Source: a virus
Virus record (IMG/VR): IMGVR_UViG_3300025789_000822
Span: 1-64,000 of that record
DNA: 64,000 nt
Reading direction: 5' to 3' (one strand)
A program made the translations under genes and the position numbers. Positions 1 through 64,000 of the stretch are shown here, piece after piece; position 1 is the first letter of the stretch, and each line of letters opens with the position of its first letter. Below the pieces are notes generated by a model that worked only from the letters and a program-made list of their open reading frames with translations, had not been told where the DNA came from and did no database searches.

Positions 1-279
1 CACACTGTGATCGTCGCTGTATTGATAATTTTTATCAAACACACGTTCTAGTTGTGCTAGTTTTTCTTTTGCGTTAGCAACTTCTTCTGCGCTGGGAGCA
101 GGAGGTGCAGGACGATTTTCAGCATCTTTTTTACGTTGTGCCAACATTGCATCACGCTCTGCTTTTTGTTGTTCAATACTGCCGCGTGGCTTAACATTGT
201 AACCTTTAGACTTCATTAAATCTATGATGTCATCTTGCAGACTTTCGTTAATGGTTATACCTTTTAATATTGAACTCAT
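1..279 (-). CDS. Probable head-internal protein, runs off the left window edge (not in ORF track)
   Basis: ATG at 279 just after the 282..1040 stop. Reads MSSILKGITINESLQDDIIDLMKSKGYNV... and stays open to base 1. N-terminal INE^S motif. Confidence 0.7.
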   Translation of the reverse strand, partial: MSSILKGITINESLQDDIIDLMKSKGYNVKPRGSIEQQKAERDAMLAQRKKDAENRPAPPAPSAEEVANAKEKLAQLERVFDKNYQYSDDHSV

Positions 280-281
280 GA

Positions 282-1040
282 TTATTTCTTCTTATTCTTG
301 TTATCTAACATGCCACGTTTGTTAGCAGTAGCCCATGCAATGCTCTCGGCATCTTTCTTTGACTTGCCTGCTTTTTCTTCTGACTTTTCAACATGTTTAA
401 CAAAACGGTCAACTTTTTTACCTTCTGCGGCAATACCACCTGCAACTGTACCACCTCTAGTTGGTGTTTGCATTTCTTCTAATTCACCGCTATGTTGCAT
501 CTCATCCTTGCTGATTAAGTATTGCATAACACTGGTCATCATAGATTTAACAGCACCAATCTTTTCACTGACCCATTCAGGAAATTCATCTTTAGTTTCT
601 AAATGTTTGTTTAATTTCATTGCTGAACGGGCAATAGTGTGTAGACTGTTTTTTAATGTTTCACCTTCATGTTCTGCACGATCAGGATCGTTTACTGTAA
701 ATCCTGTACGTTGTGAACGACCTTGACCTGGCACAAGAATAATATCACTTTCGATAACTTCTTCTTCAGTAAGATTCTTCTTCATGTCTGCTTTAGACAT
801 TTTGTATTTCTTTTTGAAGTCCGCATCTTTTAAATTCTTTAGATCATCGTCTAATTCTTTCATCTTACCTTCGATAAGACTATTCATATAAGGGCCTTTT
901 TTCTTGGCCTTTGCTAACTTTGTTACAGGTTCAAGTCCGTCAACTTTTGTTGACTCACGCTTGTTTACTTCGCCTAAAGGCATTGCAACAGTACTGATAC
1001 TACCTGCTGTAGTTGATTCAAAAATGTCGTTGATTTTCAT
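282..1040 (-). CDS. Probable head-internal/prohead core protein
   Basis: MKINDIFE^S N-terminus, several [IL]xE sites (LIE, LTEEE, LEE), charged composition, late promoter at 1065-1070. Confidence 0.55.
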   Translation of the reverse strand: MKINDIFESTTAGSISTVAMPLGEVNKRESTKVDGLEPVTKLAKAKKKGPYMNSLIEGKMKELDDDLKNLKDADFKKKYKMSKADMKKNLTEEEVIESDIILVPGQGRSQRTGFTVNDPDRAEHEGETLKNSLHTIARSAMKLNKHLETKDEFPEWVSEKIGAVKSMMTSVMQYLISKDEMQHSGELEEMQTPTRGGTVAGGIAAEGKKVDRFVKHVEKSEEKAGKSKKDAESIAWATANKRGMLDNKNKKK

Positions 1041-1096
1041 AGTGAGAATTCCAATAATATACTATATTTATCAATAAAATTAATTTGGAACATAAT

Positions 1097-1124
1097 AAAA
1101 AAGCCCCAGTTACGGGGCTTTTTT
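1097..1124. terminator. Rho-independent terminator
   Basis: AAAAAAGCCCC-agttac-GGGGCTTTTTT downstream of the glycosyltransferase. Confidence 0.85.
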
Positions 1125-1140
1125 GAACTACTAAGAGTTA

Positions 1141-2076
1141 TCAAGTAGTTGGCAGTGTAACGTTTCCGTTAGCATCAGGTTGCAAAGTTTGTGCAGCCTG
1201 TGCCTCTTGTGCCTTCTTGGCTTCAACGTACATGGGGCCAATTGTGTCCATCAAGTGTTGTTGATTTTCTTGACAGAATACATATGATCCACTGTGACGT
1301 AATAGAACACGCTTGTCAACCCAAATACGACCACCTAGATCACGCCAGTTTTCACAGAATGTCCAGTCTTCTGAATAGTAACGATTCTGACGAACTGCTG
1401 TGTCAAAGTATGTCTTCAAGTATTGGTCATACTTTGGATCAAGACCAATGTCGTTTTTGTATTGTTTAACCGCTGGGTGACCGTTCATCTTGGCGAATAC
1501 GTGTTTCTTCATTAGTAAGAAACCTGTACCAGCTTTTGATACTTCTTGCAATCCATCTGGTCCTTCTTCAGCACCGTCGAATCCGTTAACGACCCACTTG
1601 ATAGGCATAGTCTTCATTGGATATAATCCAGCGATAACATCTACGTCACGGTTTAGTAGAACTAGCAAGTGCCAAGGTTCCCAACCAATGTCAGCGTCTA
1701 CGAAAAACAAGTGTGTAGCATCTGGCATGTCTAAGAACTTAGCAGTAAGTGTATTACGTGCACGGCTAATAAGTGATTCATTAACCATTGTTTCCAATGT
1801 CCAGTCAATACCCAATTGGCGAGCTGTGTTAGCCCATTTGATGAAACTCATAAATGTTGATTCAGTCAACATACCACCATAGCAAGGCATAGCAATATGC
1901 ACTTTGGTAGTACGCAAGAAATCTACGTTAACTTGAATTTGTCCTTGTTGAGGCGTTGCCTCGGTTGTTGCAGGCCCTTGTGCTGCTGCCTTATCTGCGA
2001 TTTCCTGAACCTTTTCTACGGGAACAGTCTTTGCTTCTTTTGGTGCGCTCGTTGCTTTAGTTTTCTTTGTAGCCAT
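1141..2076 (-). CDS. Glycosyltransferase, GT-A fold (GT2-like)
   Basis: IAMPCYGG, ESLISRARN, FFVDAD (DxD), GTGFLLM, SEDWTFC, LRHSG motifs. Start moved to ATG 2076 (MATKK), which follows a GAGG SD-like sequence. Confidence 0.8.
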   Translation of the reverse strand: MATKKTKATSAPKEAKTVPVEKVQEIADKAAAQGPATTEATPQQGQIQVNVDFLRTTKVHIAMPCYGGMLTESTFMSFIKWANTARQLGIDWTLETMVNESLISRARNTLTAKFLDMPDATHLFFVDADIGWEPWHLLVLLNRDVDVIAGLYPMKTMPIKWVVNGFDGAEEGPDGLQEVSKAGTGFLLMKKHVFAKMNGHPAVKQYKNDIGLDPKYDQYLKTYFDTAVRQNRYYSEDWTFCENWRDLGGRIWVDKRVLLRHSGSYVFCQENQQHLMDTIGPMYVEAKKAQEAQAAQTLQPDANGNVTLPTT

Positions 2077-2131
2077 GTAGTCCTCTCTGTTGTACAAGTA
2101 CTATTATTTACTTGCTGAGAGGGGTGTGAAA

Positions 2132-4309
2132 TTATTTTTCTTCTAAATAATCCACTGATTCGGTAACATCAGTTTGTTTCTTAATCCAGTTGTCTGGAAT
2201 CATATGGTGTTTCTTTACAAAGTCATCATGCAGTTTGTCACCAGTTAAATGATATTCTTTGCAAATCAATTGCATGATTTTATCTATATTATCGTAGTTC
2301 AATTTGATACCACGATCTTTGGCTTTTAGTAAACCTTTTTCTAATGTTTCTACTGCACCAGGCTTTTCTTTACCTTGAACATGTTTAGGTTTCATCTTAC
2401 CTTTAGCCGCATCTTCATAAGCATAATGTTGTTGTCTACGCATAGTATTGACTTGCTTATTCACTGCTTGAGACTGAGGTGTTGCTTGTTGTTGTTTAAT
2501 TTGTGCTTGATCTGTTTTTTGTTGTTGTTTGTATTGTGCATCACTACTAGTTTCAAACTTTAAGAGATTAGCAATTTTACCAACTAAACTAAATCCAAAT
2601 TTATTTTTAAAATAATTTTCTGCTTTTGACAGACCTTTTTCCTCTGGAATATCTGCTAAATTATCCAATGTTTTGTCAATTATTTGTTGTGCAACTGGTG
2701 AATCTGATATAGCATCAGCAACGGGTCCAGTTGCGCCACCCGTAACTAATGTTTTTAATTGTTTTCCTAATATCTTGCCAATGTCTGCAAATTGATCTTT
2801 AATGAATTTTAATTGATCAGGAGTTGCTTTGCCTGCGTACATCAATGGTAATAATTTAACCATTTGCGCACTTTCTTTTGCTTCCTGGCCATAAACTGTT
2901 ATTGCTTTTTGTAGATACTCATTAACAGCATTTGGAATATAGGCTGCGGCATCAGTAATAGCATCTAATGAAACTTCTTCTTTTATTTCTACGTTCCAAT
3001 ATATTTCATCGGGACTAGCATCACGTATATCTTTGTATTTGCTTTTTAATAATTTGATGAATTGATCAATCTGATCTCCGGGAACATTTTTACCAACCAA
3101 ATAAGTTTTATTTCCGTTTCTAGGTTCATAATAAACGTTAGTTGTTTTAGGCTTATCTAGTACTTTAGTTTTGTATTCTGATAATTGTTCTTGTTCGTAT
3201 GTACCTGGCATTGGGATACCAAATCCTTCTTTCATACCTTGTTTAATATATCTAGTATCATATACAAAGAATATACCATCATTTTCAGTGTATTTCCAGT
3301 TAGGCATAGTTTGTAGAATTTTTTTAACTAATGCACTGTACAAACGTCTACGACTAGGCTCTGCTGCTTGAAACATTAAGAAAGTTGGTTTATATTTTTT
3401 AACGTACTGGTTAAGACCATTGTATACTATAGCAAGTACTTCAGCGGCTGCACCAGTACCCTCAATTCCTTGTTTACCGTATCCAGCGCCTGGTTTAGAT
3501 TCTTGGAAAAATTCTACAAATCTACCACGTTCTGCCACTTCATTTGGTATTTCTTCAGGTACAGAATCTTGTATTTCATCTGGTGACATATAAAGAGCAG
3601 TGATAGATAGATTATACGGAAGACCATTACTTGCCACAAAGTTTAATTGAACCAAGTCTTCAGTTTGTTCTGACCATGTAGCTTTGTTGGTTTTATTAGG
3701 TTTAGTATTTAATACTTCATTAACTTGTCCACCCATGACCTGATCTAGCATACCAACAATGTTAGCCGCAAGTTTAGGATTCTTCTGAGCAGCCGGATAC
3801 AAACTCATTACCATTGCTGTTTTGCGTTTGTCGTTTAGTCTAGGCCATAATTCACGAATCTCACTAGCACTTGTAATGCCGGGGCCAAACTCTATAGTTG
3901 GTAAATATGCAATGTATGCATGTTTGCTGAATGGTTGTAGGTCCTTGCCGGTATATGGTTGGAAGTAAGCTGGACTGCCATCTTTCTTTGTACCACCTGG
4001 TTTAGGTTGTTCTGTTTTATCTTTTTCGCTACGCACAAAGATTAATACATCTTCATTAGGATCGTAGTTTTTTGTTATCTCTTCTGCTTTGAATGGACTT
4101 TTAACTTGAACAAAATGGCCAGGAGCAACGCCTGCTACCTTTGCTAGTTTTTCTTTGATTGCAAAGGGGAAAGGTCTTGTTTTTTGATCATTAGTTGCTG
4201 CCACATATACATCAGCATCGGGGAATGCTTTTAATGCTGATTGATATAGGCTGGCATGCCCTGCATGAAATGGATGAAAGCCGCCGGGCATTACAACTAT
4301 TTTTTTCAT
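2132..4309 (-). CDS. HIGH-family (cytidylyltransferase/NMNAT-like) nucleotidyltransferase fused to further modules
   Basis: N-terminal PGGFHPFHAGH (HxGH) and ITSASEIR motifs. C-terminal modules separated by VNE/MKE/IKEE/VTE sites. Confidence 0.7.
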   Translation of the reverse strand: MKKIVVMPGGFHPFHAGHASLYQSALKAFPDADVYVAATNDQKTRPFPFAIKEKLAKVAGVAPGHFVQVKSPFKAEEITKNYDPNEDVLIFVRSEKDKTEQPKPGGTKKDGSPAYFQPYTGKDLQPFSKHAYIAYLPTIEFGPGITSASEIRELWPRLNDKRKTAMVMSLYPAAQKNPKLAANIVGMLDQVMGGQVNEVLNTKPNKTNKATWSEQTEDLVQLNFVASNGLPYNLSITALYMSPDEIQDSVPEEIPNEVAERGRFVEFFQESKPGAGYGKQGIEGTGAAAEVLAIVYNGLNQYVKKYKPTFLMFQAAEPSRRRLYSALVKKILQTMPNWKYTENDGIFFVYDTRYIKQGMKEGFGIPMPGTYEQEQLSEYKTKVLDKPKTTNVYYEPRNGNKTYLVGKNVPGDQIDQFIKLLKSKYKDIRDASPDEIYWNVEIKEEVSLDAITDAAAYIPNAVNEYLQKAITVYGQEAKESAQMVKLLPLMYAGKATPDQLKFIKDQFADIGKILGKQLKTLVTGGATGPVADAISDSPVAQQIIDKTLDNLADIPEEKGLSKAENYFKNKFGFSLVGKIANLLKFETSSDAQYKQQQKTDQAQIKQQQATPQSQAVNKQVNTMRRQQHYAYEDAAKGKMKPKHVQGKEKPGAVETLEKGLLKAKDRGIKLNYDNIDKIMQLICKEYHLTGDKLHDDFVKKHHMIPDNWIKKQTDVTESVDYLEEK

Positions 4310-4310
4310 A

Positions 4311-4700
4311 TTAGTAACTTAATTTAACGTATTCGACAACTCCACCTTGGAAGTCTTGAACAACTGCTCTCATAAACACAAACGTGCCTTCAATATTAGT
4401 AAAAGCACTGGCATTACTTGCGATATAACTATTTGAGCCTGGGGCGGCATTTGCATTAGCATCTACTTCAAACACACTAAACCAATCAACATCTTGCGGG
4501 CTATCTGCTAGTGTAGCCTGAATGACAAGATTACCAGTAACTTGTGAAAACTTATAGTTTACAGTTTGCAGGTCTTGATTACTTAAATAGTATGCGGCAG
4601 CAGGTTGATTGTCACCTACTACTGTATAGGGTGAGCCATTGCCGTTAACATTGTTATATGCAGTTTCAGGCAATAGGATAAGCGTTACACCTTGTGCCAT
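4311..4700 (-). CDS. Hypothetical beta-rich virion protein
   Basis: 129-aa ORF translationally coupled (TAATG) to the upstream small ORF in a late operon. Confidence 0.6.
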   Translation of the reverse strand: MAQGVTLILLPETAYNNVNGNGSPYTVVGDNQPAAAYYLSNQDLQTVNYKFSQVTGNLVIQATLADSPQDVDWFSVFEVDANANAAPGSNSYIASNASAFTNIEGTFVFMRAVVQDFQGGVVEYVKLSY

Positions 4701-4867
4701 TACGCTTTCTCCACCTCAACTACAACACCATTGCCAACTAATTCTTGGGCAACTTGTTCTAATGCAGTTTGTACTTCGTCACCAGCAACACTAAAATTAG
4801 CATCTTCGTTATCTTTAACAATCTTACTAAATTTAATAACTACGACTTCTTCTACGATCTTTGCCAT
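4700..4867 (-). CDS. Small 55-aa hypothetical protein (missed by ORF track)
   Basis: MAKIVEEVVVIKFSKIVKDNEDANFSVAGDEVQTALEQVAQELVGNGVVVEVEKA*, with GGAG SD, late promoter at 4889-4894, and stop overlapping the next ATG. Confidence 0.8.
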   Translation of the reverse strand: MAKIVEEVVVIKFSKIVKDNEDANFSVAGDEVQTALEQVAQELVGNGVVVEVEKA

Positions 4868-4899
4868 AAATACTCCATTTTATTAGAGTATTTATCTTA

Positions 4900-5595
4900 C
4901 TATTGTCGCTTTTCTAATTTGAAAGTTTTACCAGCTAATCCGGGGAACATCAAGTGCAGTAAAAACACTACACCCTCGTCATCATACTCTAAGTACATTC
5001 CACGATGGGGAATGGCATATTTCCAACTGCGCCCAGGATTATATTTTTTCAAGTTTTCTACTAATGCAGTACAGGGATTAACCGACGGATGTGTAGTAAC
5101 AAACTTGTAGAATTCGTCCCTAAAATTTTCAGGCATCTTTTTACTTTTTAGATATACACGATATTTAAATTTGGGTTCTTTAACAAATTGCATGACCCCG
5201 GGGGTAACCGTGTTTATCTTAAATGATGATGCCTTGCTTGGTGAAAAATCATAATACTCATTGAGCAAATCAATGTTGTTGGTATAAATGCTCATGGCAT
5301 TATATTCCATTCTCATTAGAATGTCTTTATTAGGTCGATTACGATTTCTAAAATTGATTATTTTTTCTATTAGATAATAATCAATTTTAGATAAATCATA
5401 ACGATTGGCTCCCCAATAATTTCGTTCTTTAGATAACCTTAATAACTTTTCACGATACTCGTCAATATTATCTATGTAATAGATATGATTTAAGTGTTGT
5501 GTTTTTAAGGTTACCTTATAAACATACTTGTTAAAGTATAATGTATTACGGTCTACCAGCCTGGGTGTTGATTTCAATAATTCCATCTTCGCCAA
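4900..5595 (-). CDS. Hypothetical protein
   Basis: 231-aa ORF overlapping the clpA 3' end. Confidence 0.6.
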   Translation of the reverse strand: MAKMELLKSTPRLVDRNTLYFNKYVYKVTLKTQHLNHIYYIDNIDEYREKLLRLSKERNYWGANRYDLSKIDYYLIEKIINFRNRNRPNKDILMRMEYNAMSIYTNNIDLLNEYYDFSPSKASSFKINTVTPGVMQFVKEPKFKYRVYLKSKKMPENFRDEFYKFVTTHPSVNPCTALVENLKKYNPGRSWKYAIPHRGMYLEYDDEGVVFLLHLMFPGLAGKTFKLEKRQ

Positions 5596-7828
5596 TACCT
5601 ACTGTTTGTTTAACACTAATGCTGAAAGTTAATTCATCATTTTCGACATTTGCCATGATGTTTGAATCTTTGATTTTTTCAAACAAGATTTTCTTTGAAA
5701 GAGGAACACGAATCAATTCATCAATCTTACGTGCTAATGGACGAGCACCCATTTTGCTATCATAGCCCTTGTTAGCCAGTAACTCAACTGCAGGCTCACT
5801 CAAGTTAAGAGTAATGTTGTGTTTTTCTAGCAACGATTTCTTAAGGTCATCTGTAAACTTAATAACAATTTTCTTGATAGAAAGCATATCCAACTTGTTG
5901 AACTTGCATACCATGTCAAGACGATTACGGAATTCAGGCTTAAAGAATTGCTTCAATGCTTTGTCATCTTCACCAGTCTTTTCTTGCGCGCCGAAACCGA
6001 TGTTATTACGTTCGCTGTCAGCACTACCCAAGTTACTAGTCAAGATAATGATAGTATTCTTCATTGATACTTCTTTACCATTACTACCAGTAACACGACC
6101 TTCATCTAACATCTGCAAAAAGATATTAAAGATATCGGGGTGAGCCTTTTCAACTTCGTCAAACAGTAAGATAGAGTGTGGATTCTTGCTCAAGTCACTA
6201 ATTAGGCGTCCACCTTGTACTTGTGAATCACCAAAGCCTACATAGCCAGGGGGAGGTCCGATCAAACTACTTACGCTGTGCTTCTCGCTGTACTCACTCA
6301 TGTCGTACTTGAGAAGAGGCATATCTAAATTCTTAGACAGTAGTTTTGCCAATTCTGTTTTACCTGTGCCTGTTGGGCCTAAGAACAAGAAACTTGCTGT
6401 GGGTTTAGTTTCATTGCCAATGCCAGCGAAACTAACATAAACACGTTCAAGTACTTTCTCTACTGTTTCGTCCTGACCATACAATTTATTCTTGACGTTT
6501 AGTTCAAGGTTGTTGATACGATCAAAATTATCTCCCGACAATTTATCAGCAGGTACACCTGTGTACTTTTCCACCTGCTCATGGACTAACTTCTTAGTGA
6601 TAATGGCTTCTTTATTGCCAAGTACACGTTGTTTTGCACAAGCCGCATCTAACAAGTCAATACTCTTGTCAGGGTTTTTACGGTCATGAATATAACGTGT
6701 TGCACTTTCAACTGCGGCATTGATTGCTTCATTTGTGATGTTAACACTATGAAAGTCATTCAATCGTGCGGCTAGTCCACTTAGAATGCGAACTGTTGAG
6801 TCTTGGCTTGGTTCATCAATACTAATCTTGTAGAATCTGCGCATCAATGCACGATCCTTCTCAAAACTTTCGTAGAACTCTTCCCATGTTGTGCTTGCAA
6901 TAATCTTTAGTGTGCCCTTAGTAATTGCTGGCTTAATCATGTTAGCAAAGTCAACGCTACCATTGTTGCTACCACCTGCACCTTGCATAGTGTGTGCTTC
7001 ATCAATGAAAAGAATTGCTTTCTTTTTGTGATTCAGTGCGTCAATAACTTGCTTGACCTTTTCTTCAAAGTCACCACGATAACGACTACCGGCAAGCAAA
7101 CTACCGATCTCTAGTGAATAGAGTTCATAGCCTTCCAAGAATTCAGGGATTTCGTTGTTAACGATTGAACGTGCAATACCCTCTGCAATAGCAGTTTTAC
7201 CAACACCAGGATCACCGACCATCAATACATTGCTTTTGAATCGTTTTGCTAGTACATTGATAATATCGTCAATTTCTTTGCTACGACCAATAACAGGTTC
7301 TAGTTTGTCTTCACGTGCAAGTTGTGTAAGATTAATGGTATACTCTTCAAGGATTTCGTCGGCTTGAGTATCAGTTAGTGTACCTGCATAGTCACCGCCC
7401 TTGTAAGTCTTTTGCCAGTGTTGCAAGAATTCGTTGCGTGTAACACCGTACTTCAATAGGAAGTAATGTGCGTGGCTATTGTTTTCGCTTGCGATGCTCA
7501 AGTACAAGTCAATGGTTGTAACTTTAGCACGACCTGTAAACAATACTTGTGTAACACTACGATTGATAACACGTTCGATTGTGTTTGTTTTCTTTGGTTG
7601 AGTACCTGGAACTTTTAGTTCAATAGCATGTAGTCCATTAAGATATGATTCAATCTCAGAAATCATTAGTTCAACATCTACTGTAAAACTTTGTAGACAT
7701 TTCTTAAAGGGAGGATGTGTTACAAGTGAAAGTAACAAATGCTCTACCGTGACATATCCATGTTTTCGATCCTTAGCAAATTGAATAGAACGTTCAATGA
7801 TATTTTCAATTTCAGGAGATTGTTGCAA
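5546..7828 (-). CDS. clpA: ClpA-type AAA+ unfoldase
   Basis: Clp N-domain (EHLLLSL), two Walker A motifs (GDPGVGKT, GPTGTGKT), Walker B motifs (FIDEAH, FDEVEK), GPPPGYVG, IGF loop, MGARPL. No ClpB M-domain. TTG start. Confidence 0.93.
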   Translation of the reverse strand: MQQSPEIENIIERSIQFAKDRKHGYVTVEHLLLSLVTHPPFKKCLQSFTVDVELMISEIESYLNGLHAIELKVPGTQPKKTNTIERVINRSVTQVLFTGRAKVTTIDLYLSIASENNSHAHYFLLKYGVTRNEFLQHWQKTYKGGDYAGTLTDTQADEILEEYTINLTQLAREDKLEPVIGRSKEIDDIINVLAKRFKSNVLMVGDPGVGKTAIAEGIARSIVNNEIPEFLEGYELYSLEIGSLLAGSRYRGDFEEKVKQVIDALNHKKKAILFIDEAHTMQGAGGSNNGSVDFANMIKPAITKGTLKIIASTTWEEFYESFEKDRALMRRFYKISIDEPSQDSTVRILSGLAARLNDFHSVNITNEAINAAVESATRYIHDRKNPDKSIDLLDAACAKQRVLGNKEAIITKKLVHEQVEKYTGVPADKLSGDNFDRINNLELNVKNKLYGQDETVEKVLERVYVSFAGIGNETKPTASFLFLGPTGTGKTELAKLLSKNLDMPLLKYDMSEYSEKHSVSSLIGPPPGYVGFGDSQVQGGRLISDLSKNPHSILLFDEVEKAHPDIFNIFLQMLDEGRVTGSNGKEVSMKNTIIILTSNLGSADSERNNIGFGAQEKTGEDDKALKQFFKPEFRNRLDMVCKFNKLDMLSIKKIVIKFTDDLKKSLLEKHNITLNLSEPAVELLANKGYDSKMGARPLARKIDELIRVPLSKKILFEKIKDSNIMANVENDELTFSISVKQTVGIGEDGIIEINTQAGRP

Positions 7829-7844
7829 TTTATAGTTCCTTTGG

Positions 7845-8636
7845 TTAATTATTTTGATGTTTGGTAATAGCTTCTATTACTTCACTGTGTATTGTATCAG
7901 GTATGTAAGGTTTTAGCAACAGTATTTGGTCACCATATCCCCCATTTCTTGATGGCATACCTTCACCCTGAATGCGTAATTGCATATGGGGTTGGGTGCC
8001 CGGTCTAATTGTAACATCTAATGTTTTGCCACCAATGGTAACAAACTGAATGATGTTACCCACAATTAAATCTAATACAGAAACGGGCATATTGGCATAT
8101 AAATCATCATTTCTGCGCTCAAATTTTAAATCAGGGTTTATAACGAATTCAACAATTAATTGCCCACTATCAATGATTTTATCATATCTAACATGGTCAC
8201 CCGAATTTGTACCACGTGGAATTTTAACGTTTACTACCTTTGAACCAGTTGGCGTGTTCAATTGTAATACATGTTCGTTTTCTTTGTACACATCCATTAG
8301 ACTTACGTTAAGCCTAGTACGGTAAGTTGGTGTTTGATTTCGCTGTTGATTAAATTGATGACCAAATGTTTGCCCAAATAAATCATTTAGGTCAAACCCA
8401 TTCATATTAAATCCAAATCCACCAGGAAATTGTTGCATTTGTGGTCTAGGATTATCATATTGTGCCCTTTTATTTGGGTCACCTAATGTATCATAGGCTA
8501 CTTGTATTTCTTTGAATTTAGTATCGTCACCGCCTGTACGATCAGGATGGTGTTGCATCGCTTGCTTGCGATATGCTTTTTTAATCTCGTCTTGTGAGGC
8601 GTTACGGGGAACGCCTAACGTAGTGTAATGATCCAT
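7845..8636 (-). CDS. dnaJ: DnaJ/CbpA-type co-chaperone (type II, no Zn finger)
   Basis: J-domain with HPD, G/F-rich linker, DnaJ C-terminal domain (LRIQGEGMP...GDQ). Confidence 0.92.
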
Positions 8637-8642
8637 TGTTAT

Positions 8643-8671
8643 ATGTTAACAGAACGGATTGTTGTTGTCAA
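8643..8671 (-). promoter_or_regulatory. sigma70-type promoter, leaderless dnaJ-clpA transcript
   Basis: TTGACA-17 nt-TAACAT with extended TGn. ATG lies 6 nt after the -10. Confidence 0.75.
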
Positions 8672-8675
8672 GTTT

Positions 8676-9383
8676 TTATTTACCGAACCCTGACGTACCT
8701 GCTGCACCACCTAGTTTTTCTTGTGTACGACCATAAGCCGCAATACCAAGAACAGCACCCATTGCTACGTGGAATAGTCCAGCACCTTGTAATGTAACAG
8801 GTTGCCATTGACTTGTAACTTGTCCATGACTAAGTGCTTGTAACAAACTCCACATAATGGGGAACATTACAAAGTCACACATACAAACTACCATGTACAT
8901 CCAACCCATAACTGGACGCCATTTTTTATTGATCCAGTCTTCGTTGGTATTCTTAACTAATACATCTGCATCTTGTGCGGCATTTGCGCCTGCACCTGAT
9001 AGTACGGGTTGGTTACCCATACTCATATTCATGTTTGCTGTGCCTGTGCTTCCCATTTGGTTGCTTCCCATGCCGCCACCGAACCCACCTGACGATCCAC
9101 CGAACGCTGGTGTTGAAGATGAGCTTCCAAAGCCGCCTCCGCCAAAGCTACTTGATGTTGATGAACCAAAGCCACTGGTTGAGCCGAATCCTGTTGATGG
9201 CGCAGAGCCAAATGCTGTTGCGCTACTTGTTGATGAGGTTGTTGGTGTGGGTACATTGCCGAATGAACTCCCTTGTGGAAACTGTGATACAGTTGAATCT
9301 GCTACCAATGCATCATGGTGATCATCACTTTTTGCGATTGGAGTCTCAGTTGTTGCTTTAGTTGTTGGTAAAATTGTAGCCAT
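8676..9383 (-). CDS. 3TM holin-like membrane protein (GTA-holin type) with FG-rich N-terminal tail
   Basis: WRPVMGWMY...FPIMW...GAVLGIAAYGRTQEK signature with hydrophobic helices. Likely start ATG 9383 after AGGA. Confidence 0.7.
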   Translation of the reverse strand: MATILPTTKATTETPIAKSDDHHDALVADSTVSQFPQGSSFGNVPTPTTSSTSSATAFGSAPSTGFGSTSGFGSSTSSSFGGGGFGSSSSTPAFGGSSGGFGGGMGSNQMGSTGTANMNMSMGNQPVLSGAGANAAQDADVLVKNTNEDWINKKWRPVMGWMYMVVCMCDFVMFPIMWSLLQALSHGQVTSQWQPVTLQGAGLFHVAMGAVLGIAAYGRTQEKLGGAAGTSGFGK

Positions 9384-9384
9384 G

Positions 9385-9924
9385 TTATAGTCCTGCAATT
9401 GCTTTTAAATTTTTAATGTATGTGTCATTTTCATACAATGGCTTAGTACGTAGTCCTGCAATTGTGCGGAACTCGTTTAGCTTTTCATCTTTTTCTTTTT
9501 CCATTTTGTATTCATTGGGGTTTAATATCATATGACTACGAATAGTTTCTTCATCTGCATCATAATCTTCACCCTCAATTTCTACAGTCCAGTCTTTTAA
9601 CTTAAAACCTGTAAGTGTTTCTAAATCTTCAAGAAGTGTCATGATTCGTTCAGGTGTTCTGCTACGGCGATCCATTTCAACGAACACTAGATATACTCCT
9701 GGGCGCAATTCACCATCGCTTACACTTGAATCTAATACCCATTCATATCCACGCTCGAACCATGTAACCAAATCTTCTGCGGCTAGTTCTGAATATACTT
9801 TAAATGCCAATGTAACAATATCACTATCCTTACCCATTTTAGCCGCATATTCATCAACGGTAACTCTGTCAGACATCTGTCCTTCTAAGTCCATATAGTC
9901 AAGGCTTTCATTTAGTATAGTCAT
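9385..9924 (-). CDS. Conserved-looking hypothetical, probable head protein
   Basis: MTILNE^S N-terminus and two C-terminal xIAGL motifs. Confidence 0.55.
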   Translation of the reverse strand: MTILNESLDYMDLEGQMSDRVTVDEYAAKMGKDSDIVTLAFKVYSELAAEDLVTWFERGYEWVLDSSVSDGELRPGVYLVFVEMDRRSRTPERIMTLLEDLETLTGFKLKDWTVEIEGEDYDADEETIRSHMILNPNEYKMEKEKDEKLNEFRTIAGLRTKPLYENDTYIKNLKAIAGL

Positions 9925-9934
9925 ATTTTATCTC

Positions 9935-10549
9935 TTACATTTGTGCTAGTTGATTGGGACTTGATGAATTTTGATCAGCCATTTGATTTTCATCTTGCTG
10001 TGTTTCTTGTTCATTTTCGTCTTTTGTTGGCGCATCTAAATCTTCATCGTATGCATTTTGAATTTCTTCTAAGTCAATAGTTTGATCTGCAAGGTCAATA
10101 CTACCTTCTTTGATATCATCCATTAACTCAAATGGGATTGTAATTTCAACCATCCAAACACGTTTTTTACTCATCTTTGGATAACGTGTGCCCTGTACAA
10201 AATCTTCATAGTCTTTGATTTCAACGGGAACTTCAATACGTGTTTTAGCAAATTTTACTTTACAACCAACGTTAAGCAATCTTAATGCGGCTCTTGGGTC
10301 GGGCATTAATTTGTAAGGCCACATGAATACACATTTTGCATTGTATCTGCCAATTTTGGGGCCGTCCACTAACTCACCAATCAACCAATTTTTATATGCA
10401 TAAACGTCGGCTTCGTCTAAAACACGTTCAAAGTCTAATAGTGTGGACATTGAACCATCGCTCATATAAACACCACGAATGGTGTCTACAATGCTCACAA
10501 AGTCAACGTCATTAAAAAATTTGTCTGCTGGTAAAGTTTCTGTTGTCAT
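9935..10549 (-). CDS. Hypothetical protein (late, leaderless)
   Basis: 204-aa ORF with TAAATA 5 nt upstream of ATG and an acidic tail. Confidence 0.65.
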   Translation of the reverse strand: MTTETLPADKFFNDVDFVSIVDTIRGVYMSDGSMSTLLDFERVLDEADVYAYKNWLIGELVDGPKIGRYNAKCVFMWPYKLMPDPRAALRLLNVGCKVKFAKTRIEVPVEIKDYEDFVQGTRYPKMSKKRVWMVEITIPFELMDDIKEGSIDLADQTIDLEEIQNAYDEDLDAPTKDENEQETQQDENQMADQNSSSPNQLAQM

Positions 10550-10578
10550 ATATCTATTTATCAGTGTTGGACTAAATA

Positions 10579-10639
10579 AAAGTGTAGTTCACGGGACGGG
10601 AATCCCCAACTACTCTAACGCTTTCAAGGAGCAATCAGC
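10579..10639 (+). promoter_or_regulatory. Structured 5' leader of the HNH endonuclease gene
   Basis: After TAAATA (10573-10578): stem GTAGTT...AACTAC, then GCTTT-caa-GGAGC covering the AGGAG SD. Confidence 0.55.
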
Positions 10640-11269
10640 ATGTGTATTTATTGTGGTACTAACAAGTACCGTAAAATCTATGAAAATCATATAGGTCCTA
10701 TTCCAAAAGAGAATAACGGAAGAACATATGATATCCATCATATTGATGGAAATCGTTCAAATAATCATCCAAACAATTTAAAAGCAGTAACTGTCCAAGA
10801 GCATTACGATATTCATTATGCACAACAAGATTGGTATGCTTGTCTTAGACTAGCAGAATCAATGAAATTATCTTCTAATGAAATGTCAGAACTTGCAAGA
10901 AAAAATAACTTAAAGCGTGTAGAGAACGGTACTCATCCATTTTTAGGTTCTACTATTAATGAAACTAGAGTAAAGAACGGAACACATCCGTTAACGGGCA
11001 ATAAAAACCCAGTGCATAAATTAATAAAAAATGGAACCTTTCATTTAATGAAAAGATCAGATGGTACTAGTTTATCTTCAGATCGAATTAAAGCAGGAAC
11101 TCATAATTTATTAGGTGGTGAACAACAAAGAAAAGTTAATAAAAAAAGATTAGAAAATAAGACTCACAATTTTATTAAACCATGGACATGTCCTACTTGC
11201 GGTAAGAATGGCGTTGGTACCGGTAATTTTTCTAGGTGGCACGGAAACAATTGTAAGAAGATTGATTAA
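10640..11269 (+). CDS. HNH homing endonuclease
   Basis: YDIHHIDGNRSNNHPNNL...EHYDIH, five NGTH-type repeats, C-terminal CPTC...H...C Zn finger. Confidence 0.88.
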   Translation: MCIYCGTNKYRKIYENHIGPIPKENNGRTYDIHHIDGNRSNNHPNNLKAVTVQEHYDIHYAQQDWYACLRLAESMKLSSNEMSELARKNNLKRVENGTHPFLGSTINETRVKNGTHPLTGNKNPVHKLIKNGTFHLMKRSDGTSLSSDRIKAGTHNLLGGEQQRKVNKKRLENKTHNFIKPWTCPTCGKNGVGTGNFSRWHGNNCKKID

Positions 11270-11405
11270 TACCGGGGTTAGCATAATATTTATCATTAAT
11301 ATGTAGACCTTATGTTCTGCATTGTTTACTGTATATCATGGTCTTAAATATCTTTGAGAGAAAATTGTCTCTCATCACAGAAGTGTATCAAATAGGAGTA
11401 ATACA

Positions 11406-12191
11406 TTGAGTAAACGAAAAACTAGCGAACTCAGACAGAAAGACACACGTTATTCACAGAGAAAATATCAAGAAAATGACAGTCAAGTATTTTATATGAA
11501 AGAATCTAAAACAATTGACTTCACTCAGACCCAGCCTCAAAAGCGTCAAAGAAAACCCATCGATCTAGTGCCAAAGAGCATAAATCAGGAAAAATATATC
11601 ATCGCATTAACCGACCCTGAAATTGACATCGTTATGGTATCTGGACCTGCGGGGACTGGAAAAACCTATCTAGCAATGTTGGCTGCTCTGCAAGCAATGC
11701 GAAATGGGGAGTGTGACAGAATTATCTTGACAAGACCTGCTGTTGCAGTTGATGATGAAAAGCACGGGTTCTTACCCGGTGACTTGAATTCAAAAATGGA
11801 ACCTTGGGTCAGACCATTATTTGACGTTATTAAGGAGTATTACACGACAAAGGAAATCGAGTATATGTTAGATGAACAGGTGATTGAAATTACACCCTTA
11901 GCATTCTGCCGAGGTCGTAACTTTAAACACAGTTGGGTCATTTTAGATGAGGCGCAAAATGCTACGCCTAGTCAGATCAAAATGCTGATGACTAGAATTG
12001 GTGAAGGTAGTAAAATTGTTATTACAGGTGACGTGGAACAAACAGACCGCAGAACCCCTGACAATGGCCTACTTGATCTAAAACGTAGAATTGAGCAATA
12101 TCAAGTTCCTGGCATGCAAACATGCGAATTTGACACACGTGATATTAGGAGACATAAAATTATCGAACACGTACTTAATATGTATTCTTAA
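11406..12191 (+). CDS. phoH: PhoH-family ATPase
   Basis: GPAGTGKTYLA, ILTRPAV, GFLPGDL, RGRNF, ILDEAQN, ITGDVEQTD, RH motifs. Confidence 0.95.
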   Translation: MSKRKTSELRQKDTRYSQRKYQENDSQVFYMKESKTIDFTQTQPQKRQRKPIDLVPKSINQEKYIIALTDPEIDIVMVSGPAGTGKTYLAMLAALQAMRNGECDRIILTRPAVAVDDEKHGFLPGDLNSKMEPWVRPLFDVIKEYYTTKEIEYMLDEQVIEITPLAFCRGRNFKHSWVILDEAQNATPSQIKMLMTRIGEGSKIVITGDVEQTDRRTPDNGLLDLKRRIEQYQVPGMQTCEFDTRDIRRHKIIEHVLNMYS

Positions 12192-12219
12192 AATAAATGG
12201 GGCTTTTGCCCCATTTATT
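12192..12219. terminator. Bidirectional terminator between convergent genes
   Basis: AATAAATGGGGC-tttt-GCCCCATTTATT. Confidence 0.8.
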
Positions 12220-12490
12220 ATTTCTGTTTTTCTTTCACTTCAATCGGTGCTTCTTTTTCAAGTTGCTTAATTAAGTTAGGATAAATTTTCTTATAGTAGT
12301 CATTCATACGATCAAAATCTGTATCATGAACTTTACCTTCAATCACGCATTTTAGAATTTTCTTTTCCGCGTAGTCAATAATCACATTCACACTATTCAA
12401 ATCCGAATTTTTGACACGTTTACTAATGCTAACTTGTTCATCAATTTGCCCACCGGGTTTACGATAAAAAGTAATTAGCATATATCTCAT
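12218..12490 (-). CDS. Hypothetical protein
   Basis: 90-aa ORF coupled (ATGA overlap) to the clamp loader gene. Confidence 0.65.
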   Translation of the reverse strand: MRYMLITFYRKPGGQIDEQVSISKRVKNSDLNSVNVIIDYAEKKILKCVIEGKVHDTDFDRMNDYYKKIYPNLIKQLEKEAPIEVKEKQK

Positions 12491-13410
12491 GATGTTAACT
12501 CCACCAATGTTGCTGCCAAACTAATCTCAGGGATGCCTACTAACGGAAGTTGTGCTAGACCATTGCGAATAATCACAATACTCATATCACGCTTTTCATT
12601 ACTAGTGCCCCACAAGTCTAAGTTATCATACATCCACTTGTATGTATCTTCAATACGTGTAGGATACAATGCAATGTATTGCATTAATTGTTGACGACCT
12701 TCAATAATCTTGCCTGCCTTAAACAAGTCAGTTGCAGTCAATAACAATTCGTCTTCACTTTGACCTTCTTTATGAGGTGCTACTAATACACCTGACGTAG
12801 AATTAACTTGAAGTTGATTCAAGCATTTTCTAAGATCAGGGTAAGTTACACGAACATAGGTGTCAAGCACATCCAAATCAAATTCAACACCTTCTGTTAC
12901 CAACACTGTTGCGGCACGTGCTGTGAACTCATTCATATCAGTTTTAGCAATATGGAATGAATGGCATCGTGACTTCAATGCTGGAATGATCTTGTGTTGA
13001 TAGTTACAAGTTAAGATAAAGCGTACTGTTTCATGGTATGCTTCCATATCATTACGCAATGCAGCCTGAAACTCTGCTGATGTATAATCGGCTTCGTCTA
13101 ATAAAATAACTTTAAATTTACCAAAGGGCATTGTTTGTGAAAAACTGTTGATTTTTGTGCGAACAATTTCAACACCATTTTCACGTGATGCATTGATTTC
13201 CATTACATCATATTCTTCAATGCCAAGTTCATGAATAAGAACTTTGGCTAGTGTAGTTTTACCTGTACCCGGATCACCACTTAGTAACAAGTGAGGGATT
13301 GATTCATTTTTGATCCAACCCTCAACTTGCTTTTTCTGATGTTCGTCTACAAAAACATAATCACTTACAGTTTGTGGTCTGTATTTTTCTACCCAAAGCT
13401 GATTTTTCAT
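12487..13410 (-). CDS. Sliding-clamp loader AAA+ subunit (gp44/RFC-small-like)
   Basis: LWVEKYRP, GDPGTGKTT, EINAS, LLDEAD, FILTCN, ALKSRC (SRC motif), DLR. Confidence 0.92.
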   Translation of the reverse strand: MKNQLWVEKYRPQTVSDYVFVDEHQKKQVEGWIKNESIPHLLLSGDPGTGKTTLAKVLIHELGIEEYDVMEINASRENGVEIVRTKINSFSQTMPFGKFKVILLDEADYTSAEFQAALRNDMEAYHETVRFILTCNYQHKIIPALKSRCHSFHIAKTDMNEFTARAATVLVTEGVEFDLDVLDTYVRVTYPDLRKCLNQLQVNSTSGVLVAPHKEGQSEDELLLTATDLFKAGKIIEGRQQLMQYIALYPTRIEDTYKWMYDNLDLWGTSNEKRDMSIVIIRNGLAQLPLVGIPEISLAATLVELTS

Positions 13411-13411
13411 A

Positions 13412-13771
13412 TTAATAATCTTTACCTTTATAATTTTCGTCTTTTACGTATTCGTCACTTACTAATAATATATCGTTATTGTCTACTTTACGGATAACTT
13501 TCTCGCCTTCAGGAGTTTCAATAGTGATACCTCGAGTCCAGCGACCGTGTGCTATATAAATATATTGTCCTACTTTAATATCTTTTTGCTTTGGCCCAAT
13601 TGCATATACTTTAGCCCAACGTGGTCTGATACCATTACTCTTCATATCATCATTTAACAGAACGATTCCACCATTAGTGATTCGTTCGTCAAATTCCATG
13701 TCAGTTACGATAACAACGTCATGGAGTGCATGAATTTTTTTAACTTTTGATTTGAATATGCTTAAACTCAT
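13412..13771 (-). CDS. groES: GroES/Cpn10-like co-chaperonin
   Basis: ALHDVVIV, ITNGGIVL mobile loop, VYAIGP, IKVGQ, DILLV. Confidence 0.82.
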   Translation of the reverse strand: MSLSIFKSKVKKIHALHDVVIVTDMEFDERITNGGIVLLNDDMKSNGIRPRWAKVYAIGPKQKDIKVGQYIYIAHGRWTRGITIETPEGEKVIRKVDNNDILLVSDEYVKDENYKGKDY

Positions 13772-13773
13772 AA

Positions 13774-14133
13774 TTATTTTTTAGATTCTTTGATGGATTC
13801 TGCCTTGATGACTTCAATTTCTTCATTGTCTTCATCGTCATTAATAAAATCAATTTCTTCTTTAGTTAACTCAATTTTTGCAATTTCTGGTTTTGGTGCA
13901 GTTTTGATTGGCTGTGGTTTGTTTTTAACAATGTTGGCTGCACGATTTGTAACTGTCTTTGCATATCTGTCGCTAACTTTCTTGTTAACTGGAATAACAA
14001 TATTGCCACTAGCGTCAATAATATCGCCCCTAGCGTTAACCTTCATGTTACCAACTGCTTTAACACGCTCATTTTGAGTTGCTAGTGCACTCATGTCGAT
14101 CATCTTACCTTTTGCTGATCTGTATTTTGCCAT
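13774..14133 (-). CDS. Hypothetical protein
   Basis: 119-aa ORF with AGGAG SD. Confidence 0.65.
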   Translation of the reverse strand: MAKYRSAKGKMIDMSALATQNERVKAVGNMKVNARGDIIDASGNIVIPVNKKVSDRYAKTVTNRAANIVKNKPQPIKTAPKPEIAKIELTKEEIDFINDDEDNEEIEVIKAESIKESKK

Positions 14134-14143
14134 ATTTTCTCTC

Positions 14144-14650
14144 CTATTTCAAGAACTCTGTGATTGATAAATCATAGTGTAGACTATTTATTCTGTGTAC
14201 CTGTAACAGAAATAATACAAAACTGCTTACACTACTACCCCGGCCCACTCCCCAAACGATATTGTTCTCACGCATAGTATCTACAAGGTATTTAAGATAC
14301 TTGAGCAATACAAACATATCACGTTCTTGATATAAAAGCAACTCTTCACCTGCCCGTTGTAGTTCTGCTTCATTACTACATTGGTCTAATATGAATTTTG
14401 CAATGTCCATATTCTTGTAACTGTCTGGCATGTACCAGTTACTTCTACAACGCTCATCAAACTCTTCTAATGATTCGTCTGATAGTGTGTACTTTACAAG
14501 TTCGGGGAGATTATTTAGACTTAGTTCTGGGTCAAAACTAATATCATTGTCTACCAAAACGTTTTTTAATTGTGTTTCGGTATTAGTTAGATACAGGTCA
14601 CAGAGGTCTTGCTCTGTGTAAATTTGTTGACTAAATTTATCTGTAATCAT
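14144..14650 (-). CDS. dnaE: DNA polymerase III alpha (family C), N-terminal palm fragment
   Basis: QRAGEEL...LVDTMRENNIVWGVGRGSSVSSFVLFLLQVHRINSLHYDLSITEFLK aligns to DnaE RLETEL...[35 protein letters not shown]. Confidence 0.85.
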   Translation of the reverse strand: MITDKFSQQIYTEQDLCDLYLTNTETQLKNVLVDNDISFDPELSLNNLPELVKYTLSDESLEEFDERCRSNWYMPDSYKNMDIAKFILDQCSNEAELQRAGEELLLYQERDMFVLLKYLKYLVDTMRENNIVWGVGRGSSVSSFVLFLLQVHRINSLHYDLSITEFLK

Positions 14651-14656
14651 TCACAT

Positions 14657-14685
14657 ATGATAACAGAAATGTATGTGATTGTCAA
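14657..14685 (-). promoter_or_regulatory. sigma70-type promoter, leaderless dnaE-N transcript
   Basis: TTGACA-17 nt-TATCAT with TGn. ATG lies 6 nt after the -10. Confidence 0.75.
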
Positions 14686-14686
14686 A

Positions 14687-15256
14687 TCACTTTTTACCCT
14701 TTTTGGTCTTTTCTTTCCAAGATAGTCCAAGTTCGTTCCAATCTCTGTCGTCAAATAATTTAACTACATTGTCAGGAGATGCAGTGCATTCTTCATTAGA
14801 CAAGCATATTGTGGGTTTGCGCCACCAATGACTTTGATTTCCGGGTATGATACTTTCTGCAACTTCGGATACAGTATTATATCTAATACCTTCACTTAAA
14901 CTTGAAGTAAGAACCAAATCAGTGATTTGCAGTCTGTTTTCCATAATTGCATTTAGTTTAAGCAATAGCACCATTGCAACTATTTGGTCATATGGTTCTT
15001 CAGGGATTTCACAAACCTTTATACCTGCTGCCTTGTATTTGGTGATAGCATCAACATCATGTGTGTATACTAAAATAGAGTTTTGTAGCATTTCCATTAA
15101 GAAATATGTTGCTCTATCCATAGCAACATTTTGTTCTCTAATAGATTCGGTTTCAACCAACATACTAAGTGTTAGTTCAAATGAATTTATGTAAAAATTT
15201 CCTTCAAAATGAACTGCTGTTTGAAAATAAAAGTCTTTTTCGATTCTTGTACTCAT
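14687..15256 (-). CDS. Hypothetical protein, possible degenerate QueD/PTPS T-fold
   Basis: KDFYFQTAVH and EEPYDQIVAMVL resemble QueD KxFxFxAAH and PTxENLA. The HGH motif is absent. Confidence 0.4.
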   Translation of the reverse strand: MSTRIEKDFYFQTAVHFEGNFYINSFELTLSMLVETESIREQNVAMDRATYFLMEMLQNSILVYTHDVDAITKYKAAGIKVCEIPEEPYDQIVAMVLLLKLNAIMENRLQITDLVLTSSLSEGIRYNTVSEVAESIIPGNQSHWWRKPTICLSNEECTASPDNVVKLFDDRDWNELGLSWKEKTKKGKK

Positions 15257-15483
15257 TATGATTGAATGTTGATTTGGTTGTTTAGTTTTTGCTTTTCAAA
15301 TAATTCATCCATCTTTTTTCTATGCTGGTTTTTGTAACTTTCAATAACCATTTGTATTTGATGTATCAATGCACTGTTGCCTGTTTTATAAGCAAAATTT
15401 AATTTTTTATTTAAATCCGTAATTTTATCTTGTAACTCTTCCATAGTTTGTTCTGAAAGGTCGTTGATGAAGGGATGTTCCAT
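15256..15483 (-). CDS. Small coiled-coil hypothetical protein
   Basis: 75-aa helical ORF, coupled to its neighbour. Confidence 0.6.
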   Translation of the reverse strand: MEHPFINDLSEQTMEELQDKITDLNKKLNFAYKTGNSALIHQIQMVIESYKNQHRKKMDELFEKQKLNNQINIQS

Positions 15484-15488
15484 TTATA

Positions 15489-16808
15489 TTACCATGGTTT
15501 AACTTCGATTCGGCGCCACATATCGTCACCGACATATACTTGTGCATTTGCTGTTAATGATGTGCTATTTGCTTTGATAACAGTTTGCGTACCTGCAACA
15601 CCATTAGTTCTTGATTGACTTATTGTGATGTTTGCTGTACCTGTTGATGCACTAATAGATTTAACATAGTATGCATTACCTGCAACAATACCTGTATTTG
15701 CGGTGTCAACATTACCAGTAAAGATGATTGGTGCATTTACGACTAAACTATTAGTTGGGTTGATAGTGATGTTACCTGTAGTATACATGGCACTAACACC
15801 TGGAGTATAAACTACAGTTTCACTTGCATCATATGAACCAGTTGCCACATAAACATAATTAACAGGATTAGCATACATATTACCACTACCACCTGCTAGT
15901 GCCAAATTACTACCACCAACGGTTGATGATACAGTAAATGTGTTGCTACTTACTACGTTTCTAACATAATAGGTAGTACCAATAGTTACGTTACTATCAA
16001 TTGTTACACCAGTAAACACTACAGGCAAATCAGTAAACAATTGTGAAGTATTATCTTGTGAACTAGTAGCAAATACATTACCGGTTGAGTTAGTAGAAAC
16101 AATGTTTAATTGATTGTAACCTGGACCCACTGCAACTGCACCATTTTGATCACCTGCAACTCCAGTTGGGATAATCGTGCGTGATTGAATTTGTGTAGAT
16201 TCAAATGGTCTGTTGATTGGTGTAACTGTAATTGTGTTACCACAATCCAGTGATGAAAGCATATATGTTAATACTTGCGTATTTGCAGGAGGTGAAATGT
16301 ATGCAACATTACCGATATATGAAATATTTTCTAATAATGTTACACCAAAATTGTTGTTGCTTGATACTGCTGCATTTGGTAATGCTACTGTTGCGTTAGC
16401 ATTTGCAAATGTCAAACGTAATTGGACATTACTTTGTGTGTTAGTAGGAGCCCATCCTCCAAATTGTAATGTGACATTACCTGTAACACTACCGTACTGA
16501 ACATCACCACTAGCAACATTGACTAGTACAGTTCCTGCTAAACTATTGCCTAAATTGTAAGTAGTTGCTCTGAAACTTCTGGTACTAGCGTTACTAATCA
16601 ATGTATTAGCCATATCGTTGTTTAATACGGAGTTGGCTAGTGCAGCCTTTAATACTGCATTGTTTTGTAAATCTGTAATCTCGGTTGCTGCGATATTTAA
16701 ATCATTGGCAATTTGAGCAAAGTTATCTCTGAACCCTTGACTACTGTTATTCTGTCCGGGTACAGGGTAATTTACATTAATTCCGTTTGTGTTGATTTGG
16801 CTTGTCAT
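15489..16808 (-). CDS. Virion structural protein (baseplate/fibre-associated)
   Basis: N/T/G/V-rich. N-terminal YPVPGQNNSSQGFRDNF followed by a coiled coil. Two PVVFTG...YYV beta modules. Late promoter. Confidence 0.65.
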   Translation of the reverse strand: MTSQINTNGINVNYPVPGQNNSSQGFRDNFAQIANDLNIAATEITDLQNNAVLKAALANSVLNNDMANTLISNASTRSFRATTYNLGNSLAGTVLVNVASGDVQYGSVTGNVTLQFGGWAPTNTQSNVQLRLTFANANATVALPNAAVSSNNNFGVTLLENISYIGNVAYISPPANTQVLTYMLSSLDCGNTITVTPINRPFESTQIQSRTIIPTGVAGDQNGAVAVGPGYNQLNIVSTNSTGNVFATSSQDNTSQLFTDLPVVFTGVTIDSNVTIGTTYYVRNVVSSNTFTVSSTVGGSNLALAGGSGNMYANPVNYVYVATGSYDASETVVYTPGVSAMYTTGNITINPTNSLVVNAPIIFTGNVDTANTGIVAGNAYYVKSISASTGTANITISQSRTNGVAGTQTVIKANSTSLTANAQVYVGDDMWRRIEVKPW

Positions 16809-16831
16809 AATTTATCTATTCCGTATTGTAT

Positions 16832-19456
16832 TTAGTATTGCGTTTGATCAGGCAAAATAGTTTTTCTAGGGAACAACACATAGAAATCTTGACTGTCTAA
16901 TGGGTCTGGAGTAGGAGTTGCACTCGGCAAACCAGTCCAAGCAGGTGGGCTAGAATTATTGTCATAATTGTACGTAATACTCTTGTTGACTGTAAATCTA
17001 TCAATTTTAAAATTAATAGAGTTGAGTGATTGTTTTTGTCCAATTGGATTCAACCAGTTATTGTTAATCTGGTATTGTATGTATTGTGCATACGTTACTA
17101 TATCTGTCACAGAACCATCGGGAAGCGTGATTGGTTCAGGCAATGTAACCGTGCCCGGCTGCGTATAACAGATAACCCAAGCAGGAGTATATCCTAGTGT
17201 GCTACCGTTAACTTGTTGACTGGTCATCCATAATGGTAACAACTTGCTGTCATACACTTGCCCTAATACTTGTCCAACTCTGTTACGCATATTAGGTAAA
17301 CTATTTGGATATAGTGTTCTAGCATCACCCGGAGTCAAACTTGTATAGAATTGTTGACCTGATGGGCTAATTTCATAACTAGTAAAGATATTAGTTTCAC
17401 TAACATACCAGGGACCCAAATCTAATGGAATAAATGTTGGCCAATATATTGATTGCGGTACACTTGCTCCATAGATATTTGCAGTATTAGGATATTGTTC
17501 ACCCAAATTTAATAAGTTATCAACAACTTCACTATACACTACTTCGTATATAACATCACCTGTTGTTTCATCAATAGCTTGGGCAACTTTGATGGCGCCT
17601 AAAGTGATATTTCTCCAATAATGATTTTGTGTAACTGCGGCTACATATTGTTCAAAGTCACTGGCATTAATACCATAGGCATGTTCATAGACAACACTTG
17701 TTGCTAATCCAAAATAAGGATCATCTGCACGATACAGATATTCAGGTGGAATCAATGTTGTATTAGTTAGTAAAGTATTAAGTAGATTTCTATCACTTAA
17801 ACTAGGGTTACATGCAATATAAAGAGTATCAGTTGGTTGCTGATATTCTTGATATACTTCTACTGTAAACGTTTGTGTGCTTTGTACTACTGGAAATAGT
17901 GGACTATATGCTTCTACACTAAAAGTAAATTGAGTAGTATTTCCTGCAGTTAATATTGCATCAGTTGGTTGAAATGCAACTACACCTGATAACTCTCCGC
18001 TCGGTAATAATAATAAGTTAGGTGGTAGTGTGCCACTTACCAATCTATATTCTAATGCAACATCTGATTGTGCTAGTACACTTAATATACTAGTACTACC
18101 ATTATAAATTTGTCCTAAATCATTAGGTGTTACCCATGTAATATCACCATTGATTGCATTTTCTACTACAAATGAGAAGTTAAAGAATGGGGTAAAGATA
18201 GTTGGGTTTATTGATTTATATACTTGAACACTAAAACTAAATTGCGAAATACTATCAGGTGAAATTACAGGGGTACCTGTTATCCATCCTGTGTTTCTAT
18301 CACCTACTAATCCTAACGGTAAATTAGCATAGTTGTATGTTAATCCAGTACCATCAAAATCATGACCTATTACCTTAAAGGCAAAGAATGTATTACTATT
18401 GACAGTTCCAATGTTAGCATTTACTGTTGGGCTATATGTTGCACCTGTAACCAATGAGCCAGGTGGTAGTACAAAATACCCATAGTCAACTGTGTCAGGT
18501 GTTATATTATATGTTGATGGTCTAGTGTTGTATATGGTAGGTATTCTAGTATTCGAAGGCAGTCCAGGACCACCTTGACTAATAGGGGTGTTTTGATTGA
18601 TAACAGTTATACTATATGATTGCAAATCATTACCTAAACTACTACTCAATTTAAGTGTAAATGCGTATGTTTCGATTGTTGGTTGACCTACAGAAACGTT
18701 TGGTAATGTAATGGTCATATAACCTGCTGCATTGCTTAATGTATAAATTGGTCCACCTATTGTTGTAGAAATAGTAAATGTAGTAGCATCAATAATTGAG
18801 TTTATATAGTATTGTTGTCCTGCAGTAATGCCACCAAAAACAGTTCCTGTGAAGTTTACAGGTCTACCAACACTAAATCCTGTTGTACTCAAACATGATA
18901 TTGTGTTTGAAGTTTGTGTTGTTGCTACACCTGATGTTACTACCAATGGCAAATTAACACTAGATATAGGAGGCTCTGCGTATCCTCTGATCAATCCGTT
19001 ATTATTAATTTCTAATCCCGGAGGTAGTTGACCTTGAATAACTCTGATAATAACTTCATTAGTTGCTATAGGATTTGTATACTGTATAGGCAAACTTACC
19101 CAGGTGCTATCATATGTGCTTAGTATTGTGCCAGTTGGTGTAGTAAACTGGGGAAGGGCTGCACCACTAGTTGTTAAACTAAATGTTCTGTCTCTGATAT
19201 TTCCTAAATTATCTGTTGCCCTAATAGCAAATGTATATGTAGTAGAATTGGTTACTAATCCCGGTGATCCTGATAATAAGCCTATACCATCATTAGATGT
19301 CAATGTTACACCTGGGGGTAAACTACCGCTTAATAATGTGTAGTTTATTGATGATGCTGGTAATACTGCATTAGCAATTAATGTTGCAGTAAAAGGAACC
19401 TGACTAGGATATGTTCCTATAGTCCCGGCAGGTGTAATCCAAATTGGTTGTGCCAT
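16832..19456 (-). CDS. Baseplate protein with multiple putative Ig (He_PIG-like) domains
   Basis: Repeated GSLPPG/GQLPPGL/LPLGL/GTLPPNL...G.I.G.P units typical of Ig/cadherin-like repeats. Confidence 0.65.
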   Translation of the reverse strand: MAQPIWITPAGTIGTYPSQVPFTATLIANAVLPASSINYTLLSGSLPPGVTLTSNDGIGLLSGSPGLVTNSTTYTFAIRATDNLGNIRDRTFSLTTSGAALPQFTTPTGTILSTYDSTWVSLPIQYTNPIATNEVIIRVIQGQLPPGLEINNNGLIRGYAEPPISSVNLPLVVTSGVATTQTSNTISCLSTTGFSVGRPVNFTGTVFGGITAGQQYYINSIIDATTFTISTTIGGPIYTLSNAAGYMTITLPNVSVGQPTIETYAFTLKLSSSLGNDLQSYSITVINQNTPISQGGPGLPSNTRIPTIYNTRPSTYNITPDTVDYGYFVLPPGSLVTGATYSPTVNANIGTVNSNTFFAFKVIGHDFDGTGLTYNYANLPLGLVGDRNTGWITGTPVISPDSISQFSFSVQVYKSINPTIFTPFFNFSFVVENAINGDITWVTPNDLGQIYNGSTSILSVLAQSDVALEYRLVSGTLPPNLLLLPSGELSGVVAFQPTDAILTAGNTTQFTFSVEAYSPLFPVVQSTQTFTVEVYQEYQQPTDTLYIACNPSLSDRNLLNTLLTNTTLIPPEYLYRADDPYFGLATSVVYEHAYGINASDFEQYVAAVTQNHYWRNITLGAIKVAQAIDETTGDVIYEVVYSEVVDNLLNLGEQYPNTANIYGASVPQSIYWPTFIPLDLGPWYVSETNIFTSYEISPSGQQFYTSLTPGDARTLYPNSLPNMRNRVGQVLGQVYDSKLLPLWMTSQQVNGSTLGYTPAWVICYTQPGTVTLPEPITLPDGSVTDIVTYAQYIQYQINNNWLNPIGQKQSLNSINFKIDRFTVNKSITYNYDNNSSPPAWTGLPSATPTPDPLDSQDFYVLFPRKTILPDQTQY

Positions 19457-19458
19457 TA

Positions 19459-20079
19459 TTATCCTTGCAATGCTTGTAATACTAATTGATAGTTACGTTG
19501 TCTTTCTTCAATGCCAATTGTTCCACCATTGATACGTTTTGTTAACATAACAAAATCACCACTGTCACAATATTGATTCAAGTTATTATTGTCCCAAAAC
19601 CATCCTGCACTTGCTGTAGCACCTTCAGGTGTTTCCATATATGCAACTGTTTCTTCAATTCCCAAACCCAATGCTTGTGCAAATTTTGTATAGTTAATAC
19701 GACCTGTCAATTGAATTAATCCACGACCACAGAAACGATATCCATCACCACTGTCTTCATCTCCATTTCCCATGCGATTTGCATAAACACGATTGGCAAT
19801 TCTTTCAGGTTGTCTTGCATATTGACTTGCGGTTTCTTGATCTGGAAAATACTTGTGAAAAGTGGTCATTAAACCTTTGTCACTATAGTTTAGATTTTCT
19901 TTGATAAAATTAAAACCACCTGACTCATGTCCTGTTTGTGCAACAAAACCTGCTACTCTATGAATATTATCAAACATATCATAGTATTGTGCTACTGTGT
20001 TTAATGGTTCTAAATATTTTTCTAACACATCATGGTGTGATTTAGGGAAAACTTGAGATAGTAAATCTAGTGTGATCAT
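19459..20079 (-). CDS. GH19 (chitinase-like) lysozyme/endolysin
   Basis: AQTGHESGGF, ENLNYS, YANRMGNGDEDSGDG, GRGLIQLTGR.NY, TKRINGG. Confidence 0.92.
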   Translation of the reverse strand: MITLDLLSQVFPKSHHDVLEKYLEPLNTVAQYYDMFDNIHRVAGFVAQTGHESGGFNFIKENLNYSDKGLMTTFHKYFPDQETASQYARQPERIANRVYANRMGNGDEDSGDGYRFCGRGLIQLTGRINYTKFAQALGLGIEETVAYMETPEGATASAGWFWDNNNLNQYCDSGDFVMLTKRINGGTIGIEERQRNYQLVLQALQG

Positions 20080-20095
20080 TGTTATATTCCTTTTA

Positions 20096-23000
20096 TTATG
20101 AGTAAGTTGCGCTTACTGTGTACCACTGAGTTGTAGTAGGTGCAATAAACTGTAATGTTGCACCGTTGCCTGGCATAGTAAATGCGGCATTTGTTGATAA
20201 ACTATTAATTGCACCACCTGATCCAGGGTACACGTTTAATGTGTTAGCACTTGTATTTGTAATATAAATTACAGCTCCGGCAACTGCGGGTAATTGAACG
20301 CCGTTCGCACCTGATGCTACTGTACTTACAACGTTAATTTCTTTAGTTAATGCTGTTGCAGTACCCTGTGTTGATCCTGCGGCTGATATTGATGTACCAA
20401 TTGAACGAATATGATATGAAGTGGCTACTAAATTAGCACCACTAATGTTACCACTTGCTGATACAGAAGAGAATGTTCCACTTACGTTAGCCGCATTGAT
20501 TGTAGCAGTTGTTTGTAAATAACCTGCTGCTGCGGTACCACCTAAATACAACGCATTATTTGCTGTTGCTACCGTTCCTGACACGTTAGCTCCGGCTACC
20601 GAGTTAGCAGTTGTGGCATAAGCAACAGCACCTGTTACGTTTGCCCCTGTGATTGCTGTTAATCCACTACCTGTGCCATTTGTCAATAGATAACTTGCTG
20701 CCGCAGTACCACCCAAATATGCTGAGTTATTTGCACTTGCTACTGTACCTGATACATTAGCACCGGCTACTGAGTTAGCGGTTGCGGCAAAATTTACTTG
20801 ACCACTTACATTGGCTCCTGCCACTGCATTCGCAGTAGTTGCATATGTAGCAAGATTTACTGCACCACTTACATTAGCGCCCGCTACTGAGTTAGCAGTA
20901 GTTGCATAAGCAACAGCACCCGTAACGTTGGCTCCGGCAACTGAGTTTGCAGTCGTTGCGTATGCAACTGCACCACTTACGTTAGCACCTGCAACTGCAT
21001 TAGCAGTAGTTGCATATGTAGCAAGACCAACTGCACCGGTAACATTTGAACCAGCTACTGAGTTTGCTGTTGTTGCATATGCGACTGCACCACTTACGTT
21101 AGCTCCAGCAACTGCATTAGCCGTAGTTGCATAAGCAACAGCACCAGTAACATTGGCTCCGGCTACTGAGTTTGCAGTACCTGCTGTTACAGCATAAGTT
21201 GCATTAGCCACTGTACCTGATATATTACTAGCTTGGATATTACTTAAATTATTACCACTACCAATAAAATAGTTTGCACTTACTGCATTACCACCTGATA
21301 CGTTGGCAGCATTGATGTTACCCTGTACAATTAAACTTGTTAGTGTACCAACACTTGTAATATTGGGCTGTGCATTAGTTGTTACTGTGCCTGCTGTAGT
21401 TGCGGCGCCACTTAGTGCACCTACAAATGTAGTAGCAGTCAATGAACCATTTGCTAAATTACCACTAATACTTGAGTTTACATAGTTTTGTGAATTACCA
21501 TTTGATGCTGATGTTACAAATGTAGGATATACTGATGTTGCACTTGATGTATTAGTTTGTATACCGACAGCATTAGTAGCAAAAGCCGCATTCGCAACAG
21601 TACCTGTTACGTTTGCACCCGGCAATGCTGTTAAGTTTGCTCCGCTACCTGCAAAATAATTTGCGCTTACTAAATTACCACCCGAGATATTACCTGCATT
21701 GATATTGCCAGTAACAATTAAACTTGTTAATGTACCAACACTTGTAATATTAGGCTGCGCATTTGTTGTTAATGTACCAGTAAAATAATTAGCAGTAACT
21801 AGATTGCCACCCGCAACGTTAGCTGCTGAAACATTCCCCGATACAGTCAATAGATTACTGGTTTTGTTGAATGTAAGTCCCGCTTGAGCCGCAAAACTAC
21901 CTGAATCATTAAATAATACCTGTGTATTTGAACCAGGCGCTGTTGTTAGTGATGTTGCATTGATCCAACTTAGATTTCCTGAACCATTTGTTACTAAGAA
22001 ATAACCACTACTACCACCGGTGATGATTACGTTACCAACTGGTCCTAGGTTACTAACACCATTAACATTTAATCCTGTTAATGTTCCAAGACTTGTGATA
22101 TTTGGTTGACTTGCTGTGTTTACTGTGCCAATCAAATTACCAACAAATGTGTTAGCAATAACATTACTACTTGTAACTTGTAATACATTTCCTGTACCAG
22201 CCACGTTAACGTTGAAATTACCATTGGTATCTAATGACGCTTTGCTTGTACCGTTTAAGATGTAAGAACCGGCTGCAACAGAGATGTTGGTAATGTTACT
22301 ACCATCACCGTATAAGTATTCACCTTTTACTATACCTGAGTTAGAATAAACGTTACCTGATATTGTATTACCAGTAACGGTCAATGATGTTAATGTGCCT
22401 ACACTAGTGATATTGGGTTGTGCATTAGTATACACCGTTCCTGATACCACTGCGTTATTTACCGGACTTGTTACATTTCCACCTGCCACTGCAAAAGCAA
22501 CATTTGCGGTGTTAGCATTTGGAACTGTACCGAATACGTTGGCCCCGGGTATATAACTTAAATTATAAGCGTTTGCATAGATATATCCTGCTCCATAATA
22601 TCCTGGATATCCAAGTTGTAGGGCACCGACATAAAGAGTATTAGTTGTTAAATCCATATTCGGTAAACCTGAACCTGAACCCACAAGCAATGAATTGTAT
22701 CCACCGGATGCATTATTTGGATCTATACCGACAAGACTTACATTATTTGATGTATTATTACTAATTATTCTGGCATACGTAGAATTAGTAGCATTTGCTA
22801 CAGTACCGCTTACGTTACCACCTGCCACATGATTAGCTACATTAGCAAAATTTACTTGTCCTGTTACGTTAGCACCTGCTACTGAGTTCGCAGTTGTTGC
22901 ATAAGCGACAGCACCACTTACGTTTGCACCAGCTACATTATTTGCTACGTTAGCATAATTAACTTGTCCAGTTACATTAGCACCTGCTAAGTTTGTTAAT

Positions 23001-24619
23001 CCTGCACCATTACCAACAAATACTGTATTGGCTATAATGTTACCTGCACTAATATTACCACTACTTGATACAACTAGATTTGATAATGTTCCAACACTTG
23101 TGATATTTGGTTGTGCGTTTGTATACACCGTACCTGCAATCAATGCATTACCTACTTGTCCACTTACGTTAGAACCAGTAACACTATTTGCTGATCCTGC
23201 TACACCCGAATATGCGGCATAATTTGCATTGGCTACGATACCTGATACATTAGCACCAGCAACTGCATTTGCAGTTCCTGCAAAACTTACTTGACCTGTT
23301 ACGTTAGCACCAGCTACTGAGTTAGCTGTTGTTGCGTATGCTACTGCACCACTGACATTAGCACCTGCTACTGCATTTGCTGTTCCTGCGTATGTTGCAA
23401 AATTGATTGTACCTGTGATATTTGCGGCGGCTACGCTATTTGCTACGGCGGCTACGTTTGAAAATGCCGCGTAGTTTGCGTTAGCAACAGTACCAGTGAC
23501 ATTAGCACCAGCAACTGCATTAGCAGTTCCGGCTGTAACAGCATACGTTGCGTTTGCTACGGTGCCTGTAATGTTAGCGGCTTGAATGTTACTTAAATTG
23601 TTGCCACTACCGATAAAATAATTTGCTGTAACAGCATTACCTAAGTTAGCATTACCAGCAGAAATATTACCTGTTACTGCTAATGATGTTAATGTACCTA
23701 CACTTGTAATATTTGGCTGTGCATTGGTTGTTACTGTACCTGCTGTTGTAGCAGTTGTGGCACTTGATACAGTACCACTTACGTTGGAACCAGCAACGTG
23801 ATTTGCTACATTAGCATAATTAACTTGACCGCTTACGTTAGCGCCTGCTACTGCGTTTGCTGTTCCTGCGGTAACCGCATATGTTGCATTGGCTACGGTA
23901 CCACTTACATTGGCCCCTGCTACTGCGTTTGCTGTTCCTGCATATGTTGCAAGACCAACTGCGCCTGAGACATTTAACCCTTGAATGTTACTGATGTTTC
24001 CACCTTCACCAATAAATGTTTGTGCTTTGATAGAGCCTGAATTTGCATAAACATTGCCAGCAGTTACATTAGTCGTTACTGCTATGTTACTTGAGAATAC
24101 ACCCGTGCTTGCACCGATGTTACCAACGTTGGCATTACCAGTAACAGTTAACGTAGTGTTTGAAGTAACCGTATTGGCAACTAAATTACCTGATAATGAT
24201 AAACTAGGAAAACTTACAGAACTATTTGATACGATACTATTAGCAGTTAATGTACCTGAAATACTAATATTATTTACACCGGCAATGTTAGCAGGGAGAT
24301 CAACGATAGCAACTTGGCTAGAACTGGTAATAACAGCAGTACCACCCGCATTTGAAGAATTATTTGATCCTGTTCCTACACTAAGGGTAGTTGTTGAGAT
24401 TTGTACACATGCAATATTAGCAGATACGACTACATTCCCTGTAGGGGCGTTAACGCTGATACCTGCACCCGGAGTTTGATTAACACTTAATACAGCTTGT
24501 TGTTCAAGACCAGTAAAAAGTTGTGTGAAGTTATCTTGTACCTTTTGGAAGGCAGTTCTAATAGCATCTGCGCTAGGATCGTTGGGGAATGAACCAAAGT
24601 CAATATTCTGTTGTGACAT
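20096..24619 (-). CDS. Long tail-fibre/adhesin-like protein with 18-21-aa repeats
   Basis: N-terminal IDFG..PNDP.AD.IRTAF.K anchor. Many AVAYATTANSVAGANVSG units and several AQPNITSVGTL units. Confidence 0.75.
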   Translation of the reverse strand: MSQQNIDFGSFPNDPSADAIRTAFQKVQDNFTQLFTGLEQQAVLSVNQTPGAGISVNAPTGNVVVSANIACVQISTTTLSVGTGSNNSSNAGGTAVITSSSQVAIVDLPANIAGVNNISISGTLTANSIVSNSSVSFPSLSLSGNLVANTVTSNTTLTVTGNANVGNIGASTGVFSSNIAVTTNVTAGNVYANSGSIKAQTFIGEGGNISNIQGLNVSGAVGLATYAGTANAVAGANVSGTVANATYAVTAGTANAVAGANVSGQVNYANVANHVAGSNVSGTVSSATTATTAGTVTTNAQPNITSVGTLTSLAVTGNISAGNANLGNAVTANYFIGSGNNLSNIQAANITGTVANATYAVTAGTANAVAGANVTGTVANANYAAFSNVAAVANSVAAANITGTINFATYAGTANAVAGANVSGAVAYATTANSVAGANVTGQVSFAGTANAVAGANVSGIVANANYAAYSGVAGSANSVTGSNVSGQVGNALIAGTVYTNAQPNITSVGTLSNLVVSSSGNISAGNIIANTVFVGNGAGLTNLAGANVTGQVNYANVANNVAGANVSGAVAYATTANSVAGANVTGQVNFANVANHVAGGNVSGTVANATNSTYARIISNNTSNNVSLVGIDPNNASGGYNSLLVGSGSGLPNMDLTTNTLYVGALQLGYPGYYGAGYIYANAYNLSYIPGANVFGTVPNANTANVAFAVAGGNVTSPVNNAVVSGTVYTNAQPNITSVGTLTSLTVTGNTISGNVYSNSGIVKGEYLYGDGSNITNISVAAGSYILNGTSKASLDTNGNFNVNVAGTGNVLQVTSSNVIANTFVGNLIGTVNTASQPNITSLGTLTGLNVNGVSNLGPVGNVIITGGSSGYFLVTNGSGNLSWINATSLTTAPGSNTQVLFNDSGSFAAQAGLTFNKTSNLLTVSGNVSAANVAGGNLVTANYFTGTLTTNAQPNITSVGTLTSLIVTGNINAGNISGGNLVSANYFAGSGANLTALPGANVTGTVANAAFATNAVGIQTNTSSATSVYPTFVTSASNGNSQNYVNSSISGNLANGSLTATTFVGALSGAATTAGTVTTNAQPNITSVGTLTSLIVQGNINAANVSGGNAVSANYFIGSGNNLSNIQASNISGTVANATYAVTAGTANSVAGANVTGAVAYATTANAVAGANVSGAVAYATTANSVAGSNVTGAVGLATYATTANAVAGANVSGAVAYATTANSVAGANVTGAVAYATTANSVAGANVSGAVNLATYATTANAVAGANVSGQVNFAATANSVAGANVSGTVASANNSAYLGGTAAASYLLTNGTGSGLTAITGANVTGAVAYATTANSVAGANVSGTVATANNALYLGGTAAAGYLQTTATINAANVSGTFSSVSASGNISGANLVATSYHIRSIGTSISAAGSTQGTATALTKEINVVSTVASGANGVQLPAVAGAVIYITNTSANTLNVYPGSGGAINSLSTNAAFTMPGNGATLQFIAPTTTQWYTVSATYS
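20570..21230 (-). repeat. Degenerate 54/63-bp coding tandem repeats
   Basis: About 10 successive (AV/QV)(xxx)AYATTAN[SA]VAGANV[ST]G units. A second array lies at about 22800-23960. Confidence 0.85.
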
Positions 24620-24671
24620 ATCTAATTACCTTATGTTGTATTTATCGTTTTCAGTATAAACACTCCCAACC

Positions 24672-24701
24672 AAAAAAATACCCGACTATTGCCGGGTATT
24701 T
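24672..24701 (-). terminator. Rho-independent terminator
   Basis: AAATACCCG/CGGGTATTT stem with a minus-strand T-tract, downstream of the 1019-aa gene. Confidence 0.8.
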
Positions 24702-24717
24702 GATTTAATTTGCGATT

Positions 24718-27700
24718 TTATTTAAGACCTGCTAACTTTTTCCAATCATTGATAGAATCTTTTGATTCGCTGATTTGGCGATTCAATTGACTTGCAACAA
24801 CTGGAATTGTTGTTTGACCAGTAGATTTTTGTTTATTCAATCCACCAGCAATAACTTTAGTCATAAAGTCAATATCTTGTTCAAAAGTAGTATCTGATAC
24901 TGACTTACCAGGACCTGCATCATTTGCCCATTCATCAAGTTTCTTGTCTTTTTTATCATCGTATTCAATTTCTTTTTTGACTTTTTTGCCTGCACGTTCT
25001 GCCTTGTTGTCATCTTTACCTTTATGACCTTCGTCATATTCGATATCTTTGGCAACTTTTTTAGCAGCCTTTTCAGCTTTGTCGTCTTTCTCAGCAGTTG
25101 ATTCTTTACCTTCAATCATTGCTAATTTCTTGTAAAGACTTTCAAAAGCAAAAGATTCTTCTACTGCTTCTTCTTCGTCACCGCATTCGCATGGGTCTTT
25201 ATGGCATGTTGGGCAAACTTCGCTTTCTTCCATGTTCTCTTCTTCAAGAGGACCTTTTTTGTCTGCGATTGCCAGTGATGTGTTAGCAGCATTATTACCT
25301 TTAGTTGCATTCATTGAGTTTGCTGAACCATTGTCTGGTGGATTATCTTCTGCAACTTCGTATGCCATTTGATCTTCTGATTCAACTTCATCAACAACTT
25401 CTTTATCGCCGTGATCGCAACCGCAAGATTCATAAGCCATACCGCATTCGTTACATGCTTCTTCATCAGTGCTTTCTTCGTCAGCATAGTCTTCTGCATC
25501 ATGTGAATGACTGTGATCATCGCCACCTGACATTTTTTTCATCAATGCCATCATACCTTCATGGTCATCAACAACGTCAATTTTTGGCATTGCTGGTTCA
25601 ATTTCTACTGAAGTTTCGCCAGGAATTGTTGCTGGTAGTTGTTCACCGTGACCTTCTTCGTCACCAAAGATACCTAAACCAGCTTGTTTAATGAAAGCAA
25701 GAACTTGGTCTGCTTCGCTGTCACTAGCATTGATACTTACTGAATCAGGACTACCTTCTTGGCCTTTGCTTACTGAAACTGTTAGACCTTCGTTAATTTT
25801 AGATTTGCTTTCGTTTAACAAATTGTTTAACTCTTTATCCCATGCTTCAAATGCATATTCATCAATCTTGCTGTCATGATTACTTGTATCGGTAAATGTT
25901 TTTCCACCTACCGTAAACTTGCCACCTTTAGGTGTTTTAGCAAGTGCACCAGTAAATGCATTACCTTCTTCAACACCATTTAATTCGTTCATTACGTTAC
26001 GAACCCAAGCACTTACGTCACTTGTACCAATTTCGTCTAAGCCACTTAAGTGACCACAGCAATTTTCAACTGCTGCCATGACTTTTTCTGGGCCATGTTT
26101 TGCTAACAAATTAGGATGTTGTCTAATGATACGATTGATAACTGCACTCTTAGCGGCTTCGCTTGAATCGTGATCTTCAGTCATACCACCTGCCATTGCT
26201 TGACTTGCCATTCCTGGAGTTGTTGCCGCTGGTTGCATGCCTTCTGTTTCCATCATACCTGCACTACTCATGCCATAACACTCATCTAGGCCTTCTTTGT
26301 AGCCTTGATGATAAGCCATGCACTCGTCCATATCTTCATAGTTCTTACCACAATGTGGATGACCTTTTAATCCATGTGCTTTACCTTCTAGTCTTGCTGC
26401 CATGACTTTGTGATTAGCACTTTCTTTAACTGCTTTTTTCTTTTTATCAGCGGCAGCTTTTTTCATTGATTCTTTTTTGTCGCCATCTTTGTCTAAGTCA
26501 ATATAATCTGGCTTAGCTTTTTTGCCTTCATTTGTAGGTTTACCCATAGCACCTATTTGACCACGATTATTACCCCAGAATGTTTCAGTCAACATTAACA
26601 ATATTGTTCCAACCATGATTAAAAGTTCACCACCGCCACCAAAACCTGCCATACCAGTTAGTGCAGAACCACCAATTGCTTGTGCGGCGCCTGCGCCAAG
26701 ACCTACTACGTGTAATAGTTGAAGCAATTTACCTTGCCAGTTGCCTGCTAAACCTTCGTTGACTGCGGCTTGTGCTGGCGCTTGTTTACCCATTTTATCA
26801 AAGCCAAATGCTTGTGCCACTTTCAATGCATTTTCTCTGCTAGGAGTAAAATCACCACCTGTAATTTGTTTTACTTTAGTTGCAATCTCTTGTACAGGTA
26901 AAAACTTCATTACTCTAGGTAAAATTGATTTGATCTTATCCATCATACCTTCGTCTATACGTGTCTTATGCATTGTTTTCATTTTGCTTTCAAAAGCGTT
27001 AGGATTACGGACGGCGCCTAAGTTTGCGCCTTCTGTGTCAATACCTTGAGTTGAAGCAATATCTGCCTCTTTGATTTTCTTCAATTGCGAACCTGCGATG
27101 CGTTTTGCTGCCTCTACACCATACTTAGGTGTTAGTTTACGAACCAATGCATCAAAGCCTGTTGTAGCATTGTTATGTTTGCCTATATCTTTTTCATCCA
27201 ACTCTTCTTCAGACATAGGTTGTGTTGTACCTTGTTGAGTTTGTTGACCTTGTTGAGGTTGTTGTGTTTGTTGTTGACCTTGTGGAGTAACAACTGAAAG
27301 TTTCTTTTGTTGTGCTAAGTTATTGATAGTGTCATTTAAAGCCTTACCTGCAGGGCTTTGATCATTTACTGTGATCATACCTGTAGTAGTTGCTTTGTTA
27401 CTACCTTGTTGCATTACTGGAACTGGAGTAGGTGTTTCGTTGATAAGTTCTTTATCTAACTGCTCAAACCAGTCTTTTAGTGTGTGCTTTTTAGTTTTGC
27501 TTTTGTCATATGCAGGTAATTTAACATCTTTACCATGCTTAACACCAAATGCTGAGAAATCATATTTCTTTTCTTCACCTGTTTCAGCATCAGCATTTTT
27601 CTTAGGACGACCACGACCACGAGGTGCTGTATCTTGTTTGACTTTTTTGCCCTCTTCATCTTCATCATCTTTACGACCATAACCACCTGGCTCAGCAGTG

Positions 27701-27777
27701 TGAATACGACCTTTACCAGTCTCTTTTGTAGCCTCTGATAACTGGCTGATCTTTTCTAACATGTCTTTGAAATTCAT
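24718..27777 (-). CDS. Large head-internal (polyprotein-like) protein
   Basis: About 15 [ILVMT]xE^ sites, AT-hook PRGRGRPKK, a hydrophobic hairpin, CxxC motifs, C-terminal WKKLAGLK. Confidence 0.55.
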   Translation of the reverse strand: MNFKDMLEKISQLSEATKETGKGRIHTAEPGGYGRKDDEDEEGKKVKQDTAPRGRGRPKKNADAETGEEKKYDFSAFGVKHGKDVKLPAYDKSKTKKHTLKDWFEQLDKELINETPTPVPVMQQGSNKATTTGMITVNDQSPAGKALNDTINNLAQQKKLSVVTPQGQQQTQQPQQGQQTQQGTTQPMSEEELDEKDIGKHNNATTGFDALVRKLTPKYGVEAAKRIAGSQLKKIKEADIASTQGIDTEGANLGAVRNPNAFESKMKTMHKTRIDEGMMDKIKSILPRVMKFLPVQEIATKVKQITGGDFTPSRENALKVAQAFGFDKMGKQAPAQAAVNEGLAGNWQGKLLQLLHVVGLGAGAAQAIGGSALTGMAGFGGGGELLIMVGTILLMLTETFWGNNRGQIGAMGKPTNEGKKAKPDYIDLDKDGDKKESMKKAAADKKKKAVKESANHKVMAARLEGKAHGLKGHPHCGKNYEDMDECMAYHQGYKEGLDECYGMSSAGMMETEGMQPAATTPGMASQAMAGGMTEDHDSSEAAKSAVINRIIRQHPNLLAKHGPEKVMAAVENCCGHLSGLDEIGTSDVSAWVRNVMNELNGVEEGNAFTGALAKTPKGGKFTVGGKTFTDTSNHDSKIDEYAFEAWDKELNNLLNESKSKINEGLTVSVSKGQEGSPDSVSINASDSEADQVLAFIKQAGLGIFGDEEGHGEQLPATIPGETSVEIEPAMPKIDVVDDHEGMMALMKKMSGGDDHSHSHDAEDYADEESTDEEACNECGMAYESCGCDHGDKEVVDEVESEDQMAYEVAEDNPPDNGSANSMNATKGNNAANTSLAIADKKGPLEEENMEESEVCPTCHKDPCECGDEEEAVEESFAFESLYKKLAMIEGKESTAEKDDKAEKAAKKVAKDIEYDEGHKGKDDNKAERAGKKVKKEIEYDDKKDKKLDEWANDAGPGKSVSDTTFEQDIDFMTKVIAGGLNKQKSTGQTTIPVVASQLNRQISESKDSINDWKKLAGLK

Positions 27778-27797
27778 AATGTGTCGTCCTTAATTAA

Positions 27798-28418
27798 TTA
27801 AACCATTGCACCAGTCTTTGGTTTAGGTGGCATTTTAATTTTAGTCATGGGACTCATGTCACCTAATCGTTTATCGTCTAAGTATGGTTTGAATGGGTCA
27901 AATGCGTTTGGAGTTTTCTTTCCATCGTATTGATATTCAATATTTGAATCTTTTGCTTGATCCTTGATACTGTCTAAGTATGAACCAGCATATGCTTTAC
28001 TTGCAGCCTTTGCGCCTGCTTCTGTTTCTTCTTCATGAGTTAGCACAGGGCTATTTTTCATTTGATTAGCATATTGTTCTGCTTCGCCATTGATACTGTC
28101 ATCATATGCAGAACCAATAACTCGTACCATATTCAAGTTGTATCCTAACAACTGTGCCATTTGTTGAATCATTGGCTCTGTTGCAGGATAACGGAATTTG
28201 CACTTAAGAATAGTAATTGATTCATTGTGAAGATCAGGGAATCCATATGGATCCTTCTGAATGGGCGTGCTTGTTGGCGCTGAGATTTCTACAGGATCAA
28301 ACTTGTTTAGATTATGTTTGAACATTTCCAACCAGTTTTTATCCACTTCACCAGCGATCTTAATAGTGTAATCATATGTATGTACACTTTCAACGATATA
28401 TTGTTTGAGGCTCTTCAT
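27798..28418 (-). CDS. Probable head-associated protein
   Basis: MKSLKQYIVE^S resembles the T4 capsid-targeting sequence. Late promoter at 28439-28444. Confidence 0.55.
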   Translation of the reverse strand: MKSLKQYIVESVHTYDYTIKIAGEVDKNWLEMFKHNLNKFDPVEISAPTSTPIQKDPYGFPDLHNESITILKCKFRYPATEPMIQQMAQLLGYNLNMVRVIGSAYDDSINGEAEQYANQMKNSPVLTHEEETEAGAKAASKAYAGSYLDSIKDQAKDSNIEYQYDGKKTPNAFDPFKPYLDDKRLGDMSPMTKIKMPPKPKTGAMV

Positions 28419-28444
28419 AATTTAATTCCCGTATAATATATTTA

Positions 28445-28927
28445 TCATTTAGTCTCAGTTTTTGCGCTGAGAACTCTAAGCAGTTCGTTGCGATCCAAAG
28501 ACTTGCCTTCACCTAACGGGGTGTTTTCTATTTCTTCTGATTTAGCTGCCTGACGTTGATCCAATGCGGCTTTCTTTAGTTGCAAATCAATCATCTTTAA
28601 TTTTTTATTTAGTTTGGCAGTTTTTGCTGTGATTGCGTGTCCTAATAGATTACTAGCAACACCAAAGATTTCGCTACTAAATCTACTATCTACTTGCATA
28701 CCTAAATCCATTAAATCTTTATAACTGCTTGTTGCTAGGTTGGCTAGTTCATCCATTTCAGTATCAGCGGCTTCTAGTCCTCTGACTTGGGGTAATGCTG
28801 TTTCAATTTTTTCTAGATTACTAAGTGCTTCTGTAGTAATTTCTTGTGCAAATTCGGGGGTAGGCTTCGCCAAAGTGCTTATAACATCTTCAGGAAGCTC
28901 AAATAATTCTTCTAACTTTTTTGTAAT
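28445..28927 (-). CDS. Probable terminase small subunit (gp16-like), likely ATT start
   Basis: Helical core DSRFSSEIFGVASNLL...KLKMIDLQLKK. Frame is open upstream of the TTG to ATT-ACA-AAA-AAG-TTA-GAA, 7 nt after AGGAG. Near the gp4-like gene. Confidence 0.5.
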   Translation of the reverse strand: MTKKLEELFELPEDVISTLAKPTPEFAQEITTEALSNLEKIETALPQVRGLEAADTEMDELANLATSSYKDLMDLGMQVDSRFSSEIFGVASNLLGHAITAKTAKLNKKLKMIDLQLKKAALDQRQAAKSEEIENTPLGEGKSLDRNELLRVLSAKTETK

Positions 28928-28928
28928 T

Positions 28929-29513
28929 TTAATTCTCCTTAGTAAACCATGTACGTTTACCGTTGACTAATTTCCATGATTTACCACGATTAGCATCACC
29001 GCATTTTAATGGATCACTTTGAATACGAATTCTGCGCTGTTCTTCTGCTAGGATTAAAGCTGGCGTTTTGGTTTTCTTTTTTCCTGTCATTCCTAATTTC
29101 ATTTTTTCAATTCTTTCAGGAGTCCAACTAGCTTCTGAACTGCAAGAATTTTTTACAAAGTTTGATACCTCTTCTGGGGTCATTTTTGCTAATATTTCTT
29201 TTCTAGAATTACTTAATTTTTTTCTAGATTCAGTTGACCATGCACCACCGGGGCCAGCTTCCTCTGTTAAGTTAGCCCATTTATCACTTTCAACTACATT
29301 CCACAACTTACTATAATGCAATCCCCAATGAATCAATTCTTCTTCAGATTGGCATTCTTTAATAATTTCAGTAGTTACATCATTCCCGTGTACTTTTAGA
29401 TGATTGGTCCAATATGTGCCGGACCCAAGATATTTGTACGGATCTTTTGATAAAGTTTTACCTAGATATTGTAATCCGGTTTTATTGTGAGTCTTTTTAT
29501 AAAGATATATCAT
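28929..29513 (-). CDS. GIY-YIG (Seg-like) homing endonuclease
   Basis: IYLYKKTHNKTGLQYLGKT...YLGSG...WANLTEE, NUMOD-like C-terminus, own late promoter. Confidence 0.85.
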   Translation of the reverse strand: MIYLYKKTHNKTGLQYLGKTLSKDPYKYLGSGTYWTNHLKVHGNDVTTEIIKECQSEEELIHWGLHYSKLWNVVESDKWANLTEEAGPGGAWSTESRKKLSNSRKEILAKMTPEEVSNFVKNSCSSEASWTPERIEKMKLGMTGKKKTKTPALILAEEQRRIRIQSDPLKCGDANRGKSWKLVNGKRTWFTKEN

Positions 29514-29526
29514 AGAAAGTATTTAG

Positions 29527-29964
29527 TTACTTTCGTGTACCATTTCTAAAAAGATCGTCCTCTGTAATAACTCTAAATGTAAATCCTTGGCTTTGACAAT
29601 AGGCCATAGCCGCTTTCCACTTAGCATGATTAATAGCAACTATCATTCTGTCCTTGGCGTTTGCTACTTTGCTTTCAATAAGACTTTGTTTTTTAGGTTT
29701 TATTTCTACAACTTCTGCTATCTTTTTACCAAACTTGTTTTCATATACTACAAAGAAATCAGGAATATAATTAGTTTTTTTGCCTGTAAAGGGATGAATA
29801 TAAGGAATAATCATAGATTCACTAGCCCAATATAATACATTTTTATGTGTATCACAGAAAGTCATGAATGTTAGTTCCCAACCTGAACGATATCTAGGCT
29901 TATGTTTGCCTATGTATTTTTGTGGTTGAGTGGGAGTAAATTGACCTTGTGCAAATCTAGCCAT
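29527..29964 (-). CDS. Head-completion nuclease (T4 gp4-like, TnsA-type fold)
   Basis: KYIG...YRSGWE..FM..CD...WASE...YIPDF...EIKP..Q...N.AKW.AA...F.VITE. Confidence 0.88.
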   Translation of the reverse strand: MARFAQGQFTPTQPQKYIGKHKPRYRSGWELTFMTFCDTHKNVLYWASESMIIPYIHPFTGKKTNYIPDFFVVYENKFGKKIAEVVEIKPKKQSLIESKVANAKDRMIVAINHAKWKAAMAYCQSQGFTFRVITEDDLFRNGTRK

Positions 29965-29965
29965 A

Positions 29966-30334
29966 TCATAACACTACATTTCTTTGAACTGCTTGATTGG
30001 GTACAGGGATATTACCGGTACCATACAACGAGGCTTTGCTTCTAAATGTGTTCAGATAATAGCATAATGCATTGCTGGCTTGTAATGTATTGTTTGAACC
30101 CTGAACTGCTTCAAGTAATTGTTGTACAGGGATGTTGGCTTGTTGAGCAATAGAAAAGAATAATGCAGTAAAGTTTGCCGCAATAGTATTATTATCGCTA
30201 ACGCCCTTAAAGTATGAAAATACCAAGTCATACTCTCCACCGTTAACGTGCAATGTGGTACTGTAAAAATTATCAAAAATTCTTACAGTTTGTGAGATAT
30301 GATCTCTTTCAGATGTGATATTTGTATTAGCCAT
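29966..30334 (-). CDS. Hypothetical virion-associated protein
   Basis: 122-aa late, leaderless ORF in the tail cluster. Confidence 0.6.
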   Translation of the reverse strand: MANTNITSERDHISQTVRIFDNFYSTTLHVNGGEYDLVFSYFKGVSDNNTIAANFTALFFSIAQQANIPVQQLLEAVQGSNNTLQASNALCYYLNTFRSKASLYGTGNIPVPNQAVQRNVVL

Positions 30335-30370
30335 AATACTATTTATTCAACAATAATATGATTATTATTC

Positions 30371-31660
30371 TTAATTAGTATTAGTATAGCCTGGAACTAA
30401 ATTTGCGCCATTGTATTGTTGACCTGCTACAGGTTCGTTTGTGATTGGTATTGGTCCAATGGCGCCACCAGTAACTGGGAAGTTTGCAGTATTCAACGGT
30501 CCAGGAGATTGTCCAACACCACTAAAAACAAATTGATTGTTTCGTGAGCCAGCGGTAGCATTTAACAGAGCATTTGGTAACCCTGCATTAATTGCTGATG
30601 CTGGAGCAGGGTTAGGTGATGCATATTGATTGCCATAAGCAACCCCTTGCGCATTAATTGTATTTTGATATAGATTAGGTGTGCCTTGTGTCAATGCACC
30701 ACCTGCTGCCGGAACTAAGCCACCTTGTCCCAATGCATAACCATTTCCACCTGCTGCCATAATAGGACTTGGGGTTCTATCATATGTTGCAGGATCTCCA
30801 AATCCAGTAACGATGTTGCTAGGATCTTTGCCATCTAAATGACCATAATCATACGTTACTGTTTCGTAATCAAATGTCATTTTGTTTTGCATGATACCAT
30901 TAGTTTCATTGTAGTTATAACTATCATGAGAAAAACTAGTAATCATGGGATTAATAAATGTGTAGGCAGTAAAATTATGTTGATTAAATCCAAATACAGT
31001 TATACTATCAAAGAAAGGTACTTTAACATTAGTGCCACTAGGATACGTACCGTCATACCCCCAACCATTGTCACCTGATATATCGAACTGATAAATATTT
31101 CTATTATTATAATTAATCGCTCCGGCGTTACCGCCTCTAGATCCGTTGAACTGTGCGTTTACATTTAAACTATCTTGATAGTAGTATTGATAATATGATT
31201 GCCACATACCATTAATAGTATCACCGTTGTCATCGTGAAAACTTACTTCAACAGGTTCATATCTAATTTTTGTTTGTACAATTCTTTTTCTGTTGTACTG
31301 ATTGAGTTGAGTTGTATTAATACTAAAAGTTGGAAGTTTTATATCTTTAACTAAAACGCCATAGTCACTAGTAGGTAACACATTAGTACCACTACGACCA
31401 CCATTAAAAAACTGCATAGCAGCCGCATTAATTTTAAAATATGTGTGAAATAGATACTTGAATTTAGGAGCATTCTGATAAGAATTAGTCCTAAAGATTT
31501 TGCTTGCGTGAGTATAATCACGTAGGTATTCGCCGAAATAAGAACCAGTCTGTGTTCTCGGGCCAGAGTATCCTGTACCATTAAGTACAGCACCTCCGGC
31601 CAAAGCCCCTACTGCCCCTATTGCGGCGTTTACTAAAAGGTTTTGATTAAACCCTGACAT
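30371..31660 (-). CDS. Tail-tube-fold paralogue (baseplate-tube initiator-like)
   Basis: VLVKDIKLP...NQYNRKR..QTKI.YEPV.VSFHDD...MTFDYE, adjacent to the tube gene. Confidence 0.6.
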   Translation of the reverse strand: MSGFNQNLLVNAAIGAVGALAGGAVLNGTGYSGPRTQTGSYFGEYLRDYTHASKIFRTNSYQNAPKFKYLFHTYFKINAAAMQFFNGGRSGTNVLPTSDYGVLVKDIKLPTFSINTTQLNQYNRKRIVQTKIRYEPVEVSFHDDNGDTINGMWQSYYQYYYQDSLNVNAQFNGSRGGNAGAINYNNRNIYQFDISGDNGWGYDGTYPSGTNVKVPFFDSITVFGFNQHNFTAYTFINPMITSFSHDSYNYNETNGIMQNKMTFDYETVTYDYGHLDGKDPSNIVTGFGDPATYDRTPSPIMAAGGNGYALGQGGLVPAAGGALTQGTPNLYQNTINAQGVAYGNQYASPNPAPASAINAGLPNALLNATAGSRNNQFVFSGVGQSPGPLNTANFPVTGGAIGPIPITNEPVAGQQYNGANLVPGYTNTN

Positions 31661-31672
31661 TGTTATTCAATG

Positions 31673-32305
31673 TTACTGACCAATACCAGTTACAGAATCA
31701 CCTGTTTGACGTTGTACACCTGGCGTACCAACACCAGAACCAAGTGGCGCTTGAATTGCGTTATCAAAACGTAATGTCAATGCAACTGTTACTGCATCGC
31801 TTGTGCCATAGTTCAATGTTTGATAGTTAACTTGTTGAATATAGCACCCATACAATTCCCATGTTTCTAACACAGCAGGAACAGCAGTGCCGTTACCACC
31901 ATCAAGAATTTGAATGTTAGTTTGGAATTTATAATCTTGACCAGTAGCTGCTGATGCTTGTTCAACAAAGTCAAATTGTTTCTGAATTTGTGAACCAACT
32001 GCAAGTGCAACGGTACCAGATGCATCATCACGAATGTTGATTGCAAGTGTCTGCCATTTTGGTTTACCTGCTAGATACATTGTTGAGTTATATACGTTTA
32101 ATGTAATATCGTCAAATTGTACTTGCGGTCTTGCGCAATCGATAACTTGTTTAGTCAAACTTAGACCCTGTGTTGCGCTTGCACCAAAATTTAGAAAGTC
32201 AACTCTGAATCTAAATTGTAGTTTAGGCATCAACAGACCTTGGTTGCCGCCTGATGTATCTCCTGCGACTGTCATGTTGAACAATGATTGTGAGGCTGTT
32301 GCCAT
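31673..32305 (-). CDS. Tail tube protein (gp19-like)
   Basis: PKLQFRFRV, RP.V.F, YLAGKPKWQTL, ETWELYGC, LNY...LTLRFDNA. Follows the sheath gene. Confidence 0.88.
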   Translation of the reverse strand: MATASQSLFNMTVAGDTSGGNQGLLMPKLQFRFRVDFLNFGASATQGLSLTKQVIDCARPQVQFDDITLNVYNSTMYLAGKPKWQTLAINIRDDASGTVALAVGSQIQKQFDFVEQASAATGQDYKFQTNIQILDGGNGTAVPAVLETWELYGCYIQQVNYQTLNYGTSDAVTVALTLRFDNAIQAPLGSGVGTPGVQRQTGDSVTGIGQ

Positions 32306-32337
32306 TTTTTATCTCCTATATATGTATTTATCAATTT

Positions 32338-32361
32338 ATGATACCCCTTTCGGGGTATCAT
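32338..32361. terminator. Hairpin/terminator between sheath and tube genes
   Basis: ATGATACCCC-tttc-GGGGTATCAT. Confidence 0.7.
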
Positions 32362-32367
32362 TTTCTA

Positions 32368-35300
32368 TTACTTAGAACCACCTTGACCACCTAGTGTTCC
32401 TGTTGCCAAGATACGTACTGGGATATAGATGAATTCAACTGCCTTCACGGGTTCGATTGCAACGTCTACCCAAAGTTCGTTAGCATCGATTGTTGCAGGA
32501 GTATTGTTACTGTTATCACAAACTACCAAGTAGTCATAGATACCGCGTTTCGCTACTAAGTCAACAAGCAATGTTTGTACAACACCAGAAATCTGTGTTC
32601 TTGTTAGTGCATCATTAGGTTCAAAGATGAACGGTCTTGCTGCAACTGCCAAGTTGTAACGTAGATAGCAGATAAGTCTTGCAACGTTAATTCTATCTAA
32701 TGCAGATTGTGATGCATAGCTTGAAATGTTACCGAAACTTAACAATCCATTACCAGTAAAGAATACTAGTGGGTTGATGTTGTTAGTATACAATACATCT
32801 CTGATTCCTTGACTTGTTTTAACTGTTACAAAGTCACCTGTTGTAGCATCGATATAACCAATATTAGTTGCATTATCGATAATACCACGGCGAGTACCAG
32901 CTGCTGCCAACCAAGGATAAGCGATTTGATCGTTTCTTAGGAACGTTCTCAACATCATATATGATGGGGGAACTGCTACCAAATTACCTTGCAAGTCGTC
33001 AGTAATACCGCTTGGATAGAATAGACCCAAGTATGTGTTACGTGTTACACAACCATCAACACCAGTTGATGCTGCACCTGCTGCATTTTTAGCCCATGCT
33101 GCAATTGCTGTGCCATTAGCAGGTAATGTCATTGGAGTATCACCAACGATGAATGCTGTGTCACCGCGATCATCATTCAATGTTACCATATCTGGTTGCA
33201 ATTCGCAATAGTTTGGTGCTGCCATTAAGTTGAAGAAGTTATCTTCATCTCTGATCGCTTGGTTAGTTGAAATTGTTGCTCTCATAGCAGTAACAACCAT
33301 GTTACGTTGTGCTGCTGCACCAAAGTAAGGTACGCCTGTTGTTGCGTTTGCACCTGATACAGATACCCATGCATCTTGATATTCAGGGATTGTTGAGTCA
33401 GGGAATCTAACGCTATTGAAGTAATCTGGACGATACTGTTTAACGTTATAACCTGAACGTCTTGTGTTGAACAACAATGTTCCAACTGGATACAAACTTG
33501 AATCTGGGCAATCCAAATCAATGTAATCGCTCATCAACAAATCTGCGATTGCTGGGATAGGATCATCAATTGGGCTTGTGTCACCGTTAGTTGCCCAACG
33601 TGCATCAGCAAACAAGATACCTTGTGAGTTTACACGGTCAGCATTGTCAATTACAACCCATTGATCAACATTGTTAACTGATTGCCAACGACTGATGATT
33701 GGATAGTTAACTAAATCTAATGTGTTAACCCAAAGATCACCGTAAGCAAGAGCAGTTACGCCGTCGCTTTGTGTTGTTGGAGCAGTTGCTGAACAGATAG
33801 GACCGTTAGGGTCAGTTGTGTTTGAACCACTTGTTGGGAAACCATTTGAATCATAGTTAGTATTACCATAACCAGTCCAATATGAATTCACACTATTTGG
33901 ATTATCTGTGTTAGGAACATTAGTTCTAACCATGATATCTACTTGGTCAACTACTGAGTAGAACCAGTTAGTATTAGCTGCAGGAGCTGCTACTGGAGCA
34001 CCACCGCTTGGTACTAATGTGAAATCTACCCAATTTGAAAGTTGAACATTATAAGTTTCAGCACCCATACCAGATACATAAGTTAAACCTGTTACTGCGC
34101 CGCTACCATTTACTGAAACAACTCTAACAACTAAGTCGTTTGCAGGATGACTACCGCCCATTGACACGCCACTGAACGTTACTGTATCACCTACAGCGTA
34201 GCCAGAGCCGGCTGCTGCAAATGTTGTTGGAGAAACATTATAGATAGTATTAATATTTGTAACGTTAATTTGCAAACTAGTACCAACACCTGAAGTTGAT
34301 GCTTGAGTTGGGGTGAATGAAATACCTGCATTTGCATTAGACAAGTTGTTTGAAACAAACGGACCTGTTTTAACAAATGCAGTTGTTCCTGATACAAAAC
34401 CTGCGGCTGCTAATACACCACTGCTTAGACCAGTTGATAACACGCAGTCATTCATTACGATAACACCACCTGATGTTTGCTCAATGACAATAGCACCTGA
34501 TGTTGCAACACTTGCGGTTGTGAATGGAATAGCTGCTGCTTGCCATGCTGTTACAAATTGTGTAGCATTGCATGTGCTTGGAATGTTAACAGTATATACT
34601 GAACTTAATGATCCTGTACCTGGAATGCTTGATTGTACATAAATGTGTGTAGCACCACTTGTCCAGTCAAAGTCAGTTACAGTACCTGTAGCAATTGTTG
34701 CACCTGTTGCAACACGTTCCCAATAATAGATTGGACCTTGTGCTGCTGGAATTGTTGCTGTAGGAACAAAGTTAGAATTGTATTGTGCATACACAGTACC
34801 AGCTGGAATCAATGCTCCGCCGGTTGCATCTAAACTTTCAATTACGTCCCAGTCGCTTGTTGCCAAATTAGCAGTTTTTGCCTTCCAACTAGCAGTTGTA
34901 GCAGACCATTCACTAATAACAGGGTTAAAACCGTTACCTGAAGAACCTACTTTTAACCATACAGAACCGCCCGGAGCTGGGAATTGCTGACTTGCTTGCC
35001 ACAATGGTTGTTGAGCAGAAGTACCATAGAAGAATTGTGGTTGGTAGTAGTTACCAGATTCAATTCCCAATTGTGACAATGCTGTACCAGAAATTGTCAA
35101 ATATTTAGGATTTACACTTGTACTTCCACCTGTTTGTGATGAATAAATGTTTAATTTGCCACTTACAACGCTTGCTGTTACATAACCAAGACCTAATGCA
35201 TTGATTTGACTCGCTAATACTGAAACTACATTATTTGGTGAAGATTCTACAGTAACTGTAACTGAACCACCACCGCTGATATTAAGTGATAGTGTGTTTC

Positions 35301-36018
35301 CTGCACTCAACGTTGGGTTACTATTTGTACCTCTAATAGTTGGCCATGAATTTAACCATGCTTGTGAACCAACCGATACCCAAGTGTTAGTTGAATTCTT
35401 AAAAAAGAATGTTTGTGCACTTGCTTGATCAGGGTCATTGTAGTTAGGAATAGAATTGACAGCATATTGGCCGATTGAACCAATGCTGCTTAATGGAACT
35501 CCACCTGACAATTGTGATGTGTTGTTGATTACAATAGGAGCTTGTGATTGGAAAGCACCTGTTGATGCATCAAATTCATTGATACCCCATGTTGTTGTAG
35601 TTGTGTTCAACCAATATGTACCATCAGCTGGGTTGCCACTTGGACGACCTGTTTGACCAACTAAACTTGCCAAGTCAATATCTGCTCTCAAGCAATAGCA
35701 AGTGTTAGTTACACCTAATGCTGAATAGGCAGTCAATAGACCGTATTCGTTTAATTCATATCCTTGAATTGGAACACCGTTTGATGTTGTATAGAAGAAT
35801 GGAGTGCCGTATGTTTGTACAAGGTCACGTTGACTTGTAATCAAATATAGTTGACCTGCATTTGCAGCAGTAGTACCTGGTGCAACACCAGTACCTGTTG
35901 GATCTGCTTTATTTGCCGCTGTCGCCAAAATGACTAACGGTGTTGAGTTTGTTGCGGCTGGTAGATATTGACTTTGATCAATGATATCTACTTGTACGCC
36001 TGGAGATACTAGTGCCAT
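32368..36018 (-). CDS. Contractile tail sheath protein (gp18-like), enlarged
   Basis: MALVSPGVQV, VPPS, YPWLAAAG.RRG, LY.NNINP, DRINVARL, FEPND..TR, V.CD.SNNT...ID.NEL.VD..IEPVK.VEFIYI. Confidence 0.95.
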   Translation of the reverse strand: MALVSPGVQVDIIDQSQYLPAATNSTPLVILATAANKADPTGTGVAPGTTAANAGQLYLITSQRDLVQTYGTPFFYTTSNGVPIQGYELNEYGLLTAYSALGVTNTCYCLRADIDLASLVGQTGRPSGNPADGTYWLNTTTTTWGINEFDASTGAFQSQAPIVINNTSQLSGGVPLSSIGSIGQYAVNSIPNYNDPDQASAQTFFFKNSTNTWVSVGSQAWLNSWPTIRGTNSNPTLSAGNTLSLNISGGGSVTVTVESSPNNVVSVLASQINALGLGYVTASVVSGKLNIYSSQTGGSTSVNPKYLTISGTALSQLGIESGNYYQPQFFYGTSAQQPLWQASQQFPAPGGSVWLKVGSSGNGFNPVISEWSATTASWKAKTANLATSDWDVIESLDATGGALIPAGTVYAQYNSNFVPTATIPAAQGPIYYWERVATGATIATGTVTDFDWTSGATHIYVQSSIPGTGSLSSVYTVNIPSTCNATQFVTAWQAAAIPFTTASVATSGAIVIEQTSGGVIVMNDCVLSTGLSSGVLAAAGFVSGTTAFVKTGPFVSNNLSNANAGISFTPTQASTSGVGTSLQINVTNINTIYNVSPTTFAAAGSGYAVGDTVTFSGVSMGGSHPANDLVVRVVSVNGSGAVTGLTYVSGMGAETYNVQLSNWVDFTLVPSGGAPVAAPAANTNWFYSVVDQVDIMVRTNVPNTDNPNSVNSYWTGYGNTNYDSNGFPTSGSNTTDPNGPICSATAPTTQSDGVTALAYGDLWVNTLDLVNYPIISRWQSVNNVDQWVVIDNADRVNSQGILFADARWATNGDTSPIDDPIPAIADLLMSDYIDLDCPDSSLYPVGTLLFNTRRSGYNVKQYRPDYFNSVRFPDSTIPEYQDAWVSVSGANATTGVPYFGAAAQRNMVVTAMRATISTNQAIRDEDNFFNLMAAPNYCELQPDMVTLNDDRGDTAFIVGDTPMTLPANGTAIAAWAKNAAGAASTGVDGCVTRNTYLGLFYPSGITDDLQGNLVAVPPSYMMLRTFLRNDQIAYPWLAAAGTRRGIIDNATNIGYIDATTGDFVTVKTSQGIRDVLYTNNINPLVFFTGNGLLSFGNISSYASQSALDRINVARLICYLRYNLAVAARPFIFEPNDALTRTQISGVVQTLLVDLVAKRGIYDYLVVCDNSNNTPATIDANELWVDVAIEPVKAVEFIYIPVRILATGTLGGQGGSK

Positions 36019-36136
36019 AATAAAATTTCCTTTTGTAAAATTATGAGGTTTACCACCTAAGTTGTAATATTATTTAGTATAAAATCAAAAAAACACCGTA
36101 TTAACGAACCTTCGAAGGTTAATTTATAAATAGAAG

Positions 36137-36493
36137 ATGATTAATAGACCTATATGCAACACATGCAATAAAAATTACTGTGCCGTCAACTATAAACGTG
36201 ACGGAGTGACGCATTATAGAAGTATATGCGATAGTTGTGGTAAATTAAAAACAAAAAAGAAACCCAGAATTAGTAACTGGGAACGTGCAGGGTATAAAAA
36301 GAAAACCACATGTGACTTATGTGGTTTCAAAGCATTATACACTACACAAATCACCGTGTTTCATATTGACGGTGATTTGACTAATGTTAACTTTACTAAT
36401 CTACGTAGTGTGTGTCTTAACTGCATTGAAGTAGTTAAGAAGAAAGAAGTTAACTGGAAGCGCGGAGATTTACAAGTTGACTATAGACTCTAA
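36137..36493 (+). CDS. Zn-finger/HNH-like protein
   Basis: Four CxxC pairs and VFHIDGDLTN...NL..VCLNC. TATAAATA 4 nt upstream of ATG. Confidence 0.65.
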   Translation: MINRPICNTCNKNYCAVNYKRDGVTHYRSICDSCGKLKTKKKPRISNWERAGYKKKTTCDLCGFKALYTTQITVFHIDGDLTNVNFTNLRSVCLNCIEVVKKKEVNWKRGDLQVDYRL

Positions 36494-37105
36494 CTGTTTG
36501 TGCAAGTCATCAATTGTGCCATTGTTGTCAACATAATGATCATAGTTTAATCCTACACTACTATACTCACTGGCATGAATCTTGAGGTCATCAAGTTTCT
36601 TTTTACTTAATGCCCAAGACATATTACCAATCTCGCCTTTATTGAAAGAAACTGCATCATCGTACCAGCTAGGTTTTTCACCACGCTCGATACGCATAGT
36701 AAGTCCACCTGCATTTTTAATGGCTTCAATTTCATTGGTAAATCTGCAATCAGTAATGACGATATCTTCCTTACTGTTTCTAAGTTTGTTTTCTACACTG
36801 GCTACCCAAATGCCTTCATTAAATCCTTTGCGACAAACTTCAGTGCCCCAAAATTGTAATACCCATCTAGGAGTTAATGTAGGAATATTTAATCGTTCTG
36901 CCCACCACGGGTCAACTTGTTCTCGCCACTCACGACTTGCTTTTGTTGACCCTTCAAGTAATTCACGGTCCCAACCAAAGATTGCTGACACAGCATCTTT
37001 AAGTGCACCTGCATAACTTAATTTTTTGAAACCATGAAAACGAATTAGGTAGTCTGCGGCTGTATCTTTGCCACTACCAATAAAACCTGTAATACCAATA
37101 ATCAT
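36470..37105 (-). CDS. Deoxynucleoside monophosphate kinase (gp1-like)
   Basis: IIGITGFIGSGKDT, R.VLQFWGTE, VITDCRF.NE, HASE. Start at ATG 37105 after AGGAG. Confidence 0.9.
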   Translation of the reverse strand: MIIGITGFIGSGKDTAADYLIRFHGFKKLSYAGALKDAVSAIFGWDRELLEGSTKASREWREQVDPWWAERLNIPTLTPRWVLQFWGTEVCRKGFNEGIWVASVENKLRNSKEDIVITDCRFTNEIEAIKNAGGLTMRIERGEKPSWYDDAVSFNKGEIGNMSWALSKKKLDDLKIHASEYSSVGLNYDHYVDNNGTIDDLHKQLESIVNL

Positions 37106-37129
37106 TGGGGCATCTCCTATAATATTATG

Positions 37130-37158
37130 ATTGTATGACAATATTTGGAGAATGTCAA
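37130..37158 (-). promoter_or_regulatory. sigma70-type promoter for dNMP kinase
   Basis: TTGACA-17 nt-TACAAT. Confidence 0.75.
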
Positions 37159-37166
37159 CTATTATT

Positions 37167-37961
37167 TTACCCTTGAATCCATGTCAACGGTTGACTGTAA
37201 TCAACATATCGTTTCAATTCGTCAATTAACACTTCTTGTGCTTTAGAGCCTTCTGCTTTCATGGCAGTACCGTTCAATGTTGTGCCGCCACCCGGACCTG
37301 CAATGCTGCCGAACTTCTCACGTGCTTCACCAATAATAACTTTACATTGTGCTAAAATAAAGTCACCGATCCACACACCAGCGCCTGGGTCTTGTAGTAA
37401 CACTGCTTCAGGGCGTTGCACATCTGCCCAAACAAGAATACGCTCACCTGAACCCTTGAAATCACGTGTAATTCTAAGAACCTTAGTAACAGGATCAAAT
37501 GTGTATGTCAAGAACCCACCAAACATACGTGCGGCTAATTCAACATAACCTGCATAAAAGTCATATGTTGCCATACCACCTGTATAGTTATAGTTTAACA
37601 AATATGTGTTAAGAATAGCACTACTGAATGGGTCAAAACTGCTTGAACTTGGACCTGTTTCAAGACCAATACTACGTCTGAATAATTGTCTAACGTTAAT
37701 AAATTCTTGAGGCAATGTGTAAGTGTCCACATTCTCAACAACTGTCATTAGTGTGTATGATTCTTGTGTGGCATTTTGTGCACGTTGACGATATACTTTG
37801 ATAGCATAGTTATATGCGGCCTCATAATGCTCAGGATCAAGTTCCAAATCAATAATACCACCACCTAAACGATAAGTGATGTTATTAAATAATGCTTGTT
37901 TTAATTCTTCTAAGTTATAACTAGTTGGTGTACTTAAATAACTGGCTGTGCTACTTGGCAT
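37167..37961 (-). CDS. Neck protein (gp13-like)
   Basis: LKQ....RLGGGIIDLELDPEH, K.IIG..R.KF....GPGG.TLNG..M..E. Confidence 0.8.
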   Translation of the reverse strand: MPSSTASYLSTPTSYNLEELKQALFNNITYRLGGGIIDLELDPEHYEAAYNYAIKVYRQRAQNATQESYTLMTVVENVDTYTLPQEFINVRQLFRRSIGLETGPSSSSFDPFSSAILNTYLLNYNYTGGMATYDFYAGYVELAARMFGGFLTYTFDPVTKVLRITRDFKGSGERILVWADVQRPEAVLLQDPGAGVWIGDFILAQCKVIIGEAREKFGSIAGPGGGTTLNGTAMKAEGSKAQEVLIDELKRYVDYSQPLTWIQG

Positions 37962-37993
37962 AATAATCCCCTGTTGCTATTATTTATCAGGGA

Positions 37994-38407
37994 TTATAGG
38001 TCTCCATCTTTTCGGTTCTCGCTGTAAAATGCGTCAAACTGTCCACCGGGATATCGTGCCTCTAATTTTTTAACATTCTCAGCAACAACATCATTGGGAT
38101 CAAGATTTAGTGCACGACATGCATTAACCCAGTACCACATAATATCACCCAATTCACGTTTCATGTGAAAAATGTTTTCATCAGTTAGTGGTTTACCTTG
38201 AAAGAAAACCTTCTTGGGAATTTCAATAAACTCACCACTTTCAGCCGCAAGTCCTAAACATGCAGTCAATAGCAAACTAACATTTATATTAGTTGTATTA
38301 CGCAGTTCAACGATGCGAGGTAAAAGGTGATCAAAGTTATTTGATTCTTTGCTGGTTACAGCATTAACGAATTCGGTGTATTTGTTTAAATCAATATTTT
38401 GTGTCAT
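37994..38407 (-). CDS. mazG: MazG-like NTP pyrophosphohydrolase
   Basis: GLAAESGEFIEIPKK, RELGDIMWY, NVKKLEARYP. Confidence 0.88.
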   Translation of the reverse strand: MTQNIDLNKYTEFVNAVTSKESNNFDHLLPRIVELRNTTNINVSLLLTACLGLAAESGEFIEIPKKVFFQGKPLTDENIFHMKRELGDIMWYWVNACRALNLDPNDVVAENVKKLEARYPGGQFDAFYSENRKDGDL

Positions 38408-39140
38408 TGTTTGCCTTTATAAAATTGTATAGTTCGTCTGCATATAGTTGATGAGGGATATCAGAATGATGCCCGTATTTTGCCTTTGAATTAGTATATC
38501 CTAAATTTATATATTTGGGATAAAATGATTCGTTGTTGTTATTATAGTTGTAATACTTGCCTGTGTCAATACTATTCAAGTAAAATTTAAGATATTTTTC
38601 ATTTTCAGGAGAAAACATGTGTATAGTATTACACATTAGGTAATCAATGTTTTTACTCTTAAAAAAATATTGCAATTGCAAAATTAAATTTGCACTGGTG
38701 ATTTCTGTATAAGGTGTTTGGTTAATTACAAACCTACGATAATCTTCTTGTATGTTACGCTCACGTTCAGAATAACCTGTATAGTTTACATTTATCTGCA
38801 AGAAATCAGTAGATGAATTAGAAAACCAATCACAGTATTTTCCATTCTGTTGTTGATGCCATGTTGGGTATTGAAATGGTGCTTCAATACGTGAACTCTC
38901 AGTCCAACCAACAACAACAAATAAGTCACTAGTATCATGCTCACTACAATATTCTAGGACACTCCTAGCAATTGCACTATTAGTGTAACCACTTACTGCA
39001 ATATTAACAGGAGTATATCCTAATTTTTGTGCTAACAAATTACCATAACTATGTTGACGATTGAAGGGGCTGTCTACTTCCCCGTCAATTTCAGAACCAG
39101 CTGAGTGACTACACCCCGCAATTAAACATATTTTACTCAA
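38391..39140 (-). CDS. SGNH/GDSL-like hydrolase or acyltransferase
   Basis: AGCSHSAG, VNIAVSG..N, VGWT..SR, C-terminal GHH...H..YA. Confidence 0.6.
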   Translation of the reverse strand: MSKICLIAGCSHSAGSEIDGEVDSPFNRQHSYGNLLAQKLGYTPVNIAVSGYTNSAIARSVLEYCSEHDTSDLFVVVGWTESSRIEAPFQYPTWHQQQNGKYCDWFSNSSTDFLQINVNYTGYSERERNIQEDYRRFVINQTPYTEITSANLILQLQYFFKSKNIDYLMCNTIHMFSPENEKYLKFYLNSIDTGKYYNYNNNNESFYPKYINLGYTNSKAKYGHHSDIPHQLYADELYNFIKANNDTKY

Positions 39141-40319
39141 TTAAAACGCCTTGAGAATAATCATGTTGTCGTTGAAACGACCATTGGGTGATGTTGCAAC
39201 AGACTTGATTTCTTTAAAGAACTTACGTGCCGCGGGCTTACTACCTGTAAGTGCCTTGATTTGTTCAGCGGGCTTACGTAGTGTTTTAACTTCACTTTGT
39301 TTGGGATCGAATCCTAGCAATGTGTTACCCTTAACTGTAAGTGTCTTGCTATATTCATCGGCAACATAATGATGCATTTTACGTCTTGCTGTATCATAGA
39401 CCCAAGCCTCATTACATTGATGTAGTTTAACAGGACTCAAACCAACCAAATCAACCTTTGTAGCATCATCCTTGAATGTTTTCAAGTGTTTCAGTTTGCT
39501 TACAATCTTTTCTACAGGTACTGCCTTGCGTTTGCGTGGTGCCTTGCTTGCCTTCTTAACACTTGCATAACCATTTAGATCGGCAATCACAGATTCAATG
39601 AACTTAATCATATAGCGAACCTGCATTTTGCTCATGTGAGCATAGGCTTCAACTAATTGTGCATCTTTGCCAAGTTGCAATTCAGTAAATTCATTTAATA
39701 CATTTTCCCAATGTTTAATAATTGGGGTAATATGTTGAGGTAAAATGTTGCGTTCGCCTAATTCTGAACTAACACGTTTTTTAGTTTCAAAGTCTTTGGG
39801 GTATCCTGCTAAACAGAATTCATCCATCAAGCCTTCTAATTCACCTGCGGCTTCACCTGCTTTTTCACGCATGATTTCCTGAATGTTCTTGCGTTCAACT
39901 TTAGGCTTATCATCTTCAATGACTTCATTTTTTTCTTCACCTTTACCCAATTGAACCAGTCGGTCGATCTGGTCGTCAAGCAACATTTTTTCACGCTCAT
40001 TGAATTGCAAACCACGCAATGACAACCGTGCCATCCAACCCCAAGAGGTGTGCACTTTAGTGTCAGGGGCCTTTTTAACAAACTTGATTTTGTCTTTACC
40101 CTCGTTAGCCTCAAGATATTGAATCATAAAGTCTTTGGCATCAGGCTGTGAATAGAATCGTGAGTACCAATTAAATGCTTGTCCTAGTTGACCTTGCCGT
40201 TTGTCCTCTGCAGGTTGTGTTTCAAATAGTGGTTCAGAACCATAATATTGTGCATCAACATCTTTAGGTGTAAGGTCACGCACAAAAGAATGTGTTTGAT
40301 AAGCGGGTTTGCGAGCCAT
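39141..40319 (-). CDS. Hypothetical basic protein (early and late promoters)
   Basis: 392-aa ORF with GGAG SD. Confidence 0.7.
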   Translation of the reverse strand: MARKPAYQTHSFVRDLTPKDVDAQYYGSEPLFETQPAEDKRQGQLGQAFNWYSRFYSQPDAKDFMIQYLEANEGKDKIKFVKKAPDTKVHTSWGWMARLSLRGLQFNEREKMLLDDQIDRLVQLGKGEEKNEVIEDDKPKVERKNIQEIMREKAGEAAGELEGLMDEFCLAGYPKDFETKKRVSSELGERNILPQHITPIIKHWENVLNEFTELQLGKDAQLVEAYAHMSKMQVRYMIKFIESVIADLNGYASVKKASKAPRKRKAVPVEKIVSKLKHLKTFKDDATKVDLVGLSPVKLHQCNEAWVYDTARRKMHHYVADEYSKTLTVKGNTLLGFDPKQSEVKTLRKPAEQIKALTGSKPAARKFFKEIKSVATSPNGRFNDNMIILKAF

Positions 40320-40340
40320 AAAATCTCCATAGTTTCACGA

Positions 40341-40377
40341 TATTTATAAGTATACAGCATATCCGATTTATTGTCAA
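40341..40377 (-). promoter_or_regulatory. Tandem sigma70 promoter and T4-type late promoter
   Basis: TTGACA-17 nt-TATACT immediately followed by TATAAATA. Confidence 0.75.
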
Positions 40378-40412
40378 GCCGTTTGATCCAAAAAATTTCG
40401 ATAAATAACTAT

Positions 40413-40487
40413 ATGCTTACTGATTCTAAATATAAAAAATGGTACTTCTCTATTAAATTGGCTAAAAAACTAGCCGTAGGAGTTTAA
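40413..40487 (+). pseudogene. 24-codon mini-ORF, probable homing-endonuclease remnant
   Basis: MLTDSKYKKWYFSIKLAKKLAVGV*, 5 nt after TAAATA. Stop lies 1 nt before the GTG of the neck gene. Confidence 0.5.
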
Positions 40488-40488
40488 C

Positions 40489-42243
40489 GTGCCTAGGCTC
40501 AGCCTATACCGTCCAACGAAACAAAATGACTATCGATTTATGGATAGAACCATATCCGATATGTTAACTGCAGGTGGCACAGACTTATATATTCACAAAT
40601 ATCTAGGTCCTACTGATCAGGGGCCTAGTACTGACCCTACACAGCCACAGTATGCAGTTCAAAGTCCTACTAATATTCAAGACTTGTTATTCATGGAAAA
40701 CCGTGATAGAACATATGATCCAAATATCTATAGATTGCGCGGGCATTACAATGTACAAAATCTTGACTTTGATTTAAGTCAGTTTGGTTTATTCTTAAAT
40801 AATGATATCATTTTCGTCACTGTGCATTACAATGACATGATTGACATTATTGGTCGCAAATTAATGGTTGGTGATGTATTAGAGTTACCTCACTTACTAG
40901 ATTATAATCCATTAGATCAAACTATACCAGTTGCATTAAAACGCTTTATGCAAATTACTGATGCAAACTATGCAAGTGAAGGTTTCACACAAACATGGTA
41001 CCCACATCTATGGCGTATCAAATGTGAACCTCTTGTTAATAGTGAGGAGTTTTCAGATATTCTTACACAACCTCTCAATCAAGACAATTATCTTGGTAAC
41101 TGGGATAAGACAAAACCTTATCCAGAAGGCTATACTGTTACATTTGGTGGATTGATTTATAAATCTTTGGCAGATGTTCCTGCAGGAACATATCCACCAA
41201 ACGCAACATATTGGCAATTACAATCAAACGGTGGCCTTGCAGATATCATTTCTACATACAACAAGAATATTGCAATCAATGATGCTGTACTTGCTGATGC
41301 AGAAATACTTGTTCCTAAATCAGGTTACGATCAAAGTCAACTATATGTTGTACCTACATACGGCGAGTATGTTACCAACCAAGAAGGTAATACAGTTCCT
41401 TCAGGTCATTTGAATCAACCTGCACCACCTATCGGTGTACTTGCTCCTAATCCATTCGCAAACTTCCCCAATATACCATCTCAGTTAGATGGCGCAAAGG
41501 TTGTAATATATCGCAATAGTAAGTTCAAGAATCCAAGTGTTGGTATTAAGGTTAGTAAGGCTGCATTAGCAAAACTACAAGACATGAATGGTGTCGGCAA
41601 GTATGTAGAAAATAAAATCAACAAACTTGTACAAGCACAATTATCATTAGCAGAGCAAGAACCTGAAAAGACAGCAGGTGGTAGTGGTCGTGTTGATAAG
41701 ATTAAGATTCTCAAAGTAGAAACAATCAGTCCTATCATTATTGGACCATATGGTACTGCTGACAACACATATGCTACAGCAGACCAAGACCCAAGTCTAG
41801 ATAGTTTCACAGGAACGGTGACAAGTGTTATGGACTTTAGAGCAGACTGTGATCCAACATTCCAGTTTATCTCTAGATCGGCTCCAAGATCATTTGGTTA
41901 TACAACTGGCTACATGACTGGTGATGGTAGTGCTCCAAATGGATTCCCAACAGGCGCAGGTATTAGTTTCCCTGCAAATCCTACAGTGGGCGATTATTTC
42001 TTACGCATCGATTACTTACCTCAACTATTATATCGTTGGGACGGTAAGTTATGGATACAAATTAGCCAAAATGTCAGAACACAAACTGGATTTGGTAGTG
42101 TTGAAAATCAATCACAACTCTCATCATTTATTAATAACGATGCTCAAATTTATGTAAATAATGATCAAGCAGTAATTCCTCAAGCACAACCATTGTCGAA
42201 TGTACTACAGAATTCACCACCGACACTACCGCCGGTAATATAA
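40489..42243 (+). CDS. Neck/head-closure protein (gp14-like) with insertions
   Basis: QDLLFMENRDR.YD, FDLSQFGLFL.ND, GDVLELP. Internal CBM-like WDKTKPYPEG...YWQ. Precedes the gp15-like gene. Confidence 0.65.
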   Translation: MPRLSLYRPTKQNDYRFMDRTISDMLTAGGTDLYIHKYLGPTDQGPSTDPTQPQYAVQSPTNIQDLLFMENRDRTYDPNIYRLRGHYNVQNLDFDLSQFGLFLNNDIIFVTVHYNDMIDIIGRKLMVGDVLELPHLLDYNPLDQTIPVALKRFMQITDANYASEGFTQTWYPHLWRIKCEPLVNSEEFSDILTQPLNQDNYLGNWDKTKPYPEGYTVTFGGLIYKSLADVPAGTYPPNATYWQLQSNGGLADIISTYNKNIAINDAVLADAEILVPKSGYDQSQLYVVPTYGEYVTNQEGNTVPSGHLNQPAPPIGVLAPNPFANFPNIPSQLDGAKVVIYRNSKFKNPSVGIKVSKAALAKLQDMNGVGKYVENKINKLVQAQLSLAEQEPEKTAGGSGRVDKIKILKVETISPIIIGPYGTADNTYATADQDPSLDSFTGTVTSVMDFRADCDPTFQFISRSAPRSFGYTTGYMTGDGSAPNGFPTGAGISFPANPTVGDYFLRIDYLPQLLYRWDGKLWIQISQNVRTQTGFGSVENQSQLSSFINNDAQIYVNNDQAVIPQAQPLSNVLQNSPPTLPPVI

Positions 42244-42252
42244 AGGTCATAC

Positions 42253-43629
42253 ATGGCAGCGCAATATTTTTATGATAATCAGATACGCAGATTCTTAATA
42301 CAGTTTGCCAAAATCTTTAGCAACTGGCAAGTTACCAGAGGTAACGATCCTGCAGGCAACCCTATTTACGTTCGTGTGCCTATTATGTATGGCGATCAAA
42401 GTCGTCAGGCTGCAACTGTTGTTAATAATAACAGTGCAAGTACACTACCATCTGCACCAATGATTACTTACTACATCAGTGGTTTGGAATACAATCAAAA
42501 ATGGACTACTGATCCTACATTTATTGACAAGATTAATGTAAGGCAACGTGCATACAATCCTGATACACAAAGCTATGAGACTACACAAGGTCAAGCGTTT
42601 ACTATTGAAAGATTGATGCCTGTACCATATACATTGCGTATTAATGTCGATTTTTGGACAACAAACTATCAACAAAAATTAGAAATCATTGAACAACTAG
42701 GCCCATTGTTTAATCCTGCACTTGAAATTCAAAGTACAGATAACTTTGTTGATTGGACCTCATTAAGTTCTGTGTTTCAAGATGGATTGACTTTTACTAG
42801 CAGACAAATTCCAGTAGGTACAGGTAATCCAATTGACATTATGACCTGGAAGTTTTACATGCCTATCTGGTTGACAACTGCAAGTAAGTTGAAAAAGATG
42901 GGCGTTATTCAAAAAATTATCATGTCTATCTATCAAGGAAATGCTCTTACAGATATCCAGAATGATGATTTGTTGTTAGGTACTAGACAAAAGATTACTC
43001 CATATGGTTACAAGTTATTATACATCGGCAACCAATTACAATTACTACCTGCCGACGAACCATTCGATCCGTCTAACAATAGTCTAGATCAAGATGTTTC
43101 TCCACCTACTGATTTGTATTGGTCTAGTTTATTAAACGTGTATGGCAAAGTTCAGCCGGGTATTAGCCAGATTTGGTTAGAGAATCCATATATGGATACC
43201 CCTATCGTTGGTACTATTGTTCCTAATCCATTAGATGACAGATTCTTAATCTTTAACGTAGATCCACAAACATTACCACAGAATACATTAGATCCAGTTA
43301 ATGCTGTTATTAATCCACAAATGCAAGGCCCTAATGCAGGACTACCCGGGCCTATCAATGGTGTACGCTATTTGATTGTTGAAAATATTGGAGCACCTGA
43401 TACTACAACAGTTGCTTGGGGTGGTCTAGTCGCAAATGCAAATGATATCATAGAATTTGATAGTGGTACAATGCAATGGTTTGTTGCATACGACAGTCAA
43501 GCAGATACAGAAGTACAATATGTGACTAATCTTGCAACTACTCTTCAATATAGATATACACCTGATGAAGGTTGGATGAAATCATATGAAGGTTTCTATT
43601 ACGCCGGCGATTACAGTATCGTAATTTAA
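42253..43629 (+). CDS. Tail terminator/sheath stabiliser (gp15-like)
   Basis: YFYDNQIRRF..QF..IFS, VRVPIMYG, MPVPY.L, QKLEIIEQL.PLFNP. Confidence 0.8.
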   Translation: MAAQYFYDNQIRRFLIQFAKIFSNWQVTRGNDPAGNPIYVRVPIMYGDQSRQAATVVNNNSASTLPSAPMITYYISGLEYNQKWTTDPTFIDKINVRQRAYNPDTQSYETTQGQAFTIERLMPVPYTLRINVDFWTTNYQQKLEIIEQLGPLFNPALEIQSTDNFVDWTSLSSVFQDGLTFTSRQIPVGTGNPIDIMTWKFYMPIWLTTASKLKKMGVIQKIIMSIYQGNALTDIQNDDLLLGTRQKITPYGYKLLYIGNQLQLLPADEPFDPSNNSLDQDVSPPTDLYWSSLLNVYGKVQPGISQIWLENPYMDTPIVGTIVPNPLDDRFLIFNVDPQTLPQNTLDPVNAVINPQMQGPNAGLPGPINGVRYLIVENIGAPDTTTVAWGGLVANANDIIEFDSGTMQWFVAYDSQADTEVQYVTNLATTLQYRYTPDEGWMKSYEGFYYAGDYSIVI

Positions 43630-43630
43630 T

Positions 43631-44038
43631 ATGTCCAGTAACGCTGCCGGTGTGTTCTTCTATAGTGTTTCTACTAATAGATTTCTTTATCTATTAAGGG
43701 CTGATAATAAAAGTCCTACGTGGAGTATACCAGGTGGCGGCATCGAAAAAGATGAAACACTATTAGAAGGTATTGAACGTGAGTGTATAGAAGAAATGGG
43801 ATTCTACAATCAAGACTTCAAATTGATTCCCATTCAAAAGTTTGTCAATAATACATTTACATATCATACATTCTTCTGTGAAGTCAAAGAAGAATTCATA
43901 CCTACGTTAAATGCTGAACATGAAGGATATGCATGGGTCAAAGAAGGGCATTTCCCCAAGCCATTACATCCTGGATTGTTTAGTACTGTGAATATTGATT
44001 TAGTTCAAGAAAAGTTACAGGCATTGATAAAAAAATAG
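43631..44038 (+). CDS. Nudix hydrolase
   Basis: Nudix box PGGGIEKDETLLEGIERECIEEMG, LNAEH..Y.W, PLHPG. Confidence 0.9.
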   Translation: MSSNAAGVFFYSVSTNRFLYLLRADNKSPTWSIPGGGIEKDETLLEGIERECIEEMGFYNQDFKLIPIQKFVNNTFTYHTFFCEVKEEFIPTLNAEHEGYAWVKEGHFPKPLHPGLFSTVNIDLVQEKLQALIKK

Positions 44039-44056
44039 GGAGATTAAATCCCCCTA
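44029..44056. terminator. Terminator between convergent genes
   Basis: ATAGGG(a)GAT-taa-ATCCCCTAT with a flanking A-tract. Confidence 0.7.
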
Positions 44057-44059
44057 TCT

Positions 44060-44380
44060 TTATGCTCCGAGCATTTTGCTCACTACATGAAACCCTAGTG
44101 CACCTGCAGTTGCTGCACCTCCCATAACCATCCATTTCCATTTTTCTAAAGCACTAACTTTTTTAGAAAGTTCATTATGTTGCTGTGTGCTTTCAGTGGA
44201 TAATTTTGTGATCATGTCGTGTGTATCTTTCATTGCTGATGATACACTATCTTTGATTTCTTTAATATCAGATTTCAGGTCGTCCATCTTTTCATGGATG
44301 TTGGCGACCTGAACCTGAAGCACTGCAATTTCAGTTTCAGACTTTTGCACCGATAATCGATCTGGTCTTGCAGTAGCCAT
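44060..44380 (-). CDS. Coiled-coil protein with C-terminal TM (XhlA/holin-like)
   Basis: Heptad coiled coil followed by KWKWMVMGGAATAGALGF. Confidence 0.55.
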   Translation of the reverse strand: MATARPDRLSVQKSETEIAVLQVQVANIHEKMDDLKSDIKEIKDSVSSAMKDTHDMITKLSTESTQQHNELSKKVSALEKWKWMVMGGAATAGALGFHVVSKMLGA

Positions 44381-44385
44381 ATCGA

Positions 44386-45765
44386 TTAAGCGTTATTAAC
44401 TGTTACGATTGGTAGACTTGGTGTGTAGTATGTATTAGCGGCTACAGCACTATTGAATGTACCAATTACATTAGGTTGAGCATTTGCAAGAATTGCTAAA
44501 CCTGTACCTGAACCAGTACCTGTTGCAGTAAATGATGTACCAGTCATGTTGCCGGCTGCACCAACTGCTGTCCAGTTTGTTGTACCTGTTTGATAAATTG
44601 TATATACTGTACCAACACTTAGTGAACCAGGAGCAACTGTTGCAGGGAATGCTTGTGAATTATAATCACTAATAGTATCAAGATATGCAGTTGAACTATC
44701 AGCATAAGTTACTTGGATATTGAACGTGTTAGGTGTCAATGCCGCATTCGCTAAGTTTGCTGTATATACAGGAGCTGTAATACCTGTTACAGTACCAGTT
44801 ACCAAATATTTGTGTTTGCCTTTTTGACGAACAATATATCCTGCTTCTGGTAATGCAGCCAAGATTGGATCGCCATAACCATTATAACCAGCCGCATTAA
44901 CTACTGAGTTAGCACCCAATACTGCTTGATTTTGAATAGCATTAGAAGTTACGCTTGAGTTTGATGTCAATACTACGTTTGCACCACCTGGAACTGCGGC
45001 AACAGTAAATGCAGCCGCGTTAGTAATATTTCTAACAAAGTATGTTGTGTTTGCTGTTAAGCCACCAAATGCTGTGTCAAACACAACTGGTGTACCTGCT
45101 ACCAATGTTTGAGCATTGCCTGAAGTACCGATAACGTTACCAGTAGCACTACTATTAGCAACTGCAACTGTTACATTACCTACGTTGTTTGCAATTGTAC
45201 CTAACAAGTTTACACTATATGAACCTGGAGTACCTTGATATGCATAAAGTTGTGTACCATTTGCTAACGCACCAAAGTTAGTACCTAAACCGACAACTGT
45301 TGTACTAGCGTTACTTGCAAAAATTGTACCAGAAATGTTAGCACCAAAAGCAACATTAACTAGTGTTTGACTACCAATAATTGCTGTGTTACCACCAACA
45401 ACACCAAATGTACTTGAGCCAGTTGATGTGTTACTACCGTTTGGATTATTAAATCCTGAATCTACGATACCAACTGTTGCTTTAACGTTTTGACCAGTTG
45501 TAGTAGTAATTGACGGGAATGTTTGTGGTTGAACACTTAATTGTGTAGCTGATACAGTAAATGTACTTGCTGAAACGATTTTGTTGATGTAATATGTTAC
45601 ACCTGCAGTTAAACCACCTACTGTACTTGCTGTAGCAAAAGGCATGCCTTTTGTAACACCTAGAGTATTAAGATTGTTTGATACTGTGACTAATTGTGAT
45701 GAAGCAGTTGTTGCTGTAATTGTCAAAACTGCTTGTGCTTTTGCGATCTTTAGAGGACGTCCCAT
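44386..45765 (-). CDS. Virion structural protein
   Basis: MGRPLK start, T/A/G/N-rich, two GGLTA..TY[YF] modules, YIVRQKG.HKYLV. Strong SD and structured leader. Confidence 0.65.
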   Translation of the reverse strand: MGRPLKIAKAQAVLTITATTASSQLVTVSNNLNTLGVTKGMPFATASTVGGLTAGVTYYINKIVSASTFTVSATQLSVQPQTFPSITTTTGQNVKATVGIVDSGFNNPNGSNTSTGSSTFGVVGGNTAIIGSQTLVNVAFGANISGTIFASNASTTVVGLGTNFGALANGTQLYAYQGTPGSYSVNLLGTIANNVGNVTVAVANSSATGNVIGTSGNAQTLVAGTPVVFDTAFGGLTANTTYFVRNITNAAAFTVAAVPGGANVVLTSNSSVTSNAIQNQAVLGANSVVNAAGYNGYGDPILAALPEAGYIVRQKGKHKYLVTGTVTGITAPVYTANLANAALTPNTFNIQVTYADSSTAYLDTISDYNSQAFPATVAPGSLSVGTVYTIYQTGTTNWTAVGAAGNMTGTSFTATGTGSGTGLAILANAQPNVIGTFNSAVAANTYYTPSLPIVTVNNA

Positions 45766-45783
45766 TTGTTTTTCCTTTAGTTA

Positions 45784-45845
45784 GTTGCGGGTTCTAGCCG
45801 CTACGCAGTGGGTACTGCATAAATTCTCACCATGAGAATGTACGC
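45784..45845 (-). promoter_or_regulatory. Three-hairpin 5' leader RNA
   Basis: After TAAATA (45849-45854): ATTCTCA-tgg-TGAGAAT, TATGCAGT-accc-ACTGCGTA, GCGG-ctagaac-CCGC, then AAGGA SD. Confidence 0.65.
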
Positions 45846-45893
45846 AAGTATTTATCTTTATTGCGTAAAATAATAGACGCTCTAAATACAAGT

Positions 45894-46838
45894 ATGATTA
45901 AAGAATACGGATATCGCTATACTGCAACTCAATCGATTGCAGACCACGAACACAATTGGTTAGAAAAATTCAAAATAGAATTGTCTGCAAATGAATATCA
46001 AACTAATTTATTAATTAACCTCACTTGGCTAGAACCTAAAGACCCTAACTTATTGCAATGGATTAAAGATAACATCGAAGGTTCTACTAAAATTTGGCTT
46101 GCAGGGACTGTTGACGGCACTGAATGGTTTACACATACATTATTATATGCTGATATAATAGCATTAAATTATCCTTTAGAGTTTGCAGGATTCAGTCCTA
46201 CCCAATGGAGTTCTTGGATGCCCAAATGGTTGATGGAAAATAAACAATATACTGATAATGAGTTGCAGTTGAATAAAAATTTTAGTAATGTCTATTTGAG
46301 TTATAATAGAAAACCTAGACCACATAGAGAACGATTAGTAAACCAACTTATTGATAATAACTTAGATAATAGGGGTTGGATAACATACGAAAAAAATGTT
46401 TTTCCTAGTATCGACCAACGTACTGCTATCACCGATCAGCAATTACATTCTACTGATTTAAGATTTAGTAGACCTGAAGACCTTACAAGTTTAGGTAATT
46501 TAGATGTTTGGCAGAATAGTTATTGTGTTATTGTAAGTGAAACTGAACCAACTGACAGCTGGCAATTATCAGAAAAGACTTGGAAGCCTATTATGGGTTT
46601 AAGACCTTATTTGTGGAATGCAAACAAGGGAATAATTGAAGTTGTTCGTAAATTGGGATTTTACACACCTAATGATTTGTTTGATAATCCAAATTTAGAT
46701 AACAGCACAGAATCAGTAATCACACAGTTAAAAGTATTATGTGATATGTCAAATTTTGAATTGTATAATCTTTGGCAAAAACAATTGCCTATGCTACAAC
46801 ACAATCGCCAAAGATTTATAGAACTTGCTAGTAATTAA
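45894..46838 (+). CDS. Glycosyltransferase-like protein (GT10-like C-terminal motifs)
   Basis: YLSYNRKPRPHR...L, SYCVIVSET...LSEKTWKPI..LRP, LQHN. Start moved to ATG 45894, 5 nt after TAAATA. Confidence 0.5.
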   Translation: MIKEYGYRYTATQSIADHEHNWLEKFKIELSANEYQTNLLINLTWLEPKDPNLLQWIKDNIEGSTKIWLAGTVDGTEWFTHTLLYADIIALNYPLEFAGFSPTQWSSWMPKWLMENKQYTDNELQLNKNFSNVYLSYNRKPRPHRERLVNQLIDNNLDNRGWITYEKNVFPSIDQRTAITDQQLHSTDLRFSRPEDLTSLGNLDVWQNSYCVIVSETEPTDSWQLSEKTWKPIMGLRPYLWNANKGIIEVVRKLGFYTPNDLFDNPNLDNSTESVITQLKVLCDMSNFELYNLWQKQLPMLQHNRQRFIELASN

Positions 46839-47392
46839 GTACCACTAGCCATACTTGATACCGGGGGCAACACACCAGTAGTACCGGTATTAGGATGATT
46901 GGCGCCCAATTCCGTAATTGAGAATGGGGCCGCTGTTTCACCTGACACATTGATATATGATACAATGTTTCCCTGACCTACATAAAAACTACGTTCGGCT
47001 GTGCCAGGAGGAATGATTTCGCTATTTGCAGTTGCTACTTGATATGGAACACCAAAAGGATTAATTGTATATCCAGCGCCACTAATTGCTACACCTGCGT
47101 TTGTAGTAAGTATAAGATTACCATTATTCGTAACACTTTTTACAATACCAACTGTTGCACCTGTAGCATTACCAATCCAATAACCAATGTTCAATTGTGT
47201 TGTAAAAGTGGTACTTGATCCAACTACTGCATTTGAACTAGTTGTGCAGGTAACAGTTCCTGTACCTGCAACGTTTGGATAACTTGATACAACTTGTACT
47301 GCTGAGGTAGTAGTTGCAATTCTAACTTTGTCAGTTTGAATATTTGCTGAAGCGTTTGCTGATGAACTTGCTGTATAAACGTATGATGACAT
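46835..47392 (-). CDS. Virion structural protein
   Basis: T/S/N-rich 185-aa ORF with late promoter at 47411-47416. Confidence 0.55.
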   Translation of the reverse strand: MSSYVYTASSSANASANIQTDKVRIATTTSAVQVVSSYPNVAGTGTVTCTTSSNAVVGSSTTFTTQLNIGYWIGNATGATVGIVKSVTNNGNLILTTNAGVAISGAGYTINPFGVPYQVATANSEIIPPGTAERSFYVGQGNIVSYINVSGETAAPFSITELGANHPNTGTTGVLPPVSSMASGT

Positions 47393-47418
47393 TTTCTTAT
47401 TCCTGTAATGTATTTATC

Positions 47419-50400
47419 TTAGAGTCTACCAATTGCCACTTCAATGACACCTTCGCCTTCGTGGTTCTCTAATGCTTTACCAATGATTGTTCCCATTTGT
47501 GGTGTAAGTGTTGGTCTTGCGTAGCCATCGCCACCGCTAATTAGCATATCACCCTTTTTAATGCTTCCGCGTACCTTAGTTGGTACACGTCCTTGTAGAG
47601 CAATAGCAACTGCGATGCCCGAACATGTTGAATTCATAACATAAGCAGGGTTAGTAGACACTACGCCGGCAACTCTAGTTGTACCATCTTCTGCAACAGT
47701 AACTTCTTTCTCACCGCCAAATTCTAGTACGGTGCCCGGTTCATACTCTTGATCTGCTTCATAATACTCAGCCAAGTCAGCATATGTTGCTTGTAGTCTT
47801 GAACCTGTAGTCAATGTCCAATTACCGGTGAATGTTGCAGCCGTTGTATTTGATCCTGCATTGATAGTAGTTATACCATTCAATGTAGTGATATTGTTTT
47901 GTACTGCACCTGTTACGATTGTAGCATTGTTAGCATTTGCAATTGCTGTGTTAGATAATGCATAATTAGCTGCCGCAATACCACCTAAGTACAATGAGTT
48001 GTTAGCATTAGCAACGGTACCTGTTACATTAGCACCTGTGATTGCTGTTAGTGAACTGCCGGTACCGGTCACTAGTAAATAACTTGCTGCTGCTGTACCG
48101 CCTAAATAACTTGAGTTATTTGCACTAGCTACTGTTCCTGATACATTAGCACCGGCTACAGCATTTGCTGTTGTTGCATATGCTACCGCACCACTTACAT
48201 TGGCGCCTGCTACTGCATTGGCAGTAGTTGCATAAGCCACTGCACCTGATACATTAGCACCGGCTACTGAGTTAGCTGTTGTTGCATAAGCAACGGCACC
48301 ACTTACATTAGCACCTTGAATGTTACTTAAATTATTACCGGCTCCATAATGATTACCTGTTAAGTTGGCTCCTGATATGTTACCTGTAACTGCAAGTGAA
48401 GTTAATGTGCCAACACTTGTAATATTGGGTTGTGCATTTGTATAAACTGTACCTGCTACTAGTGCGTTACCTACTTGACCTGTGACATTTGCACCAGTAA
48501 TTGAACTTAATGCACTACCATTGCCACTTACGTTAGCCGCACTAACATTACCGATAACACTTAAATTAGTAAGTTGACTTAAGTTGCCTGTATCTGACAA
48601 ATCAAAAATAGTTGTAGTGTAACCACTATTAACAATCTGTAAGTTACCTGAACTGTTTAATCTGAAATATTTGTGTGGATTAGTTGCGCTGACATTACTA
48701 TTAGTCATAGTAATCATGCCAGCATAACCCGAGCCACCGTGACCATTGTTATTAGTAATAATAACTTCACCGTTTGATGTTACGTTGCCATTTGCAACGA
48801 ATGCACCACCGTATGTTAATGGGCCTGTGCCTGCACGCCCTAATGATGTAGTATCACCGTTACCAAAAATGATATAAGCATTAGCACCAGAACTTTCGAT
48901 ACCTGATACTTGTAATGTGTCTACTACATTAACATCACCAATCCAAGCATCATCACCAACTTTAAAGTTTGTACCATTACCGTTATTGGTAGCAATAACT
49001 ATTGAAGCGGTAATTGTACTTGCTACTCCTAAATTAACACCTACGTTTGCATTGCCGGTGATATTGATATTTGTAGTTGATAAATTGCCTGTTGCAGCGT
49101 TGAATGATAAATTAGCATTTGCATATTCTGCAACATTTCCTGTTGTTGCATTCGCTAACATCAAATATGAAGTACCACTTGAAGTCGTAGTAATATTAGC
49201 AAAGTCTGTTACATTAGCGTGTCCAACATTCAAGTTAGGAACACGTGTAGTTGATGTTACAATTAATGGTGCAGTACCTGTTGCAATATTAGAAACAAAA
49301 TAACTTGCAGAGATTAAATTACTAGCAGCTATATTATTAGAACTAATGTTACCGCCAGTAGCGCCGCCACTTAAAACTAAACTGCTATTGTTTTGGTCAT
49401 ATGTAAAATTAGCACTACCTGCTAACAAATTATTGTTATTAAATTGAACTGAATTTGCAGCTCCTTGTGCTCCGTTGCTACCACTGCTACCACCAATTGA
49501 AGAAATTGCACGGCCGCCTTGTCCATAAACAGTTGCTGTTAAACCACTTGTAGTTTGTAATGGTAATATAGGACCTGCTGTACCGTTTGGATATAATGAA
49601 TTTGAAACAGTAATCGTAGTAGCACTAGGGATACTGTTGATGTAATATGTTGTGTTTGCTGTAAGACCACTAGTAGATAAACTACCCAAGAACACAACAG
49701 GTTGATTTACTTCAAATAATACGTTAGCATTAGCAACTGAGTTACCAATGTTAATTACGTTTGTTGCTACAGTGGTAGCAGTAACATTATTGCTGTATGA
49801 ATATGCTGTATAAGTAGAAGTGTTGACAGCATTTGAAAAATCAGAAGTGTTATAAAGAGCAAAACTATTTGAAGTTTGTGCCTTTACATAGAAATTACCA
49901 CCGTTTAATGCATTACCAATACTACCGGCAATATTAGGTGCACCTGTTATAGTGATGACAGAACCATTGGTAAAATAGTTATTCTGTGTAGTAGTTACTA
50001 CTGTTAAGTTTCCGGCGGTAGTATTTCCGTTACCTATCTTGATGTTCTGAATATAGGCAGTGATTGATGTTTTGGGTGTCCATGAAAGATTACCCAACCC
50101 GTCAGTTTGTAATACATAACCAATAGCGCCGCCTGCAATAGTAACATTACCTAGATCACCTAAGTTAATATTGCCACCTGCATTACCGCCAGCATTTATC
50201 CAGTTAGTACCGTCAAAAGCAAGAACTTGTCCTAACCCAACGTCAACTGGGTTAATATTTAAGTTACCAACACTGCCATCGATTTGACTAAAACTTATCC
50301 CTGAATAAGATGTTAATACTTCGATGTTTTCATTGGGTGTTGTTTTACCAATGAATAGACGTTTTTGGTCAGTTGCCCAACCAAATTCTGCTTCGTCTAA

Positions 50401-50463
50401 TTGTGGCAGGTCAACTAAATTACCTGACCTTTGTTGAATCTTTGATATTTGTACGATTGACAT
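47419..50463 (-). CDS. Tail fibre/spike with C-terminal intramolecular-chaperone (peptidase G2-like) domain
   Basis: N-terminal QISKIQQRSG..LPQL..AEFGW..D.KRLFIG. Shared AVAYATTAN repeats. C-terminal YADLAEYY...GVVSTNPAY...ALQGRVP.KV.G...KGD...IIGKALE. Confidence 0.78.
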   Translation of the reverse strand: MSIVQISKIQQRSGNLVDLPQLDEAEFGWATDQKRLFIGKTTPNENIEVLTSYSGISFSQIDGSVGNLNINPVDVGLGQVLAFDGTNWINAGGNAGGNINLGDLGNVTIAGGAIGYVLQTDGLGNLSWTPKTSITAYIQNIKIGNGNTTAGNLTVVTTTQNNYFTNGSVITITGAPNIAGSIGNALNGGNFYVKAQTSNSFALYNTSDFSNAVNTSTYTAYSYSNNVTATTVATNVINIGNSVANANVLFEVNQPVVFLGSLSTSGLTANTTYYINSIPSATTITVSNSLYPNGTAGPILPLQTTSGLTATVYGQGGRAISSIGGSSGSNGAQGAANSVQFNNNNLLAGSANFTYDQNNSSLVLSGGATGGNISSNNIAASNLISASYFVSNIATGTAPLIVTSTTRVPNLNVGHANVTDFANITTTSSGTSYLMLANATTGNVAEYANANLSFNAATGNLSTTNINITGNANVGVNLGVASTITASIVIATNNGNGTNFKVGDDAWIGDVNVVDTLQVSGIESSGANAYIIFGNGDTTSLGRAGTGPLTYGGAFVANGNVTSNGEVIITNNNGHGGSGYAGMITMTNSNVSATNPHKYFRLNSSGNLQIVNSGYTTTIFDLSDTGNLSQLTNLSVIGNVSAANVSGNGSALSSITGANVTGQVGNALVAGTVYTNAQPNITSVGTLTSLAVTGNISGANLTGNHYGAGNNLSNIQGANVSGAVAYATTANSVAGANVSGAVAYATTANAVAGANVSGAVAYATTANAVAGANVSGTVASANNSSYLGGTAAASYLLVTGTGSSLTAITGANVTGTVANANNSLYLGGIAAANYALSNTAIANANNATIVTGAVQNNITTLNGITTINAGSNTTAATFTGNWTLTTGSRLQATYADLAEYYEADQEYEPGTVLEFGGEKEVTVAEDGTTRVAGVVSTNPAYVMNSTCSGIAVAIALQGRVPTKVRGSIKKGDMLISGGDGYARPTLTPQMGTIIGKALENHEGEGVIEVAIGRL

Positions 50464-50503
50464 AAGTGTATTCTTACCCTAATACACTTATTTATCTAAT
50501 TAC

Positions 50504-51190
50504 TTATAGGAATTTTGTGTAGTATTCTTCTAGTTTTCTAAACCATAAGTCTGTGTATTTGTCAAACTCAGCACCTTCAACAATAAATTCCTGATAGATA
50601 AAGTCTGCACTACACATAAAAATCACGCCCTTGCGAATCTTTGTTCCCCAAACTTCATTATGTGCGTTAGCATATGCGGCTGTTTGAATGAAGTAGTCAT
50701 CAATCCATTCACGTTTTTTGGGCTTGTTGGTCTGCTTATGATCCATGATCGCTTCATCACCGTCATGCACTCCTACTAAGTCTGTTGTCCCTGCATAGAC
50801 TTGTGGGAAGTACAAACTAACTTCTGTGCCCCAGTATTCATTGCATTTGCTAAGACCTTGATAGATGATGTTTTCTGCCATTCTATGACTTTGCACACTA
50901 TATGGATTGCTACCAGGAATACCAAGTTTATCGGTTTTGATGTAATCTTCGAGCCACTTGTGCATACGTGTACCGCGCCCTGCAGCCTCAGTAGTAATCT
51001 CTTGTGCTTTTTGTACACCTACACGTTTGCGCCAGTTTTGTAATGCTTGTTTGCTTTCTTCTGACTTAGTAGCGTCCAAAATAGTTGTTACACTAGGAAC
51101 TTTGTATCCATCGGGAGTAACGTATTTACGTGATCCATCGATAGTTTCTCGTTTTAATTGTACATAATTGTACTTATTTGTCAAGGCCAT
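50504..51190 (-). CDS. PD-(D/E)XK exonuclease
   Basis: VPSVTTIL, RGT.MH..LE, EV.LY, YAGTTDLV, DHK, YF.Q.AAYA.AHNE. Confidence 0.85.
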   Translation of the reverse strand: MALTNKYNYVQLKRETIDGSRKYVTPDGYKVPSVTTILDATKSEESKQALQNWRKRVGVQKAQEITTEAAGRGTRMHKWLEDYIKTDKLGIPGSNPYSVQSHRMAENIIYQGLSKCNEYWGTEVSLYFPQVYAGTTDLVGVHDGDEAIMDHKQTNKPKKREWIDDYFIQTAAYANAHNEVWGTKIRKGVIFMCSADFIYQEFIVEGAEFDKYTDLWFRKLEEYYTKFL

Positions 51191-51986
51191 ATTTATATTC
51201 TAATCCCATTTCTTTTCTATACCATTGATTAGTTGACTCAAAATGTCTTTTATACTCTGTAGGATAATCTTTTAATGACAAAAAGTTACCCTGTATAGCT
51301 TTTATTTCCCCGTAAATACTAACTAATTGCTCATAGATAAAATCTGCTAATACAACTTGTGCTTGCTTTCCGTGATGTGCCTTATCTAACGCTTTTGGAT
51401 AGCATGAAGTTATTTCTGAAAAATCTTTTAATCTGCAAACATCGGTATCTACTCGTGATCTTAATCCAATATAATTTTGATTAATATAATCCCTGGTATT
51501 TGAACTTTTATCTGGAAAATAATCTGACGTAAGATAAGGTATGCTATGTGATTTAAAAAGGTTTATAATAGAGTCCCAATATATTAACTTGCGAACTTCA
51601 CTCTTCAATATCCCCACATCATCTAGTTGTTCAAATATAGGTTTAGCTACCAAGGTCGTTTCTTCGGTGTCTAAAAAAGAAATAGTATGATAATCTTGTA
51701 TTTTTTCTTTTGCAAAATTAATTAGATATTCTTCTCGTCTAGTATTTTGTGACATTGCAACAATGAATAAGGGCTTGCTATTCGTAGTTAGATTTTTATA
51801 AAAATATTCAAATGTTCTACGGTGTATACCGTCATTACCTGATCCAGGTATGGCAAGATTGACAATAGGTACGCCTAACTTATCTGCAACTAGTTTAGGC
51901 CAACCTTCATTGGGCGGATCGTATAATGCTTGGCAATACGTAAAACTACAGCCCACTGTTACTAAATGTGTAATTTCTGTCGTCAT
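51174..51986 (-). CDS. SGNH/GDSL-like hydrolase or acyltransferase
   Basis: VGCSFT, WP.LVA..LG.P.VNLA.PGSGN, DKAH (DxxH). Confidence 0.62.
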   Translation of the reverse strand: MTTEITHLVTVGCSFTYCQALYDPPNEGWPKLVADKLGVPIVNLAIPGSGNDGIHRRTFEYFYKNLTTNSKPLFIVAMSQNTRREEYLINFAKEKIQDYHTISFLDTEETTLVAKPIFEQLDDVGILKSEVRKLIYWDSIINLFKSHSIPYLTSDYFPDKSSNTRDYINQNYIGLRSRVDTDVCRLKDFSEITSCYPKALDKAHHGKQAQVVLADFIYEQLVSIYGEIKAIQGNFLSLKDYPTEYKRHFESTNQWYRKEMGLEYKYGLDK

Positions 51987-52312
51987 TGAACTCTAAAACT
52001 TTCCCCACACCCACAACGATCTCGTTCATTGGGATTGTTAAACTCAAAGCCTTCATTGAGGCCCTTTCTAACATAATCTATTTCCATACCTTCAACATAA
52101 ACTAAGTCTCTACCATTAATATAGACATTAGCACCGTGATTTTCATATTTGAACCAATCACGTGTAATTGGTTCTTGATCCATATATTCTAATACATAGG
52201 CCATTCCACTGCAACCTGTAGTTTTGACACCAATATGAATACCCACGCCTTTACCACGCTTTGCTAACTGTTGTTTGATTTTTTTGGCTGCAGATTCTGT
52301 TATTGTAAGCAT
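51983..52312 (-). CDS. iscA: Fe-S cluster A-type carrier protein
   Basis: GVKTTGCSGMAY, IDY...GLNEGFEFNNPN...CGCGESF. Confidence 0.95.
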   Translation of the reverse strand: MLTITESAAKKIKQQLAKRGKGVGIHIGVKTTGCSGMAYVLEYMDQEPITRDWFKYENHGANVYINGRDLVYVEGMEIDYVRKGLNEGFEFNNPNERDRCGCGESFRVQ

Positions 52313-52317
52313 GAAGA

Positions 52318-52368
52318 TATTTATTTTATCCTAACATGCAGTATATAACAATTGTTTGCGAAAGTCTA
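52318..52368 (-). promoter_or_regulatory. sigma70-like and late promoters for the iscA operon
   Basis: TAGACT-17 nt-TATACT (52340-52368) and TAAATA (52318-52323), the latter 5 nt before ATG. Confidence 0.55.
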
Positions 52369-52378
52369 GTATTATGGA

Positions 52379-52714
52379 TTATTTGTTTAGCGCATTTTGC
52401 GCCATTTGAGCAACGACTTTCTTTTGGTCGTCAGCTTGAGCAGGTTCAGCGTTTGGTGATTCAGGCTGACCTTTGAATGTGATTTTATCACCTTGTATGT
52501 TAGTGATAACTGATTTTAGTGGGGGAACCTTAATCATGTTGTACAAGTCATTCTTGTCAAGGATAAGGTTATATTTTTGGAAATAGTTCAATAGGTCATC
52601 TACGGAAAAATCAGGGGGAATTTCTCCCTGATCTAATCCTTGTTGTAGTTGTCGTGTTAGTGCTACAAGTTTTGTAACAGTAGCACTATCCTGATCGAAC
52701 TCAAATAATCGCAT
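52379..52714 (-). CDS. Probable head-internal protein
   Basis: MRLFE^F N-terminus. Confidence 0.5.
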   Translation of the reverse strand: MRLFEFDQDSATVTKLVALTRQLQQGLDQGEIPPDFSVDDLLNYFQKYNLILDKNDLYNMIKVPPLKSVITNIQGDKITFKGQPESPNAEPAQADDQKKVVAQMAQNALNK

Positions 52715-52716
52715 GA

Positions 52717-53409
52717 TTATCTTTTTAGTCTACCGATACTTCCGGCTGGTTCTTCTTCTTCGGGTTCTGGTGGAGTTTCTGCGGTTAAGCCTGGCTCTTC
52801 ATCTGGCATTTCCATACCAAGATCAGCGCCATCTTCTTCACCTGCTGTTGGCATAGGTTCGCCAATTTCACCACCGAAGTCTGCACCGCCTTGACCAGTA
52901 ATGCTATTCAATGCACTCTTTAAGCCTTGTTCGCTTTGCGTCAATGCAGCCTGCAATGAAGTCAATGCTTCATTTGCTTGACCAGTGAATTGTTCACTTT
53001 CGTTAACTCCAATTTCACTTTGGATGCTGTCAGACAATGCTGGTAGTTCTTTAACTAGCATATCGCTAACTTGTTCAATCATTTTACGCACTGAATCAAC
53101 TAAGTCTTGTGCAGCCAAAACAACTTGTGATTTTTCTACTTCTTCGTTTTCAAATACGATACGAGGACTAGGTCTACGCAATAGTTGTGCAAAATGACTT
53201 GACAATGCTTGTTCCATGAATACTAATTTCATGTATGCAGGACTGTGTTGGTTACTTGCTTGTCTTGATTCTTTGATAAGACCGTGAACTCTGTTTAACA
53301 TAGTTTGGGTCTTGATCTTGTCCAAGTTTGAAACATCGAAATTAAATTCGAAATTTTGTTTCAATGCAGTAGACGCATAATTTTTTGTTTCTAGGTCGTT
53401 TAGTCTCAT
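52717..53409 (-). CDS. Probable prohead core/scaffold-like protein
   Basis: MRLNDLE, coiled coil, acidic Pro/Glu tail, late promoter at 53434-53439. Confidence 0.5.
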   Translation of the reverse strand: MRLNDLETKNYASTALKQNFEFNFDVSNLDKIKTQTMLNRVHGLIKESRQASNQHSPAYMKLVFMEQALSSHFAQLLRRPSPRIVFENEEVEKSQVVLAAQDLVDSVRKMIEQVSDMLVKELPALSDSIQSEIGVNESEQFTGQANEALTSLQAALTQSEQGLKSALNSITGQGGADFGGEIGEPMPTAGEEDGADLGMEMPDEEPGLTAETPPEPEEEEPAGSIGRLKR

Positions 53410-53439
53410 GGTTGTTATTCCGTGTTGATTATATATTTA

Positions 53440-53931
53440 TCACAATTTCTTAAAACTCGGGGTTTTGTCAAACTTACGATTTTGAATATATCTTGATTTA
53501 TTTATGAAGGTTTGTAACTCTTCCGTAAGTAATCGTTTTTTTCGTGAATCTTCTTCCCATTTAATGGTATAAATTAGTTTGGACTCAGCATTTTTTGCTT
53601 TTTTTGCTAGTTTTTTATGTATTTGAATGTTCAAATCATTACTAGATAATTTTAAATCTAATTCTAATACTTTGCCGGCTTCTCTGTAATATCGGTCATT
53701 GTCTAATGTACACCAAACCACTGCATTTTTTATAGAAAAGAATTCATATTGTTGGTCATAAGGTTTAATAAAAGTCACCAAAAAGCCACTTTGAGTTTTA
53801 GTGATTTTATATTTGCTAAACAATTCATATGAACCGTCATCTACTGGAATAACTATAACATCTTTTAAGTCATCAGGTATAAGTTGTTTATTAATAAACT
53901 GATCTATCTTTAATTTCTTTACATTCTTCAT
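53440..53931 (-). CDS. Hypothetical protein
   Basis: 163-aa ORF coupled (ATGA) to the upstream gene. Confidence 0.6.
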   Translation of the reverse strand: MKNVKKLKIDQFINKQLIPDDLKDVIVIPVDDGSYELFSKYKITKTQSGFLVTFIKPYDQQYEFFSIKNAVVWCTLDNDRYYREAGKVLELDLKLSSNDLNIQIHKKLAKKAKNAESKLIYTIKWEEDSRKKRLLTEELQTFINKSRYIQNRKFDKTPSFKKL

Positions 53932-54371
53932 AGTACCTCAAAATGAATGTTTTTAAGTTCCGGTGTTATGTCTAAAAATGCAGGAGTTACATCATATTGA
54001 CCTTTGCATTTAATCATCGGTACACCTTCACAGTCTGTGTATAATGCCCCTAGGGGAATTATTCCGTTCTCAAATACGCTTGGATGTTGAATTTCAAATT
54101 CAAACTTCCAAACTGAGTATTTCTTATCTTCTTCTTGTTCATAAAAGAAACCAAATTGATCAAATTCATCAAAACGTATTTCTGTTTTATAAGGTACTTT
54201 AACTACTTCAGGTTGACTACGTAGTGATATTACTTGTAGTATGGTGTCATAGTTACATTGTGTATTTCTATCATGTATCCATGATTCTACGTTGTCGCCC
54301 ACAGGCTTAGACCTGTTCATTACTCCTGTTTGAGTAATATCAAAAAGCGTATAACAACATATGCGGTACAT
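53928..54371 (-). CDS. Hypothetical protein (late, leaderless)
   Basis: Start probably ATG 54371 (MYRICCY), 5 nt after TAAATA. Confidence 0.6.
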   Translation of the reverse strand: MYRICCYTLFDITQTGVMNRSKPVGDNVESWIHDRNTQCNYDTILQVISLRSQPEVVKVPYKTEIRFDEFDQFGFFYEQEEDKKYSVWKFEFEIQHPSVFENGIIPLGALYTDCEGVPMIKCKGQYDVTPAFLDITPELKNIHFEVL

Positions 54372-54389
54372 AATGTTATTTAGAGCCAT

Positions 54390-54425
54390 AAAAAAACCCG
54401 AGAATTTAATCTCGGGTTAGTTTTT
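54390..54425 (-). terminator. Rho-independent terminator
   Basis: AACCCGAGA-atttaa-TCTCGGGTT with flanking A/T tracts. Confidence 0.82.
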
Positions 54426-54440
54426 AGTTACAAACTAAAA

Positions 54441-54857
54441 TTAAGCGCCGTAAACTGTAGTGAACGTAGCTGCGTTTGTACCAGTTGTTGTGTTAGCAAC
54501 TGAAGCTGAAGTCAAAGCTGCATTAACAGCAGCAACAACGTTGGCACCAGCTGAACCGTCTACTGACCAAGCACCTGTTGGATATGTTGCGAATGCAAAT
54601 GTATCTGAAGTTGTGTTTGTATATTCGTAGATATAGATTGTTGCCAATTGTTGAACTGTTTCAATGATAACGTTAGCTTGTGTAGCACTGAAGTGTGTAC
54701 CTGAAGCGGCCGTAATTGTCATGAAGTCTAGTTTTGGACCTTGTGGTTGAACAACGTAACCAGAATCGATTGCGTTAACACCTGGGTTTGTGTAACCAGG
54801 GTAGTCTAAGTTGAATACTGGATAGAAGTCACCGTTCGTGCGTGTAAATTGTGCCAT
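54441..54857 (-). CDS. Small, probably abundant structural protein
   Basis: Monocistronic: own late promoter, 5' hairpin TGAAGC/GCTTCA, AAGGA SD and terminator. A/T/N-rich. Confidence 0.55.
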   Translation of the reverse strand: MAQFTRTNGDFYPVFNLDYPGYTNPGVNAIDSGYVVQPQGPKLDFMTITAASGTHFSATQANVIIETVQQLATIYIYEYTNTTSDTFAFATYPTGAWSVDGSAGANVVAAVNAALTSASVANTTTGTNAATFTTVYGA

Positions 54858-54940
54858 TTTTGAAAATTCCTTAATGTTTGTTGAAGCCTACTGCTTCATA
54901 CATTTATTTATGCCTGGCACAAAAAAATGATGGTTTTGGA

Positions 54941-56098
54941 TTATCTTCCGGCTAGATTTTGACGACTAAAGCCCATTCTATCTACGAACTTAAGACCGTT
55001 TGCAACGAAACCTTCTTGAGTTTCAGTACCGTCTTGTAAGAATCCTTTAACAGGGCTAGACTTTGCTGCATGGTCTAATTGTTTCACTACATCCATTTTT
55101 AGATTATAGATAGCAACCCAAATCTTAAATGCACCCATGACACCTTGTTTGTTAACCTTAAGGTGTTCCATGATCTTTTCTTTCATCTTATCTGTCATGG
55201 GTCTTGATTCTACATATTCTATAAAACCATTGTATAGATTACTTAAGTTACCTGATACAATACGTTTGTTAATATACGTAGTAAATAGTTGGTTGAATGT
55301 ATTACGTGCTTGTGGGGCAGTATTCATTAAGTCTTTTACTGCGGCACCATATGTGTTTAGTTCTTTGATGGCAGTGTTCTTTAATTTGTCATTGATTCCC
55401 AAGTTAGGCGTGATTGGCATTTTACTTGGAATAATAGCAACATTACTATTGTTCTTTAAGTTACCAATGCTACCGTCAAGACTTGATGCTTCATCAGTAG
55501 TAATTGCATTTGCAGGAATAAATTGGTGAACTGCAATTCCTGCATCTTTTCCAGCAATTAATTTTCCAACTTCACTGTTTGCATTTACCGCATAAGCAAT
55601 ACCATTTGGATTTGCTTTGAATCTATAAACGCCCTTGTCATCTTTCAATGGCTTGCTGAATAACAAATCACCCCAGTAATAACCATTGCCACCGCGATCT
55701 GCTTGTTCTAATCCAGGCCAAATAGTAGAAATTAATCCATATAAATCGCCGCGGTTAACCCCTCTGGCTGCATCATATTGTACAAACTCTTCTGGACTGA
55801 ATACTTGGCGGCCCGAACCGTCTTTCTTGTTGAACATATGTTTGTCCATGATACTAAATTTACCATTGGGGCCACGACCAAAAATCAATGCAGGATAACC
55901 ATCCCACTTAATAGTAATTGCGTTTGGATTACTTACAGTTCTTTCAATGGCATCAATTGCTTGTCTAGCACCTTCTTCATCATTCAAGAATACTAAATCC
56001 TCAGGATGGTCTAAGTGGCCTTTAGCCTCTTTAATAACTACACGGTCAATATTGTCTAATTGACTTTTTAGTTTCGCCAATGATTCTGATAAGTTCAT
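54941..56098 (-). CDS. KxDG-motif ligase/nucleotidyltransferase-fold protein (DUF6267-like)
   Basis: HLDHPEDL, TIKWDGYPALIFG, YWGDLLF, PN.I.Y, QEGFV, KFVDR..FS..N. Confidence 0.6.
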   Translation of the reverse strand: MNLSESLAKLKSQLDNIDRVVIKEAKGHLDHPEDLVFLNDEEGARQAIDAIERTVSNPNAITIKWDGYPALIFGRGPNGKFSIMDKHMFNKKDGSGRQVFSPEEFVQYDAARGVNRGDLYGLISTIWPGLEQADRGGNGYYWGDLLFSKPLKDDKGVYRFKANPNGIAYAVNANSEVGKLIAGKDAGIAVHQFIPANAITTDEASSLDGSIGNLKNNSNVAIIPSKMPITPNLGINDKLKNTAIKELNTYGAAVKDLMNTAPQARNTFNQLFTTYINKRIVSGNLSNLYNGFIEYVESRPMTDKMKEKIMEHLKVNKQGVMGAFKIWVAIYNLKMDVVKQLDHAAKSSPVKGFLQDGTETQEGFVANGLKFVDRMGFSRQNLAGR

Positions 56099-57438
56099 AC
56101 TGCTCTGCGAATCTTACGTTTTGATTCAGCTACCTTAAGATTTGGAGTTTTAGCTTGTGGTTCTGCCTGCGGATTATTTGTTGCCTGATTGCCGGCCGCT
56201 ACCTTAGGAGGTTCTGCATTGGGTGCTTTTGCTACTTGCAACGATTTAACTAATTGATTATATGCTTCAACATCAAGTTGTGACAACTGTTTTAGTTGTT
56301 TTTTAATTTCAGATGCTAATTGAAAACTATTTGACTGACCACCTGCTTGTGCTCCTGCTTGTGCTCCTGCTTGTGCACCTGTTTGAGTGGTAGACTGTGA
56401 TTGAGCAGTGGGTTGTGCCTGCGTAGTTTGTTGACCTTGTTGTGTGCCAGGGGCTTGTGATTGAGATTGACCTTTGGCTGCATTTCCACCTGCTTGTTGT
56501 ACCGCATAAGCAATACCAGCTAGGGTGTTCAATGCGGCTTGTGCAGACTTACCTACTTTGTTTCCGTCTTGCGCAATAGCTTTATCGAGTTGATTAATTG
56601 CATTGTTTACATCTTGTTCTTCATCTCCGTAACCAACATTGCCCATGAAGTTTTTAAACCATTCTTGCATATATTGACCAACTGTTTTACCCTCAGTGAT
56701 CATACTTTCAAAAATATTGTTTAATTTCAAATACTTAGTTTCAGCAATATAATAAGTTTTTCCTTCTTTGAGAACACCTAGTCCTAATTGTTTCCATGTA
56801 ATACCAACAGACTCAAGTAGTTTATTGATAAAATAGATTCTCCAGGCTTCGCTCATAGTCTGTCCTGCTTTTATACGATTAATAGCACTATTTGCAAAGT
56901 TAGGATCAGGATTACCCTTCTTGATAATCTGTTGAACTGTTGCTACACCATTTTCCCACTCAGGATATCCCTTACGATCTGCCATGTAGTTGACTAATTC
57001 TTTAGTCAAGGCCATTTTTTGATTCTTATCTTGTGTAGCATTAATTGCTTTAGCCGCACCCTGAATATATGAGTTCATATTCTGAGTAGTTTGAACTTGT
57101 TGATTATACTTGCCAACAGCCTTACTTGTATCTGGTTTAGCTTTAACTGCTGTTGGTTGAGGCGCAGTTGCCGGTGCCCCTGGTTGATTTGGTTCAGGAG
57201 TTACAGTACTAGGGTTAACTTGAGTTGCTCCGGCACCTGATGCGCCACCGGGAGTAATCAATCCACTGTTGATACCTGTATTCAATGCATTGGCTGCATT
57301 GGCTACAAAGTTTTTCATAAAGATGTCTTGGGCTCTATTTGATTGTTTTGTTTGAGGATCAGCAAATGCACCCTTAACTTTACCGGCTAGATCACCGAAA
57401 AAACCTTCTTCAATATCTTTAAATTCATTTAGTTTCAT
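56095..57438 (-). CDS. Probable head-internal protein
   Basis: MKLNE^F...IEE^G, with LLE/LKE/IFE/ITE/VAE sites and Q/A-rich linkers. Confidence 0.55.
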   Translation of the reverse strand: MKLNEFKDIEEGFFGDLAGKVKGAFADPQTKQSNRAQDIFMKNFVANAANALNTGINSGLITPGGASGAGATQVNPSTVTPEPNQPGAPATAPQPTAVKAKPDTSKAVGKYNQQVQTTQNMNSYIQGAAKAINATQDKNQKMALTKELVNYMADRKGYPEWENGVATVQQIIKKGNPDPNFANSAINRIKAGQTMSEAWRIYFINKLLESVGITWKQLGLGVLKEGKTYYIAETKYLKLNNIFESMITEGKTVGQYMQEWFKNFMGNVGYGDEEQDVNNAINQLDKAIAQDGNKVGKSAQAALNTLAGIAYAVQQAGGNAAKGQSQSQAPGTQQGQQTTQAQPTAQSQSTTQTGAQAGAQAGAQAGGQSNSFQLASEIKKQLKQLSQLDVEAYNQLVKSLQVAKAPNAEPPKVAAGNQATNNPQAEPQAKTPNLKVAESKRKIRRAV

Positions 57439-57673
57439 CTTTTTTCCTCAAAGTCTTTGCAAATCTTGCTTGATCCTTGCCCTTGATAGCACTTATAAGT
57501 TTTTTCTCTAAAAGTTCAGCCTTTTCAGGAGAATAATGACGGCTCATTAATTCAATTAGATTGATAGCACTAGTGATAATGTTAGAGGCTCGGGATTCGA
57601 TGACATGATTAATGTCACGTTTTTCCCCAATCGATTGTAATTCTTCTAAGAGGCTCTTGGTCTTTTTTTGCAT
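57425..57673 (-). CDS. Hypothetical protein
   Basis: 82-aa ORF after the late promoter at 57693-57698. Confidence 0.6.
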   Translation of the reverse strand: MQKKTKSLLEELQSIGEKRDINHVIESRASNIITSAINLIELMSRHYSPEKAELLEKKLISAIKGKDQARFAKTLRKKDETK

Positions 57674-57713
57674 AGCATAGGATCCTATAGTGTATTTAGT
57701 CTAAATGACAAAT

Positions 57714-59117
57714 TTATTTCTTAAGTGAGTTTAGCAACATTTTGAGTTTTGCACTCTGTACATCTGCAACCACACGTTTTTCTTCAGGTTCTACAGTATC
57801 ATGCACTGCTTGATTTACTGATCCTACTTGACTTGTTGTTTTGATCCTATTTAAAATTTCATTAGATGAAGGTTGTTCTCTAGTTTGTTCCGAGTCACTA
57901 TCACTAATACGCATAGTTTCGATATTGTAATCCAAATCAATCTTTTGACCAACACCCGTTGAACTACGACTTTTCATACATTGAATCTGATACTTACCAC
58001 GCTCACGCATACTACGGCTTGTAAAAATACCAAACACATAGTCAGCAGTATTAATCTTACTAATACCACCTGCAATGTGACTATGATCAAACTCGATTTC
58101 TTCCACAGCACTACGATTTAACTGACTTGCAGTAATCATTAATAATCCAAGTTCTTTTGCTAGATTACGTAATTCTTCAGCCACATACTTGTCCTTAACG
58201 AACTGATCAGTTGGGCTGACTTTAACACTAACCGGCATAACCAAGTCCAAATAGTCAATCATAACAAAGTCAACTTTAATACCTGTTTGAATCTGTACTT
58301 CTTTTAAGTATGCACGAATATCGTTGACGTTGCTTTGCGCAGGCAATGATTTAACACGATATTTACCTGCTCTGCTACCATGCATCTTGACTTTGATAGT
58401 TGCATCGTCAATGTCTTTGCGAATGTCTTTTGTGCCCATGTTAGTCAACATCGCATCAGTACGCAAACTAGTAAGTTCTTCACTCAATTCAAGTGTGACA
58501 TAAACACCACTTAATCCTTGTTGCAACCAGTTCAATGCACTATTCATCATGACTAATGATTTACCTGATCCTGAGCCACCTGCAAAGATGTTTAATTCAC
58601 CTCTACTCATGCCACCATACATAATACGATCAAGTTGTGGCCAGCCAGTACTTACTTGACCACCTTGATTGAAATAACGATTCAATCGATCCTTGGGGTC
58701 AGCAAAGTAATCAGTACCCATGTCACGTTGCAAACTGATTTGTACAGCATCTTTGATTAGTTTTTCAACTGGATCAAAGTCACCCTTCTCCAACATGTCT
58801 GCTGCCTTGAGAATAGCACGTTCAAGTTCTTGGCGCTTTGTGAATTGTTCAAATTCTTCTAAGAACCAATCATAATGCCCACTGTCTAGTTCTGCAACTG
58901 TGTCAATTTCTACCCCAGTCGTTGCTTTAATCTGCGTAGGATCGGGAATAACATTATATTTCTTGCTATGTTCAACAATAAATTCTGCGACCGGGCGCAA
59001 TCTACGGTCAAAGTTTTCTGGATTTATAATGTTGATGACACGTGTATACAATTCTGCGTTCGTAACCATCATGCGCAAAAACAATGTTTGCACATCTGTG
59101 TTATAATCTTTTATCAA
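57714..59117 (-). CDS. Replicative DNA helicase (DnaB/gp41-like)
   Basis: STGW..LD, GGSGSGKS, VYVTLELSE, IDYLDL, TASQLNR, KSR. Confidence 0.92.
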   Translation of the reverse strand: MIKDYNTDVQTLFLRMMVTNAELYTRVINIINPENFDRRLRPVAEFIVEHSKKYNVIPDPTQIKATTGVEIDTVAELDSGHYDWFLEEFEQFTKRQELERAILKAADMLEKGDFDPVEKLIKDAVQISLQRDMGTDYFADPKDRLNRYFNQGGQVSTGWPQLDRIMYGGMSRGELNIFAGGSGSGKSLVMMNSALNWLQQGLSGVYVTLELSEELTSLRTDAMLTNMGTKDIRKDIDDATIKVKMHGSRAGKYRVKSLPAQSNVNDIRAYLKEVQIQTGIKVDFVMIDYLDLVMPVSVKVSPTDQFVKDKYVAEELRNLAKELGLLMITASQLNRSAVEEIEFDHSHIAGGISKINTADYVFGIFTSRSMRERGKYQIQCMKSRSSTGVGQKIDLDYNIETMRISDSDSEQTREQPSSNEILNRIKTTSQVGSVNQAVHDTVEPEEKRVVADVQSAKLKMLLNSLKK

Positions 59118-60072
59118 GTTTTCTCCTACTCATCTCTACTTTAATTTTACTAGTAGTTGCGTTTTGCAATATACTTAGTAGTGTTGGCAATCTACCATAT
59201 TTAACCACAGCATCGTTAACGTCTTTGATATTGTCAGCCCAATCAGGAATACTAACAAAAAATCCCAAGTCTAATGCTCTATCACATATCTCTAAACCAG
59301 GCTTATCATGATCAGGCACTACAATGATTTTTCTGTTAAGGCTTCTCAATATCTGTACCTGATCGTCATTGATTGCGTTGTGTGTTAGTGCACAGCCATT
59401 GATACTAAGTGCATCAAAAATACCTTCTACTACAATACAAACTTCCCATTCAGGTTTTTGAAAGTCATAACCAAACACATATCCCGATTGTTGTTCATTG
59501 ATAAACTTAGGCTTTCTGTCGTCTAAGAATCTACTAGTATGTCCTACAATCTTGTTGTTATGTGTAAAGGGGATAATAATACGATTATTATATCTTCCTT
59601 CAGCGTCAGGTGTTACCATAAAGGGATAATCTGTTGGTTGCACCCCACGTTTTTTCAAGTAGTCTGTATATACCTTATGTCTGTGATTATTAGCATCAAC
59701 CAGTTCAGCATCAGGTAGTTCCATTTCTTTGAACTTAACCCTGCTTTTTATTTTTTTAACTTGTATAAGGTCCAATACATCTTTGTTTTGCAGGCTTTCT
59801 AAATTCCAACGATTGATTTGGTTGTCATCTATCCCACACCAAGACAAAAATTGTCGTGTGTTCTTTGTTAGGCTTTTGCCCAATGAGAAACCACATTTGA
59901 AGTTACAATTGAAACAATGAAATGACCAATTAGTTCCATCTGATTTGATACCACCGCGCATACGACGGTCAACTGAATGCCCACGATTGTGGCAGCATGG
60001 TGCATTAAAACTATGCCAGCCACTTTGTGTTAATTTTTTCTTACCCGGAATGACCGTTAGGATATCAAACAT
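59101..60072 (-). CDS. DNA primase (gp61/DnaG-like)
   Basis: Zn domain (PCC...FHCFNC), YLKKRG, RIIIPF, TOPRIM motifs VEGIFDA and PDHDKPG, KDVND. Confidence 0.9.
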   Translation of the reverse strand: MFDILTVIPGKKKLTQSGWHSFNAPCCHNRGHSVDRRMRGGIKSDGTNWSFHCFNCNFKCGFSLGKSLTKNTRQFLSWCGIDDNQINRWNLESLQNKDVLDLIQVKKIKSRVKFKEMELPDAELVDANNHRHKVYTDYLKKRGVQPTDYPFMVTPDAEGRYNNRIIIPFTHNNKIVGHTSRFLDDRKPKFINEQQSGYVFGYDFQKPEWEVCIVVEGIFDALSINGCALTHNAINDDQVQILRSLNRKIIVVPDHDKPGLEICDRALDLGFFVSIPDWADNIKDVNDAVVKYGRLPTLLSILQNATTSKIKVEMSRRKLDKRL

Positions 60073-60078
60073 ATTGAT

Positions 60079-60106
60079 ATTGTAACATAACTGTAGGAAT
60101 AATCAA
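60079..60106 (-). promoter_or_regulatory. sigma70-type promoter, leaderless primase-helicase transcript
   Basis: TTGATT-16 nt-TACAAT with TGn. ATG lies 6 nt after the -10. Confidence 0.65.
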
Positions 60107-60120
60107 GTAATAAGGTAGAA

Positions 60121-60921
60121 TTATCTTGATAATACGTTGGTAACTTCGCCGCCGTTGCTATTGAACTGAACTCTAACAAATGGATGGAATCCTTTTACTA
60201 CATACCCATAAGTGCTACTATCGTTGCTGTAGTTTGCGCTGGCTAATATAGGATACCAATCTGTGTCTACTTGGGTAGAACCTTGAATAATGATGTTACC
60301 AGTATACTCACGCAGTTGTGTTTGGATAGTCAATACTGGATTATTGTCTGTACTGATAACGCTGGTATAATATGATGTGTTATTGCTTGTGCTATAAGGT
60401 TGATCATTGGCGTTGAATTGATATGTCAAGTTAGGGAATGGTTGACCTGTTGGAATTGATACATTTGCTGATGGTACAAACTTAGGTTTAATACTATCAA
60501 CAATATATAGATCCCCACGACCTCCCTGGTTTTGATCTACATACACAGGATAATTAAATGCACCAACAGGAATCTCTAATGTATAGTAGCATTTCTGTGC
60601 ACTAATACCAAACAATTCAGCAGGAGTAGTTTGTAATACCATGATTCCATTTGCAGGAAATACAGGTACCAAATAAGTTTGTAATAATGTTACTGAACCA
60701 GTAATGTCAATTGCTCTAAAAGTAATATTTGCTCCGGTTACATCCACTGGTTTTTGTTCTTGATTTAAGAATTGAAATTGAAGTTGATTATCAACACCTC
60801 TGTTAAGAGTAATTGGTCTAGAATATTGTGGCATATAATTCCTTGGCGAGTTACCTGATAGGAGTACAACTATCTGACGCGGTGTATAATAGAAAACTTG
60901 AGTTGAAAATGATGATAACAC
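60121..60921 (-). CDS. Virion structural protein (BppU-N-like beta domain)
   Basis: RGVDNQLQFQF.NQEQKPVDVTG..ITF, late promoter. Confidence 0.5.
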   Translation of the reverse strand: MLSSFSTQVFYYTPRQIVVLLSGNSPRNYMPQYSRPITLNRGVDNQLQFQFLNQEQKPVDVTGANITFRAIDITGSVTLLQTYLVPVFPANGIMVLQTTPAELFGISAQKCYYTLEIPVGAFNYPVYVDQNQGGRGDLYIVDSIKPKFVPSANVSIPTGQPFPNLTYQFNANDQPYSTSNNTSYYTSVISTDNNPVLTIQTQLREYTGNIIIQGSTQVDTDWYPILASANYSNDSSTYGYVVKGFHPFVRVQFNSNGGEVTNVLSR

Positions 60922-61011
60922 GCAAACATTGCTCCTTTGATGTATTTAGTCAAACTAAATATGAAAATATTAAGTATGGGTTTATCCGATTAAATAATAC
61001 AGAATAACAAT

Positions 61012-61389
61012 ATGAATCAAGATTTTTTCAAAAAACTAACTGAAAATCACCCTTTCATCACTATTTGTTCTTATGCCAATCAAGATTATGTTGGTATAAT
61101 TCAAAACCGTGATGACCTCGTGACCACAATGTATGACTATGGTTCTATTGTAGAATCTGACCTAAGAGCAAAGTTCTTAGAACTAGGAGATATTTGGTGG
61201 TGGGAAAGTAACAGAGCAATACCCATCAACTTGTTTCTTAGAACCGAGTGGATTGTATTCAAGCCCTATATTAGAACATTCAGCAACAAGAGTTTGAATA
61301 TCATTCATGGCCCTGTTGTTAGTATGACAGACTTCGCCAAGCGCAGGGGCAAGCGCAAATCAATTACACTTGTAAAGAAGATTCCTTAA
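61012..61389 (+). CDS. Hypothetical protein
   Basis: 125-aa ORF (WWWESNR.IPINLFL) after TAAATA at 60991-60996. Confidence 0.7.
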   Translation: MNQDFFKKLTENHPFITICSYANQDYVGIIQNRDDLVTTMYDYGSIVESDLRAKFLELGDIWWWESNRAIPINLFLRTEWIVFKPYIRTFSNKSLNIIHGPVVSMTDFAKRRGKRKSITLVKKIP

Positions 61390-61945
61390 GCAGATTCATA
61401 TGCACGACAACTAATTGTGCATAGGCAATCGCATGACTTTTTTTGAAACTATATCCAGTGTGATCCTTTTCCCACACACTTTCATTCACTTCTTTCCAAC
61501 TCTTACCGACCAAATGACGTTTAGCGGGTCTGATAACTGCTAAGAACATAGCAAGTCTTGGGATACTATTCACTGGTTCAGGCATCTTTTTAAGTGTGTC
61601 ATATTGCTGACCCAAGTGAATTAGTTTTTCAACGGTGTCCTTGTCATTTAACATTGACCAATCAGGCTCGCCCATCAACTCAATCAAATGTAATTCATCA
61701 CGTACTTGATTGTATATATGAACATTCAATAAGTCTAACTTAAAGTATCCACGTTTTTCTGCATCGGCGTAGTGCAAACTAGACATTTGATGTACAGGAT
61801 CGTATGGTATTTCTGTAACATAGACACCAGTGGGATGTTTACGGATAGGCGTTACATTACGCATACTTGCAGGGGTATGCTTAATCAATGATAAAATTTT
61901 ATCACGGTCACCTAAATCAATATCTACATCACTATCAATTATCAT
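61364..61945 (-). CDS. dnaE: DNA polymerase III alpha (family C), miniaturised catalytic palm/fingers fragment
   Basis: DSDVDID (PDxDxD), KHPTGV (HAxGV), GYFKLDLL (KxDxL), FLAVIRP (LxRPG), GYSFKKSHAIAY (GYxFNKSHxxAY). Confidence 0.88.
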   Translation of the reverse strand: MIIDSDVDIDLGDRDKILSLIKHTPASMRNVTPIRKHPTGVYVTEIPYDPVHQMSSLHYADAEKRGYFKLDLLNVHIYNQVRDELHLIELMGEPDWSMLNDKDTVEKLIHLGQQYDTLKKMPEPVNSIPRLAMFLAVIRPAKRHLVGKSWKEVNESVWEKDHTGYSFKKSHAIAYAQLVVVHMNLLKESSLQV

Positions 61946-62628
61946 AATACAAATATACCTTTTTCCTTAGCATTGATGATTTTTATTTCATCTGAATCAA
62001 TCAATTCATTTATCATATTATACAGGATTTTATTATTTTGTTCAGATAAATGGCAAGGTCTAGGATCAGGTTCGTTGGGTAAAGGTCTAGCAGTTTCATT
62101 GGTAGATACATGTACTAATCCAGTGATACATGATCCATGTATATTCGTCAATTGAATAGGTTTACTAATGTTAGAATCTTCTACCCCTTCAAAAGGAAGA
62201 ATATTAACTAGTTTAATGTTGTTTTCTTTACAGATTCTGTTAACGTCATCAAATATTTTTTGACTTAAATAGGTATCTAAATCTAAATCTTGTGTATAAC
62301 GTAATGCATCCCATACTGTTTTCATTTCTTCCATATCTGATTTAGGTAAAAATGCCTTTTGTGGGTTATCATCAAATAACATAAAAGCATAACGCTCTAG
62401 ATAATCAGGCAATGAATGTATTCTATGTGGCATAGTATAAACAAACACCACATGTGTATATTTCTTATAATTTTCTAAAAACTTTTTAAATGAGTTCCAA
62501 ACACTAGTGCCCGGTTGACCATAGTGATCCTCAGAATTTTTATGAATTAGTGCTGGCCAACTATTTTCAGACCAATCACTGCCATAATATGGATGAGCAT
62601 AACTATCACCGAACACACCTAATCTCAT
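61942..62628 (-). CDS. SGNH/GDSL-like protein
   Basis: VFGDSYA, SWP, G.PG.S, C-terminal CHLS..NN. Confidence 0.55.
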   Translation of the reverse strand: MRLGVFGDSYAHPYYGSDWSENSWPALIHKNSEDHYGQPGTSVWNSFKKFLENYKKYTHVVFVYTMPHRIHSLPDYLERYAFMLFDDNPQKAFLPKSDMEEMKTVWDALRYTQDLDLDTYLSQKIFDDVNRICKENNIKLVNILPFEGVEDSNISKPIQLTNIHGSCITGLVHVSTNETARPLPNEPDPRPCHLSEQNNKILYNMINELIDSDEIKIINAKEKGIFVL

Positions 62629-63185
62629 CTAGGTTCTACCAATCCAGCTTTCATCAATTTCATATATGCACGTTGTACTACAATTGCTTGATGTTCTGCG
62701 TCATCTACTGCCTTGTGACTTGTGACATGCTTACCGTCTTTAAGACTAACGCCTGCAATCTCGTATAATGTACGTGTGTCACGCATAGTCCAAAAGGGCC
62801 AGGGAATGGGATTTGGATTATCACTAGTTTGTCGCCATGCATTTTCCATAACCACTAAGTCAAAGGGCGCACCATTGCTCCATACTGCTTTTCGATTCCA
62901 ACAGAATTTGTAAAGAATTTCCATGCATTCTTTGAATGGCATTCTATCACGATCACCCATAGCCTCTTCGATTGCTTCTGGGCTTTGTTCACCCCACCAA
63001 CGTAGTGTATCGTCATTGATTCTACGATTGTAGATTTCTGTTTGATCCTCAATTGTTGGTCTGAGTTCTAATCGCTCTGCGATACCATTACCCTTGGGGT
63101 CAAATCTTACAGCACCGATAGTCAAGATAACACAATCAGGTGTAGTATCTAAACTCTCAATGTCAATCATAATGTCATTTGCCAT
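62625..63185 (-). CDS. DEDDh 3'-5' exonuclease
   Basis: IMIDIE, WSNG..FD, RDTRT, H.A.DDA. Confidence 0.85.
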   Translation of the reverse strand: MANDIMIDIESLDTTPDCVILTIGAVRFDPKGNGIAERLELRPTIEDQTEIYNRRINDDTLRWWGEQSPEAIEEAMGDRDRMPFKECMEILYKFCWNRKAVWSNGAPFDLVVMENAWRQTSDNPNPIPWPFWTMRDTRTLYEIAGVSLKDGKHVTSHKAVDDAEHQAIVVQRAYMKLMKAGLVEPR

Positions 63186-63187
63186 GT

Positions 63188-63469
63188 TTATCCAAACTTT
63201 AATATAAAAATTATGTATTTCTTTTCATCAACTATTTCAAACTTGTCCGTGATGTTGCCATCCATTGTGTTCAATTTGAAACCATAATTGTTTTCTACGT
63301 ATTCTTCAAAGTCGTATGCATCAAACTGTCCTGTTAGGACATCTAATGTTTCCATATATTCTTTGCGAATCTTTTTTAGTGATTCCCAATATTGAAATCG
63401 TTTCTTTCTGAATTCAATTTCAGGATCATTTTCATCATAATCCTTAAATGATTTTGGAATGTTACTCAT
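63188..63469 (-). CDS. Hypothetical protein
   Basis: 93-aa ORF within an operon. Confidence 0.6.
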   Translation of the reverse strand: MSNIPKSFKDYDENDPEIEFRKKRFQYWESLKKIRKEYMETLDVLTGQFDAYDFEEYVENNYGFKLNTMDGNITDKFEIVDEKKYIIFILKFG

Positions 63470-63998
63470 TGCTCTTCCAAATATTGTCCACTTGTCTTAC
63501 TTCATCAATTATATCTTTAGATAGATAATTAATCAATAGTACTGGGCGATTCTCATTAGTAGGATTTGGCATACTACTATGAAGTAGTCGGGTGTTATAT
63601 ATTAATGCATGACCTTTAAATACATCTGGTTGAGTAGAATTTTGCAAGAACCAAACATTGTGATCTCCGTTATAACACTGGTTTATATCAAAGTCCATTT
63701 TTTGACTGTGAGGTGCTATCCCAGTACCAGCATTTAGTTTGCCCATTTTATCTAATGGTACAATAACTTGTATACCCAGTAACCTTTTGTCAAAATTCCA
63801 TTTGCTAAACCTATGAGGGGTATCAATATGAGGACTAAGCCAAGTTGAGTTTGCGTTGATTGTGACAATATCACTGGAATACAATACTGCATTCTTTAGA
63901 TATTTGGTCACATACATATTGATATGATAATCAATCTTTTGCACTTCTAGCCAGTCTAAAACACTTTGACTCCACCAAACTGCAATGTCAGGCAGATT
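63462..63998 (-). CDS. 2OG-Fe(II) oxygenase (PhyH-like), 5' end beyond window
   Basis: PHIDTP (HxD), GT...P.S, LLHSS.PN, R..L.INY. Frame is open to the window edge. Confidence 0.78.
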   Translation of the reverse strand, partial: NLPDIAVWWSQSVLDWLEVQKIDYHINMYVTKYLKNAVLYSSDIVTINANSTWLSPHIDTPHRFSKWNFDKRLLGIQVIVPLDKMGKLNAGTGIAPHSQKMDFDINQCYNGDHNVWFLQNSTQPDVFKGHALIYNTRLLHSSMPNPTNENRPVLLINYLSKDIIDEVRQVDNIWKSNE

Positions 63999-64000
63999 TT

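Follow-up and report, generated by a model that had tools for sequence, protein, structure and literature searches.

A probable minimal, split Pol III alpha from two widely separated genes of a giant phage

Introduction

A minimal split form of Pol III alpha has been described in the jumbo phages of “group 2.2” (Iyer, Anantharaman, Krishnan, Burroughs and Aravind, 2021, Viruses 13:63, PMC7824862, section 3.4.1 and Fig. 3b). According to these passages, genes far apart from each other encode the enzyme as two free-standing proteins, of which the N-terminal one binds the NTP and the C-terminal one binds Mg2+ and the template; other Pol III domains are lacking, and the phages also carry a T4-like replisome that includes a family B polymerase (Iyer et al., 2021). 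The same passages mention neither single-chain fusions nor a Glu at the position of E. coli R390, and neither a sigma-70-like promoter conserved in position at the N half only nor an exonuclease beside the C half (Iyer et al., 2021).

A C-family polymerase made from two distant genes is a feature that the phage enzyme shares with cyanobacterial DnaE. In cyanobacteria, dnaE is split by an intein into two distant genes, the products of which (DnaE-n and DnaE-c) are joined to full-length DnaE by trans-splicing, and the protein is interrupted at a different site from that of the phage split. By contrast, the phage pair contains no intein, is broken inside the palm active site and presumably associates non-covalently.

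Here we describe such a pair in the window, that is, the whole stretch of 64,000 nucleotides that was analysed, the source of which is an uncultured freshwater giant phage. An earlier note, made from the letters of the window, had proposed a split, intein-less and miniaturised C-family polymerase in two intact genes. Its description of the genes holds, as set out below, while the novelty that it implied does not, the split minimal Pol III alpha already being contained in the 2021 description (Iyer et al., 2021). As far as that description goes, there is no essential difference between its enzyme and the pair in the window: both consist of an NTP-binding and a Mg2+- and template-binding protein from distant genes, both fall into the same PHROG families and have the same relatives (Rak2-like phages, PA5oct, Atu_ph07, XacN1 and SCTP-2), and the window contains a clamp loader, a primase and a DnaB-type helicase. 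Since the 2021 paper had already established the family from sequence data, the pair represents another member of a known family, and the split enzyme itself is not new.

Two genes with the palm motifs of DnaE

The gene of the N half (168 aa) is located at positions 14144..14650 and the gene of the C half (193 aa) at 61364..61945, both on the minus strand, as are all features given below. They are separated by 46,713 bp, with the C-half gene upstream of the N-half gene in the direction of the minus strand. By its motifs the N half corresponds to the nucleotide-binding half of a Pol beta-like palm, while the C half comprises the metal-binding strands of the palm and a reduced finger with the pocket for the template and the base pair.

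The N half contains LQRAGEEL at aa 97-104 and MRENNIVWGVGRGSSV at aa 126-141, within which the GS motif GRGS (aa 136-139; 14234..14245) corresponds to R362-G363-S364 of E. coli DnaE in a HMMER alignment to 2hnh. It ends in ITEFLK (aa 163-168; 14147..14164), the equivalent of E. coli FERFL 388-392, with Glu165 in the place of R390. The C half starts with MIIDSDVDID, of which DSDVDID (aa 4-10; 61916..61936) aligns to E. coli 399-418, so that D6 and D8 correspond to the catalytic D401 and D403, and D10 to D405. HPTGV follows at aa 37-41 and FKLDLL at aa 68-73 (61727..61744), where K69 equals K553 and D71 equals the third catalytic aspartate, D555, in an alignment to 539-641. R139-P140 of IRPAK (aa 138-142; 61520..61534) represent E. 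coli R639-P640, and GYSFKKSHAIAY (aa 164-175; 61421..61456), aligned to 739-769, represents G753-YGFNKSH-760, a helix-loop-helix at the pocket of the nascent base pair. Thus, the palm motifs of DnaE run through the two ORFs in the order given by the earlier note, with the break between the FERFL equivalent and the DxDxD strand. In the HMMER alignments, E. coli 347-392 (...FERFL) pairs with the last residues of the N half and 399-418 (MPDFDVDF...) with the first residues of the C half, such that the break costs no more than about six residues of DnaE (NPERVS).

By sequence comparison, the likeness of both ORFs to the DnaE motifs is far beyond chance. Pfam PF07733 (DNA_pol3_alpha) matches aa 92-167 of the N half with an E-value of 4.2e-9, better than the curated cut-off, and two “DNA polymerase” PHROGs match the halves, phrog_11127 the N half (E about 8.6e-39) and phrog_11778 the C half (E 3e-57). 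When a profile of the C half was compared with the PDB, the matches were Pol III alpha chains only (E 7e-5), in three collinear blocks. The AF2 model of the C half (pLDDT 95.1) aligns over its whole length (aa 1-192) with residues 459-841 of T. aquaticus DnaE (VIA Z 9.3) and 398-781 of E. coli DnaE (8.6), while the best unrelated chain scores just 3.7.

Domain losses and conservation of the active site

The pair was compared with the DnaE structures of E. coli (2HNH/5FKV), T. aquaticus (3E0D) and M. tuberculosis (5LEW), and with PolC of G. kaustophilus (3F2B). The Pol beta-like palm, the GS loop, the metal and primer site DxD...KxD, the RP(G) motif and the YxFNKSH motif are shared, alike in order and in three-dimensional arrangement. 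By contrast, the pair amounts to about 360 aa in two chains, compared with 1160 aa in one chain for DnaE, and lacks the PHP, thumb, index finger, HhH, clamp motif, OB and tau-binding domains. That the thumb and the greater part of the fingers have been lost, as proposed in the earlier note, is evident from the 192-residue model of the C half, which spans E. coli 398-781: in the profile alignment the thumb (E. coli 419-538) is reduced to about 33 residues and the index finger (642-738) to about 10. The absence of the PHP, clamp-binding, OB and C-terminal domains from both halves was likewise borne out. No Pfam match to PHP was found in either half, nor in the complete relatives PA5oct and Atu_ph07, and the HhH, clamp-binding, OB and tau-binding C-terminal parts are missing, with no HHH_6 match and with the C half stopping about 20 residues past KSH. 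A PHP domain, which takes up about 270 aa in E. coli, would not fit into the roughly 90 residues at the N-terminus of the N half; the part of a natural-fusion model that matches these residues has a pLDDT of 50-80. Given the absence of the thumb and the clamp-binding motif, processive synthesis is doubtful.

The remaining active site is strongly conserved. Among 92 sequences with 30-90% identity, D6, D8, K69, D71, R139 and P140 of the C half are invariant, in agreement with the claim that the catalytic Asp triad is kept, and D10, K168 and H171 are conserved in at least 90%. In the same 92 sequences the Lys at K142 of IRPAK, which is specific to the family, is almost invariant. Y165 is conserved in at least 90% of 61 closer relatives, and GRGS of the N half in at least 90% of 81 relatives. 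In E. coli, R362-G363-S364 contact the incoming dNTP, K553 touches the primer's last phosphate, R639-P640 touch the templating nucleotide, and Y754, F756 and H760 touch the nascent base pair (10.64898/2026.06.29.735100). Indeed, the residues conserved in both halves match E. coli residues that are listed as contacts of dGTP, primer or template.

In E. coli, the dNTP is held by several basic residues, among them R390, R396, R709, K714 and K715, and mutation of R390 to alanine alone decreases the efficiency 27-fold (10.64898/2026.06.29.735100). In the split pair, R390 is replaced by Glu and the other four are gone. Glu165 is conserved in at least 90% of the 81 relatives and is also present in all three fusions found; the NPER Arg (R396) has no counterpart in either half in the alignments, and R709, K714 and K715 map to the index-finger segment deleted from the C half. 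Both peculiarities named in the earlier note, the Glu in FERFL and the missing NPER Arg, are confirmed.

Natural fusions, distribution and selection

Rare natural single-chain fusions of the two halves (P0286, P0391 and P0392; 375-376 aa, 78-81% identical) were found in separate ENA and Logan assemblies. At the junction, ...IKEFIK leads to ADFDID... via a linker of nine residues. The assembled palm was modelled on one of these fusions, which is 38% identical to the pair in the window (pLDDT 87, pTM 0.86). The model superposes as a single body on M. tuberculosis DnaE1 (Z 21.7), T. aquaticus DnaE (20.3), PolC (17.9) and E. coli DnaE (15.4), and the next matches are Pol beta-like NTases over residues 102-279, which are drawn from both halves. 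The modelled fusion is thus consistent with the DnaE-like palm that the earlier note expected the halves to reconstitute. The single-chain fusions look secondary to the split form.

In metagenomes each half is represented by about 8000 clusters of constant length (for the N half, 7997 clusters of 167-178 aa). The median dN/dS is 0.17 for the N half (263 pairs) and 0.11 for the C half (104 pairs), indicating purifying selection, so that the claim of two intact genes under selection holds for both. Among isolated jumbo phages (Rak2-, PA5oct- and Atu_ph07-like), tblastn found the halves in 92 and 96 records, respectively, with matching genus counts, so that the halves co-occur. Relatives found by tblastn include PA5oct, Atu_ph07, SCTP-2, XacN1 and Rak2-like phages, and the proteins of the window are 38-51% identical to those of the isolates. 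Both halves are also found together on single contigs of 333 kb and 361 kb. The two genes lie about 44 kb apart in PA5oct, compared with about 182 kb for Atu_ph07.

Gene neighborhood and promoters

Downstream of the N half are the genes of a Cpn10-like co-chaperonin (13412..13771) and a gp44/RFC-type clamp loader (12487..13410), both assigned by Pfam and both conserved as neighbors: Cpn10 is present in 70 of 70 related loci and the clamp loader in 52 of 61, and the order of the three genes is identical in PA5oct and Atu_ph07. The conserved downstream neighbors of the C half, again by Pfam, are a DnaG-type primase (59101..60072) and a DnaB-type helicase (57714..59117). In PA5oct and Atu_ph07, tblastn places a convergent small ORF and then the primase after the C half, in the same order as in the window; an annotated structural protein sits between the C half and the primase in both. 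The primase is followed by a primase/helicase in Atu_ph07 and by an unnamed ORF of similar size in PA5oct. The C half shares its gene string with an Rv2179c-like 3′-5′ exonuclease (62625..63185; PF16473, E 1.3e-33), which lies upstream and directly precedes the C half in 47 of 49 related IMG/VR loci with a median gap of 17 nt, whereas it adjoins the C half in neither PA5oct nor Atu_ph07. From this context, it is a possible proofreading partner of the split enzyme.

The 36-nt gap directly upstream of the start of the N half contains a putative sigma-70-like promoter (TTGACA-17-TGnTATCAT; 14657..14685), assigned by its match to the consensus at 11 of 12 positions. Of 79 related N-half loci, 43 have a site of the form TTGAC[AT]-N16-18-TAnnnT within 90 nt upstream of the start, and in the 12 examples listed it lies at -34/-35, while 0 of 57 C-half loci have such a site. 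Judged from these sequences, the halves appear to be transcribed differently, the N half from its own predicted sigma-70-like promoter and the C half within an operon.

A family B polymerase (PolB), a further point raised in the earlier note, is present in the complete relatives PA5oct and Atu_ph07. No PolB was found in the window's own record, which is partial (88 kb, 23% complete), so that the coexistence of the split enzyme with PolB is deduced from the relatives.

Discussion

The two genes are probably the halves of the minimal split Pol III alpha of Rak2/PA5oct/Atu_ph07-like (group 2.2) jumbo phages, beside a T4-type family B replisome. The N half provides the beginning of the Pol beta-like nucleotidyltransferase palm, including the GRGS loop for the sugar and the phosphates of the incoming nucleotide. 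The C half provides two strands bearing the three aspartates that bind metal (D6, D8 and D71), the lysine K69 for the primer phosphate, R139-P140 as contact to the template and, as a roof over the nascent base pair, the Y-x-F-K-K-S-H helix-loop-helix. Because neither half has a full active site, they would have to pair non-covalently, giving a module of about 360 aa, the presumed counterpart of the single-chain 375-aa fusions. We infer both the formation of the heterodimer and its polymerase activity.

That the ORFs are decaying fragments of a full-length dnaE, or exteins that are joined post-translationally by a split intein, can be considered extremely improbable. Each of them superficially resembles a stand-alone piece of DnaE, but the low dN/dS, the constant length over about 8000 clusters each and the conserved synteny argue against decay, as does the mere nine-residue linker of the natural fusion against an intein. 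Decayed dnaE was rejected on the complete relatives PA5oct and Atu_ph07, in which no PHP, finger domain or HhH_6 was found except the C half itself, and no other DnaE pieces are present. A split intein, which the earlier note had also discounted, was rejected on the lack of any Hint/intein Pfam match at E up to 1; moreover, the N half extends just one residue beyond its FERFL equivalent, and just three residues precede the DxD motif in the C half, so that intein halves would not fit.

It is also very unlikely that the proteins are relics without catalysis that persist as structural or regulatory components of the replisome, or that serve to decoy partners of the host Pol III. Such a role would fit the extreme loss of domains and the lack of several basic dNTP-binding residues, and no report of a bench test of the family was found in the literature. 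However, the three aspartates, the lysine and GRGS are invariant or nearly so over 30-90% identity and thousands of clusters, which is the pattern of an active site rather than of a scaffold, and the partner-binding domains of DnaE (PHP-epsilon, clamp motif and tau-binding C-terminus) are exactly those that are missing. A less remote alternative, though still an unlikely one, is that the halves do assemble, but into a specialised Pol beta-fold nucleotidyltransferase instead of a template-directed DNA polymerase, such as a terminal or tailing transferase, an enzyme that makes or modifies primers, or one that makes a nucleotide signal or a modified DNA end. The conserved Glu at the R390 position, the loss of R396 and of the entire index finger, which in DnaE closes on the dNTP, the absence of a thumb and the complete PolB already encoded in the phage family are all consistent with this, and the structural neighbors outside DnaE are only template-independent NTases (such as Cid1, GLD-2, MenT and CCA-adding enzymes), at low Z (2-3). 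By contrast, the likeness to C-family polymerases reaches Z 15-22, compared with about 3 for other NTases, the conserved neighbors are replisome genes, and the best-conserved positions of the C half match the E. coli contacts of the template (R639-P640), the primer (K553) and the base pair (Y754, F756 and H760). Retention of these contacts would make no sense for an enzyme that works without a template.

For the split Pol III alpha, template-directed primer extension would be the likeliest activity, in an accessory role within the phage replisome, where the enzyme may take over from the neighboring primase, serve one strand or act in repair, possibly with the adjacent 3′-5′ exonuclease for proofreading. 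B. subtilis-type DnaE is a full-length, clamp-binding helper of PolC that extends primers. It offers a functional analogy only, being a C-family enzyme that works alongside the main replicase and close to the primase; by this analogy, a helper role beside the main replicase and the primase would be most likely for the split enzyme. More tentatively, and with rather less confidence than in the assignment to the family, the pair could be an active template-directed polymerase, by far the smallest of the C family, the assembly of which is controlled by separate transcription and which hands the primer over from the primase to the family B replicase. In that case an early sigma-70-type promoter would serve the N half and the exonuclease operon the C half.

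The split family is very abundant in metagenomes, and the single-chain fusions represent an easy construct for expression and assay. If active, the two-chain module, with its roughly 360 residues, would set the minimum for a working core in the bacterial replicase family, and this core would tolerate a break through its own active site. Furthermore, an active enzyme would add a second polymerase to the T4-like replisomes of jumbo phages and would provide an experimental handle on the needs of the ancestral bacterial Pol III core.

A DNA polymerase III α core divided between two distant genes

The two open reading frames lie exactly where they had been reported from the sequence, both on the minus strand. 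The N half (14144..14650, 168 aa) carries LQRAGEEL and MRENNIVWGVGRGSSV and has ITEFLK as its C-terminal end, while the C half (61364..61945, 193 aa) starts with MIIDSDVDID, followed by HPTGV, FKLDLL, IRPAK and GYSFKKSHAIAY. The genes are separated by 46,713 bp, with the C-half gene upstream in the direction of transcription. Since the window belongs to an 88-kb IMG/VR record with an estimated completeness of 23%, the phage genome is probably 300–400 kb in size; near-identical DNA is present in many freshwater metagenome runs.

Pfam family PF07733 (DNA_pol3_alpha) matches residues 92–167 of the N half above the curated cut-off (E 4.2e-9), and phmmer aligns residues 122–167 with residues 347–392 of E. 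coli DnaE, ending at FERFL. The C half alone has no Pfam match. However, a profile of 92 relatives at 30–90% identity (alignment A2), run against the whole PDB, retrieved nine sequences, all of them Pol III α (E 7e-5 to 2e-3), in three collinear blocks: residues 2–19 correspond to E. coli 399–418 (MPDFDVDF), residues 53–138 to 539–641 (KFD ... FRPG) and residues 149–178 to 739–769 (GYGFNKSH). As the N-half match ends at E. coli position 392 and the C-half match begins at 399, the break lacks about six DnaE residues (NPERVS). The loss of the thumb and of most of the fingers, claimed in the earlier note from motif spacing, is borne out by the profile alignment, in which E. coli ~419–538 is shrunk to ~33 C-half residues and the index-finger region (~642–738) to ~10. 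AF2 gives a confident model for the C half (pLDDT 95.1, pTM 0.89). Its best 13 chains in Foldseek are all Pol III α, and with VIA-align residues 1–192 superpose on Taq 459–841 with Z 9.3 (rmsd 4.1, 189 aligned), on E. coli 398–781 with Z 8.6 and on PolC with Z 6.7, compared with Z 3.7 for the top unrelated chain.

Natural single-chain fusions of the two halves

A full HMMER scan with the C half as query over 1.8 billion representatives gave one 375-aa protein, of which residues 190–371 match the C half, while residues 74–180 are 38% identical to the N half (E 2e-15). Its N part closes with IKEFIK and is followed by a 9-residue linker and ADFDID. Two further fusions of 376 aa, 78–81% identical, come from different assemblies, and the differences occur in both parts as well as in the linker, indicating a real, evolving gene. 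Scans for the fusion gave no match in IMG/VR; in the JGI metagenomes, matches were limited to a single stand-alone C half and two loci that fit the junction between N part and DxD motif, of which the one inspected is an ordinary bacterial dnaE (1160 aa). In a C-half tree with a midpoint root and without an outgroup, the fusion clade lies 16 nodes deep and inside a clade of stand-alone C halves (support 0.988), so that the fusion looks secondary.

When the fusion was modelled with AF2 (pLDDT 87.4, pTM 0.86), Foldseek retrieved only DnaE and PolC (19 chains, E 1.9e-8 to 7.7e-4). By VIA, the model matches M. tuberculosis DnaE1 with Z 21.7 (332 aligned, rmsd 4.2), followed by the Taq ternary complex (Z 20.3), PolC (17.9) and E. 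coli (15.4). The next matches, with Z ~3, are the Pol β-like nucleotidyltransferases MenT, Cid1, Pol β and GLD-2, which cover residues ~102–279 and thus draw on both halves. In the alignment underlying the model (A3), stand-alone N halves have their final ~9 residues misplaced and the linker region has a pLDDT of 63, so this region is not to be over-read; in local MAFFT trials of mixed alignments, only ~13 or fewer C halves could be included. The fusions provide a Rosetta-stone and structural argument that both halves together would build a single palm.

Conservation of the pair and alternative explanations

In the metagenome protein collection, each half accounts for ~8000 clusters at 90% identity, and lengths are tight, at 167–178 aa for the N half and 188–198 aa for the C half. 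Pairwise comparison of the IMG/VR relatives gives a median dN/dS of 0.17 between N halves (263 pairs, dS 0.05–1.5) and of 0.11 between C halves (104 pairs), demonstrating purifying selection on both. The halves also co-occur: among isolated-phage records, 92 have a tblastn match to the N half and 96 to the C half, with matching genus counts, a comparison made by genus rather than accession by accession and with the N half as the weaker query. Both are found together on a 333-kb and on a 361-kb contig.

Two genes that each carry a part of DnaE could be read as pieces of a decayed dnaE. However, the complete genomes of the isolated jumbo phages PA5oct and Atu_ph07, relatives carrying both halves (as EST35_0288 and EST35_0220 in PA5oct), contain no PHP domain, no HhH_6 domain and no finger domain other than that of the C half; together with the low dN/dS, the constant lengths and the kept neighbours, the lack of further DnaE pieces excludes the pseudogene reading. 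A split by an intein is likewise rejected, since an intein domain is undetected and the ORF termini leave no space for one, in line with the intein-less split claimed before. A survey for a separate family A/B polymerase had also been proposed, and family B polymerase genes are present in the complete PA5oct and Atu_ph07 genomes; none was found in the window's own 88-kb record, which says little given its 23% completeness. The PolB lies in more than one open frame both in Atu_ph07 (578 + 418 aa) and in PA5oct (825 + 379 aa), so that the group's main replicase seems to be split too.

In the RefSeq record of Atu_ph07 (NC_042013.1), the C-half CDS gp074 (locus 4067-4561) begins at an internal methionine, while the open frame covers locus 3986-4561 and starts with MKNIPDIDIDF; the annotated protein therefore lacks the two catalytic aspartates. 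Proteins of 540–551 aa with PHP and the N-part of DNA_pol3_alpha (P0404, P0405) were found alongside the fusions, and the N half matches near the ends of the ~460-aa PHROG families phrog_13169 and phrog_7513. The PHROG matches hint at further phage DnaE genes that may stop near the same FERFL/DxD point with a PHP domain still present.

Genomic context of the two genes

The 36-nt gap before the N-half start contains a match to a σ70-type promoter (TTGACA-17-TATCAT, 11/12 positions, with a TG extension). Of 79 related N-half loci, 43 have a comparable site no more than 90 nt upstream of the start, placed at -34/-35 in each of the 12 examples listed, whereas none of 57 related C-half loci has one. 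Downstream of the N half come a small ORF, a Cpn10-like gene and the gp44/RFC clamp loader, in an order that is conserved out to PA5oct and Atu_ph07. The 189-aa ORF immediately upstream of the N half (14687..15256, minus strand) is without a family match. It is weakly similar (pairwise E 4e-6) to the PA5oct gene at the same position, EST35_0287, and can be recognised in 35 of 77 related loci, so that it may be a conserved neighbour that evolves fast. For the split Pol III α genes, no gene-level timing is reported in the main text of the PA5oct omics paper.

A densely packed gene string, headed by a PhyH-like protein of the 2OG-Fe(II) dioxygenase family (63462..63944, minus strand, 160 aa), ends with the C half, whose ATG overlaps the preceding gene's stop codon. 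An Rv2179c-like 3'-5' exonuclease is found directly upstream of the C half in 47 of 49 related loci (median gap 17 nt). Because PA5oct and Atu_ph07 do not have the exonuclease near their C half, the adjacency was rejected as a deep family trait, and a proofreading partnership is only a hypothesis. In the window, a 228-aa gene (61942..62628, minus strand) without Pfam or PHROG match is placed between the two, its stop overlapping the C-half start (ATGA). Its presence in only 1 of 51 related loci indicates a recent insertion into the exonuclease/C-half pair rather than a conserved partner; by our reading, its N-terminal VFGDSYA resembles the first block of SGNH/GDSL hydrolases. On the opposite strand, a convergent 125-aa ORF (61012..61389, plus strand; phrog_11637, E 1.7e-29) shares 26 nt with the 3' end of the C-half gene, an arrangement kept with EST35_0221 in PA5oct and gp073 in Atu_ph07. 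The order of C half, convergent small ORF and then primase is also kept as far as these phages, in which a virion/structural protein is annotated in between. The primase is followed by a DnaB-type helicase in the window and by an annotated primase/helicase in Atu_ph07.

Relation to the published family and likely activity

The observation of a split mini Pol III α was right, and the interpretation of the pair in the earlier note is well supported. The pair is a further member of a family already described in 2021, the minimal split Pol III α of 'group 2.2' jumbo phages (Iyer et al., 2021); in earlier genome papers one half was annotated as 'Pol III alpha'. Four points are unmentioned in the consulted passages of the 2021 paper (PMC7824862): the natural fusions with their derived placement, the Glu kept in place of R390, the promoter arrangement differing between the halves and the clade-specific exonuclease adjacency. 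No paper with biochemical data on the family was found.

In the E. coli Pol III ternary complex, according to a 2026 preprint, R362-G363-S364, D401/D403, Y754/F756/N757/H760, R390, R709, K714 and K715 lie within 4 Å of dGTP, R639-P640-G641 and G753 contact the templating base, and K553 contacts the primer's final phosphate; K553A is dead and R390A 27-fold worse (10.64898/2026.06.29.735100). The GRGS motif of the N half is at least 90% conserved. In the C half, D6, D8, K69, D71, R139 and P140 are invariant in the 92-sequence alignment, D10, K168 and H171 are at least 90% conserved in 92 diverse sequences, and so is Y165 in 61 closer relatives. The two arginines whose loss had been noted as a caveat are indeed missing: the R390 position is a conserved Glu165 in the N half, and Glu in the fusions too, and the phage family has no equivalent of R396. 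All index-finger basic residues are missing as well. K142, directly after the RP motif, is family-specific and nearly invariant, and one may speculate that it might compensate.

With this caveat, a specialised nucleotidyltransferase had been raised as an alternative. As judged from the residues, the C-family polymerase chemistry and the template and primer contacts are kept, while the nucleotide-clamping finger and the thumb are gone, a pattern that best fits a distributive, template-directed primer extender, with the specialised nucleotidyltransferase as the less likely reading. For the split Pol III α, the 2021 paper proposes a role in the synthesis of one strand, or in repair (Iyer et al., 2021).
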